A stretch of 63,682 bases of DNA, taken from Octopus bimaculoides (lineage: Eukaryota). The translations under genes and the position numbers were made by a program. Every line of letters begins with the position of its first letter. Position 1 is the first letter of the stretch. The stretch is from assembly GCF_001194135.2 (NCBI RefSeq), contig NC_068988.1, positions 91,508,543-91,572,224 of the forward strand. The letters are read 5' to 3'. Below are positions 1 through 63,682 of the stretch, piece by piece. Under the pieces are notes generated by a model that was not told the origin of the DNA, searched no databases, and saw only the letters and a program-made list of their open reading frames with translations.

Positions 1-340
1 TTACTTCATCTATTGAGGGTGAGGAGTCTAAGGAGCCAATGATAGGTCTTTGTTGCATAGTATCAATCACTGTTTCATCCACAACTAACTCATGGTTTAA
101 GAGTTCAGAGAAGTGTTCGATCCAGCGACCTGTGATTTCTGTTGATTTAGTAAACAGAGTGGAAGACTCCTTGGAAAGCAAAGGAGCTGATGTGGAGCTC
201 TTAGGTCCATAAGCTCGCTTCATAAAGTAGTAAAGCTTCTTGCTGTCATCAGCAGCAGCCTGAACATCACGAGCAAGATCCTCCCACCAAGTGATCTGCA
301 TCTTCCTGAGAGATCGCTGCAGTGCTAGACTTCGCTGCAC
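1..340 (-). mobile_element. RTE-clade LINE ORF2, endonuclease-to-RT linker (runs off window start)
   Basis: Stop-free minus frame RKMQITWWEDLARDVQAAADDSKKLYYFMKRAYGPKSSTSAPLLSKESSTLFTKSTEITGRWIEHFSELLN, the typical RTE WW..A.++Q.AAD / YGP / RW.EHF..LLN pattern. Confidence 0.85.
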
Positions 341-2534
341 AGTAGACAGTTCTCTGTGTAGCAATACACTGTGGGCATGGCGCTTTACCACCAATAGTCA
401 CTGTCAGGTCACTTATGGGGCTCTCATAAGTGCTACTGGTAACATGTAATCCAGTACAACCTGTTGCATGGTCGGGTTGCGGGTGACTAAACTGGCACCC
501 TCACCAGGCTATCCTGGTGAGGAGGGTTGCTAGAAACTCAGCAGGATTAAAAACAAGACCTGTTGAAAGTTCGGATGAACCTAGTGAAGGCTCAACAGCT
601 ATCTAGCAATAGCACGGGGTACGCAGAAATTTTGGGATGGTGTCCGGCGTGCTGAAAGACCACTGGGAGTGAGGCATCCCTCAGCTTTTATTGAAGCATG
701 TCTCTAGGAGAAGGTCACTCTGATATAAAACCAGATATGCAGGGAATGGCATTGGACATTTTGGGGATCTTTGGTTTGTGCTAGAGATCACGGCGCTCCC
801 ACATCCCTGAGCCTGCAACTCATATTGGCACCAGACATCTTGCTCTGGCTTGTCTTTGGATAATGTCAATAAAGTGGAGAGGGTCTATGAGGCGTTGGGC
901 AAGCCTTATTGGACCTAAAACACTGCACAGGCATTGCCGACCTCTGCTCGATATGTGGATTTTTGTTTTCACCTATATATATTTATCTTATTTTTAGTAT
1001 ATATTTTCTTCATTTTTAGTATATATTTTTAGTATTTTTTTTTTATTCAGAAGACCTGCGGCAATGGGAAGGTGGTGAAGCATGCAGACCTGACGGGTTG
1101 GAAGCATGTAGTCAGTGACCTGCATGTAGGCGGCCCATGCTAGATATAAAGTCGTCTCCTTGTCACCCAAGACAGCGGTAGGATTCGGTTGTTGCATGGG
1201 TGTCTGAGCAGCTCTATTTGGCGAGGGCACTGCTCACCCAGAGGCCGGGGAAGTTCTAGAAAAGGTGAACCAAAAATGCGTCTTTCCATATCTGCTCAGT
1301 TTAATGTGACTGACGGATGTCCACCCTGCGCTCGAAAAACAAGGAGTCTTTTATTTATAAAATCTGAAAAGAACTTAGACATTTCATGTTGGAATGTGCG
1401 CACTCTNNNNNNNNNNNNNNNNNNNNNNNNNNNNNNNNNNNNNNNNNNNNNNNNNNNNNNNNNNNNNNNNNNNNNNNNNNNNNNNNNNNNNNNNNNNNNN
1501 NNNNNNNNNNNNNNNNNNNNNNNNNNNNNNNNNNNNNNNNNNNNNNNNNNNNNNNNNNNNNNNNNNNNNNNNNNNNNNNNNNNNNNNNNNNNNNNNNNNN
1601 NNNNNNNNNNNNNNNNNNNNNNNNNNNNNNNNNNNNNNNNNNNNNNNNNNNNNNNNNNNNNNNNNNNNNNNNNNNNNNNNNNNNNNNNNNNTATAGAAGG
1701 TGATGGTCAGCTTGAGGAAGTAGGAGGTGGATACACCTTTTTTTGGAAGGGAAAGCAGAAGGAGGAGCGCAGAGAGGCTGGTGTTGGTTTTGCAGTTCGA
1801 TCTGATATCCTTAAGAAGTTGGAAGAGCTCCCTGTTCCTATAAATGAACATATAATGACTCTACAGTTGCACTTGAAAGGTAGGCGGTTTGCTACTCTAA
1901 TAAGTGCCTATGCACCTACTTTGACTAGCTGTGATGAAGATAAACAATCTTTTATACCCAGCTGAGAGCCATACTTAGAAAAATCCCCAATTCTGATAAA
2001 GTCATTCTACTGGGGGGATTTTAATGCCAGGGCTGGAACAGACTGGCAAACATGGAACTCTCTTTGACGTTTTGGAGTAGGGAAAATGAATGGCAATGGT
2101 CTCATGCTACTGGAGCTTTGCAAAGAACATAGACTTTACATCGCAAGCACTCATTTTATGCACAAAGGTGATCACACAACAACGTGGATGCATCCAAGGT
2201 CTAAAGTTTGGCACTTGCTGGATTATGTCATCATCCACAAGCGTGACATCTATGACATTTGTAATGTCAAGTCCTTTCATGGATCAGAATGATGGACAGA
2301 CCACAGTTTGGTGCAAGCAAAGTTCTAGATGATAATAAGAGTGAAAGAGAGAAGAGGACCAGTCTGAATGTCCACAAGGTGTATGATGTTATGGTGAGGA
2401 AAGAGCTTCAGACTCGCTTGTCCAGCATTGAAAATACTGCAGCATGGGAAGATTTTCGAGACCAGGTTCTTCAATGTGCAGCTGAAACACTGGGATATGC
2501 TACTGCCAGACACAGAGACTGGTTTGATCACGAC
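341..2534 (+). mobile_element. RTE-clade LINE 5' part: probable UTR plus degenerate APE endonuclease
   Basis: ISCWNVRT, GGGYTFFWKG, GVGFAV, ISAYAPT, GDFNAR, TWMHPRSKVWHLLDYV, WTDHSLV, ending HRDWFD; frameshifts and stops; gap 1407-1691; the UTR assignment of 341-1250 is inferred. Confidence 0.88.
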
Positions 2535-2801
2535 TGGGTATACATACACTGATACATATAAACACACATGTGTATTGCCTTACTATCATCGTAACATATA
2601 TACTTTACCAAAGTTCAGAATTTCATATTGACCTTGTAGCATTATTGACATAACTTTTCTGAGTATGTCTTTCTTCTACATCCAGTAAAAAGTTGACAAG
2701 TTTTTCATTTTAAAAAAGATGCTAACAGCTAGTTTGTGTGAACTAGTAAAGACTAGGTCTAGCTCATCATTTCTTTTATCTTACTTTGATTTCATTTGCA
2801 G

Positions 2802-2912
2802 AACCCAAAGTGTTCGGTGGCACAGAAAGCAATTCCTATCAACGATGGCTACAAGAAAGATTCACACCAGAAAGTTAGAGTGGAAAGAAGTCCTTATGAG
2901 CATGTTTTGAAT
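2802..2912 (+). CDS. SYCP2: Exon 1 in window (phase 0/0)
   Basis: ttcatttgcag|AAC...AAT|gtatgt; 111 nt; NPKCSVAQKAIPINDGYKKDSHQKVRVERSPYEHVLN. Confidence 0.7.
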
Positions 2913-5370
2913 GTATGTATAGCAATAATTTAATATTCAATGTCTCCAGGGATGAATGCACTGTATTATGTTGTAAAACGGTTTAATGTATTTCTTATGG
3001 TTCCCATCTAAGTTTCTAGATCATGATGATCATAGAATGTGTAATTTAAGTAGCATACAAACGTTGCAGATATATAACCATGTGCCTTAGTTGAAAAATC
3101 CAGAATGGAAGTAGAAACCATTGGCAGTAGTTCACTGAAGACTAGTCTCTGGGATATGGTTGTTTGATTTGCAAAGAATCATGGCCAAATCTCACTCAGA
3201 TCACACCCAAACAGTTTAAAAAATACAAAGTACAGTTTAAATAATAAGATATACAGAAAGATTGGCTGATCACGACTGGAACATTTTAAATCATAGGTCT
3301 GCTTAAACCAGTTGCTAATTTTTTTATTTTTTTTATTCTATATATGTCTGAATTTCAGGAATCTTTTAATTCTTCAACAATGAAGACCATGAGGAAATGC
3401 TCTGTTCCAAGTGAATGTATGACAACTCCATTAATGATAAAAGTACAAAAACTGAAGCCAGAAACTCAGAACGAGAAACCAGCTAAAGATATCAAGAACA
3501 CTCCTAGAAAAAATGCAATTATTGTGTCTGAAGTATCCCAATCATCCAAAAATACTGACAGAAGGAGAACAAACTCACCAAAGATAAAGAACAACTATGG
3601 AGTAGTTTCTGAAAGAAATAATCAAGGTAAATTATTTATTTGTATTTCAGATTAAATAAATAAACACATGAGAGAAACAACTATATTGAACACTACAAAT
3701 GTAAGAAAAACTGGGTATTTTACACCAACTGATTTATTATATCCTTCCTTTCTCCCTTCCACTTCTCCAAAATATCTGATGCCTAACCTCCTGTTTGATA
3801 AACTGAAGGAGTACATTAACAGGCAATATTTTTTTTTCTTTTTTAGATCTATTTGAAAGGACATTTTGATGCCATTTCGATGCTTATTCACCATTATCAT
3901 CATATTGTAGCTATAATTTTTCATAAATTATACTATGTTTTTCAATAACCTTTGAAAATAATCAAGAATTTAGAATAGATTAATTTGTTTTTAGTAAAAT
4001 AATTAACTTTTTCAGTATTACTGTGGTATGTATAACATAACTTAACAAAAGGTTCTTACGTACATGTCTGATGAATGATTTTAATTTAAATATGAACAAA
4101 TTAAAACAGATTGGTATCAAAGAACCAGGCAGTTTGTTAACATAGGTTTTACAATATTAATATGGTTCAGGTGGAACTATAATACATCTTTTCTAATACA
4201 CTCTCTCAGTGTCATCTCTTTATTGCAGATAATCATCATCATCATCATCATCGTTTAACGTCCGCTTTCCATGCTAGCGTGGGTTGGACGATTTGACTGA
4301 AGACTGGTGAAACCGGATGGCAGAGTTTCTACAGCTGGATGCCCTTCCTAATGCCAACCACTCAGAGAGTGTAGTGGGTGCTTTTACATGTCACCCGCAC
4401 GAAGGCCAGTCAGGCGGTACTGGCAACGGCCACGCTCAAAATGGTGTACTTTATGTGTCACCCGCACAAGAGCCAGTCCAGGGGCACTGGCAACGATCTC
4501 GCTCGAAAATCCTATGAAGGCCAGTCAGGCGGTACTGGCAATGGCCACGCTCAAAATGGTGTATTTTATGTGCCACCTGCACAAGAGCCAGTCCAGGGGC
4601 ACTGGTAACGATCTCGCTCGAAAATCCTTACACATGTCACGGGCACAAGTGCCAGAAAGGCGACGCTGGGCACAGGTGCTATCCCGATTTCGCTTTCGCT
4701 TGCCCCAATAAGTCCTTCTATCCATATCTTTCAAAGCCCATCTCTGCAGAGACTTCTTCCAACTCAAACTCATAGTGGTTTTCACCCAGCATGCTTCATT
4801 ACATGTCACTATTAATGAAATAGTCTTTTGAATACACAACATTGAGCCACACATCATTTGTAATGTATTTCAGTGTAATGAGAGATGTTACATGGGGTTA
4901 TAGAGTTTTTCTCAATGAACAAGGAGTATTTATGGTGATATCAACCAAAGAGAGACTACGCATTGACTTTTTCAGCTTTGAGTCATTAACTGCCATCATG
5001 TCTAATTGTCAAATATATTTTAATAAATATTCTTTGAGTTTGTTTGACATTGATTTCTGCCGACATCCCCCTCCATTACTAAAACTTTCTTTTGATCAAG
5101 AATAAAGAAATTTTGTGTGTGTCACACACACACACACACACATACATGCACCAACACACAAGTAATCTAACTGGTCATAAAGCAGTTCAAAGTGTAAATA
5201 TATAATTTTGACTGTGTATGTACATAGCTAAATAAAACTTCTGTTCTAAGAAACACTTTTGTAGCTAACTACTTCAGAATTTTCTTAATGTAGTGCCATG
5301 TATGTTAGTTCATTATATTTCAAGAAATTAGAGTTCTAGACTGAATACCAAACAGTATTTAAATTTGTCA

Positions 5371-5408
<38 letters not shown>

Positions 5409-8400
5409 GAAATTCAAATAATATCAGTAATATATTGGGGTTGATTCAGCTCCATAATCACTCCTTTAAAAAAAAATCTGTTGCTTTGTGTTATTATAAG
5501 AGATCATTATATATCAAGCAGAGTGGTTTTCAAATTGTGTCACCTTCAAGAATTTGTAATTTATTTGGAAATATTTTGTCAAAGTGTAATTTTCCAATAT
5601 TTACAGAACTGAAGGAAAAAGGTAAGAAAATAACTGCTACCATGCCAAGCAACAGTCCTGATTCAAATAGTCCTAAAACAGAACTGACCAATACTAAAAG
5701 TGGACAGAGATTATCTGCTAAAAAACCTGCTCTAAATCAACCATTGAAAACATATGAAAAAGTTTCATCTACTAGAAGATCCAGTAGGATTAACATTAAA
5801 CACCAGGATCTTCCTTCACCACAAAAAAAAGCTACTCCTCCAAAATCTCCAAGAAAACTTCGTTCAAGAACTAGAAATAACAAGATGACAATGAGCCAAG
5901 AGTCCAGTTCAGATTTTGTTACAAGTTCAACTGCAAAAGTTGCTGGAAGAGAAAAGGAGAACATGCTTAAAAACACATCATCTTTAAAACCATATGAAAG
6001 ATCATCTCGAATAAAACAAAATGTTGGGTCAACTCCTGTTTTAGATATTTCAAATAATTCCTGCAAGAAAACAGAACAAGCTAAAAAGATTCCTGATACA
6101 AGAGACAACTCTGCTTTGACATCAGTGGAAAATACAAAAACCAACCTTGACCAGTCTCACTTTCCAGTATCTCAGTGTGGAGACAACAAATGTAAGCTTA
6201 CCATAACAAATATTTTTTTTTTTCCATCTTGTATTGCCAATGGTTGTAAATTAAATTTGAAATATATTAAAATTCTTTTTTAAATTCTCAATTGCAGAAT
6301 AATGCTAATAATATAGCCTGAACAGGATAAACTACCCCTACACTTTTCTCTGCAAAATAGGGGTAGTTTATCCTGTTCAGGCTATATTATTAGCATTATT
6401 CTGCGATTGAGAATTTAAAATCACTTCTTTAACTTTCTAAAAGACATCTCAATGCTTCTAAAAAAGCAAACTTCATTTGTTTATTTACGTTTGTCGTAAT
6501 TTGAATTTAACATTAAAATTCTTATATTTAACTACTTATTTTGCATTCATTATATCCTCATTGATTTTACGTCTCTAGCCCAAACAACTACAGTTAAAAA
6601 CACATCTAATAAGACAAGGTTGAGATCATTTGACAAGTTAAACCTGCTGCCAGAAAAGTATCCACTTCGCAAAGACAATCACAGTAAGATATACACAAGA
6701 TTTCCAGTATAACCTCCACTTCATGTGCTTTCCCTTTGTTTGTGCACATAAACGTGTGTGTGTGTGTGTGCACATATTTGTATCTGTGTGTATATGTATG
6801 TACTTACGGATACACAGAAAGATAGATGTGTATACAACATTTTAAAGTAGGCTAACTGTATAGTCATGTGTTGTAAATGGCAATTAAAAGGTTTAATGTA
6901 AGGAATGGTATCTAGAATCTCCTGTTGAAGATGATATATGACCTACACAAGTGGTTTGTTTATAGTGATCAAATATATGTACTGTACATTAGCTCACTCC
7001 CTCCATCGATGTTGCCTGAACAGGCGCACAGGAACCACACATCAGGCATCAAAGTGATTGCAAAGCGACATGGAATGTAGTGTTTTGCTCAAGAACACAA
7101 TGCACCACTCGACCCAGAAATTGAAACCATGATCTCGAAATTGTGAGTGAAACACCCAAACCACTAGGCTATGTACCCCCAAAACATATTGTGTGTGTGT
7201 GTGTAACAAGTAGAGAATGGGGAGAATAGAGTTAGTGTCGTTTTTATTCTTCAGATTACAGCTGTTTCAACGACATATGAGTGACAAATTCTATAATAAT
7301 AAGTTGCCAAACATGGAAGAGAGCAATGATTATGTCATATCGAGGTAATGAACATAATCATGTGATTTAAATGAATATAATTACCTGTTGATACTGATTA
7401 AAGTTGTGTGTATCATTTCGTTTTCTCTTTATTTCACATCCGAGCTTTGCTCAAGGGAAACTACTTAGTAATTGTTTCTCCAGTTATCTTAGCTGATAAT
7501 ATATTGGTTAGATCTCTTTTATTTGTTCTCTCTGATTTCTTTACGTGCTTTAATTTTCTCAAGCTGACACAAATGACACATTTAACTCTTAATTTTGATT
7601 TGTTTCTCATGATTTTTTTGGTTTTTTTTAGATAAAAAGAGACCTGAAAACAAAACCACAAGCAATTCAACTGCAACAGAATTGAAGGAATCAAATAGAT
7701 CAATATTGAACAATCCATCTATCTGTACTATCCAGGAAACCCAAGAAAGTGTGTTTTTCATTATTTAACTTGACTATCTCTTTATAATTAATTATACTCA
7801 GTCGTTATCACAATCATTGATTTTTCAAGAATTGATAGTGTAGTTCAGTGTAAGGTGTAAAGAGTATTGTCTTAATTTCTGAGTATTTCTGGTACCCTGT
7901 TGACTAATATTCTTTTCACAATTTAACATTTATTTTTCTGTACCAGAATAGGGAAAATGTTTCGTGTTCATTTTTTACTTTTGTTTCATTTTCACTGGAG
8001 TAATTCTATTTCCTACTGGATACCCTTTTTACTTTTAACCACACAAATATGAAATAGGGGTGGAATATGTTTTTGCTAGTCAAACAACTCCATTTAGCGT
8101 AATCAGAGGTACTCCTATACTACTTCATCAATTTGTACCAATGAAAATGTTATAAACTTGATTTACTCAATGTTGTGCCTTTAATATGATATTTCTGCAT
8201 TGCTAATTAAATACTAGTATGATTTTACACTTTTGTCACATCAACATTACTGACCATCTGAAAGAATATATCTTTTATTTAAGCTTTATACTGATACACA
8301 ATAATATCCTAATACTTATACCATTTTGTGTGAGTGTCATCAGAGAGATACTGAATGATAAAGTGATAGAAGGGATATATATCTCTTCTATCACTGATAT

Positions 8401-8955
8401 AACAGCTAGGTCAGTCAGTACATCAATCTAGAGTTTGGAGAACTAACATTAATTTACTATGTGTCTATCTCTTGAAAAAGAGACAAAATCTCTCAGACAC
8501 TTTGTGATTTTGAGAATCCATCATCACCTGTGCCTGAAAGAAGTCATGTTTCACCTGGAAAATTTCCCTAAGAGACCCTGCTATATGCTTGTGATTTATC
8601 AACCAATATTTTGATGCTATTTCTAGTAGATCAAGGAACCATATAGAGCCTCCGTATTGTCCGACATAATGCCTTACATTATGTGTGTGTAACTTAGTCA
8701 CAATAAAGTGATTCACTGGTTATTTTCCAATATGCCCACTCCATGTATTAAGTGTTGTTTTCTTTCATTTATACATATAAATGGGTAAATGTGTGTGTGT
8801 ACGTGGCAAGGTCAGGCTTCCTGCAGTCTCTGCGTTCATGTCTGCTTGTCCTGAGTTGGACTCATCAGGCATCAGCAAGTTTGCGACAGATGTGGAGATT
8901 GCCTTCCATAAGTTTTTGCTTGCAAAAACAAGCCAAGAGAGTATGTATGTGTGTG

Positions 8956-8991
<36 letters not shown>

Positions 8992-11900
8992 TCTATAATG
9001 TGTGTGTTTCTCATAAATAAATTAGTAGTCAGAGAGATGATTGACGACAAATCAAGTGGTGGAAGTCCTAAGGTTGCCCAACTTTGTCTTCATCTTAATT
9101 CTGGCAAATACCTGTGACAACACTGGAACTCAGCTGTATTAGCCATTTTTCTGGTCAACATTGATGATGTGGAAAAGAGATCCCGCTGATCTTCCATACA
9201 ACTTGCCTAAACTCTAGAGAACACAAATCCTGTGTTGTCTAACCAGACTATCAATACAGGGTGAAGTGAGATTTTCTAGGTACTGATGTATGGTTTTGCA
9301 AAGCAAAAGAGATGCCAAAAATATTTTTAAAAACAGAGAGAGAGAGAGAGAGAGAGAATAGTTCTTAATTAAAATATTTGTCTGTTCAATGGTTACAACA
9401 GACAACATTATTCTACCATCATTAACTTTATAGAAAGATATCAGTATTGACTTATATAAGATCCTCTGCATTAATGTAGATCACTGCCTGCAAAGAAAGG
9501 ATGCATTGATCTTAACTAGATTGCTTTTGATCATAGAATTAAAGTGCAACATGAAATGAGTTTGTCTATTATAAAAGACAATTAGCATTTGTAACTTTGA
9601 GGTTAAGGTGATAGAATCTTGATCATTAACAAGGTATAAGCTTAGTTCTTATAACAACTATTAAGCTCTATTTCCCTGAGCAAGACAGCTTATTCTAGTT
9701 TATGTGGCTGAACAAAAGATGAATTTCTTCTCTTCTATAGAGTTCGGCTGTAAACGCAGTTGTTCCAACAAAAAGTATCCCACTTCTGGGAGAATTTAAG
9801 ATACGCCGTTTTTATTGTTTATTTATTTATTTAACTTTTTTACTGTTTGCAATGCCGCTTGCATGTGATGCAAATGCGGAAGTCTAAGGGAGATAATAAG
9901 CCACCAGTGTAAGGGAGGTAAATTGTCAATTTCAGTTTTATTTTTTCTAGAAAGAATCTTTTTAAATAGTTATTTCCAAGAAAATATAAATTTTTTAAAA
10001 ATTCTTTTCTCAAAGGACAATGTTAAAAATTAGAACACAAGAGTGATTGAATCGTTGATTTTGTTCTTTCAGGCTTTTTCTTTATAAATATCTTTGAAAA
10101 CGTGATACTACTAGAAAATATGCAATATGAAGCCGCTGTAACTGTCTACTTAATTGATCTTTTTTAGCCTTTCTTATAACAATTTGTAGATATACACATG
10201 AGTACAGAAAGTCAACAAATCATTGATATCAAGGACAAATATTCTTTGATAGAATTTTATTCCTATCCTATTTTCTTTGTATTTGCATTTTCACATAGTG
10301 ACAGTGAACTAATTGAAATCTAGCTATCAAGATAGTTTCTATGTCAGTGGCCAAATAGTTCAACATAGCAACCAAATCTTTGCCAACAATACCTATTTTA
10401 TCTTTAAAATGAGATCCACATATATTGTTTTCTTTTGTTTTACACAAGTTACTTGGTTTTTATTGGAGCAAATGTTTATTACATTTGGTTACTCTTCCTA
10501 CCACTAATTACTCAAATATGCACCTGTAAGTCAAACTGTAACACGTAGAGTTAGGGACTTTGTTCAGGAGTACAATGACAGCTTTAAATTTGATGTGAGT
10601 GTACTTAGTATTAACATATTTAATACATGAGGGAATTAAAAAGCAAATTATAAATAATTATATAGTGAGGACAAAAATTAGTGACTAACTAATGTGATTT
10701 TAGTTTATTAAATGTGGCAGATAACTCTAAATAAGTTTCCCTGTGATTATGACCTCATCAGCAAAGCATAAATTTTACTGCACTTTCCAGAATAGTGGTG
10801 GAGAAATCACTAAGTAAATGTATAAGATTGTACTCTGATTAGTGTATAAACCTAGAATTGTTTAGGGAAAAAATAAATCAGAGATTGAAGAAAATAAAGT
10901 TAGTTTTAGCATATTTAATGAGGAACGCAGTCACCCAGCATCTTTACACCTATTAAGCTGCTATATGTATATAATTTTGCATTTTAGAGCATTATAATTC
11001 ACAATAAAACTGGAAAAATATCTAGAACACACATTAACTTAGGATGTTTGCCTGTACTTGAAATATAAGACTACTTTAAATTTTATACATAAAAGACAGT
11101 ATATCTTTATTTGTATATCTAACATACAGTTTTGTTGATTTGTTGTAATCCTTTAACTGGATACTTGTTTACTCTTATAAAACTGACTCAACAAGTGAAT
11201 TAATTAAAATGAATATCAGTAAAAGACAGTGTTATACTCTTGTTCACTAAAATATACTTCCTAAATGTTAAGTTCTCATTATAAATATCTCAGATTTTAC
11301 AGCTCTTAAGCACTACAAAAATGTTCATTTTCCAGACTGTGCATATGAAGAGAATTCTATAGTCATCCCAGAATCTGTGCCACTCAAGCAGCAACCTCTC
11401 GTTTCTAGGAAACTGGCTAACTCCAATACTAAGTAAGTTAAAGCTCATATTCTACAGAATGTAAATCTCTTCTAAGGTACAAGAACTGGGAAAAGGGGAT
11501 AAATTCTAAACAAGATAAATCTGCAATACAAATTCAATCCATTTACCTTAATCCACATATCTACAATTTCCAACCAGAGTTGCTAACCTGGAGAGAGTAA
11601 ACAACTTCAAAATCATTATATCTGCAAGAAATAACTACTAAAACATACTTTAGATAATAGTCAACTCTTTCAAAAGGAAAGAATATGTTGTACAGTGTAG
11701 TCCTAGCTACACTAGATCTGAGCATAAGACTGAATGATCATCTTGGGAATGTCTCTGATTTCTAGATCAGCATTGACTTGAGGTTAACAACAATAATCTG
11801 GAGATCTGTGTTCTGCCAGTTTAACTTAACACCAGTTAAAATCTTTAATGGTAAGCCAAGATACCATACAAGAAATTTTCATATTCCTTCAAAGAAATCA

Positions 11901-12587
11901 GTTGAGTCTTTCTCTATATTTTCATCTTTTGTAAAGAAATATTGTTCATTTTTCTTTCTAGGATTAAACATAAAATTTCTTTGAATTTTTGTGAAATTTG
12001 TATAAACTGATTATGTTGATCAAAGTAAAATTAACATTATAAACATATATCTCAATGGTGCAGACATAGCCAAATTGTTGTAGATTTATTTCCGCAGGTA
12101 GTTTAGGCCATGAACAGAATTTAGTAAAAAGAAATTGTCCCAAAGCCCAGTCTTGACTGACTGGTTAAAAGCTTCACTTCACAACCAACACATTCCAAGT
12201 TTGATTGTTCTGTGTGACATCTTGGGCAACTTCCTTTATCACAGCTTTAGGATCAACTCAATCCTTGTGATTGAGGATAGAAACTGTAGAAGCCTGTCAG
12301 ATGAACTGTACCTGTAATAGCTTTTTTCAATCTGATAGGCTTGGTATACAGGTATATCTTGGATGACGTATTTCCTCAAACGGCTCTTGAAGTCCTCCTA
12401 TACAAGGAAAATTGGTTTCATCATCTCTTCTTTTTTTTACCATGCATGCTTCTATTTAATTTCCTTTTGTTAATATTGTATATCGTGCATATTTACATTT
12501 GAAAAATGTTTTTAATCATGCAATTCTATGTAAAGCCTCAAATTTTATGTATACACAGACACACAAGCATATACATATATATATACA

Positions 12588-12628
<41 letters not shown>

Positions 12629-14694
12629 CAAATTAAAAGGGTAAAGGTTTATCAATTTATTAATTTATTAATAAATCAACAATTAGTAATTTTTACCAAG
12701 CCCTTCGGTATGTAAGCACCATTATCGGTGGAGAACTTATTTAAAAGTTCATATATATTTATAAACATAATTAAGGGATCAGCAAACATTTGCTTCACCA
12801 CATACTGAAGTTCAGAAATAGCAGCTAAAAAAGCTGAGACTCCAACAGATATATATATATATATAATACATGACAGGCTTTTTTCAGTTTCTGTCTACCA
12901 AATCCACTCATAAGGCTTTGGTTAGCATGAGGCTATAGTAGAAAACATTTGACCAAGGTTCCACATGGTGGCACCGAACCCAGAACCATGTGATTGGGAA
13001 GCAAGCTTCTTTATTTCATATGATTTGCCACAAGGGCATTGCACAGAAGAAGCAGTTGCGGGCTAGACTGGTAAAGGAGAAACACTAGCACTCCCCAGGC
13101 TAAAGTAGGTCTTCACCCATATAAGGTGTTGTTTTCTGTTTGGTGGGATATGAAAAGTTTAATCCATTTTGAACTTTTAAACCTAAACCAAATAATAACA
13201 AAGGAGATCTACTGCGAGCAGCTTGAGCAGCTTAAGTCAGTGCTAGAAGGAAAATGACCATCTTTGGTTTCAAGACAAAAGGTGTTCTTCCATATAGTGA
13301 GGATGACATTCCAAAGGCTGGGGCAGTTTGAATAGGAAACGATGCCTCACCCATCATATTTGCCAGACATTGCCCCATCTGATTATCATTTATTCTGCAG
13401 TCTTCAAAATCATTTGGATGGCAAAAATATGAATTCTGTAGACGAGGTCATAACATTACTGGTTGAGTACTTTTTGTCACAGACAAGTGAATTTTGGAAG
13501 TGGAGCCTTGCAAGTCTACCAGATAGATGGAAGTGTATTGTAGAAAATGAAGGAGAGTATATTTTAAATTAAAAAAGAACTTTGTCTTATTTTTTAAAAA
13601 TAAAAGAAGTATAAAAGAAACCACATTATTTATGGGATGACCCAATACATTAAAAAAAAATAGTTATTATTATAATGCTGAATTGTTAGTACACCAGACA
13701 AAATGCTTAGCAGTATTTCGTCTGTCTTCAACATTCTGTGCCCAAATTCCACCAGGGTTGACTTTGCCTTTCATCCTTTCGGGGTCAGTAAAATAAGTAC
13801 CAGCTGACCACTGGGGTTGATGTAATCAACTTCTTCCTTCCCCCAAAATTTTAAGCCTTCTGCCTATAGTAGAAAGGATTATTATTATTATTATTATTAT
13901 CATTATGACAAAGACAGTAAGCTGGCAGAATCATTTGCATGTTAGACAAAATGCCAAGTAGTATTTCTTCTGGCTTTACATTTTGAGTTCAAATGCTGCC
14001 AAAATTAACTTTGCCTTTCATTCTTTTGGGGTGGATAAGTACCAGTAAAACACTGGGGTCAATGTAATCGACTAGTCCCCTCCCCACAAATTTTAGGCCT
14101 TGTGCCTAAAGTGGAAAGGTTTATTATTAATTATTATTATTATTATTACCTCCAGGCAAACACCGGCTTTTGACAGTGGTATCGCCTCAAGTGTTGATAT
14201 TCAAAAGCAGAGAAAAAAAACAGTTTTAGAGGTAGGTATTATAAAGTAAACATTAATAGATTGTTATTTATTAAATATTATTGCTTATTGCGATATTTAT
14301 ATAGTTGAGTGGCAAAGCTTGTAAAACATAGAAAATAAGTCCCTCATAATTATTATGGGACCTTTGATAGTAAAACTTTTCAGTCAACTGTAAATGATAT
14401 AATCTACTCTCTTATCTTCCATTATTCATGGGAATTACTCTTTAACTTTCCCTAAGTGAGAGAATTTACTATATTATTCTCATACCCTCTTGCATTGTGG
14501 GATTAGAGGGACAACACTGAAGACTTATACTTCAAGTAGTAGCCTTGGTGCCTCAGAACTAGCTAGTCTCATGCCACCTTCCAATATTGTGTCCATCCTA
14601 TTCCTAATTCGGTGAATGGAAGCTGGAAACCTGTAATGTGTGTGTGAGTTATCATCATCATCATTCAGTATCCATTTTCCATACTGGCATGGGT

Positions 14695-14726
<32 letters not shown>

Positions 14727-17700
14727 CCAGTTGAGTATTGGAGTCAATATAATCAACTAGTTCCCTCCCACCAAATTTCAGGCCTTGTGCCTAAAGTAGA
14801 AAGAAATTTATTTATTTTGAGTATGAGGAAGAAAGAGAAGTAATGTTCATAAGCATATTTAGACCCCACTAGGAGGAGTTGCTATGGTTAGTATACTTGT
14901 AGCTTCATATAGGGCAGAACGAGAGTAAAACACAATGAATATCAGAGGCGGGGGAGTAGCTGATAATCCAAATGAATTCAAGCAAGAGAGCAGTGGTAAA
15001 GTCAGCATATTCAGAGGAGCATAGGCCATTATCATGAGGGACAAGAGAATGGACCAATAATTGTGTAAAAGTAAGAAGCAATGGATTGGTTTTCATACTA
15101 CTGGAGGATTTTTTGGAGACTTTTCCCTTTCAGTTGTCTACTATGAGGACTGGGATGATGAGTAGTCATTCAGAGCAAGATGTCTGGACTATACTTTAGA
15201 TAAGGCCTATCACCACAAAATAGCCCCTGCTTCAGATCCCACTCCTCTCTAGACACAACTACTCTGCCAAACACATTTGCTGCTATTGAGTACTGACATT
15301 AGGAAAATTATTGTTAGTGGAATAAAACATTTAAGTCGACATTTAAATGATTTATATGAGATATATACTATGAGCATTCTACATATTCAGTGGAAAATCT
15401 GTTAACGATGTTATATTTTATGTAATAATAGCAATTATTTTGAACATAATGGCGGTGCCCCAGCATGGCCACAGCTCATGAGCTGAAACTAGATAAAATG
15501 AAAAATAAAAATGAAAAATAAGCACAAAGCCCTAAATTTGTTGGAAAGGGTCTAATAATGCATATCAACACTAGTACCTTATTTTAACTAACCTTGCAGG
15601 ATGAAAAATAAAGTTAAAAATAAGATTTTAACTCATTATATAGAGACATAACAGCATTTAGGGTGTCATTTTACTGTTTTTTTTTTTTTTTTTTTTTTTT
15701 TTNNNNNNNNNNTTTTTTTTTTTGTTTTTTTTTTTTCATCCATTGTCATTAATAGTGATTTGTAACATAAGCCGAGGGTCAGAAACTGGAAAGAAATATA
15801 TAGTAGTAGCTCATATCAACGTCAATATATTACAGGTATTTATTTTATCAAGCTGGCACGATAAAAAAATAATGGGGAAATAATGGTAATATAAGACTGT
15901 CCTAAATTATTTTGTAATTACATTTAATGATTAGATTTTGATTTACCTGTCATTTCTTCTATTTTCTTTCAGAAAACTGTTATAAAAATAGCTCCTTCTT
16001 CAACAAAGGATGTCAGTATAAGAGAAGATCCTTCATTCATATGTAAGCTTTTTGATTGTTGTTGTTTTCATAACATTGTGTTATAATAATAGCTTAGTTG
16101 TTCAGTTTCCTTATTGCTGTAATTTCAAATTTAATATTTCAATTTTCAATACCTTTAAATGGATGATAAAATATGGTATACACTTCTATATTCAATTATT
16201 GTCACACATACTACATATGCATGCACACACACGTTGGCCAATGTGTCATACATGTTTAACTGCAATGAGTGAGTGTGTCGTGAAATCTTATGAAACTTTG
16301 TTAAATGTCCTGTCCAATTAAATAATACATGGTTTAAATTTTCTGCTGTTTTGTCAACACAGTTTATTTTTTCAGATTTCACAATCTAGAAAATTCCCAA
16401 GAATCATTTACCACTTTACTTTTGTTCTCTAGATCATTCTTTGATACAGAAAAATTCTGAATTGAAGTCCAGTAATATTGATAAAATCAAAGAAATAAAT
16501 AATGATGTTTTGAAAGAAGTAACAAAGGTCACTGAATCTAAACAGACTGCTGTAGAGAATTTATCTACAGCAGATAATAGAATGAAAACTAAGAGGCCAG
16601 TTAAGAAAACGTTTTTCCATTTCATAAGTTCTGATAGTGATGCTAATTCTAACAACAATAAAACCATACCTTCAAAATACTCCACCATCACAGAAGAAAA
16701 TCTCAAGAAATTTAACCAGCAAAGAGACAAGTCATTGGTTAATAATTTAAATGCTAGAATTAAAGGCTTTGTGAAATCTTCATGTGAGACTGTTTTCCAA
16801 GACATTGACAATGTTGACAAGAACCAGACTATGAAAGAAGATGAAATATTGAAGGATCCTCATCATTTTTCCACACTTCACAAATCAAGGAATCTTGATG
16901 TTGATTTAACAAATGACAAAAGTCCTAAAACTACAAGTAATACTTCTGACCATAATAATAATAATAATAATAATGATAATAATGACAATGACCTATCAAA
17001 TAAGTCATCGGCATCTAGTAACTTATCTAGTCCTGTTACTGATCCTACAATGAGGAAAAAATCACCAGAAAATACAAATCAACAACAGAAAGTTGCTAGT
17101 CCAGAGAAAATGGCACAATCAACAGAAGGGGACCAACTAGTGAACCCCAAAACTGCCCATAATAGTTCTAAGTTCCAAACCAATTCGAAACACCAATCAA
17201 AAACAAAACGCAATATTCCAAAAGGATCCCTCTCTTATTTCTCTGCTCAACCACCAAAGGAAGCACATAGAAAATCTGAAGGTAGCCGAAGCCCAAGTTT
17301 TAAACTATTTGAACAGACTCCACCTCATCAAGCACGACACAAGGCAAAAAGAAATTACAGATCAAATAAACAAGCAAATTTATCTAAGCTTTATGACCCT
17401 TACGATTTTGACAATATCAGTAATAGCTCTTCTAATGTTAAACAGTCTATCAGAAGTTTATCTCCAGTCATTTCAGAAAAACGTAAATTTTTCAAGACTA
17501 GGCAGAATACTAAAGCAAGCAATTTTTCAAACTACTTAGATATCACCAAAAGATCAAAACCAATTAAAGAATCTGAAAGTTTTCTGCCATCTACTGCTTC
17601 CAAGAAAACCAAACAATCTTTAAACAAAAAGCATGAAACTTCAAATCAGACATCTAAATCTGTTACTTTAAATCAAACATTAAAATATGTTACTTCAAAT

Positions 17701-20700
17701 CAGACACCAAAATCTGTCTTAGATGAATTTAACAAAGACCAGTCCAATGAAACACACTTTAATCTCTTAACTCCTGGACGTCAGGGTTTAAATAACAAAC
17801 AACGTGATGGTTCGGAAAGAAGTGACAAAACTTCCAAGAAAGTTTCGAGCATCTCAGTTAATTCTAAGGTAAGGGATAATATTTTCTCTAGATTTAATCT
17901 CTGTAATAGCAATGATAATGATTACTTAAGTTAGTATAGAATAGCTTTGCAGCTCTGTTACTGATGTAAATTTAATGCTTATTGTATTTCTTTTATTGCT
18001 GAAAACATTTTCTTTTTACATTTCCATTGATTCAACTTTAGCTGTTCATCATTTTCAACACATGAACTGGGACAACTGCAGAAACAAGAAAATATTGAAA
18101 TTAATCTCATTGACATAACAATTCTCACTAATATTCTGTTGCTTTTATGATGTTATGTTATTACTGTGTGGCCCTCCCCAGCCTGTTTCAATCCTGATCG
18201 AACTGATCTATGGCACATAGGTGGTCTGTCTATGTGTAGCCTGCAAATCTAACATTTCAGGCATTTACATGATTCAAAAACATTGCATGTGTCAATTCCA
18301 TATTTCTAAGCATTTTGCCCTAATATGTGTATATGTATATGTGTGTGGTGTGTATATATATATATATATAAGATAGTAGGAAATGTCTAATGGCGATATG
18401 GTTGTTATTTTTAGCAAGTCAAATGACAACATATTATTCATTAAATAGAAACTTAAGATAATTTTTACTGTTGTTACTCTGCAACTCGTCTCTCACTCTC
18501 AAATTTTTAATCAGCCCTGGTCGCTGTTCAAGATTCTTTTCGGTTTCTCTGCACCCATCACACTCCCTACCTACACACACTATCATATTTCTGAAGTTTC
18601 TAAAAGTTGAAATGAAGACATTAATTACTGTAGATTTTAAAAAGATTATTGTTATTTTAACAGCCAATCTCATCTTTTGCTTGTTTCAGACATTGGAGTG
18701 CAGCTTAGCTGGGGCACTACCTTGAAGGGTTTTAGTTGATCAAATCAACCTCAGTACATATTTTAAGTCTGATACTTATTCTATTGGTTTCTTTTTCCAA
18801 ACAGCTAAGGAACATAAACAAACCAATACTGGTTGTCGAGTTGTGGCAAGGGACTAAAACAAATACAAAGACACACACACATACTACAAAGATACACACA
18901 TATACACAATGGGCTACCACACAGTTACTATCTACCATATTCACTCACAGGGCATTGCTCAGCCTGAGGCTATAGTAGAAGACACTTGCCCAAGGTGCTG
19001 CTCTGTGGGACTGAAGTGAAAGCCATGTGGTTACAAAGCAATCTTTTTAACCATACAGCTATGCCTAAACAACTTTACAAAATAGTCAAGTATTGTGTTG
19101 GCACTCCGTCGCTTACGACGTCGAGGGTTCCAGTTGATCCGACCAACGGAACAACCTGCTCGTGAAATTAACGTGCAAGTGGCTGAGCACTCCACAGACA
19201 CGTGTACCCTTAACATAGTTCTCGGGGATATTCAGCGTGACACAGTGGGACAAGGCTGGCCCTTTGAATTACAGGTACAACAGAAACAGGAAGAAAGATT
19301 GAGAGAAAGTTGTGGTGGAAGAGTACAGCAGGGTTCGCCACCATCCCCTGCCGGAGTCTCGTTGAGCTTTTAGGTGTTTTCGCTCAATAAACACTCACAA
19401 CGCCCGGTCTGGGAATCGAAACCGCGATCCTATGACCGCGAATCCGCTGCCCTAACCACTGGGCCATTGCGCCTCCACTGTCAGGTATTGTACTAACAGA
19501 TTAAATCTGAACTGACACCAACTAAACTAGGAAATGATACCATCTTCTTAATTCATCAGTGTTATATATTTAATTACTATCTAAGCATGTTTTCCCTCAT
19601 CTCTCAAACTTCATCCATCTCATCTCCATCTCAGACTATTCAGGTAACATATTCTCCTTTCCCAACTCTCACACCTGTAGGAAGAGTACATTAAATAATG
19701 TAATCCTAGATACATAATATATGGATAAAAGACATGTTGATTATACTGGAATGTCTTTGATCAGAGACGTACTTACAACAACAAAACTGAAACAGTAGTA
19801 CTGTAGTGGTATAAATAAGATATATTGTCAGAGACGCCTCTAATGACACAATAGATCAAGGTACTCATTTGCTTTCACTACTTTTAACCTCTTATTGTTT
19901 GCTATTGAAATTCAAGTATTCGGTATTTTGTTTATTCCCTAGATCTATGGTCATGTTTCTTACTATAATAACATTTAATTCATTTCTGTCCTTTGACTAC
20001 TTTTTTCTAAATTTGTTTCTTTAACATAAAGACAGCAGCCAATAATGCACGACTAACTCGTAAGCGGAAACCTGTTAATTATAAAGAAGCTGATACTAGG
20101 TAAGTTGTGTAAGGATATTAACATCATGACTTGGAGTAAAGAGCCAACAGGATAGGGTTTATAACCAATTATATAGTTTGTTAGTTTCTTATTACTATTG
20201 AAATTTATGAATTACCTTAAGGAGAAAAAACACTTAATTCTTACATGTCTCTTTTTATCTAACTGTGTGGTATTAATTACATGTTCTTCTAGAAATGTTA
20301 GCTCCGATAGAATGACACCTTATTCAAAGAAAGATTTACTGCTTGCTCATTTAACCCTTCTGAAGTTTGAGCTGAAGACCAGCTTTGTAAGTCTTTGTGA
20401 CTCGTGAAGATATTGTTATTATTATCATTATTAAGATGACATGCCAGCAGAATCACTAGTACATCGAACAAAATGTTTCACAGAATTTCTTCCAGCTTTA
20501 TATTGTGAGTTCCAACTCCATTGAGGTCAACTGTACCTTTCATCTTCTTGGAGTCAATAAAATAAGTACAAGTTAAACACTGGGTTGTTGTTATCAACTA
20601 ATCCCCTCTCTTTTGGGGAAATGGTGAGAGCATTGGTATAGGAGAAGGAGTTGTGTCCGTTACTTTCACAGGTATTCCCAGACCAGTGAGAGTGACTCAG

Positions 20701-23700
20701 TTAACATTACTTTTGAACTGTTGCAAGTTGACAGTTGTAAGGAAAACATACACACAACAGGAATTCTAGAGGGCTGATGTTCTGGGAATGAAGCAAATGA
20801 TTAGTGTGGGTCAGAAGTGATTGAAGTGTGATGACATTTTGGAGTAAGTGTATGAATGTGATGGGTTATACAAAGTGAAATAGGATGGTAAGGCTACTGA
20901 AGCTGTGATAAAAAAAAAAAAAAACAGAGAAAGGAGACAGCATGTTTGTGGGTCAGAGGTTTGTGTGTGTTGATAAACAACTATGTGTCAATCATTCCGG
21001 TAACGTTTCTTTGAATGGAGTTAGGGCTTGTGATTGATAGTAGTGGGCTGAAGTATTTTCTAGATCTGAGGAAGAAGTCTAGTCTTCTGGGTATAGTCTT
21101 TGCTATATTGAGTATGTGCACTTGTTAAGTGAGACCCTCAGTCACGATAAGGCCTAAGCGTTTATAGCATTTTGACATACTGATGAAAGTAGACAGTGTT
21201 ATGATTAAAACTGGCAATCACTTGTAGAACTAGAATATCAGTGGCACAATAAAAATCACCTAGTGCAATATTCCCATGAACTTCTTCAGCATTTAACAAA
21301 ATGGGAATATGAATTCATACTGAAGATAATTACCAATGCCATATATATATATGTTTTTAGATATTATGTGTGGGTCTATATGTGTGTGTGTATGTATATA
21401 TATATATATATATATATCGTCAACAACATCAGTTTACATTTGTTATCCATAGAAGTTAGCTTATATTCAGAATTATTGCTCTCCTTTATTTGAATGAAAG
21501 ACCAAGAAAGAAGTGGCTAAGTCTGACTTCAGGATGCTGAATGACCAGAGAAGCCTATAGCTTTGAAATTCGTATTATGGAGTTATCTTTGATTTGGAAA
21601 TTAAAAAAGAAAAAAAAAAAACATTGAAAAGAGAATTTATCATTTTACTTCAATAAATGTTTTAATGTTATAAACATTAAATATGATACAGAAATCTTAA
21701 TATTGTAGGCTGTCAGTCTATTGGTAATGCATCTCTATTGCAAAGGAGAAAATTGTCTTACCAGGAGTCAGTTCTATTATGTTCTGTTTTTTTTTCATTA
21801 GTGACAGGAATGAAGTATGTAATCTTTGTGCCCTTCTTTAATTCAATTTCCTTCCTTTTTCTTTTATTTCAACCATACAACCCATAATATCTTTATGAAG
21901 ATGCAATTTCAGTTGTGTTGGATCTATTCATTGTGGAGTCACCAAAGTTCTCGGGGATCTATTACATTAACTTTACTTTACATTATTTGCTTTCAGTGAA
22001 AGAAAAGGTATGGAAATGTATGTAATGAAATTATTTATAAAAATGTCTTTTCTTCTGGTTAAATCAAAATTGTTTATATCATTATTATTTAATTTAGTTA
22101 ATTTATTATTGCATAAAAACTTATTTTGCTTTTATATTCATAAAGCTCTGAAGATCAAATTAATGATGATGAGGTAAGTGTTTCTTAGTTTAACAAACAA
22201 TGTTTATTTAACAAGATAGAAATATAAAACCCATAGACCTGTGGGTCAAGGGATGGAAGTTAAAATATTCACACATTTCTAAGGGATTTAAATGAGAAAT
22301 TAAAATTGGAGTGTAGTTTCATCTATCAATAATAGCCGTAATAGATGAATTAATATATATTGAATTATTATAAGCTGTTTCTGTTGTGGTGATGGTGATA
22401 GTGGTAATTTTGTAGGACTCCACCCCAAAAGACCATCAAAACATTAATAGCACCAATCTTTCTTTAGGGCTAAATGCGCCATATAGAAAGAAGCTGAGTT
22501 AACTGATGTAAGTTGCAAAGACACTATTTATGCTTGTGTATGCACATGTGCATTTATATACACAAGATTTTTTGAGGTCATTTGTATGAATTTCGAAAAA
22601 AACACATAGCTCTTCAAAGAAAAACTGTATTTGAAAACAGATTGGTACAAATAATCTTGAGAAGACTTTTATCACACCTATTTAATGAATCCATTGTTAG
22701 CATCAGTGACTACTTCAATACAGGCTCAGAAATATTTACATACCCGAAGCAGATGATCTTTATCAAATGTTAGACGTAATGTTGGTTTTGGTGAACTTGA
22801 GAGATTATATGGTGTTGGGGGGGGGGGGCGATTAACATCTCTCTCATCTACACTCCATATGTGGAGTGAGGTCTGGGAGAATATGATCATGGAGATTAGC
22901 TTGCATACACACCTGGGTTGTCCTAACCTTATGAGACAGTTCAGAAGCTTGTTGAAAGACGTACAGTCTTCCGTTGCATACTCTCTCTACCCAGGGTTTC
23001 ACAACTTTGTCTAACACCTCTCTGTAAACAGAAGCCTTCACTCTTAAGCATTATGTAAGAAAGTGAGGAGGTATAGCATCTCACTCGTTACTGACAACTC
23101 CCAAAACCATCACATTTGCTGAGAACTTAGTATGCATGACCACTAGAATATCATGCAGGCCTTTGAAGTGTCATCAGTCATTTCTTCATTTACCTTTTGT
23201 TCCTGACTGACATTTCTCTTATCATAGAAAAACACCAAGGAGCATTCCAGCCCCTTGGTATTTCAACTTGTTTAGCAGTACAACTTGTACTCGATGTCCT
23301 CAAGCACAGCTTTTCTGATGGTACTTTCTGAAACCTTGAGGTCCTTTGCAATGGTTCTGATTCACTTTCTAGATTTTTTTATCAATTATTTCTTGGAATT
23401 TTTGTACATAGTAATGTGTTCTCATAGTATTAGGACCTTGTGCATGTGTTTTGCATTTAGCTGCTAATTTTGGATCCCCATTAGCAGCTTCCAGCACCTT
23501 TCAAATTTTGACAATGAAGAATCGGGGAACTTTCATGAAGCAAGCTATCTCTGTATCACAGTGCTATGCTTCTAAGGCAATGGTTACAGCTTACCTTTTC
23601 ATTCACTGAGTCAACTTGATGTCTGACATTATTTACCAAAAATGTAAGGTACAAAAGAAGTCAGTTAGAATTCTTGAAAGAAGTGTCCTTAAAAAACTGA

Positions 23701-25922
23701 TGCACTCTGTGTAATATATAATACACATATACAGAGGGAGATACTATCCACTGATGAAGGTAACAATGACACTATGTAAGTGTGTGTGTGCATGCGCACA
23801 CGCACACACTGGAGTAATGTTCATATCATAATTGTAATGCAGTAAAAACTGTCTAAAATTGATGTGTTACATAGTTATACTATACCAAACCACAGTATTT
23901 CCATTAAATGAAGTTCATAGAAGAGCCAGATATGTGTTATAGCAGAAACATAAAGAAATATAACTTTTGAAGTCCAGAAAGTTCAAGAGTATTGTGGATT
24001 TCAAATCAATTTCACAGATTCGAGATGCATCTCAATACATAAACACATGTATATTAAGAATGGTTGTAGCCTAGCACACTTGAGTTACCTAAACTATTTC
24101 TTTTTTTTAATAGTTTAGTCAGAGAAGGAAGGGTTAGTACCCATGATGTTTTTCAGGATCTGTAGGATAGAGATTAAGGTTGACTCCATTAAGACCTGGT
24201 CTTAATGGAGTCAACCTTGCTAAAAGCACTCAAGCATCATCATCATCATCTTGCTTGAATGCAATACTGGTCAGTGCCAGAGAGAGTGACCTCTACATAT
24301 ACCTAGTAGGCTGTAGATAAGGAGGTGAGTGATTTGTGTTTGATAGAGGAACAGGATGTTTGTGATGGGAGAGGCAGCTTGGACCAGATTCCACAAATAT
24401 TTTAGGGAAAAAACAAGAGTTGTTCATATTTATAATTTTTGGACTGAGAGAAGAAGAGGTGGTGACCACTACTTGACCCCTTTATTTTGGTGACTTTGGA
24501 TGCACTTATCAATATCTTGTACTTGCTGAGAGACTAGTCATGAACTGAGGGGAGAAGAGAACAGAGGATTATATGCCAGGCTTTTATCTATGAGTCCTGT
24601 TTCTTGCACTATCTGGCAGCAAGCTTCTTCTGGAAAATGCTTCCCACCAAACAAATTATGCCTGAGAAAGAACCATGGGAATTGACACATCAAGAGTTCA
24701 TTATATACTCCTGTCAGAAACCTAATCCGAGTGCTTGTAACTCTGCTAGAGACATTCATGGGTCATTTGTTGTTTAACTGGGTGTATTGTTGAGGCTACC
24801 AGTTTACTTCTCCCAATATATATATATATATATATATATTTATTTATATATATATATATATATATTATTATTATATATATATATATTTATATATTATTAT
24901 ATATTATATTATTATTATATTATATTATTATATTATTATTATATTATTATATATTATATTATATTATTATATTTATATATTATTATATTATTTTATTATA
25001 TTATATTATATTATATTATTATATTGTTATATATTATATTATATTATATTATTATATTATATATATTATAATATTTATATATTATTATATATATTTATAT
25101 ATTATATTATTATATATTATATTATATTATATATATTATTATATTTATATATTATTATATATATTATTATATTGTTATATATTATATTATTATATATTAT
25201 ATTATATTATTATATTAAATTATATTATATTATATTATTATATTAAATTATATTATATTATATTATTATATTATATATATTATTATATTTATATATTATT
25301 ATATATATATTTATATATTATATATATTTGTATATATTTATATTCCATGAAAATCTTGTATCTGATTCATTTGCAAGGTCTCTGTCGGTTATGTATTAGT
25401 TATATGTGTAGAATACTGTTTTTTTACACCAAGATGTATCCTTTGCTCACTTTGTAATAAACCTCTGATATATGTTCTAGTCTGTTGTTAGCAGTAGGTC
25501 AGAAGCCAGCATGCCACAAAAGATACTGAAAACAGTCACAAGAGAAGGTCAATCAAAACACAAGAGTGTATCTCCAGTCAGTTCTGAACATTTTTCCAGT
25601 TATCAAAAACAATCTCTCAACTCAAAACAGAAAGCACAACCACTCTCCAAGCAACTGAATCAAGTAAGTGTTTTTGTTATAATTATTATTATTAAGGCAG
25701 CGAGCTGGCAGAATTGTTAACAATTCAGGAAAAATACTTAGTAGTATTTCATCTGTCTTCACATGCTGAGTTCAAATTCTGCTTAGGTCAACTTTACCTT
25801 TCATCTTCTCACAGTCAAAAAAATAAGTACCATTTGAGCACTAACGTTGATGTAATTGATTTACTCCCCCCCCCCAAACTTGCTGGCCTTATAACAAAGT
25901 TTGAAACCATTATTATTATTAT

Positions 25923-25975
<53 letters not shown>

Positions 25976-28900
25976 AGGCAACCAGCTGACAGAATTGCAT
26001 TGGTAAAAATGCTTGGTATTTTTTTCTGGCTGTTTACATTCTGAGTTCAAATGTCACCAAGGTCGACTTTGCCTGACATCCATTTGGGATCAATAAAATA
26101 AGTACCAGTCGAGCACTGGGGTCGATGTAATCAAATTGACCTCCTAAAATTGCTAGCCTTGTGCCAAAATTTGAAACTATTATTATTTTTTTTTTTTTTT
26201 TATCTCAGGTTTTGTTGGAACTCCTGAAGACTTGTATGCATAGCGGGCTTGCTGCCTGCAGCCTATGGTATCATGTTGTCTCTTCTTCTCAACTGTCTAA
26301 TACTTTCCTGATTATTCTGGCCATGCCAAGGAGGCAGACCTTTTGTAACAGTTCCACTGGGCACTCTATTCCGATTTCCTTTATATTCTTATTGATGCCT
26401 TCTGATACTATCCCCAAGGATCCAACAATAATTGGCACTATCTTCACCATTTTCCAAAGCTGGATTATTTCATACTTAAGAGGGTTGTATTTATCTATTT
26501 TTTTCGCCTTCCTTCTTGACTATTTGTGGGTCAGAGATGCATGCAACATCAACTATATAGCACACGTGCACCTTGTCCACCACCTCTAGGTCCCGTCTGT
26601 TATGCTCTAGCACCTGATCTGTTTGGATTGGGAAATAAAGAGGATTTTGCATGTCTCCAACTCCGCCACTCTCTGTGGTTTGTGCTCATACTATGTCTTG
26701 CCTCTCTCTAGCCCCCACTTTTTGCACAGTTTCCAATGTAGCACTTTCACTACCTTATCATGTCGCCACAACTTGTAGTGGTTTTGGGTAAGTCTAGGAC
26801 ATTCATTCATGATATGGGCAATGGTTTCAGCAGAGACACTTGCTCATTCCAAAGGTTGACCCTCCAGTTCATGGCTAAAGCTTGGTCTTGTGCAGCCAGT
26901 ATAGTGCTATTAGTCTCTTTTTTCAGTATTCCTTTCTTCAGCCAATCCCACCTGTGTTCTCCATCAATATCTGTTGTGGCTATATGGAATCGTGTCATCC
27001 CTCATTGCACAATGCTTCTTTATGTCTTTTTTTGTACTTCTTTTGTTTTTCCTTTTTTCTTTTCATTAAATACTCCCTCATTCCTAACTGACACTAGCAA
27101 GGTTTCCTTACTTTAGCATAGGTACCTCATTAAGCTCTTGAGTTCAATATGCATGCAGTCTTCCACACTTATCAGTCCCCTTCCTCCATTTACTCTCTTC
27201 GTGTATAGGCAATCAGTGTCTGCATTGTTAAGAGCCTTCTCCATGCATCATTAAGAGCTTTCTTGTCTTCCTGTCTAATTCCTTTAGCTCCTTCTCAGTC
27301 CATTTCAGAATTCCAGTGCTATACCAAACTACTGCATGCAAGTTTATTGCCAAAATTACGTTTCTGGCATTCAGCTTTGAAGCCAATATTTTTCTCACTC
27401 GCTGCAGGTACTCTTTCTTTGTCTTTCATATAATTGTGTTTAATTCCGTCTACCTCAAGTATTCCCAGGTATTTATAACTGGATTGAGATTCAATTGCCT
27501 CTATCATTTCACCGCTTGGCATCCATAAGCCTTCTGTCATTTTGAGAGTCCAAACTCCATCTGAATATCATTTGAGAAAATCCGCACAAACTGGACTAGG
27601 CTGTCCAGTTCTGCCTCATTTTTTTGTGAATAACTTCAAGTCATCCATGAAAAGCAAGTGGTTTAGTTTTCCCTTACCTCTTCCCAGATCATACCCTAAC
27701 TTTGTCTTCAGCACAAAGATCAGTAGGGACACATTGTCCCCTTGGAAGATTCCTCTCTTGGTTTTCACCTCTCCTGATACCTTATTCCTTGTTGTCAATC
27801 CAGTTCTCCAATATTTCATACTGTTCTATATAAGGCTTCTCATGTCTTCTGCTACTCCATACATTTCCATTGTTCTTGTTATCCTGGAGTGTGGTATCAT
27901 ATCGTATGCTTTATGATAGTCAATTTATGCCACACTCGGGTTTGTGTGTCTTCTCTTGCAGTTTCTGATGATTAAATTATCAATTAACAACTGACCTTTT
28001 GTCCCTTGACACCTCTTTCAGCACCCTTTTTGTTCAATAGGTAGCAGCCCACTTATTATCATCATCATCATCATCATTATTATTGTTGCCTTTGCACAGC
28101 TTCTAACGCTGGAGATGTACTAGAGTGTTAGCTGTTCACTACCAGGGAACTAAGGTAACACCTCTTAATTTTCAAGCATCCTTCTGGAGTATTCGAGTGG
28201 TTCCAAGCAGTTTTGTTTTCTGTAAGTGCTCCACCCTTATTGCAGCCCCTATTTGTTCCACGTACTTCTGAAGATTTTTGCTCACTGCTCCGACAATTAT
28301 TGGTACTACTGCTACCTTTTTCATCAACTACAATTGCTTAACTTCCCAAGCTAACCTGTTATATCTCTCGACTTTTCTTTCTTCCTTATTGCATACCTTG
28401 TTGTCAGCTGGGCATGCTATGTCTATGATCCAGCATAATTTGTTTTCTTTTTCAACTAAGACTATGTCCGGCTTCCTATTCTTAATCTCATGGTCACACT
28501 GAATTATTATTATTATTATTGTTATTATTATTATTATTAGACAAGACAAAGAGCGCGATGCGATTGCATGAAGGGGTCTGAATGTCTTCAGTAACTGTGT
28601 CTTGAATACTTTTGTTTGACCACTTTTCAAAGGCATCCATGCATGCTTCTACCCCTTCATCATGGTCAATATTGGGTTGTAAGAAAGAAAAATTCATGGT
28701 TACCAAAAGACAGTTCTTGACATGGCCTCAGTGCTTAAAAAAGTTGTTGATTTTAGACATGAAATCAAAAGTATCCTGAATATAGGAACTTGATCTTTTT
28801 ATGACAGGAGTAGAAAGCCTTCCAGCTATTCCAAAATCTTGGCTGTACAACATTCATATCGGCTGCAAATTGGATGCATTGGAGGAAATCTTTTGAACTT

Positions 28901-29156
28901 TTTGTGTATTATTATTATTATTATCATCGTCGTCGTCGTCATCGTCGCCGTCGTCGTCGTCGTCGTCATGGCAAGCTGGCAGAATCATTAACACAATGGG
29001 CAAAATGCTTAGTGGTATTTCGTCCATGTTTACATTCTGAGTTCAAATTCCGCCAAGGTTGACTTTGCTTTTCATCTTTTTGGGGTCAATAAATTAAGTA
29101 CCAGTGAAACAATGGAGTCGATGTAATTTTCCAGCCTTGTGCCTATAGTAGAAAGG

Positions 29157-29192
<36 letters not shown>

Positions 29193-32100
29193 GTTGTTGT
29201 GTTGTTTTTGTTGGTAACATATAATACTGAGGCTTACTAAACATGTTTTTATATATCTTGTAGACTATCAATATGTTAGATGGTTGATCATGGGCGAGTG
29301 TGATAAGGTTGGTACAACGAAAAGAAGACCTAGATTAGACATGTTCTAGTTTCTAATTTAGTCTGGTTATATGATACTCTGCCTGTCAATAATTATATTT
29401 ACTACTGTTAATATACTCACATAGAGAAAAATCATCTGCATGTTGGGTTTGAAAAAGAAATTGAAACTCTAAACTCGCTTGCCCTTATTGATCTGATGTT
29501 TATTTTTGGAGAATTTGGTTACTGTGGCAAATAATCTATAGTTACAATTAAAACCCTGACATACCAATGTATATATTAAAGAACTTGTATAATATAGATA
29601 GTGTGTGTCTATACAATGGCATTGTTGTGTGTGTGTGTAGTAATTAAGATAGAGTATGTAATAGAATGTTAAGCTGAGAATAGTCATAGGCAACAGTGGT
29701 CTCTACGTATGCACCACAAATGCGACTAACAAATGAGCCAAAGAACTGTTTCTATGAGACATTCCTGCAGACTGCATTGATAACAGACAACAACAACCTT
29801 GTTATCACATCTGTTGACTTATTATCATCATTATTACTATTATTAATGTATTATTAATGATGAGCTAGCAGAATTGTTAACATGCCAGGCAAAATGTTTT
29901 GCAGCATTTCATCCATCTTTACATTCTTTGTTCAAATTCCACCAAGGACGACTTTGCCTTTCATCCTTTCAGGGTCAGTAAAATAAGTACAGTTGAACAC
30001 TGGGGTCATTGCAATTGACCCCAGTATTCCCAACATTTCAGGCCTTGTGCCTATAGTAGAAAGGATTATTATTGTTGTTATTATTTGAGTGGTGATTAAT
30101 CAGATCATTAACATGTGGCCAACTTTCCTTCTTCTTAAAATTACTGGCCTTGTGTCTAAATTAGAAATGTTAGTATATCAGGCCAAATGCTCAGCAACAT
30201 TTTTTCTGGTTCTTTCGGCAAGATCAACTTTGTGGTGATAGCACACTGACTGAAGAAGGATCAAGTGTGATGCAACTGATGTTTGCAACACTAACTTCAA
30301 GTGAACATGCAATCCGGATAGGTTTCATACTCACCAAGGATTAAGATTGATAGATGGTTTTGAATACGAAGTCTTTTCCCCTGCGGAGATGTATTAAGTC
30401 AGAGATAGAGGAGTTTATCATAAAAATGAAAGAAATAGTGAGATCAGAAGAAACAAATAAAAACATATGTGTGGCTGGATGTAAAACACCATTTTGGATT
30501 TGTATTTGATATGTGATAATGTGCTTATGTATGCACAGAGGGTCGTAATGTCTACCTCACTACAAGGTCAAATGTTATAGGAATTCCACACTGGTCATCC
30601 AGGAATTTCTAAGATAAAGTTGCTTATGAGGAATTATATTTACTAGCCAAAAATGGATCTAGATATTGAGAAGTTGGTAAAATCCAGCAGAGGTTGAGCT
30701 CTTGCAGCAAAATCACCACCTATAAAATTTCAATAGATTTTGCAGGACCAGTACACTGATCATAATATCTAATAGTAGTAGATAGCTTTACAAAATGGCC
30801 AGAAATGTGTAAATGTAGAAAACAGAAATGTGGCCAGAAATGTGTAAATGTAGAAAACAGAAATGTGGCCAGAAATGTGTAAATGTAGAAAACAGAAATG
30901 TGTAAATGACAGTAACAGTCAAATTTCTACACAAACTTTTTGCTAGGTATGGTGTCCTTGGCACCATAGTCTTCGATAATGGTACGCAATTCATGGCGAA
31001 TGAATTTAAGAATTTTTGCAAGATGTACTCAGTTGAACATATCCCTAATCCTCTGTATCCCTGAAGATACAGATGTAGTAGATGTGTGAGAGTAATTAAC
31101 AGTGCGAGTAGTTTCCAAATAAATTAGTTCAAAAGCTCTAAAGGCTCCCTAGAAGTAGCTAATAGCTTTCGTTACTTTGATTAATTCAATTAGTAGTAGA
31201 AGGGATATTTCATAAGCAAACTAGCCAGAATAAGAACAATGGGCAAAGTTTAAGGTGATATCAATTTTGCTAATAACAAAGGGATTCTGTCTCTGAGTTA
31301 TAAGCATTTTGTTTGATTCTTGTGAGCAACATTGTTTGAAGCAAAATATGGGCATTGAATGTGGAGAATGTGTAATTGGAAAGAAATATGGCAAGCATGT
31401 CCTGCTGGGTGTGTAATTTTATGTGCATGAACAATGGTGCACATATGAGCTAAGAGGAAAATTGAGTGTAAAAGGAACCAGATGTAGTATGCAAAAGAGA
31501 AGACTGAGCTAGAATGGATATATGAGGAATATGGAGAATGATAGCTGCATAAAGAAGTGTTGAAAGTTGATCGCAAGAGATTAAACCTCACAAAAGAGAT
31601 CAGGACTGCAACAAGTGGCAAAACACTGTGCTAGAAAAAGCCCATCTGACCCATGCAAGCTTGGAAAAACAGTGATAAAATAATATTGATGATGATAGTG
31701 TGCGTATAAATATTTAGATGGCAGAAAAGAGCTCTGGTGTGTATATGCAGACATTACAAAATATGACTATCCTGTGTATTGAAGCACTCCACAAGTAAAT
31801 AGTTGTTTGTAATAAACCACTTAAGAAGTGAGAGCCATGCTAAAAGTGGAAAATTCATGTTAGCTTTAACCTGTCACATACACACTTGATGTAGTAGACT
31901 GTAACATAAACCACAAGTCAGTATGATTACTCATCTGAGCAGCCGGAGACTCTGTCAGGTGAATAAAGTGACATTTTGAAGTGCTTCAAAGAACCAGATT
32001 TTCAGGACCTGAAAATCGCATTGTGTTGAGTGAAAGCAAATAATAAGGCACAGGCATACATCACTAGATATAATTAACTTATATTCTTTATCTGTGTAGA

Positions 32101-35100
32101 TTTAACAATAAATTGGCACAGTTAATGAAGTCAGAGTGCATTTTCAAACTGAGTGTGGGTGCAGACTCAAATGAATTTATTCTCTTTCAAATGTTCTGTT
32201 TCTTTATCAACAGTCAATTTTGAGAATACCTATGTATTCAATTCTAAATTAATCCAAAATAATAATAATTTCTAACATTGGAAGGCCAGAACTTTTTTCC
32301 TGTGGAATAGTACAGTATAAGTGATTTTATCAATCCAGTACTTGAATATTACTTATTTTATCTATCTCAGAAGAGTGGAATGCAAAATTTACTGAAGCAC
32401 AATTTGAAATCAAAACAAAAAGGTGTTAAGTAAATACTATGAAGTTTTTTGTCTTTTGTTCCACCACTCCTGCCTATTCACCATTCTTATTTAATTTAAC
32501 AGTAAAAAAAATTTGGATTTTAGAAAAAAAACTGCATGCTAGGATACTTGTGTCTCGAGTAAAATACAAAAAAAAAGAAATGTAGTTTGTTGGTGTGCTG
32601 TATAGAATAGAATATACTTGCTTCATTTATTTTAATTCTTTACTATCAATGTAATAGAAAAAAAATGTCTTTAAAATATTATTGTTATATTTCAGGATGA
32701 TCGGGTTTTTTCATTTTTTTTTTCTTTGCCAAATAAATACACGCATTATATATTCGTTCTTCACTTGTTTATTACTATTCTTATTTTATCTTATGTCCAT
32801 TGTTCGGAAATCTTTCGTCACATATCTGTCTTCTACAATGAAAGATTTCTGGACAATGGACATAAGATAAAATAAGAACAGTAATAAACAAGTGAAGAAT
32901 GAATGTATAGTGCATGTGTTTATTTGGCAAAAAAAAAAAAAAAAAAGTTACCATCCCAAAATATACCAATATCTGNNNNNNNNNNTTTTTTTTTTTTTTT
33001 TTTTTTTTTTTATAACTTGGATGTGTATTTTAATTAGACAGTTTATGCAGATACTGAAACTGAATAAAAAAAATAGGTCCCAGTAAGATAAGCCTACAAC
33101 TCTTACCTTGGTGTATTTAGTACTACATCATGAAATTTCTAGAATTAGTTACCTGTTCTGTTGATGCTTTTGTATCTACACATCATAGAGAAGAGCTAAA
33201 ACAATACAATGAGACACAGGATGTACAAGGCAGATTCAGAACAATCTTAGACTTAATTTTTGATAGGATAGGGGGTAGAGCCAGTGTATAAGACCACTGC
33301 TGGCTCTCCCAGATTATTGAGACTGATATGGTTAATATTCCTTTTGACCATTTATAGGTCAGTATCTACAGAAAATGTAAGAAAAATATGAGCAAGGAGA
33401 GAATTCCCAGTGATTACTGTTCTGTGGAGGAATAATTGCTTAAATATTATATAGTATGGAATCTAAGAAGAGAGATGGGTAGGCATGATTGAAAATGACT
33501 TTTTAACAGTTGTTAGGTAGAACAGAGACCATTCTAATGGCCATGGCAATGATGATGATGATAAAATAGGCAGAAAATGTAAAGTGCATCTGTGAGCTAA
33601 TGGTTGCAGTGTGTTGGGGGAATTGGTTCAAAAGTGAATAGAAAACAGTAGTGTCACAGTTTTATAGTTGCAAGGTTCTAATAAAAGTAATGTTTTAATC
33701 TTCATGAGGGCTCTTTTTAAAAAAAAAAATTTTTTTCACTCTCATGTCTCATCAGCTGAAAAAGGCAAATTCATTTCATTCTTTCTGTATTTGCAGACAA
33801 ATAAGAGAGATAATCAAGAGCAGAAAAAGAGGTAGAGTAATTTTTACTTTATTTTATCTGTTTACTTATCTATTGCATATGTCTTTTTCATTCATTCACC
33901 TGCCTTGCTCAAAGCATTATTATTTGCTAATGGAAGAGCAGTTACATATGTATATATATAAAAAACAAAGAGACAACACCAGGAAAAAACAAATGTTATG
34001 TAATAAACTTCGTTCGCTTAGAGCTGTTTCTATTATAAGAGGTAGTGGACTCATATATATATATATAACAAATTAAATTTAAATTTAAGTTTAAATTTAA
34101 ATGTTGAAGTGAATCTAACGGATTTTGTGTGTTATTTTAAATGGCTTATAAACACCTTCCACACTGCAATTGTTTTCGTTTCAGCACACGATCTCAGATC
34201 AGGTCACTTGCTATGCAAGTGCATCTCCGTAATATATATATATATATATATGTATGTATAAATAGAGAAAAGGATAAAGAGGACAATGGCAATACATGAC
34301 TTATAATCCCCACTCTTGTTTAAACAACGAATGGGACATAACTAGCCGGTATACAGCACTTACTCGGTATTACCTGTATCTTTGGGTTTGGCTAAATCCA
34401 ATACCCTTCTTAACCTTAAATATATATATATATATATATATATAAGGAAAGACACATTACATAATGTAGTCCTAGATATGCAGTGTCTAGATTAATTTAC
34501 CTGGAGGCACAGTCCTCATGGCCTAGTTCCCTTTGAAAAATTTCAAATCTCAATTCAATTCAAGTTGAAGCCATTCTACCACTTCATCAAGAATTGCAAC
34601 ATTAAACTTCTAGTGAGGCAATTACAACAATAGCAAGTATCCACCAGCCAGCAATAGACTTACAGAGGTTGTATCACGGAGGAATTAGTATAGGGAGCTA
34701 TACTGAAGCTACCCTGACAGTCTATATCACCTCAACCAGACACTTCACAACATTATGTGAGCACATACATTGACTGAGTGAAATGGTTATTACTAGAAAG
34801 TTCAGTGACCCCCACTGAAGGAATTGCTATCAGGATTGTTAAACGTTGTGGAACTTCATTGGGATTGTTAAAATAGTTTGTAAAGGTAGTAGATTCGGGA
34901 GAAGGATCTTTTCAAAAAATTCGCCTTATTTTTTTTTACCAAAGTTCTCTGATGCCCCATTTAAGGATGGTACACTTGTTAAAGTTCGAGTAAATAGAAT
35001 ATTGAAGTCAAGAAAACTTGGAAAAAAGATGAGCAGTCTAAAGGAAAGCATGGTGTGCATTTTGCAGTGTAATTCATGGATTCTTAGAAACATGCAAAGA

Positions 35101-38079
35101 TTCTCATTACAAGAGGTTAGGGGTAAAGATTACTGAGAGGCATAAGAATATGGGCTGCTGCTGCTGTTGCATGTCTTTGCAAGAGCTTTCCGGGCATTCC
35201 TATTTTACTTTTTTTGCCATGGAAACTTAGGTAGTTAACATCATTGAGAGTTTAGGAAAATATTTTACCGTGACATTGCAACAAATGAAAGAAGGTGCCA
35301 ATGCTGCTGGGTGAGACAATACATAGCCTCTGGCTAGAATAGATGAAAATATTCGGATCTTTTTTAAAACGGGGGCCACATTTTTCATTAACGAAACACT
35401 TTGAAACTTGGAACACTGGTAGAATGTGTCATATAAAACATCTTTTTCTCTTAGTCTTCTTAAAAAAAAAAAGAAATCCATAAGTTTTTCCATGTTAAAG
35501 TTGTTGTATTTCTGTAATTTCAACCAATCACTGACGTCCATTCAGCCAATAGACATTAAGTGCCGACTACATAAACAAACGATTCTGAAACAATTAACCC
35601 TAACCCTAACCTTAACCTTACGGTTAGGGTTAGGGTTAAAGCAAATTTAAAATGAAAAAAGCAAATAAAACGAAGGTATGGAGATTAAATACGCTTTACA
35701 TCGCTTAATCAGCCAAAGGAGTAAATTTAAACAACTGAATACTTGTCAGTGATTGGTGGAAATTATCGAAATAAGACAAATTTTTACATGAAATAAATTC
35801 GAATACAAAAATATTTTTCTGTTCTATAACACAAAATAGATAAGTATACGAAGTTTGAAAGTCTTTCCGTACCAAAAACACTACGTAAAACATTAATGAA
35901 AAATGTGGCCCCCGTTTTAAAATAGATCCAAATATTCAAAAATGCTTCTCTTTCATATTTTCTATTAAAGCCAAGATACATTATTTGATCTAATATTAAA
36001 TCCATCCTATTTATATCTCATAATCTGTAATTAAACCTCAAATTTCTTAATTTCAGCAACACCAACACAAACAAAATACAAAAGGTAATTATTGACTCCT
36101 GTTTTCTTTCTTTTGCCTTGGTAAAAACTTAAAAGTAAATGGCTGTTCTTGGTCTTAAAATATCAATCAGTCACAATCTATTTGTCTCAAGTTGTTGATC
36201 TTAAGGTATTAGCTGCAGTATCTCAAGATTTGTCTTGTCTGTTGAAACATATTATCTGAAGTCTTATATTGTTAATTCTGTGGAGAATAGCAGCTGCAGC
36301 ATTCATTCACCATCAGTCATCATCTTACCCCAGTCATCAGCCAACCTCATATTTCCCATTATTTTTCCACCCTGTCCATTCTTTGACGTTACTTGACCAC
36401 CCTCTTTGGGGTTTTTCCATTCCTTTTGTATGGCAGAGGTTCATGCATGACCATATTTACTTGTGATAGGGGATGATCATCATATCATGCTACATAACCA
36501 AGCCATTTCATTTTCTGTTTAAAACGATAGAAAAGTTTCTGCCTTTGCAGTAATTTCTTCCTTAACACATAAAGCACAATGGGCCACAATCATGGCTGTC
36601 AGGCACAGGTTGACAGGCCACAATCGTGGCCCAGATAGATGCATTTAATTTATGGGTGTTTGTTAGGGTCTAATGTCACTCAAACGCTCTGCTACCCCAC
36701 AGAAAGCAAGGGGGCTCATAGTTCAACTAATGACTTTTCAGATGATGTAAAACTTGCCACCATTACACACTAAGAAGATATTTAAACTATTTTTTTTTGT
36801 TTTTTATGTGTGCATGATAGTCTCATTTTCATAAAATGTGCTCATTACTCCATGCTATGTAAGTGTAAATCCCAGTGCTTTATGGCTTAATGCTCATTAG
36901 TTCATTGTTCTATATATGGAATGCAAATCTCTCAGCATTTTGATTTTACTGTACAAAGCCCAGTTATAGTTTAAGATACACCTGGAGGAGAATTAGCAAA
37001 CATTATTACCAGGAAAGGTACACAAAGAAATCTTCACTATCTTTGGTAGTGCTTCACTATTCATAATAAATAAACTTTACAAAATATGTAATCAACTTTT
37101 ATGCCAGCAATTTTAGACATCCACCATGGACTCTTCCTTGGTATTTACTCATCTTCTATAGCTGACAACTTTTCTATTTCAAAAAATGCCAATAAAGGAG
37201 GAAATGAGGGTTTTACAGGCCACAGTGATGTTATTGTTAGGGAGAGCAGTTATGCTGTATTTATTCAGAGTGGAGATACTTTGGTTCTTAACAGGATAAA
37301 ATGTATCCACTTCATGCTGTAAAGGGATTGGCAATAGGAAAGGCATTCATCTATAAAACATTTGCCAAGACACAACAAAGATTGCAGTTTTCTCTGCTAT
37401 TGTATTAATAAATTTCACTTGCTGAAAAACCCCAGCAAATAGTAAGGTATTGCCATCCGATCCATGCTATCATAGGAAAACAAACATCGATGTTGACTAT
37501 TCTGTCGACTTTATATTTTTGATTTTATCTACAGTTAGTATATTTATTAGTATATTTACCAGTCATCCTTGGCAGCTGTTTTGCTTTTTATTTAATTTCA
37601 TTTTATATAAGACACAGGCATGGCTGATGGTTAAGAAGCTTGCTTCCTAACAATATGGTTTCAGATTCAATTGCACTGTGTGATAACTTGGGCAAATGAG
37701 TGGATTTGGTAATGGAAATTGAAAGAATCTTGCTGTATATGTGTATGTGTTAGTGTCTCTTTGTCTTGACATCATCAGATAGTTGTAAACAAATGTCACC
37801 ATCATGAGGACACCACCAAGAGGTGTCCTTGTTTCCAGTCTTCTGTGAAAACATGTCTGGATATAGGGAAATATTACCTTACTAGGAAACAGGGGTCAGT
37901 TAACAAGAGCACATTCAAGCCATAGCAAATCTGCCTCAACAAATTCTATCCAACCCACGTGAGCATAGAAAAGTGGTTGTTAAAATGACAACAGTGACAA
38001 TGACGATAATGATGATTAGGCTATAATTGAACTGACTATTCTTTATTGTTAAGTAACAGGGTTTCGTTCCAGTAATCAA

Positions 38080-38110
<31 letters not shown>

Positions 38111-41100
38111 TAGATGTATATGTTTTATGTTGTTTATATATATATATACAATTCATCATATTTCTAAAGAATCTAAATATTGGTTTTAAATTTTGGCACA
38201 ATGCTGGTAAGCATTTTGCCTGGCAAGCTAATGATTCTGCTGGTTGCCACTTTAAAGAATCTGAAGAAGTTCTTAGCCTATTGTTAATAATTATAGATTT
38301 ATTGTCATCTGAAAATAATAGTTTAGAAATTAATAATTATACTTTAGTGAGTTCTATATTTTAAATTGATGTTTTTTTTGTGTGTGTGTGTGGGGGGGAT
38401 GGTTATGTTAAAACTTTCGTCAACCTAAAATATTCAACCACAGAACTGAACTATTTCACTATCTTCACAAAATTTTATAGTTACTTTTGTAGATCTTATA
38501 CTTATCATCAGCTAATTATATTTCATTTGATTAATCACATAAATTATAAACTATGAACTAAGCAGCAGTCACAATTTTCTTGAAATAATTATATTTCAAT
38601 GAATGTTTTCCTTTGGTATTTATAAATTTTCCCTTCCTAAAATCTAGTTTGATTTTCTTCCATTTCAGATATCAGTACCTTCTCTATCAGGATCCCACTT
38701 TGGTAGCAGTATAACTCAGTAAGTTGGTTAGTCATTAAGATATGTTTTTTGTTGGTAAATTGTTATTTTGCTATGACATAAATTTAGGAGCAATGATAAC
38801 TTACGAACCAAAGTAAGTGTCACTAACTTTACTTAATTGTAGTTTAAAAAAAAGAGTTGTAACAGTCGAATATAGTGTGAATATGTGTTAAACAGGAGGC
38901 GCAATGGCCCAGTGGTTAGGGCAGCAGACTTGCGGTCATAGGATCGCGGTTTCGATTCCCAGACCGGGCATTGTGAGTGTTTATTGAGCGGAAACACCTA
39001 AAGCTCCACGAGGCTCCAGCAGGGGATGGTGGCGAACCCTGCTGTAGTCTTCCGCCACAACTTTCTCTCACTCTTACTTCCTGTTTCTCTTGTGCCTGTA
39101 ATTCAAAGGGTCAGCCTTGTCACACTCTGTGTCACGCTGAATCTCCCTGAGAACTACGTTAAGGGTACATGTGTCTGTGGAGTGCTCAGCCACTTGCACA
39201 TTTATTTCNNNNNNNNNNNNNNNNNNNNNNNNNNNNNNNNNNNNNNNNNNNNNNNNNNNNNNNNNNNNNNNNNNNNNNNNNNNNNNNNNNNNNNNNNNNN
39301 NNNNNNNNNNNNNNNNNNNNNNNNNNNNNNNNNNNNNNNNNNNNNNNNNNNNNNNNNNNNNNNNNNNNNNNNNNNNNNNNNNNNNNNNNNNNNNNNNNNN
39401 NNNNNNNNNNNNNNNNNNNNNNNNNNNNNNNNNNNNNNNNNNNNNNNNNNNNNNNNNNNNNNNNNNNNNNNNNNNNNNNNAAAAAAATTATGAAAATAAA
39501 ATCTTAGTTAATTATACAAAATATGTACTGAAAATTCATAATGATCAAGGTAAAAATTTAACTACCACAACTGCCAGATCAGACTGGAGCCTGGGGCAGC
39601 CATCCGGTTTCACCAGTCCTCAGTCAAATCGTCCAACCCATGCTAGCATGGAAAGTGGATGTTAAACGATGATGATGAATGCATCTCAGTAAAATGTCTG
39701 TTAGTATTTTGTTTTTTTTATTCTTTCAGTCATTCATTTAGTTAGCATTTTGACATGTGTACATAATGTATTCACATTTTCTCAACTTCCTTTCCATCAA
39801 CTCTTGAATAAATTCACCCTTTTAGTTTCGTTAATTTCTGACTAGATTTAGATTATTTTAATGATACAGCTAATGTACATAGTTACTATTATATAGCTAT
39901 AATTAAAATATTGCAATTTATTCTAGTTAGTTCTTCATTATTTATAGTTTTATGATCTTAATCAGATGATCTAATCACACTTGACTGACAAATTTAAGAA
40001 CAAACTACTTTAAATAGTTTGGAATATCTAAAGCAGTAATTAAAGTTGAGGATGTATCCCTTATTTATAATATTATGTTTCTGTGGATTCATCACTCATT
40101 TAAAAATCTCTCAATGATTGAACATTATGAATCAATTGAATCATGAAGTCAATGTATATCCTACATTCTCTAGAGTACAAACTAGCCAATACGGGAACAT
40201 TTCAGAATTAACAATAAAAAGGGAAATATATTGTCAACACCGCCTTCCTTTTTCCTTGATGAATATCTCTTTCATAGCTTTGGTTTATAGAAGTGGACCA
40301 ATATAAAATGTTTTGTGCCTTGCAACATATTATCTGTTGTTGTTGGTCAACTCTGATCTAGCAAACCTATGATCGAAAGTATTCTTGTCATGACCATCCC
40401 ATCTTTTATTCAGACATAATATATCTCGGACTACATTATTCATTATATTCCTCTTTTTTTTTTAAGCTAAAGTGTGATTTGGAGGCAATTTAGCTGCTAT
40501 GTCTAGCAGGTCAATTAACCTTGTAAAGGCTCTCTCATTAGGTTGCATATATTTTTAATATCTAGTATGTACTATAATACATGGTGCAAGTGGGACTACT
40601 CCAAATACTCGCTTTTGGATTTGTTGGGTATATCTGTGTCGGTTAAAAAAACATAACCTAATCAGGAAAATGTCTTCCCTAACAGATGCCTAACCAACCT
40701 CCCTACTCTATGCTCACAATATTCAAATTATAGTAATAAAACAAGTACAGAATCACTGTATTGGAATTGATAGCTTGTCAGCATTTAATTTAATGTCTAC
40801 TGTATTTCAGAATTATTCTGAACATTGGATCAACCTTTAAACATAAAACTCAAAGACAGTAAAGGCCCCCTAAAAATGTAGAACCTATAGAATACACTAC
40901 TCTTGTTACTAGGTTAATTCAGCACTGTGTATTGTTCTATACCACAAAGTATCTATCTGTTGAGTTTAGAGGTCATTGCTTTAAGCTAGAGCAATAGATA
41001 TTGTGTTTACTTGTTTGGCTGACTATTGGTAAATTTTATTTATAGATATTTAATAATGTTAATATTTGTTGTTATTTGTCATTCTGCTTTAATCTACATA

Positions 41101-44100
41101 TATTTTTGCCTCTGTGGGATAAATAAATTGTTGTTGTTATTATTAACAGATCCTAGTGTTTAAAAAAATACCACTCAACTGGCAATTTTTTTATCACCTC
41201 AGGAGGAATTAAGGCAAAATAGAAAATCCCACTAAGGTCAACTTTACCTTTTATCCCTTGTGGGTCAATAAAATAAAGTATTAGTTAAGTAGTGAGGTTG
41301 ATTTAATCAACTAACCACTTCCCCTAGAACAGAATATGATGCAAACCCATGTCGTCCCACATTTACCTTCACCACCGCTCTGATCATCCACATCATATAA
41401 TTCAGTCAAATCTGAAATCCTAATTTTTGAGGATAAAACTGATTTGTACTGATATAGAGGATTATATCTGGCAGAATTTTTCCCTTTTAGGGGCGAATTT
41501 TTCATTTCAAATTTTTCAATTTTGATTTTGCACATCAAAATTTTACAAAAATGTCTATGAAGAGGAGTGTAAGCTCTTCTCTTCTTTACACACCACACCC
41601 TCTGTAGTCGAACAACTGCATAAAAGAAATGTCAAACGTTAACTGTCTCCACCCACTCAGTGCCTTAAAGGGCAAAGAAGAGAAGGAGAAGAAGCGTTCT
41701 GGCACATGCAGCACTAAAGAGGAAAACGAAGGCTGTTCATTGGACCGCCTTTCCAATAAACATTTCCTTGCTCTCACCACCACTATTGCTCCTACACTGG
41801 AGAGGGAGGAAGAGAGAAGTGGCAACGTGTGTACCAGTGTGACCACCAGCAACACCACCAAGGCCAACACAAGCAGCTACGACGACAACAACAACAACAA
41901 TAAGGCCAAGTGCAATGGTTTCACATCCACGGCAAAACAAACATCAGAGGAAATCAAGGTAACGATTGAAGATATAAAAAATGCAAAGGAGTTGTTAAGG
42001 AAGGACGGAAACAATGTCTTCTTTAACACTCCACAAGAATTAATACATGTAACTAACAAAAGAACAATCACCTACAAGATATTCAATATAAAACAAAAAA
42101 ATAGAATGGACAACTCAACAGCAGTTGGAGATCGCTTTAAAACCAATCATCATCATCATCATCGTTTAACATCCGCTTTCCATGCTAGCATGGGTTGGAC
42201 GATTTGACTGAGGACTGGTGCAACCNNNNNNNNNNTTACCTTCCACAAGTCCTTTAACTTTCAAACTTTGACATACATCTATGAACCTTTAAAGCTTTCA
42301 TATCTGTGAACCTCAAAAATTTTTATTACCCATCAACCTATTACGGAAAATTAAAACTTGTACTCCTACCTTAATCGTATTTTAAATAGTTATTTTATTT
42401 TAATTTCTCTCATCTTCATTCCTATCCTACCATTGGCGTTACCCTGCTGTCTCATTAAAATCCAACCATGTTGCCTGAGATACACTAACACAGGAGGGTA
42501 TCATTTGAAGGAGATTTGGCTGCTATTGGTTGCAAGTCAGGTGACTGCATAAATGTTTTGTTGGAGTATCAATTGCTGAAAGAGCAACAGATGAGAGAAA
42601 AGAGTCCCCAATGTCACCCACAGAATACTGCAATCTGAGTCTATGTATCTATGTACCAACGTTTCTTTTCATCTATGTATCAACTGTCTCTCTCACTTTC
42701 TCTCTTTCTCTCTCTCTTCCTCTGTGTCCCTCCTCTCTCCTGCTTTTAATTTAACACTGTTCTATCTTAATACTGAAGAAAAGTGTGACGGACAGACAGA
42801 TGGATGCAGCTCTTATAGTATAGATTATTATTATTAATAATGAGAATTGACAAGAGCCATCATCAACAACAAGTACTAAATCTCCTTTAAAAGGAAAATC
42901 AGAGAGGTGTCAGTTAATTTTAGCAGACATTGCTTTAGAAAACAATAAACCAGTTAGTAACTTATAAGAGGCATATCAGAGTGGGACTGCAAATGACATG
43001 CTAGTAGTGAGAATGGCACTCGACCATTTCTTTGCCATGAAACACAAAGGCTGTAGTATCCAAGCTAGAGTCCATGCTTTGAAACACAAAGGCTCAAAAG
43101 CCATTGGCTGGGCCTGGGTAGCAGAAGCATAGCATGGAAACAAATCTAGAATTCAGTGTGTGACAGACTGCAACAGCCATGTGCTCTCCGATTCCAAACA
43201 GACGAGCACAGTGTTTCGGCAACACTTTGCTAATCTCCTTTTGAGGAGTGGCATTCTTGAATCAGTAGGCTTTGATGCGTACCTTTATGGTATGCCATGC
43301 CTAACAGACAAGGAGATTGAGTGTTGCAAGAAACTGATTTCAGTGGAAGAAGTGGCAGATGTACTGAGCTGCTGTGTGAGACACAAATCATCAGGATTAG
43401 ATGGCCTGCCCTATGAACTATACTTCCACATGTCTGACTTGTTGCTCCAGTTTTGGCAGCAGTCTACGGAAGCATTCCCAGTTGTGTGAGCTGGGGAGTC
43501 GTGACTGCTGAGGAAGGATCCAAACAAGGAGGGTGTGACTGAAAACTTTACTCAACACTGAGTTAAAGATTTTAGCTAAGATGCTCTTTAAGAGTCCGGC
43601 ACTTGTTGTTGGTAGTATAGTCAGGGATGCACAAACCTGTGCAATCCCCAGTAGATCTATTCGCAACAACCTCTACCTCATGCAATACATTGTGGAATGG
43701 GTTGGGAATAGATCTGGATTTGGAGGGGCACTGGTCACTTTGGACCAGTCCAAAACTTTTGACAGGGCGGACTATCACTATCTGGTGTCTGTCCTAAAAG
43801 CTGTCAGTTTCGGTCCCGTCTTCAAAGGCTGGATCATCACAGTGTATAGTGGCATCTGCTTGATTGTCAAATTAAATGGCCACCTCTTGAATCCTTTCAC
43901 ACAATTAACCAAGGATTCCCTCTCTCCTTGCTTTATATATTTTAGTTTTAGAACCCTTGCTGTGAAGGCTGGAAAATTTGAGGAGTATCCCGCTGGAACT
44001 AGGCCACAGGACAGCTGTGTCTGCATATGCAGACAACATCACTGTCATGGTATTCAACTCTTTGGATGTAGAAACGATCGATACTATACTGAAAGAATAT

Positions 44101-46222
44101 CAGGCATGCCCAGGAACACTCATAAACCAGAACAAATGGGTAGGCCTGCAACTAGGCTCTTAGAGAGACAAGTCCGTGTGGATTAGCGGCAATATCTGTT
44201 ACTTGACTGAGAGTCCAGTGAAAGTGTTTAGAGTCTGGTTCAGACCAGATCTCCAGGCAGATAAGAAATGGGAAGAGGTCATGGTTAGGGTGGCCAAACT
44301 CACCCAGAAATGGGCAGATAGCAAGCTGTCTCTGAAATGTCAGGCAGAAATAGCAAATGCATATATCATCTTGGTAGTGTACTACTGCCTAGCTGTTGTA
44401 CCTTGTCCTAAGAAAACTCTTCCCAAATTGGAGCACTTACTTTTCTGATTCTTATGAAAGGGTCAGGTTCTGATGGTCAGAAAATCTATTTGCTGTCAAC
44501 ACCCACACTGTCGTGGTCTTTAGACGCCATCTTTTATGATGTGGCATCATGCTTTGAGGCTGTCATACCTCCAGAAATATCTAAATCATTCCAATGGAGT
44601 AAACAGCAGCAATGAATATAATGGTGAACTGGTGCGGGCGTCCTTAGTGTGACACGTCCTTCCACAGCTTATCTTATTGACAGAGCTGCTGTGATAGGTC
44701 AAATGTAGACCAAGATTGGATGTTTGGCATCTAGAATGTTGCTAGGCACTCACTGCACTGTACCAGCTGGTCGAAACTGTTAGCAAGAAAACAACCCAAG
44801 ATTTTTATAGGAAGTTAGTTTAAAGTATGAGCAATGATGGCCTAGGATTTGCTCTAGGTATTGACAAGAATAGTTTGAGTAGTTTCTTCTGAACAACCTT
44901 CAGGCCGAAAATCATGGACAATTTCCAAAAGTCTTTGGCATAGCAGTGCTACAGGGAGACATTGCCTGTTTGAGGCAAGCTCTTCGGGCTTGGAAGTGCC
45001 AACAGCTGAACCTGCTTGAGATGCATACCGGGGAACAAGACTATCCTGCATGCAATAATTCAATGTTCATGAATTAGAGAGTTGTGAGCTTGTGTGGAGC
45101 AGCTGCCGTTGCATGTAGGACAAATTCAGCTATCTTCCAAGTGTGTTGTGAAGATTGATGCACTACCTTCCCTTAGCAGAGAAGGAAGGCAGATCTTTCT
45201 CTGCTTAGTGGCTGTGGCAAAAGAGGTTGAGTGATGGAACTGTTTGAAAGGCTTGAAGACAGGCACTTTCTTTATCTGGCCAAGCACTCATCAATTCTTT
45301 TGAATTATCATTTGAAGAAGGAGGTGCTTCCTTCTAATGTGTTTATCAAAAGGTGGTCAACAGTGGCAAGAATGATGAGACCAAATGGACCAACTCTGAG
45401 TATGTTTTTCTAAGCAGACGGAAAGAAACTGAAAGAGGGCACTTTCCCATGCCTTAGGGATGGCAGAGTAATCCAGGATTTTTGCATGGGGTTTACCCCA
45501 AATTACCCTAAGTGGACTGTCCCACTATTGGGGATTCTAATTATATATTTGTTTATTATTTTTTTCTCTAATTTCTATTATATATCTCTCTTATATCAAT
45601 TAATGTGGTATCTCCTTTGATTGATGTAAATCCCACCTGTTTTCATATTTTCTGTTTTTATGTGCTGTAACTTGTCTTTCAATATTGTCCTCCATGTCTT
45701 GGGCCCTTGTTGCCAATAAGATAAATCATTATTATTGATTGAGAGCAGTACATACCATCAAAGTGACATTAGGGTACAAATATATCTATCATGACTACCT
45801 GCCTGATAAGGGTACACCAGGCACATACATCACAATCATATGTGCATGACATGATGGTCTTATATTGAGATAAACAGCACATGATCTTACAGGTTAGAAT
45901 TTTCTTAAGGTCCAGTAGCCCATTCCACTCAAAAGGTCCTTGAATGAGGGTTATTTAGGGCTGATAAACAAAACACTCATGTTTCCAGAGGTGAATTATT
46001 GAAACCCCAAAGAATTCCTCTCATCACACGGCTATGAGGCTCTCCCACTATTCCTGCTCATGATCAAAGATGTATATATTGTCAGCCACTAAGAGATAAG
46101 CTCAACTGGTTATAGTCAAGCAACTGACAGGCAAATCTGTGGTATTGAGCAGAATATTTACTGCAGCCCATGACAAAGCATGTACATGTGAGAGCCATTG
46201 CCTGCTACTGCACCAGAGCTGC

Positions 46223-46255
<33 letters not shown>

Positions 46256-49200
46256 CATTATTATTATTATTATTATTATTATTGATCATGAAGAAAATGA
46301 TTTCCTCTTCTAAATGTAACCTTCTGATAATTTGATGATTGATTATTTCATCTTTTAGAGAACTGTTATTGATTATTTGGCCCAAAATACTTTTGTGCTA
46401 CACTTTCATATACATACATGTATATATGTATGTGTGTGTGTATATGTTTGTGTGTCTGTTTGTCCCCCCAGCATTGCTTGACAATTGATGCTGGTGTGTT
46501 TACGTCCCCGTAACTTAGCGGTTCGGCAAAAGAGACCGATAGAATAAGTACTAGGCTTACAAAGAATAAGCTCTGGGCTAGATTTGCTCGACTATAAAGG
46601 CAGTGCTCCAGCATGGCTGCAGTCAAATGACTGAAACAAGTAAAAGAGTAATACATACCTATTATTTCAGCAAAGATAATCAAGAGAACACTTGTTTTAT
46701 TTTAATAATTCTCGTTAATTTTCAGAAACAGTGAGATCAGTTGGATTGCTGCTAAAAAAAACAATCACCAAGAAAATCAGATACAGAAAACCTACAGTAC
46801 CAAGAAAGACAAATCCTATTTTGGTTCTTATCCCTGTATACCCAAATCATTGAAAAGCAGGAAGAAACCAGTGAAAAAAGACAGTAAAAAATTGAAGAAC
46901 TATAAGGTTTTAGTTAGTTGTTTATATATTTTATTTCTTCATTTGTTATTTTATCATAGTTTTAAGTTAAGGTTATTACAAAATTTATCTGACCAACAAT
47001 ATATATAAACCAATATTAAATAATACCTGCCAAGGTTTTTATCAAATATATACTCGTCAGAGGACATGCTTTTATTGACAAGCAGTTTCAAAAAATAAAG
47101 GGGAATACTAATAAATAAGTTAATTTTGTATATCATGATAATGAGAATATGAATTTAAGTACATTAACATAGTAATTATTTGATGATCTCCTTGATGAGT
47201 GATGTTTAATATTAGTAAATGTGTTTTTCTATTGTTTTCATATCATTGTTGTAAATTTGTCCTTGTTTTGTTTAAACATTCTTGAGTCCCGCCCTCCCCA
47301 TTTTTATATCAACACTAGTAGGAACAAGCTAATTAGAAGTCCCTATGTGGTTGCTCACTTTGCTAGAAATACTAGCCAAATCTCTTTCATATCACATCCT
47401 ACTATCTTAAAAATAGGAAGCACACATAAGATAATGTAATTCTAGATATACTATGCCTGAATAAAAAAACAGAATGAGCATGGCTGAAACTAATTTGATG
47501 ATAAATTTGTTGGATCAGAGTAGATTTGGAGATAAGCAACAACAGTAACAACAACTGGTGGCAAATACCTGATGTTGTCCAACTTCATTAAATAATTTGC
47601 ACAAATAACATCAGTATATAAAAAATATCTTAGTTTCTCTTCATATTTAACAATAAACTTCTTCAAGAATCTGATATTTTTCTTTCTATGAATGCAAAAA
47701 GATCTGTGTGAAAAGTGAAGTTGTATTGCTTGAGGAAAACTAGTTAAAAATGTAGGCAATATACATGTCATTCTAATTTTTTTAAATGAGACAAGGGAGA
47801 CACTATGTAGTCACTGGATTGGTAGAAATAGCAGCCAAATTACCCTTAAACCATATGCTATCTTAAAAAAAAGAGAGGACACATTGGGTAATGTAGTTCT
47901 GGATACATTGTATGAAAATAAGATGATATGACTTCGACTTAAAGTCCATTGGGTAAGGACTGACAAATAACAACTTGTTTTAATTAGAGAAATAACTTGT
48001 CAACTAGAAATCATAGAAATGAAATTATATTACAGTATTTAAGCCACACACAAGGTTGTACCACAATCTTTCCTAAGTCAAACAACTGACATGGTGTAAC
48101 TGTTCCAGAAGCCAGGAAATGATATGTGGGTTTACAGCTGTAGCTATGATATATTAACTATAAATAAACCATTTTTATAGTTTCTCAATATAATTCTAAT
48201 TATCTCAACATAAGTTTGATTTCAATGCAAATGTATATAACTATTATCTATGCAGATTTGGTATCAAATCTAAAAGTAGCTTAACTTGCTAATGGTCTAA
48301 TTTACAAATTTTAGTATTTTGGAAGAGCCTGTGTCACTCAACTCTTAGAGATACATTTGATCTAGGTGTTTGACATGTTAAAAGAAGACCTAGACACACA
48401 CACACACACACACACACACACGCCTTTTTTTCTGTTTTTAAATAATTAACATTGTAAGACAAGCAGATCCTTGTTTCCATCCAGTATGTTAGATGTATAC
48501 TAATTTATTAAGGTAAATACAAAAGTAGTTCCCTGGTATGTTATGTCCAAGATTAAATTATTCACTATCCTCAATCATTGTAAGATGGTATGGTGAAGTT
48601 TGTGGGAGAGTTTGCTTTATTTCTACTACATCAAGCAACTGCATAGAGTCTGTGATGTGTGTACTCATTGAAAGCAAGAGATACAGAAACGATCCAACAG
48701 TATTTCAGACAGCTTGACAGAAACTGAGGCGGCGAACTGGCAGAAACGTTAACACGCCGGGCGAAATGCTTAGCTGTATTTCGTCTGTCTTTATACGTTC
48801 TGAGTTCAAATTCCGCCGAGGTCGATTTTGCCTTTCATCCTTTCGGGGTCGATTAAATAAGTACCAGTTACGCACTGGGGTCGATGTGATCGGCTTACTC
48901 TCTTTGTCTGTCCTTGTTTGTCCCCTCTATGTGTAGCCCCTTGTGGGCAGTAAAGAAATAAGAAACTGAGAACTCGAGATACACACAGGGTTCAGTAGAT
49001 GTAACTGACAGTGACATAATCTGTGCCGGAGTATAATAGCTACTGTTAGGATGTAGTGAGAAAAGGTTCAGTAAACCATTTCTTCTCTCTCCCTTTGTAA
49101 AAAGTAGACTTTACAAAGTATGTAGAAGAAGTGTGGTGGTATGTGATAGTGGTATGGTCTGTTTGATATACAAGTGTTCATTTCCTCTCTTGCACAGTAC

Positions 49201-51422
49201 TGATGCAGTGCAAGAGTGGGTAGGAATTAAATGTATCACTTGAAGGCATAGGAAAAAAATGCTGTCAGGATTTAGAATAAACACGAGTGATAAGAGTGGC
49301 AATATTCTATACAGAAGATCCAGCCAACTTGGGAAAACAGACATTGAAGTGATGATAGTGGTGGTGACTGGTTGTACATGAGAAGGAGATTATTTCTTCC
49401 ATATAGTATAGAAAAGAATGATTATTTTTCAATTAAGCTTTTATATTATGATTATTATGAAAATATATTCATGACAGTTTGTTAAAAGTTAACATAAAAA
49501 CTCAATGCCTATATACTTTTATTGCTATACTTCATAAACACTTATATTTGCCTATGCATACAGTTTTTGCTAAATAAAAATCTGTAGATATATTCTGAGG
49601 AAAGAATTTTGACCCAGGAAGAACATCACAAATTGAACTTTCAAGAAAATTTCTCCAATTATTAAGAAAACTCTTCTGACAAAATTGAGCTTAATGTTTC
49701 TTTGTCTGATCACTTAGACTGAAGCAAAAACAACAATAACTTATATTCTTTTATCTTAAACAGGAAAAGGAATTGACATTTCATGATACTGAATTCACAT
49801 GTAATGGTTCTCTCAACTGTCTTACTGATGAAGAACATCAAGTGTTGACCAGAACAACTACAGAACTGAGCCACAGTGAGAGCATCAACAAATCTCTAGT
49901 GTCTTTTAATATATCAGAGAAATTGCTTCCAACAAACAGTGTTTTGGGAGTTCACCAATTTCAACCTAGTTGTAGCTCATCATTTACAGCTCCTTCAAAA
50001 GCAACTGACAATCTTCAGGGGACTGTTGATATATATCCACGCAGTGATTCTAGCAAATGTGCATCTCTTGTTTCTTGTGTCTCTCTTGCATCTCATTCAT
50101 CTCTCACATCAATCAACAGTAAGAAAAACCAATTTCTCGACTCCCCACTTGAGGAAAGAATTTTGACCCAAGAAGAACATCACAAACTGAACTTTCAAGA
50201 AAATTTCTCAAATTATCAAGAAAACTCTTCCGACAAAAGTGAGCCTAACGTTTCTTTGTCTGATCACTTAGACAATTTTTCAGGGTCTAATCTCTCTATT
50301 ACCAGTTTCCAAAAGAATTCCATGCACCAGCAAGCCCAGATGTCACCAAAACAGACTTCATTTTGGAAGCCATCTTTATGGGTAAATTTTGAAGTCTTTT
50401 TATGAAACCTCATCTGCATTATTTCTGTGCATTGTTGATATCACCTATGTAGTCTTGTTAGAAACACACATGCAAACATTGGAATTAAAACATTGTGTAA
50501 TCTTTTGGATTATTGGGACACCACCAAAGGGTTCATCTTAAGAGTGTATCACAAACAAGTTGAAATGGAGAATCACATCTCTTTTCTAGTTGTTGCTTTT
50601 ATACACACGAAAGTGTTATGATTGTCCTTTTATAGAGATTACAACAGAGTACCTTACCTAACAGCAAGATAGGAATCTCCTCTCTCTCATGGTGCTAATA
50701 TTTTACTTGCACCACATGTATGAATTAATATATTACATCTGTGTTTATATATTTAGAATTATTCATAAAATAAGTTCATGCATCATAAGGAGAGATGAAT
50801 TGTGATACTTCTGGCAGGACTGATAAAACCACACAGATAGGAGCTGATAATAATTCTAATGAATATTAAAAGCTCTAGTTTCTAATGCTATGCTTTGACT
50901 TTAAATTTGATTGTTAACAACTGAATTCCTTCAGAATAAAGCTGAATATTATCATGAATGTATTACTGTCTCATTTAGGACAATTTCACTCAAGACAAGA
51001 GTACAAAGATTAACAACTTTCAAGGTAAATTCTTTTAGTCGTTCTTTTAAAATATTCACTGTTGTGTATGTAGCATCATTACTGTAATGTACAGTAAGAT
51101 TCTCTAATAGGAGAGAGCCTTTTTATTTAGGTACTTACTTTTAAAACTATTAAGTGTCCTGTTTTCTATTAAAAACCAGGTGAGTAGAACTAAGTATACT
51201 GAGACCATTAACGTTACATATCAATCCCAGATATATGACATAATGACTGTTATATAGCCACATGGTTAAGATGATCATATGATTCAGGGTTCAATCCCGG
51301 TGTGCAGACTCTTGAGCGAGTATTTTTTGTCATAGCCTTAAATTTACAAACATTGAGTGAAAGTTGACTGACAGAAATTCTCAGATGTCTCTTTCTCTTC
51401 CTCCCTCCTTCTCCTCTCTGTT

Positions 51423-51460
<38 letters not shown>

Positions 51461-51895
51461 TAAATATTATATATATATATATATATATATTATATATTAT
51501 ATATATATATATTATATATTATATTTATCTTATGATATTTACTTTGCTTTATATTATACTCATTTATTGTGCTTTTAATTGTTAATTTTTCTATATGTGA
51601 TAGTTGATTTTCATCGATGAGTTCTTGAAACTTGGTTATTTTCCCTAAAACTATATATTTTATATATATTTTATCTATAAAGCTCAATTTAATTTTAATT
51701 TTTTATAAATNNNNNNNNNNNNNNNNNNNNNNNNNNNNNNNNNNNNNNNNNNNNNNNNNNNNNNNNNNNNNNNNNNNNNNNNNNNNNNNNNNNNNNNNNN
51801 NNNNNNNNNNNNNNNNNNNNNNNNNNNNNNNNNNNNNNNNNNNNNNNNNNNNNNNNNNNNNNNNNNNNNNNNNNNNNNNNNNNNNNNNNNATTAT

Positions 51896-51936
<41 letters not shown>

Positions 51937-53590
51937 TTATACATTTATATTTATCATGTTCATATAGGCTCCAAAATGGAAAGTTGTTCACAACAATAAT
52001 TGTCTCAAAAAAGATATTCTCCTTATAGGATGACATGCAAAACACATTGAGTTGAGCTCTGAATGATGTCAGCATTTGAGGGTACATAAGCATGTTAAAT
52101 ATAAATGTACACAGCTTTATTCTAATCATAGCTGTTTAGTCTCTTATAATGAATTTATTCTAGCTTGACAGAGCTTTTATACATACCAGCAAATGTATTT
52201 TTTGCTGTTTACATGAAGGAACATCACTTTTTACTGGGCTATGAATGACTGAAACAGTATCTGTAACAGATAAAACTCAACCATGCAGAAACATTATAGT
52301 CTGATGACACTTTTCAGAACCTAGCTTAATGTTTTCACACACACATTGTCTATAAAGAAAATAATCTTCTAGAGACAGTGGAAGAGAGAGTACCCAGGAA
52401 GTCATGGGACAAAGTACTGAAGGATGACCTCAGGACACTGAACATTGCAGAGGAGATGACAAAGGACCAAGATATCTGACACCTTGCTGCACTCAAGAAG
52501 ATCTGTCCTCTACAGCAGAAGTGTTAATGCCCCTACCGCAGATGAAGAGGATTGACCTGCAAAAGCCCTGTGCTGGTACCATGTAAAAGGTACTCATACG
52601 AACGCCATGTGAAAGCACTCGGCACACACTGTTAAGTGGTTGGTATTAGGAAGGACATCCAGCCCTAGAAACCAGGCCAAATCAGACTGAAACCTGATGC
52701 AGCTCACCTGCTTGCTAGCTCTGGTCAAATTGTCCAACCCATGCCAGCATGGAAAACAGATGTTAAAGGAGGAGGATGATGATGATGACAACAACAATGT
52801 GAATATACTTGAACTGGTTAAATATATATGTACAGAACTATTTTAATTATTATTGCTTAGTGTGTTTATAAATAATTCAGCTTGACAAATTGCACATGCA
52901 AGCAAATGTATTTTTTATTATTTATATAAAAGAACAACTGTTCTTACTGGTCTTTGAATGACTGGTGTCTATAACTAATGGAGTGTAACCACACAGAAAG
53001 GCATGTCTTACAGTCCAGTAACAGCATTTAGAACCTGAGTCAATGTGTTTGTATATTTTGTCATTTCCTGAGGTACTTTTGGATTCTGCTTTCTTCATGA
53101 ACAATTCAACTTCCTTGATTGTAAGATCTGAAAGGTCAAACCAAATCTCAGGGTCAGGAGGAAACAAATCATCACTAATTAAAGTCTGAATAAACACTGC
53201 ATATATGACTAAGCACCCACTACACTCTCTGAGTGGTTGGCGTTAGGAAGGGCATCCAGCTGTAGAAACTCTGCTAAATCAGATTGGAGCCTGGTGTAGT
53301 CATCTGGTTCACCAGTCCTCAGTCAAATCGTCCTACCCATGCTAGCATGGAAAGCGGACGTTAAACGATGATGATGATGTATGTATGTGTCTATGTATAT
53401 ATATCATCATCATCATCATCATCATCATCTTCATCATCATCGTTTAACGTCCGCTTTCCATGCTGGCATGGGTTGGACGATTTGACTGAGGACTGGTGAA
53501 ACCGGATGGCAACACCAGGCTCCAGTCTAATTTGGCAGAGTTTCTACAGCTGGATGCCCTTCCTAACGCCAACCACTCAGAGAATATATA

Positions 53591-53645
<55 letters not shown>

Positions 53646-54162
53646 GTGCTAATATTGAACAGAGACAATGAGTATTCAACACTGCATTGCTGGATAAAAA
53701 TTTCAACAGAAATATGGTATCAAAAAGATTAAAATTAATATTCATTCACAAAGCAGTAGATCGATGATTGAGGGTATTAATAGTTTAATGGACTAAACTA
53801 TCAAAAACAAGTTATTTCCTGCTAAAATGGGTTGGATAGGTCTAACAACTTGACTGACTACTTTGTTGTGATAAGTCATTATCCTGCAGATTCAATAGAA
53901 AATACCTGCTATATATGAGGTGAATAATGTCATACATTAATGTTACTGATCTTTCTGGTTTTCCCCCCTTTACTTCCAGTTTTCCATGACAGCATGGGTT
54001 AGATGAATATGTATTATTGAGGCATTGTTGCTTACTCTTAAGAGATCCTTTATTTCATGTCTTTGAAGGTACAAAGCCAGTGTGATTTCTTGACAAGAGA
54101 AATGACAACTGTATCACAATATTTGGAGATTATGTAAACAAGCATGCAGGCAGATGTGTGCA

Positions 54163-54216
<54 letters not shown>

Positions 54217-57200
54217 TACACACATGAATACATACTTACATACATATAGTCTTCTTTCATTTTCCATCTACCAAATTTCCTCATAAGGCTTTGGCTGGCT
54301 GAGGGTCATAGCAGAAGACACTTGCCAAAGATGCTGAACCTGAAACCAAGTGGTTGGGAAACATACTGTTTGACTACACAGCCTTGTCTGCACCTATCAA
54401 ACACCTACCAAAATTAGTAGTGCTTGTAATATTTTATAGCAGTAGTTGCTCATATTACTACTACAGTTGTTACTACATTAGAGGTGATGATGATATTGGT
54501 GGTAGTTTAATTCCAACTTCTTAGTTATGGTTCCCATTTAACACTGCATAATTAACATCAAATAAGCGTAAACTTTCCATATCCTACAATAAAAATAATT
54601 TCAAAATTTCTCCCTCTGCAAGAAACCATATACAGGGGTTGGACAAAATAATGGAAACACCTAGCATCTTTGCATTATAATTTTGAAATATCTATAAAAC
54701 CATTGAAAGCTTGTTTATTTTTGTTTTTTGATCTATTGTTAGTGTTGCTTAATATGTTTAGCTAAAATTGCTGTTTCTTTTCAGATATCATCAGAAAAAG
54801 GTAATTAAAATTCATTAAAATGACAGATCTATTGGACTTTCAAAGAGGTCAAATTGTTGGTGCTCGTATGGCAGGTGCTAGCGTAATGCAAACAGCCGAA
54901 ATGTTTGATGTATCAAGAAGTGCTGTCTCGAAAGTAACAATAGCCTTTGAGAAAGAGGGAAAAACCTCCTCATTGAAACAAAACTCCAGAAGAAAACCAA
55001 AACTTTCAGATAGGGACCGTCAGACTCTTACACAAATTGTTAGAAAGGATCACAAAAGTACAGCTCCCAAAATTAAAGCAGAGCTTAATGACCACCTCGA
55101 GAACCCAGTTTCTACAAAAACTGTTCACCAGGAGCTGCACAAAGCCGGATTTCACAGGAGGGCTGCAATCAGAAAACTACTACTTTCAAAAGCAAACGTT
55201 GCAAAGCATTTAGAGTGGAGTAAAATCCTACAGAATTAGTCCCTAGAGCAGTGGAAGAATGTTATATCCTCAGATGAGTCATCCTTTACCTTATTTCTGA
55301 CCACCGGCCGAGTATACGAGTAGAGACAGCCAAAAGAAGCATTTGACCCAGATTGCCTTCTTCCAACTGTTAAACATGGAGGAGGATCTGTGATGATTTG
55401 GGGGGGCTATATCTTAGAAATCTGCTGGCCCACTGTTTTGGTTTTCCTTCATGGCAGAATTAATAGTCAAAATTATTTAAGCATTTTTCTGATCAAATTC
55501 ATCCAATGGCTGCGGAACTGTTTCTGGAGGGAAGCACAGTCTTTCAGGGTGATAATGCACCAATTCACACAGCTAAAGTTGTTACTGAATGACACAAGGA
55601 GCATTCTAGTGAAGTTGAACATCTTATTATCTGGCCACCACAGTCCCCAGATCTCAATATTATTGAACATTTATGGTGCAATTTAGAAAAACAAGTAAGG
55701 AGTCAATATCCTTTACCATCATCACTACAAGAATTGGAGACTGTTTTAGCTGAAGAATGGACAAAAATTCCTTTGAAAACAATTCAAACTTTGTATGAAT
55801 CCATGCCTTGTAGAATTCAAACTGTAATTACTGCCAAAAGTAGTCCTACCCCATATTAAGATAAATTTGTTTGAAATTTTGAGGTGTTTCCATTATTTTG
55901 TGCAACCCCTGTAATCTTCAAATCCTATTTTATTTTGTTCTTAGCCTTGCCAACAAAGACATATAAGAAATCAGTGACCGTGTCAGTCAGTGATGAATCT
56001 GTAGAAGTTCTTACTGCAAAAGTGTCAGAGAGGAGTAGTCATCAATATTCCTGTACCAGAGAATCAGCCTACTTACCAACTGAGAGTAAAAGTTCCGACA
56101 ATTGTAGCAATTACAAATCTGGTAACATCAAACAACTTGTCCATTCTATTGGAACTGATATGAAAAAATCTATTGCAGTAAGTCACATTCAATGAATTAA
56201 GATGTTGTTCCATAGTTGTATTTAACATTCCAAAATTCTTTTTGCATTTCATTTTCTTTTATATTGACTGATTTGTTGAAGGTGAATGACTACTTTACTT
56301 AATCCACTTTAAATCTACTTTAATAGTTGTTTTTCATGCAACAGGCACTCCTATGTATCTTTCCCATTCACTCTTTTATCACACAACTCAGTGTTCATTC
56401 ACAAAGCTCCTACACTTTCTCTTGTCATACTAACATCTTGATTAAACAGTTGTTCTACACTGCCTTGATGATGTATAGAAATGTGTCCCAAAGCTATCAC
56501 CATACTACAAAAGATCAGTTTTACCGGCACTAAATTCTGATATTGTCTCCTCTGCCTTTCTTTACCAGAATTAATCATTATGATAATGGGTTTTTTTCTC
56601 ATCAGTTAAGGTGAAATTTAATTAAATAGTATTTTTATTTTTAAATAATACTAAATATGTTTTTAAATTGTATCGAATATTAGCAACCACTTTACTATCA
56701 TTCTCTTAACAGGCATAGTACCCTATCTTCTTCATATATATAAATGAATACACATACATACATACATATACATACATAAGATTTGACATAGGAGCATCTG
56801 GTTGTCCAATCAACTGGACAACTTGCTCATTGAATTAACATGTAACGTTGCTGAGTATTCCACTGACATATATCCTTAATGTAATTCACAAGGAGAACCA
56901 GCATGATGCATTGTGACAAGGCTAGATATTTGAATAACAAGTACAGTCCATCTGATAGGCTTCTATACAGTTTCTTGTAGCAGCTAACTATAATACTACT
57001 ATACCAGTCATTGGGGATGGTGCCTTCCTGAATAACCTGATTAACTATATGGGTGACTAAAACTGTATCTTACACCACCAGAAATTTTAATCATTTTGGC
57101 AGTGATTCCTGATGGCCCAGGGGCTTTCCACGTCTTCATGTCCTTAATTACCTTATCTATTATGCTGCTATCAACTCTGAAGGCTAGACCCTCAATTGGT

Positions 57201-60200
57201 TTGATATTTGGTAGATTCTCCTTCACCCATTCATTTTCCACATTTAGTAACCTTTCATAGTGACACTTCCATGCATCCTTCTTCTCTGAGTCACTAAGTG
57301 CAAGCATACTATTATCCATTCGCACACATTTCTCACCTACCACATCTCTATTCTCTCTGATACACTGCTTTGCAATCCTGAACACCTCATGCCTCTGATC
57401 CTCATGCTGTAAAACATTTGCAAATCTCTTACCTTCAGCTACTCCTTTTGCTATGTATACCTGATGCCTATCTGCCCTNNNNNNNNNNNNNNNNNNNNNN
57501 NNNNNNNNNNNNNNNNNCTGTCAACCTCCTTGCTCCACCACCATGTCACCCTTGGTCTAGCTGAGACTCTGCACCAACCACAGATTTCGTCCGTAACCCT
57601 CAGTAGATTGTCCCGCAGGAACTTCCAATTGTCCTCTAAGCTATATGTCCCCAACTCTTCCTCTCTTTTGTCAGAAGCTTCCATTAGTAAATCTCTAAAT
57701 TTTTGTCTGTTTGCTGGGTCTTTGAGCTTCCATAGTCTTCTTTTCCAGATTGGTTTATTTCTCTGAGTCTTTCTAGCTCTAATTCTGAAGTCACTGTTGG
57801 GTTGTACAATTTTCACCTGAGAAAGACTTTATATTTTTAAGCATCCATCTATTCGTGACCTGGTGAGGAGGTAGTCACTCTGGCTTATGTGCTCACCAGA
57901 CTGATAAGTGATTAAGTGGTTGGCTGGTTTTTTGAAGTTAGTGTTGCAGATCATGAGATCATTTGCATCACAGAACTCCAGCAGTCTTGTTCCCTCCTCA
58001 TATCTAGGTCCAAAACTATAGTCCCCATGCACTCCCTGGAATCCATTGAAGTCACCAGCCACAAGTCTCTGTCATTTGTCATTGAGATGATCTGCAAAAG
58101 GATCTCATAGAATTGGTCCTTCTGCTCATCAGTCGGCCCAGACTGAGGAGCATAGGCAGAGATAAATGTCACTGTTAATTTACCTAGGATAAGTCTCATC
58201 TTAATTACCCTATCACATACTCTGGCTACCTCAATTACCTTATCTACCCACTTTTCTGCTAACAGTATGCCTACTCCACCCACTCCATCCTTCCTGCTGA
58301 CCCCAAATAATTCGAATCTCTGTCTCTTACCTGTGAGGAATCTAGCTGAGGTTCCCCTCCATCTTACTTTTTGCACACCACACACATCAACATGGTGTCA
58401 CTTCAGCATTTCAATAATCTCCCCACTCCTTCCTTTCCTTGTGCCAACACTGATGGTAGCAACCCTGAGATTGAGTACTTGGAAGTGGTAGCAGTACGGT
58501 AGTTTTGGAAATTTTGCCATCACCTGAAATGAAGATCTGCAAAAATGCTTGCCAGCTACCATAGAGTTTTGACACAGTTTATTCAGTAAATTACAACGAA
58601 TCACAGTTCCCCCACCTTGCCCAACATCTAGAGCAAGAGCCAACAAGTTGATATGAGAATAGAGTAGTTACATAGGGCAGTTTAACTATTATATGTCTAA
58701 ATATTTATATATGAGGTACCTTTATCTGTATACTATATTCACCAGGGTGCTTATATGAGGATATAACGAGGTATAAAGGTATACTCAAAATGTGTATTCA
58801 CATACGCAGGAAGTGTATGAGTCGCCAGGTAAAATTGTTAATGTACGAATTAAGATGGTGGGGGGGAGGATGGGTGGGCATAACAGGTGTGCAAAATGGA
58901 TGTTGAACACAGGCCATGTGCAAACTAAGTTTTACATACGACATAGCGAAACGGGCTCAGAAGAAAAGCCATAGTATTTAATAATTATCATTATTCTTAT
59001 TATCATTAAAATATTAATGCTAAATTAATATTACATGGAAAAATGCGAGCATGAAAAGTAATATTCTTAAGAGTATAAAGCTGGAAAAGTACAGAACAAG
59101 TTATTACACCTGGAAAAGTACAGGACAAGCTATTACTTCTAGTAAAGCAAAGAGTAAGAAACTTTTTACTTAAGATATTGCAGCAAAGAATGCCATTCTT
59201 CTAATTTATCACTCTTTACAGTTCTCATCTTTAAATTTATTATACAAAATTGTTCGGATAATTATTCACTTTTTTCTGTATTTAAGTTATTAAATGAGCC
59301 AAATTCTACATAAATAAGTATAGTGTTATTTGTAAATTATAATAAAATAATTTTTAATATTCAAATTTTAATTTTAGCTGCAATATTTTAAGTAAAAAGT
59401 TTCTTATTCTTTACTAGAAGTAATAGCTTGTCCTATACTTTTACAGGTGCAATAACTTGTCCTGTACTTTTCCAGGTTTATAATCTTAAGAATATTACTT
59501 TTCAAGCTCGCATTTTTCCATGTAATCCATGATTTTTCCAGGCATTGCTGTTATAAGATAATTAATAATGTGTCAATTAATAATTTAAGATTTTAAATTA
59601 TAAAATACTGAAAGATAATATATCAATTTTTCCATGTAAGTGATGATGATGTTTCAATTTTTTTCATGTTTAATTTAAATATATGTTGTGATTGAATTAT
59701 TTGATATTACCCATCCACACCAAATTAATGTTGGTTGCACCATGGCTCACCAAAAGTTACAAACAAGACCCTAAAACCATCAGTTACCAGGCTCACCTTA
59801 AGTAACCTAATTTTGCAATATTAGGTGGTCACAGGAATTCATACAACAACAAAAAAAAAAATTCCAGTTATTCTGGGATTAGTGGGGAAACCCCCACCTC
59901 ATTTTTTCCAAACAAAAATAAGGGATTTGCAGCATATTAGGAGGTCAGGGTACTTGATTCCACGCAAAAAATCAAATTTTTTGTGTTTTTTTTTCTAATA
60001 TAGAAATTGACCATAATGTTGTTGCTATTTAGCCTCAAATCAACCCTGATACTGCAGACCTATCATCAAAGACATTCCAGCCTTCAGCAAACCGTCTTTT
60101 CAGGGATAATGTAGGACATTACATACAATGGTTGTGTGATTTAGGTAGGGGAATACTTTGGCTGCTATTTTTAGCGTATCAAGTGACCAGGTAGAGGCTC

Positions 60201-63159
60201 TTTCATTGGTTTGATTACATGATGAGATCTTTTTACTCATGTATATATATCATCGCAAACACGAATTTGTCCATGGTCACTTTGTAACTTCTGACAAAAT
60301 AACTTCTAAAATACAAAATTTTGTCAAAAACGTTAAGAGTAAACCCTGTTCTATGTAACACATTCTAACAATATCGGAAGTTTGAAAGTGTTTAGTTAAA
60401 AAAAATTAATTAAATAATCTGAACACCAAAGTCGACCTCGGTGAAATTTGAAATCAAAACATAAAGACAGATGAAATACCACTAAGCATTTCACCCAGTG
60501 CGCTAATGTTTCTGCCAACTNNNNNNNNNNCCTTGAGGTTGCAGATATTTTGATGTAACTTTTTTTCTACTGAACCAAATCTTAAACTATTTATGCCAAA
60601 GTGTAGCTGACGGGTTGTCCTCTTTAAAACTATTAACAGTTTGCAATTTAGTTGAGAACTGAATTAGTGGTGAATCTGGGAAGCTGCTGCGATTGATGAA
60701 ATGGTGGACTTAAGAATATATTCAACCGTGGTTGAATGATACATCCACATTTTAATCATTAAATTTATCGCATATGCATTTTGCAATGGGATTGGTAATC
60801 TGGCTGAAATTAAAATGAAATGAAAGTACATATGGCCTTGGCAACTAGATATTAAAAGAAATGGGGGAACCCTAGATTCATTGACTTAGTCACATTTGAA
60901 TAACAACAACAATCACTTAGTTGTTGATTCAAGAAAGAGCAGTAAAGAAATGGAATACTATTTGGGAATGTATTTTAAATAATTGAAAATAAATCCTACA
61001 AACACTACTGATTATTATGAAATATCTCAGAAGTCTTTACAAAATAAGATGGTTATTGCTATAAATTCTTACACACACACACACTCTCTCTCTCTCTCTC
61101 TCTCTCTAAATGCACCAAATATACATGAAATGATGACTGAAAATAGATTAACTACACATGCATACACATATGTATTTACCTTGGACATGAAACTGTTTTT
61201 AGCAGTGAGTAGCATACTTATGAAGTGAGTAGATTGTTATAATTCTCAAAAAATTTCCTGCTTCAACATTTTCCTTTGCTAAATATCCTTTGTTTTATGT
61301 CTCTTTGTTTTATGTCTCTTTGTTTTCACACCATGATGGCCCCGTTATTTACATTTGCCACTTTTAGATAAAACAGACTAATATATCTGCAATCACTAAA
61401 GAAACTCTAGCTAAAACAGAGAAGGCCCTTTTGAAAGTATGGCAAAAAGATTTTCACAGCCGGTAAACTACATTTTATATTAATTTTTTACTATCTTGTA
61501 CATATTAAGTGCAGTTATTAAATTTAACAAAAACATTCTAAAGCTGGTAAGCTTGGTTTTATTTCCATTTTTCTTTCTTCTGTATAGAAAGTGTGATTAT
61601 TAGATTTGTTTCTATTTTAAAATTTAAATGTAAACACAGTAATTTTAGCAACATTCACCCTGTGACTTGCTATCAAATCTTGGTGCAAGAGTTTGTTCTT
61701 GTATTTCATTAACTTTGAAAGAAGAAATAGAATTTTTTTTCAATTTCTGTTCACGATTTAAACTATTTACACATGCCACACTCTCTCCCTCTCTCTCTCT
61801 CTCTCTCATGATCAACTAATCATGTAATGTGTCAGGACAATCTCCTTTATTTTTCTTTGTATGAGGAGAATTGTTGTTGTTGTTGTTGGCACTCCGTCGC
61901 TTACGATGTCGAGGGTTCCAGTTGATCCGATCAACGGAACAGCCTGCTCGTGAAATTAACGTGCAAGTGGCTGAGCACTCCACAGACACGTGTACCCTTA
62001 ACGTAGTTCTCAGGGATATTCAGCGTGACACAGTGTGACAAGGCTGACCCTTTGAATTACAGGCACAACAGAAACAGGAAGTAAGAGTGAGAGAAAGTTG
62101 TGGTGGAAGAGTACAGCAGGGTTCGCCACCATCCCCCTGCCGGAGCCTCGTGGAGCTTTAGGTGTTTTCGCTCAATAAACACTCACAATNNNNNNNNNNN
62201 NNNNNNNNNNNNNNNNNNNNNNNNNNNNNNNNNNNNNNNNNNNNNNNNNNNNNNNNNNNNNNNNNNNNNNNNNNNNNNNNNNNNNNNNNNNNNNNNNNNN
62301 NNNNNNNNNNNNNNNNNNNNNNNNNNNNNNNNNNNNNNNNNNNNNNNNNNNNNNNNNNNNNNNNNNNNNNNNNNNNNNNNNNNNNNNNNNNNNNNNNNNN
62401 NNNNNNNNNNNNNNNNNNNNNNNNNNNNNNNNNNNNNNNNNNNNNNNNNNNNNNNNNNNNNNNNNNNNNNNNNNNNNNNNNNNNNNNNNNNNNNNNNNNN
62501 NNNNNNNNNNNNNNNNNNNNNNNNNNNNNNNNNNNNNNNNNNNNNNNNNNNNNNNNNNNNNNNNNNNNNNNNNNNNNNNNNNNNNNNNNNNNNNNNNNNN
62601 NNTCTCTCTCTCTCTCTCCTCTTCACACTTGCACACACATATTGAGTATAGAGGATGTGTGAAGGTTAGAGAGAAATGAAGCATGCTCTGCTTGAGCTGT
62701 AATGTTAGTATACAAGAGCAACATAGTACATATCAGGTAAGAAAATAACTGTGTGTAAGATGAATCAGATATATTGTGCAAGAGGGATGATTGCATTGGA
62801 ATGGACAGATAATGTGTTTGAATGATGACAGAGGAGTAGAAAAGCACCAAGAGATTCAAGTAGAATAAAATTGTGAAAGAGGAAAACCGAGGAAAAAGTT
62901 GTAATATCACATATGGAAATCAAATGTTGTCTTTGCTGTAAACTGTACAACTGTATTAAATGATTTATGTATGTTATAATAATAATAATTTTGTCTTCTT
63001 CATTTAACTTTACATTGTTTCTGAAGATTATTTTACTTTTCCTTCCCTAATTATTTTAGACATGACCTGCACAAAGATTTTGAGAGTAAAGTATTCAGAG
63101 AATTTGAGAGACTTCACAGAGAAATACTCTCTTCTGAAGAATGCAGACAAACACTTATG
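2802..63159 (+). CDS. SYCP2: Multi-exon gene (21 exons in window, partial at both ends): SYCP2-like synaptonemal complex/meiotic axis protein with C-terminal Cor1 (SYCP3-type) coiled coil
   Basis: 21 AG/GT-bounded exons with matching intron phases give 4530 nt of stop-free frame. The last three exons encode KQLVHSIGTDMKKSIAIKQTNISAITKETLAKTEKALLKVWQKDFHSRHDLHKDFESKVFREFERLHREILSSEECRQTLM, which aligns gap-free to human SYCP3 [73 protein letters not shown] (recalled). More than 1400 aa of disordered sequence before the coil fits SYCP2 rather than the ~240 aa SYCP3. The N-terminal ARM/PH domain would lie upstream of the window. Confidence 0.72.
3359..3626 (+). CDS. SYCP2: Exon 2 (phase 0/1)
   Basis: aatttcag|GAA...CAAG|gtaaat; 268 nt; ESFNSSTMKTMRKC...SERNNQ. 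Confidence 0.85.
4233..4712 (-). mobile_element. Short interspersed repeat family A (RTE-type 3' tail with (GAT)n) with a 115-bp internal tandem duplication
   Basis: (CAT)n-CGTTTAACGTCCGCTTTCCATGC, also seen at 39575, 42146, 52750, 53340 and 53404; 4401-4515 repeated at 4516-4630. Confidence 0.85.
5374..5408. repeat. (CT)n microsatellite
   Basis: Direct reading. Confidence 0.95.
5607..6191 (+). CDS. SYCP2: Exon 3 (phase 1/1)
   Basis: atatttacag|AA...AAAT|gtaagc; 585 nt; core of ORF 5435..6283; K/S/P-rich with a PSPQKKATPPKSPRK cluster. Confidence 0.9.
6278..6420. mobile_element. 143-bp palindromic MITE-like foldback
   Basis: 63-bp arms (6278-6340, 6358-6420) with one mismatch and a 17-nt loop; TTAA at both termini. 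Confidence 0.85.
6579..6683 (+). CDS. SYCP2: Exon 4 (phase 1/1)
   Basis: gtctctag|CC...CACA|gtaaga; 105 nt; SQTTTVKNTSNKTRLRSFDKLNLLPEKYPLRKDNH. Confidence 0.8.
7000..7177 (-). mobile_element. Degenerate tRNA-derived SINE head
   Basis: Reverse complement reads TAGCCTAGTGGTTTGG (A-box-like) ... GGTTTCAATTTC (B-box-like) ... TTCTTGAGCAAAACACT. Confidence 0.6.
7632..7748 (+). CDS. SYCP2: Exon 5 (phase 1/1)
   Basis: gtttttttag-type acceptor|AT...GAAA|gtgtgt; 117 nt; NKKRPENKTTSNSTATELKESNRSILNNPSICTIQETQE; donor is weak. Confidence 0.7.
11336..11432 (+). CDS. SYCP2: Exon 6 (phase 1/2); in-frame alternative acceptors at 11294 and 11303
   Basis: cattttccag|AC...TAA|gtaagt; CAYEENSIVIPESVPLKQQPLVSRKLANSNT. 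Confidence 0.8.
12870..13010 (-). mobile_element. tRNA-derived SINE family E head
   Basis: Reverse complement AAGAAGCTTGCTTCCCAATCACATGGTTCTGGGTTCGGTGCC...TGAGTGGATTTGGTAGACAGAAACTGAAA; related copies at 18950, 37613, 51200 and 54250. Confidence 0.8.
13016..13647 (+). mobile_element. Mariner transposon 3' half, internally deleted and degenerate
   Basis: HPSYLPDIAPSDYHLFCSLQNHLDGK; WKWSLASLPDRWKCIVENEGEYI; ends ...TTATGGGATGACCCAA followed by TA. Confidence 0.85.
13674..14148 (+). mobile_element. Two tandem tRNA-derived SINEs, family B, with (ATT)n tails
   Basis: GCTGGCAGAA...AAATGCTTAGC...GAGTTCAAAT...GCCTTTCATCCTTTCGGGGTC...AAGTACCAG...ACTGGGGT...GCCTATAGTAGAAAGG(ATT)n. Confidence 0.88.
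14156..14231 (+). CDS. SYCP2: Exon 7 (phase 2/0)
   Basis: attacctccag|G...GAG|gtaggt; 76 nt; KQTPAFDSGIASSVDIQKQRKKTVLE. Confidence 0.8.
15973..16042 (+). CDS. SYCP2: Exon 8 (phase 0/1)
   Basis: ttttctttcag|AAA...ATAT|gtaagc; 70 nt; KTVIKIAPSSTKDVSIREDPSFI. Confidence 0.82.
16433..17868 (+). CDS. SYCP2: Exon 9, 1436 nt (phase 1/0)
   Basis: ttgttctctag|AT...AAG|gtaagg; core of the 497-aa ORF 16441..17934; disordered S/K/N/T-rich; contains poly-Asn, YDPYDFD and a 9-aa triple repeat. Confidence 0.93.
18690..19065 (-). mobile_element. SINE family E, near full length (tRNA head, internal microsatellite, 3' segment C)
   Basis: GACACTTGCCCAAGGTGC...CCATGTGGTTAC head; GCTGGGGCACTACCTT tail matches 15450-15500 and 46600-46650. 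Confidence 0.7.
19095..19476 (-). mobile_element. tRNA-derived SINE family D, full length, young
   Basis: Reverse complement GGCGCAATGGCCCAGTGGTTAGG (A box) ... GGTTTCGATTCCC (B box); (CAA)n tail; highly similar to 38895 and 61871 copies. Confidence 0.92.
20032..20099 (+). CDS. SYCP2: Exon 10 (phase 0/2)
   Basis: cataaag|ACA...TAG|gtaagt; 68 nt; TAANNARLTRKRKPVNYKEADT. Confidence 0.82.
20445..20615 (+). mobile_element. Degenerate SINE family B
   Basis: CAGCAGAATC...CTTTCATCTTCTTGGAGTCAATAAAATAAGTAC...CACTGGG. Confidence 0.7.
20620..21260 (-). mobile_element. Old CR1/L2-like LINE RT C-terminal fragment
   Basis: Fragmentary minus-strand similarity by eye (H+..+SK.A.K.LG.+ pattern) with many stops; similar decayed pieces at ~24280-24760, ~48970-49340 and ~62620-62930. 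Confidence 0.4.
22146..22173 (+). CDS. SYCP2: Exon 11, 28-nt micro-exon (phase 2/0)
   Basis: ttcataaag|C...GAG|gtaagt; SSEDQINDDE. Confidence 0.75.
22845..23650 (-). mobile_element. Tc1/mariner-superfamily transposase remnant (maT/DD37D-like context)
   Basis: YREVLDKVVKPWVERVCNGRLYVFQQ..SHK...Q...ANLHDHILPD; N-terminal HTH-like piece near 23500-23620. Confidence 0.65.
24817..25345. repeat. About 530-bp almost pure A/T low-complexity tract (TA/TAT/TATAT mosaic)
   Basis: Direct reading; only a few G bases; a similar tract at 51430-51930 includes a gap. Confidence 0.95.
25481..25663 (+). CDS. SYCP2: Exon 12 (phase 0/0)
   Basis: tatgttctag|TCT...CAA|gtaagt; 183 nt; SVVSSRSEASMPQKILK...SKQLNQ. 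Confidence 0.82.
25694..26190 (+). mobile_element. Two tandem SINE family B copies separated by (ATT)/(AGT)n
   Basis: AAGGCAGCGAGCTGGCAGAA...GAGTTCAAAT...AAGTACCA; (AGT)n at 25925-25974. Confidence 0.88.
26200..28050 (-). mobile_element. R4/Dong/Rex6-type non-LTR retrotransposon (RT plus RLE), 5'-truncated and degenerate
   Basis: KRGIFQGD, LNHLLFMDDLKLF, WDWLKKGILKKET..ILAAQDQAL, C-terminal VP++VG.LG and LLQK..LLG.ARI+RKVLD. Confidence 0.85.
28085..28500 (-). mobile_element. Second R4/Dong-type element, 3' RLE endonuclease fragment
   Basis: DHEIKNRKPDIVLVEKENKLCWIIDIACPAD...KEERKVERY (PD-D/ExK fold), VPIIVGAV; flanked by (TTA)/(TCA)n on both sides. Confidence 0.85.
28968..29190 (+). mobile_element. 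SINE family B
   Basis: GGCAAGCTGGCAGAATC...GAGTTCAAATTCCGCC...GCCTATAGTAGAAAGG(TTA)n. Confidence 0.85.
29860..30080 (+). mobile_element. SINE family B
   Basis: GAGCTAGCAGAATTG...GCCTTTCATCCTTTCAGGGTC...GCCTATAGTAGAAAGGATTATT. Confidence 0.85.
30570..31065 (+). mobile_element. Gypsy/Ty3 LTR retrotransposon integrase remnant
   Basis: FHTGHPGISK, IDFAGP, DSFTKWPE, FARYGVLGTIVFDNGTQFMANEFKNFCKMY; broken by stops and a 35-bp triplication. Confidence 0.8.
31440..31695 (+). mobile_element. RTE LINE 3' end fragment with family-A-like tail
   Basis: RL.W.GY+RNMEND.CIKKC-like frame followed by ACCCATGCAAGCTTGGAAAA...GATGATGAT. Confidence 0.55.
32684..32967. mobile_element. About 285-bp foldback (MITE-like)
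   Basis: Arms 32684-32818 and 32838-32967 are reverse complements with scattered transitions; 19-nt loop; explains paired ORFs 32682(+) and 32781(-). Confidence 0.85.
33797..33831 (+). CDS. SYCP2: Exon 13, 35-nt micro-exon (phase 0/2)
   Basis: tctgtatttgcag|ACA...AG|gtagag; TNKRDNQEQKK; weak donor; frame-neutral only together with exon 14. Confidence 0.5.
35348..35936. mobile_element. Non-autonomous DNA element with nested inverted repeats and an internal TTAGGG hairpin
   Basis: TTTTAAAACGGGGGCCACATTTTTCATTAA (~35361) is the reverse complement of the sequence at ~35893; a second inner IR near 35500-35548 and 35734-35785; telomeric-type hairpin 35594-35639. Confidence 0.7.
36057..36084 (+). 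CDS. SYCP2: Exon 14, 28-nt micro-exon (phase 2/0)
   Basis: ttaatttcag|C...AAG|gtaatt; SNTNTNKIQK. Confidence 0.55.
37613..38015 (+). mobile_element. SINE with family E tRNA head and RTE-type (family A-like) tail
   Basis: GGCATGGCTGATGGTTAAGAAGCTTGCTTCC head; CCAACCCACGTGAGCATAGAAAAGTGGTTGTTAAAATG...GATAATGATG tail. Confidence 0.65.
38669..38718 (+). CDS. SYCP2: Exon 15 (phase 0/2)
   Basis: ttccatttcag|ATA...CA|gtaagt; 50 nt; ISVPSLSGSHFGSSIT. Confidence 0.78.
38895..39208 (+). mobile_element. SINE family D (runs into gap)
   Basis: GGAGGCGCAATGGCCCAGTGGTTAGG...GGTTTCGATTCCC; body matches the 19095 copy. Confidence 0.92.
39575..39680 (+). mobile_element. Family A tail fragment
   Basis: CAGTCAAATCGTCCAACCCATGCTAGCATGGAAAGTGGATGTTAAACGATGATGATG. 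Confidence 0.85.
41608..42145 (+). other. Unassigned ~180-codon open frame, possibly ORF1/5' region of an L1/Tx1-type LINE
   Basis: ORF 41629..42207, GC-richer than its flanks; phase 0 does not fit between host exons 15 and 16 (phase 2); truncated by a family A repeat; Tx1 ORF2 lies ~0.85 kb downstream on the same strand. Confidence 0.35.
42146..42225 (-). mobile_element. Family A tail fragment (next to gap)
   Basis: (CAT)n CGTTTAACATCCGCTTTCCATGCTAGCATGGGTTGGACG. Confidence 0.85.
42990..45735 (+). mobile_element. Tx1/L1-clade LINE ORF2 (RT and C-terminal region), 5'-truncated and degenerate
   Basis: SSGLDGLPYELY, AIPSRSIRNNLYL, LDQSKTFDRADYHYL, SAYADNIT, C..C...ETILHAIIQC zinc-knuckle-like; 3' end AATAAGATAAATC(ATT)n. 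Confidence 0.85.
46420..46655 (+). mobile_element. SINE family E 3' segment (C)
   Basis: GTTTACGTCCCCGTAACTTAGCGGTTCGGCAAAAGAGACCGATAGAATAAGTAC...GCTCCAGCATGGCTGCAGTCAAATGACTGAAACAAG. Confidence 0.75.
46726..46906 (+). CDS. SYCP2: Exon 16 (phase 2/0); donor at 46907 or 46913
   Basis: aattttcag|A AAC AGT GAG ATC AGT TGG...; QNSEISWIAAKKNNHQENQIQKTYSTKKDK...KLKNYK; both candidate donors (gtttta, gttagt) are phase 0. Confidence 0.82.
48729..48960 (+). mobile_element. Young SINE, family B head with alternative 3' tail, 10-bp TSD
   Basis: TSD AGAAACTGAG at 48719-48728 and 48961-48970; CpG-rich; tail GTAGCCCCTTGTGGGCAGTAAAGAAATA instead of (ATT)n. Confidence 0.9.
49596..49719 (+). pseudogene. Intronic duplicate of a 124-bp piece of exon 17 (50150-50273)
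   Basis: 8 mismatches in 124 nt, no indel; CAA changed to TAA. Confidence 0.92.
49764..50381 (+). CDS. SYCP2: Exon 17, 618 nt (phase 0/0)
   Basis: cttaaacag|GAA...TGG|gtaaat; core of ORF 49773..50405; Ser-rich. Confidence 0.88.
50979..51024 (+). CDS. SYCP2: Exon 18 (phase 0/1)
   Basis: ctcatttag|GAC...CAAG|gtaaat; 46 nt; DNFTQDKSTKINNFQ. Confidence 0.78.
52370..52797 (+). mobile_element. RTE LINE 3' end running into the family A tail
   Basis: PRKSWDKVLKDDLRTLNIAEEMTKD followed by GGAAGGACATCCAGCC...CCAACCCATGCCAGCATGGAAAACAGATGTTAAA...(GAT)n. Confidence 0.75.
53226..53583. mobile_element. Tail-to-tail pair of family A repeats forming an inverted repeat
   Basis: 53226-53379 (+) and 53404-53583 (-); about 9 differences over ~150 nt. 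Confidence 0.92.
54250..54395 (-). mobile_element. SINE family E head
   Basis: CTACCAAATTTCCTCATAAGGCTTTGG...GACACTTGCC...CCAAGTGGTTGGGAA. Confidence 0.7.
54633..55911 (+). mobile_element. Full-length Tc1-family transposon (1279 bp) with an inactivated transposase
   Basis: 30-bp TIRs CAGGGGTTG(G/C)ACAAAATAATGGAAACACCT; TA TSD at 54631-32 and 55912-13; HTH MTDLLDFQRGQIVGAR; catalytic SDES, DNAP and SPDLNIIE; internal stops and frameshifts. Confidence 0.95.
55945..56177 (+). CDS. SYCP2: Exon 19 (phase 1/0); start of Cor1-type coil
   Basis: ttgttcttag|CC...GCA|gtaagt; 233 nt; ends KQLVHSIGTDMKKSIA. Confidence 0.88.
57035..58620 (-). mobile_element. RTE-clade LINE 5' part (APE endonuclease and linker), degenerate
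   Basis: GVGILLAEKW, ISAYAPQSG, AGDFNG, LLEFCDANDLMICNTNFKK, DYLLTR, RPRVTWWW, W..HYERLLNVENEW, KAPGPSGI. Confidence 0.9.
59030..59526. mobile_element. About 500-bp foldback with ~150-bp arms containing internal subrepeats
   Basis: 59030-59184 is the reverse complement of 59377-59526; each arm has two CTGGAAAAGTACAG(A/G)ACAAG units. Confidence 0.85.
60425..60520 (-). mobile_element. SINE family B head (next to gap)
   Basis: AAAGTCGACCTCGGTGAAATTTGAA...CTAAGCATTTC...TTCTGCCA. Confidence 0.75.
61368..61462 (+). CDS. SYCP2: Exon 20 (phase 0/2); Cor1-type coil
   Basis: ccacttttag|ATA...CG|gtaaac; 95 nt; IKQTNISAITKETLAKTEKALLKVWQKDFHS. Confidence 0.88.
61871..62189 (-). mobile_element. SINE family D (head lost in gap)
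   Basis: (TTG)n GCACTCCGTCGCTTACG...; matches the 19095 copy. Confidence 0.92.
63060..63159 (+). CDS. SYCP2: Exon 21 (phase 2/0); Cor1-type coil; gene continues beyond window
   Basis: ttattttag|A...ATG|gtatgt; 100 nt; RHDLHKDFESKVFREFERLHREILSSEECRQTLM. Confidence 0.88.
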
Positions 63160-63682
63160 GTATGTAGCTTTTCATTTCATTTCTTCCATGCTGGCAGAGT
63201 TTCAGAGAAATGTGTTTGTTTCATTTGAAATGATATAACAGGCATTATATTGTATTTGCTTATGTGTAGTGGCATAGAATTGGTTAAACATGACCATATA
63301 GTGTGTTTCCCTTATAGTTTTGATTTGTAGTGACTTTGAACACAGCACTGAAGCTAGCAGAACACTTGTTTACCACAGTACTTTTCTTGCATCAATAAAC
63401 TGTATCTATAGAATTTATTTGAGTCTCATATTGATATTTATTTTAATATATTTACATATAGATTATGTGGTTACTGGTATATTTAGATGTTTAACTGTGC
63501 ACACATTTTAATTAGCTCTATCTATCCAGCAGGGTTGTGTCTTGGCTCCCACTCTGTTCAGTGGCTGCATGGACTGGATACTCAACCAAATGGTGGCTCA
63601 ATCAAGTTGTGGTGCCCTCATTGGTGAAACTAGTGTAATGGACCTAGATTTTTAGCTGATGACACAGTTATTCTTGTTGAGT

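What the first reader, a model, noticed from the sequence alone, without database searches (positions are those of the whole stretch)
2802..63159. Very long SYCP2-like meiotic axis protein spread over 21 exons and invisible in the ORF track
The exon chain is phase-consistent and stop-free for about 1510 aa, yet the N-terminal folded domains are not in the window. The full protein would therefore exceed human SYCP2 (~1530 aa, recalled), with an expanded disordered linker. Invertebrate SYCP2 orthologues are poorly annotated because only the ends are conserved.
Basis: partly seen in the sequence, partly recalled or inferred. Interest (0 to 1): 0.7.

Follow-up and report, generated by a model that had tools for sequence, protein, structure and literature searches.

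The report
Octopus SYCP2 meiotic axis gene
The window holds 21 real, spliced exons (1510 codons) from the middle and part of the tail of an octopus version of SYCP2, a scaffold protein of meiotic chromosomes; a sister species already has this gene annotated, so it is ordinary.

Summary
Spliced RNA contigs from four public runs, length accounting along those contigs, canonical AG/GT sites and an orthologue alignment together give 21 + strand exons between 2802 and 63159. They total 4530 nt, or 1510 codons, with no stop. Every assembly gap inside the finding lies in an intron, and the mRNA contigs bridge all of them.

The 1510 window-encoded residues have no Pfam hit of their own. They align colinearly, at 83.6% identity, with residues 380-1899 of Octopus sinensis XP_036361276.1, named 'synaptonemal complex protein 2-like' (1984 aa). 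The N-terminus of that protein matches the mouse SYCP2 structure 5IWZ (E 1.9e-26) and Pfam SYCP2_SLD. Its C-terminus matches human SYCP3 structure 4CPC (E 5.1e-10).

Both ends of the gene lie outside the window: about 379 aa at the N-terminus and about 85 aa at the C-terminus. The window holds only the first half of the SYCP3-like coiled coil, so exons 20-21 alone give no Cor1 hit.

This is the expected orthologue of a gene already annotated in a sister species. Interest is low.

The parts
2802..2912 (+). Exon 1 of the window (aa 1-37). It lies directly after the SLD domain of the orthologue, is a conserved island and is a candidate HORMAD closure-motif region.
   Evidence: RNA contig pieces in four runs. 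Identity is 89% to O. sinensis and 65% to Argonauta. Its position corresponds to the mouse closure motif at residues 395-414 (PMC6349405).
3359..3626 (+). Exon 2 (aa 38-126).
   Evidence: RNA contig pieces 3359-3624. The junction is shifted by 2 nt to the canonical GT.
5607..6191 (+). Exon 3 (aa 127-321), a basic S/K/P-rich linker.
   Evidence: RNA contig pieces.
6579..6683 (+). Exon 4 (aa 322-356), a conserved island.
   Evidence: RNA contig pieces. Identity is 97% to O. sinensis and 60% to Argonauta.
7632..7748 (+). Exon 5 (aa 357-395).
   Evidence: RNA contig pieces.
11336..11432 (+). Exon 6 (aa 396-427), inferred.
   Evidence: The contig needs exactly 97 nt here. This is the only candidate with a good acceptor and a gtaagt donor. 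tblastn to O. sinensis gives 81% identity.
14156..14231 (+). Exon 7 (aa 428-453).
   Evidence: RNA contig pieces.
15973..16042 (+). Exon 8 (aa 454-476).
   Evidence: RNA contig pieces. Gap 15703-12 lies in the preceding intron.
16433..17868 (+). Exon 9, the 1436-nt giant exon (aa 477-955). It is a disordered linker with a conserved island at aa 542-617.
   Evidence: RNA contig pieces and conservation analysis.
20032..20099 (+). Exon 10 (aa 956-977), containing a basic RKRKPVNYKE patch.
   Evidence: Contig piece and the joint 20099>22146, GT..AG.
22146..22173 (+). Exon 11, a 28-nt microexon.
   Evidence: Joint with a 28-nt side.
25481..25663 (+). Exon 12 (aa 988-1048), an S/K/Q-rich unit, inferred.
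   Evidence: Contig accounting leaves exactly 183 nt. tblastn to O. sinensis gives 87% identity. The unit occurs four times in Argonauta and is absent from one O. vulgaris model.
33797..33831 (+). Exon 13, a 35-nt microexon.
   Evidence: Joint 33831>36057, GT..AG, in four runs.
36057..36084 (+). Exon 14, a 28-nt microexon.
   Evidence: Joints on both sides in four runs.
38669..38718 (+). Exon 15 (50 nt).
   Evidence: The contig piece ends at contig position 1305, and exon 16 starts at position 1306.
46726..46906 (+). Exon 16 (aa 1086-1146), a conserved island.
   Evidence: RNA contig pieces in four runs.
49764..50381 (+). Exon 17 (aa 1147-1352).
   Evidence: Clean contig pieces, with zero depth in the flanking sequence.
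50979..51024 (+). Exon 18, a 46-nt microexon.
   Evidence: Joint 50381>50979, GT..AG, in four runs.
55945..56177 (+). Exon 19 (aa 1368-1445). Its last residues begin the SYCP3-like helical region.
   Evidence: The loose end after 51024 equals the first 30 nt of this exon. The 233-nt length fits the contig accounting. tblastn gives 83% identity.
61368..61462 (+). Exon 20 (aa 1446-1476), in the Cor1/SYCP3-like coiled coil. It is the exon most conserved against Argonauta (68% identity).
   Evidence: Contig pieces and joint. Conservation analysis. Pairwise alignment to the SYCP3 core.
63060..63159 (+). Exon 21 (aa 1477-1510), which continues the coiled coil. It ends at a splice donor, not at a stop codon.
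   Evidence: Joint 61461>63059, GT..AG, in four runs. The contig continues at least 1168 nt beyond 63159, with nothing laid up to 63500.

Best explanation
The locus is the central and distal part of the octopod orthologue of SYCP2, the large 'axis core' protein of the meiotic chromosome axis, also called the lateral element of the synaptonemal complex.

What is shown:
- A spliced, transcribed, 21-exon, 1510-codon open frame lies on the + strand.
- It is colinear and about 84% identical with the O. sinensis protein annotated as SYCP2-like.
- That orthologue has the SYCP2 ARLD/SLD N-terminal fold and an SYCP3-like C-terminal helical domain.
- The window encodes everything from about 8 residues after the orthologue's SLD match (residues 255-372; the window aligns from residue 380) to the middle of the C-terminal coiled coil.
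- The encoded sequence is a basic, S/K/N/T-rich, low-complexity linker with a handful of conserved islands.

What is inferred from the mammalian protein (PMC6349405, PMC13396342):
- The N-terminal domain, which lies outside the window, would anchor the protein on chromatin or cohesin axes.
- A short closure motif just after that domain would capture the HORMA domain of a meiotic HORMAD by the safety-belt mechanism. Exon 1 is the positional candidate.
- The C-terminal helix, which begins in exons 19-21 and finishes outside the window, would pair antiparallel with SYCP3 into 2:2 tetramers. These would join end to end into axis filaments.
- The long linker would act as a flexible, probably phosphorylated spacer.
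For: Transcript structure: with the assembled chain.

Orthology:
- The HMMER search of 1.84 billion representatives gave only three hits. These were O. vulgaris (85% identity), Argonauta hians (50% identity) and a short Logan ORF.
- The end-to-end alignment to residues 380-1899 of O. sinensis is.

Family identity of the orthologues:
- Pfam SYCP2_SLD at E 5.7e-15, above its cut-off.
- PDB 5IWZ, mouse SYCP2, at E 1.9e-26 over query residues 70-332.
- PDB 4CPC, human SYCP3, at E 5.1e-10 over the whole C-terminal 161 aa.

Evidence from the window alone:
- The last 84 aa align colinearly with the start of the SYCP3 core at E 6e-6.
- The conserved islands fall where function is expected, at aa 1-41 after the SLD and at aa 1422-1482 at the start of the coiled coil.
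- Composition is 38% S/T/N/Q and 16.8% K+R against 10.5% D+E.
- The exon 9 sequence is held almost completely by some RNA runs of the species and little or not at all by others. This fits tissue-restricted expression.
Against: - The window-encoded 1510 aa have no Pfam hit at all and no PDB hit for the post-SLD region. Family identity therefore rests on transitivity through orthologues.
- This gene's own N- and C-termini were not seen, because they lie outside the window.
- Pfam Cor1 stays below its gathering score even in the full-length orthologues (25.6-27.6 bits against 32.1).
- The tissues of the RNA runs are coded, so gonad or meiotic expression is not shown.
Confidence: 0.9

Rival explanations
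1. This is an N-terminally extended SYCP3 (Cor1 family) paralogue rather than SYCP2.
For: The only recognisable similarity inside the window is to the SYCP3 core. The orthologue C-terminus hits SYCP3 in the PDB and hits Pfam Cor1 weakly.
Against: The colinear orthologues carry the SYCP2-specific ARLD/SLD N-terminus. The RNA contigs of this gene extend at least 911 nt upstream of exon 1, enough to cover most of such a domain. West et al. report limited sequence homology between the SYCP2 and SYCP3 coiled-coil regions (PMC6349405).
Confidence: 0.03
2. This is a transcribed but non-functional or mis-assembled locus. On this reading the open frame would be an artefact of scaffold gaps, or the gene would be a decaying pseudogene.
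For: Nine assembly gaps lie in the window, and several abut repeats. The protein evolves fast, with only 43% identity to Argonauta.
Against: All gaps are intronic, and mRNA contigs from four independent runs cross every intron without extra or missing sequence. There are 1510 codons without a stop and all 20 introns are canonical. Islands are conserved across octopod genera.
Confidence: 0.02
3. This is a true SYCP2 homologue whose main role has shifted away from the meiotic axis. A precedent is the repurposing of SYCP2-like proteins as kinetochore components in kinetoplastids (bioRxiv 10.1101/2021.02.06.430040, listed; only its title and abstract were seen).
For: The linker is about 50% longer than in mouse, and tissue identity of the expression is unknown.
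Against: Both terminal modules that define axis function are retained in the orthologues. Nothing in the sequence points to another role.
Confidence: 0.05

Closest known systems
Octopus sinensis XP_036361276.1 'synaptonemal complex protein 2-like' (1984 aa); Octopus vulgaris CAI9726573-75; Argonauta hians GAB1600084.1
   Same: The window protein aligns colinearly to residues 380-1899 at 83.6% identity, and every window exon is represented, including exon 12. The conserved islands are also shared with Argonauta.
   Different: The species differs, at about 16% amino-acid divergence. One O. vulgaris model lacks the exon 12 unit, and Argonauta has four tandem copies of it.
Mammalian SYCP2 (mouse 1500 aa; N-terminal structure PDB 5IWZ)
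   Same: The domain order is the same: an ARLD/SLD N-terminus, then a short conserved segment where the closure motif lies, then a long disordered linker, then a C-terminal coiled coil of about 170 aa (PMC6349405).
   Different: No detectable sequence similarity exists across the linker. The linker is about 1400 aa, against about 900 aa in mouse. The candidate closure motif has no sequence match in the PDB, the only place searched. The total length is about 1980 aa.
SYCP3 / Pfam Cor1 (PF04803; PDB 4CPC, 6DD8)
   Same: The C-terminal 160 aa of the octopus protein align over the whole SYCP3 tetramer core at E 5.1e-10. Window exons 19-21 cover the first half.
   Different: SYCP3 is a short protein, with its coiled-coil core at residues 84-248 in mouse (PMC6349405), whereas this domain follows at least 1445 aa of other sequence here. 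The Pfam score is below the gathering threshold.
Red1 (budding yeast) and ASY3 (plants), the axis core proteins
   Same: According to PMC6349405 they share the architecture: a closure motif that recruits meiotic HORMADs and a C-terminal coiled-coil tetramer that forms filaments. In Red1 the closure motif directly follows the ordered N-terminal domain, as in SYCP2.
   Different: No sequence comparison was tried here. The relation is architectural only.

Membership tests
SYCP2 | An N-terminal armadillo-repeat-like domain plus an Spt16M-like domain (ARLD/SLD, as in PDB 5IWZ; Pfam PF18584). | not testable with these tools
   This gene's own N-terminus lies outside the window: tblastn finds nothing for orthologue residues 1-379. 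The mRNA contigs do run at least 911 nt upstream of exon 1. In the colinear orthologues the feature is met, with 5IWZ at E 1.9e-26 and SYCP2_SLD at 56 bits against a cut-off of 26.5.
SYCP2 | A HORMAD closure motif directly after the N-terminal domain. | tested here: inconclusive
   Exons 1-2 encode a conserved island at exactly that position. Window aa 1-41 are 67% identical to Argonauta, and the motifs NPKCSVAxKxIPxN and RKCSVP are invariant. There is no sequence match to any PDB chain. Binding was not tested.
SYCP2 | A long, intrinsically disordered central linker. | tested here: met
   About 1400 aa with no Pfam domain. Composition is 38% S/T/N/Q, 21% hydrophobic and net basic. Conservation is low outside short islands. 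Disorder is inferred from composition and was not predicted with a dedicated tool.
SYCP2 | A C-terminal coiled coil of about 170 aa, homologous to and pairing with SYCP3. | tested here: met
   Homology is met. The orthologue C-terminus matches SYCP3 structure 4CPC at E 5.1e-10 over its full length. The window-only 84 aa match the start of the SYCP3 core at E 6e-6. Only about half of the domain is in the window. Pairing with SYCP3 is not testable here.
SYCP2 | Meiosis-specific (gonadal) expression and localisation to the axis. | not testable with these tools
   Run tissues are coded. Exon 9 words are at least 0.79 complete in seven RNA runs, 0.13-0.30 in seven others, and 0.00 in two further runs of the same species. 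This is compatible with restricted expression and shows nothing more.
Cor1/Xlr/Xmr (Pfam PF04803), i.e. SYCP3 proper | A score at or above the Pfam gathering threshold (32.1 bits). | tested here: not met
   The window protein has no hit. The full-length orthologues score 25.6-27.6 bits over profile positions 1-132.
Cor1/Xlr/Xmr (Pfam PF04803), i.e. SYCP3 proper | A short protein consisting essentially of the coiled-coil core. | tested here: not met
   The helical region is preceded by at least 1445 window-encoded residues in the same spliced frame.

The most novel reading that the evidence does not exclude
Octopod SYCP2 keeps a C-terminal helix that is recognisably SYCP3-like at the plain sequence level (E 5e-10 to human SYCP3). 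It also keeps a sharply conserved 40-residue island in exon 1, exactly where the mammalian HORMAD2 closure motif lies. If exon 1 is a working closure motif with a sequence unlike the vertebrate one, cephalopods would give an independent invertebrate test of the 'closure motif plus SYCP2:SYCP3 tetramer' axis model, and direct sequence evidence that the SYCP2 and SYCP3 helices are paralogous. A second possible point is that the linker grows by duplication of a whole-exon unit. The exon 12 unit is present once here, four times in Argonauta, and is absent from one O. vulgaris model.
Probability: 0.4. Interest if true: 0.35.

Novelty: already known. Interest (0 to 1): 0.2.

Why it matters
This is mainly a matter of annotation quality. 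A roughly 1980-aa meiotic scaffold gene spread over more than 60 kb, with five exons of 28-50 nt, is easy to miss or truncate in a gapped short-read assembly. The exon table given here is a verified model for this stretch.

Biologically it confirms that octopods keep the canonical SYCP2 axis-core architecture. It also offers a compact set of conserved islands as candidates for HORMAD binding, nuclear import and filament assembly. No new kind of system is involved.

Tried and rejected
- Pfam on the six largest ORF-like exons gave nothing meaningful.
- The search for homologous proteins with exon 9 returned no hit at all. With the last 158 aa it returned only a 109-aa Logan ORF. Yet 85%-identical NCBI proteins do exist, because the exhaustive HMMER search found them. 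The word-indexed search was therefore uninformative for this gene and says nothing about annotation in the window's own species.
- The 199-aa ORF at 41608-42204 looked like a linker exon. No piece of the mRNA contigs is laid on it, it is not needed for the length accounting, and it has no Pfam hit. I rejected it as an exon.
- A dynamic-programming exon-chain search on splice scores and composition timed out once and then gave noisy microexon solutions. Single-exon scans for 209 nt and 113 nt found nothing convincing. The orthologue sequence and the RNA joints resolved exons 10-15 instead.
- A two-exon solution for the 896-nt block failed. A 46-nt microexon was needed and was later confirmed.
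One call met a busy server.
- The Rfam and tRNA scans of the window found nothing.
- A PDB search with the post-SLD segment for a closure-motif complex gave no hit.
- One search used a chimeric query made of window residues plus the O. sinensis tail. I repeated it with the native orthologue sequence and with window-only sequence, so that no conclusion rests on the chimera.

Full report
**The window.** It is 63,682 nt of AT-rich (35% GC), strongly CpG-depleted (observed/expected 0.29) animal DNA with nine runs of N. The mechanical ORF list shows several long, low-complexity, S/K/N-rich open stretches on the + strand. It also shows transposon-like ORFs on both strands.

**Is the exon chain real?**
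Public RNA-derived contig sets of the same species hold the 1.4-kb open stretch at 16.4-17.9 kb almost completely. I laid the contigs of runs X10, X12, X20 and X25 on seven stretches of the window, and the same few long contigs appeared each time as perfectly matching, spliced pieces.
- A contig of 2374, 2878 or 2888 nt, depending on the run, covers 2802-2912, 3359-3624, 5605-6191, 6579-6683 and 7632-7748. It then has an unlaid 97 nt, followed by 14156-14229, 15971-16042 and 16433 onward.
- A 3746-nt contig of X10, with counterparts of about 1.8 kb in the other runs, starts at 16956 and leaves the big exon at 17868.
- That contig then passes through 20032-20099 and 22146-22173, joined GT..AG.
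- It continues through 33797-33831, 36057-36084 and 38669-38718, joined GT..AG in all four runs.
- It continues through 46726-46906 and through 49764-50381 and 50979-51024.
- After 51024 it reads on into the first 30 nt of the stretch at 55945.
- It ends in the window with 61368-61462 and 63060-63159.

These lengths are met by 11336-11432, 25481-25663 and 55945-56177. Each has a good acceptor and donor, and each matches the O. sinensis protein at 81-87% identity.

The result is 21 exons, 4530 nt and 1510 codons, with no stop and with AG/GT at every intron. Five exons are only 28-50 nt long, which is why the gene is invisible in an ORF track.

**Gaps.** Every N run inside the finding lies in an intron. 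The exons on either side are joined in the mRNA contigs, either directly or by exact length accounting. Several gaps begin exactly where an interspersed repeat ends, as expected for scaffold gaps. They therefore do not affect the reading frame.

**Where the gene ends.** Position 2802 is a splice acceptor and 63159 is a splice donor. The contigs carry at least 911 nt upstream of 2802 and at least 1168 nt downstream of 63159, with nothing laid between 63160 and 63500. Both protein ends are therefore outside the window.

**What it is.**
The 1510 residues have no Pfam hit, whether searched as fragments or as a whole. The word-indexed protein search was blind to the protein. An exhaustive HMMER search of 1.84 billion representatives with the last 424 residues returned just three proteins.
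- P0001 is 1920 aa, 85% identical, and aligns at 1407-1835.
- P0002 is 1695 aa and 50% identical.
- P0003 is a 109-aa ORF.

Their sources name P0001 as Octopus vulgaris CAI9726574.1. A member of its cluster is Octopus sinensis XP_036361276.1, 'synaptonemal complex protein 2-like', 1984 aa. P0002 is an Argonauta hians hypothetical protein. The whole window protein aligns in one piece to O. sinensis residues 380-1899 at 83.6% identity. tblastn finds no trace of residues 1-379 or 1900-1984 in the window.

The orthologues carry the family's hallmarks.
- Pfam SYCP2_SLD scores 56 bits, well above its cut-off, at residues 255-372.
- The first 400 residues match the crystal structure of the mouse SYCP2 N-terminal domain, 5IWZ, at E 1.9e-26.
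- The last 169 residues match the human SYCP3 tetramer core, 4CPC, over their whole length at E 5.1e-10.
- Pfam Cor1 covers profile positions 1-132 but scores only 25.6-27.6 bits, below its threshold of 32.1.

The window holds only the first 69 or so positions of this helical domain. A direct pairwise comparison of the window's last 84 residues with the SYCP3 core is still colinear from its first residue, at E 6e-6.

**How it most likely works.**
This part is inference from the mammalian protein. West et al. (PMC6349405) showed three things for mouse SYCP2.
- It has an ordered N-terminal domain.
- It has a HORMAD2-binding closure motif at residues 395-414, directly after that domain.
- It has a C-terminal coiled coil (residues 1325-1500) that forms an antiparallel 2:2 tetramer with SYCP3 and polymerises into filaments.

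Deleting the exon that encodes the closure motif removes HORMAD2 from the axes in vivo (PMC13396342).

In the octopus gene, window exon 1 begins about 8 residues after the orthologue's SLD match (residues 255-372; the window aligns from residue 380). Exon 1 and the start of exon 2 form one of the best-conserved islands between Octopus and Argonauta, with invariant NPKCSVAxKxIPxN and RKCSVP. This is the positional candidate for the closure motif. It has no detectable sequence match in the PDB, so the assignment remains a hypothesis.

The strongest island of all (aa 1422-1482, 80% identical) is the start of the SYCP3-like helix. Other islands lie at aa 311-361, 542-617, 956-996 (with a basic RKRKPVNYKE patch), 1067-1141 and 1161-1225, and have no assigned function. 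The remainder is a basic, S/K/N/T-rich linker with 23 S/T-P sites. It is about 1400 aa long, against roughly 900 aa in mouse.

**Comparison and novelty.** The locus is the ordinary orthologue of a gene that NCBI already names in a sister species. It belongs to a well-studied family whose architecture it follows. Whether this species' own annotation contains the gene could not be determined with the tools available. I therefore rate it 'already known' and of low interest. Two modest points remain open: the unusually clear SYCP3 likeness of the C-terminus, and the conserved post-SLD island.

Noticed in passing
window 41608-42204 (+), in intron 15: A 199-aa stop-free, low-complexity ORF looks like another linker exon. 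No piece of the mRNA contigs is laid on it and it has no Pfam hit. Its 3' end runs into a repeat copy that abuts gap 42226-42235.
   Followed up: partly
window 49596-49719 (+), in intron 16: A 124-nt, 93.5% identical copy of an internal piece of exon 17 (50150-50273) sits just upstream of that exon. It has stops in frame and zero RNA contig depth. It looks like a recent local duplication.
   Followed up: yes
window 25481-25663 (exon 12) and proteins P0001, P0002 and P0004: The 61-aa exon 12 unit is present once here and in O. sinensis. It is absent from the O. vulgaris model P0001. It is present as four tandem copies in Argonauta hians at residues 958-1169. This suggests linker length changes by whole-unit duplication, or alternative splicing.
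   Followed up: partly
window 54805-55856 (+), in intron 18: This is a Tc1/mariner-type transposase remnant. HTH_Tnp_Tc3_2 scores E 4.5e-13, and a DDE_3 fragment is split over frames.
   Followed up: partly
window 19093-19400 (+), 61880-62188 (+), 38895-39208 (-); also 4093-4700, 42146-42225, 39599-39678 and 53211-53583: These are interspersed repeat families 92-95% identical to each other, with RNA-contig depths of 10^4-10^5. Three copies stop exactly at assembly gaps 39209, 42226 and 62190. A 113-nt unit is tandemly repeated at 4401-4628.
   Followed up: partly
window 30906-31061 (+), in intron 12: A short integrase-core (rve) fragment scores 25.5 bits, below its cut-off. It is probably a decayed LTR-element remnant.
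   Followed up: no
window 1189-2549 (+) and 57041-58385 (-): These ORF pieces look by eye like non-LTR retrotransposon endonuclease and reverse-transcriptase fragments. The pieces tested gave no Pfam hit at E 0.01 or better.
   Followed up: partly
window 24750-25454 (+), in intron 11; also 51361-51582: These are long TA-rich microsatellite-like tracts.
   Followed up: no
protein P0003 (Logan contig, 1340 nt): A 109-aa genomic ORF from another run covers exon 19 plus the flanking intron-encoded residues, at 77% identity. It is presumably the same exon in a further related cephalopod.
   Followed up: no
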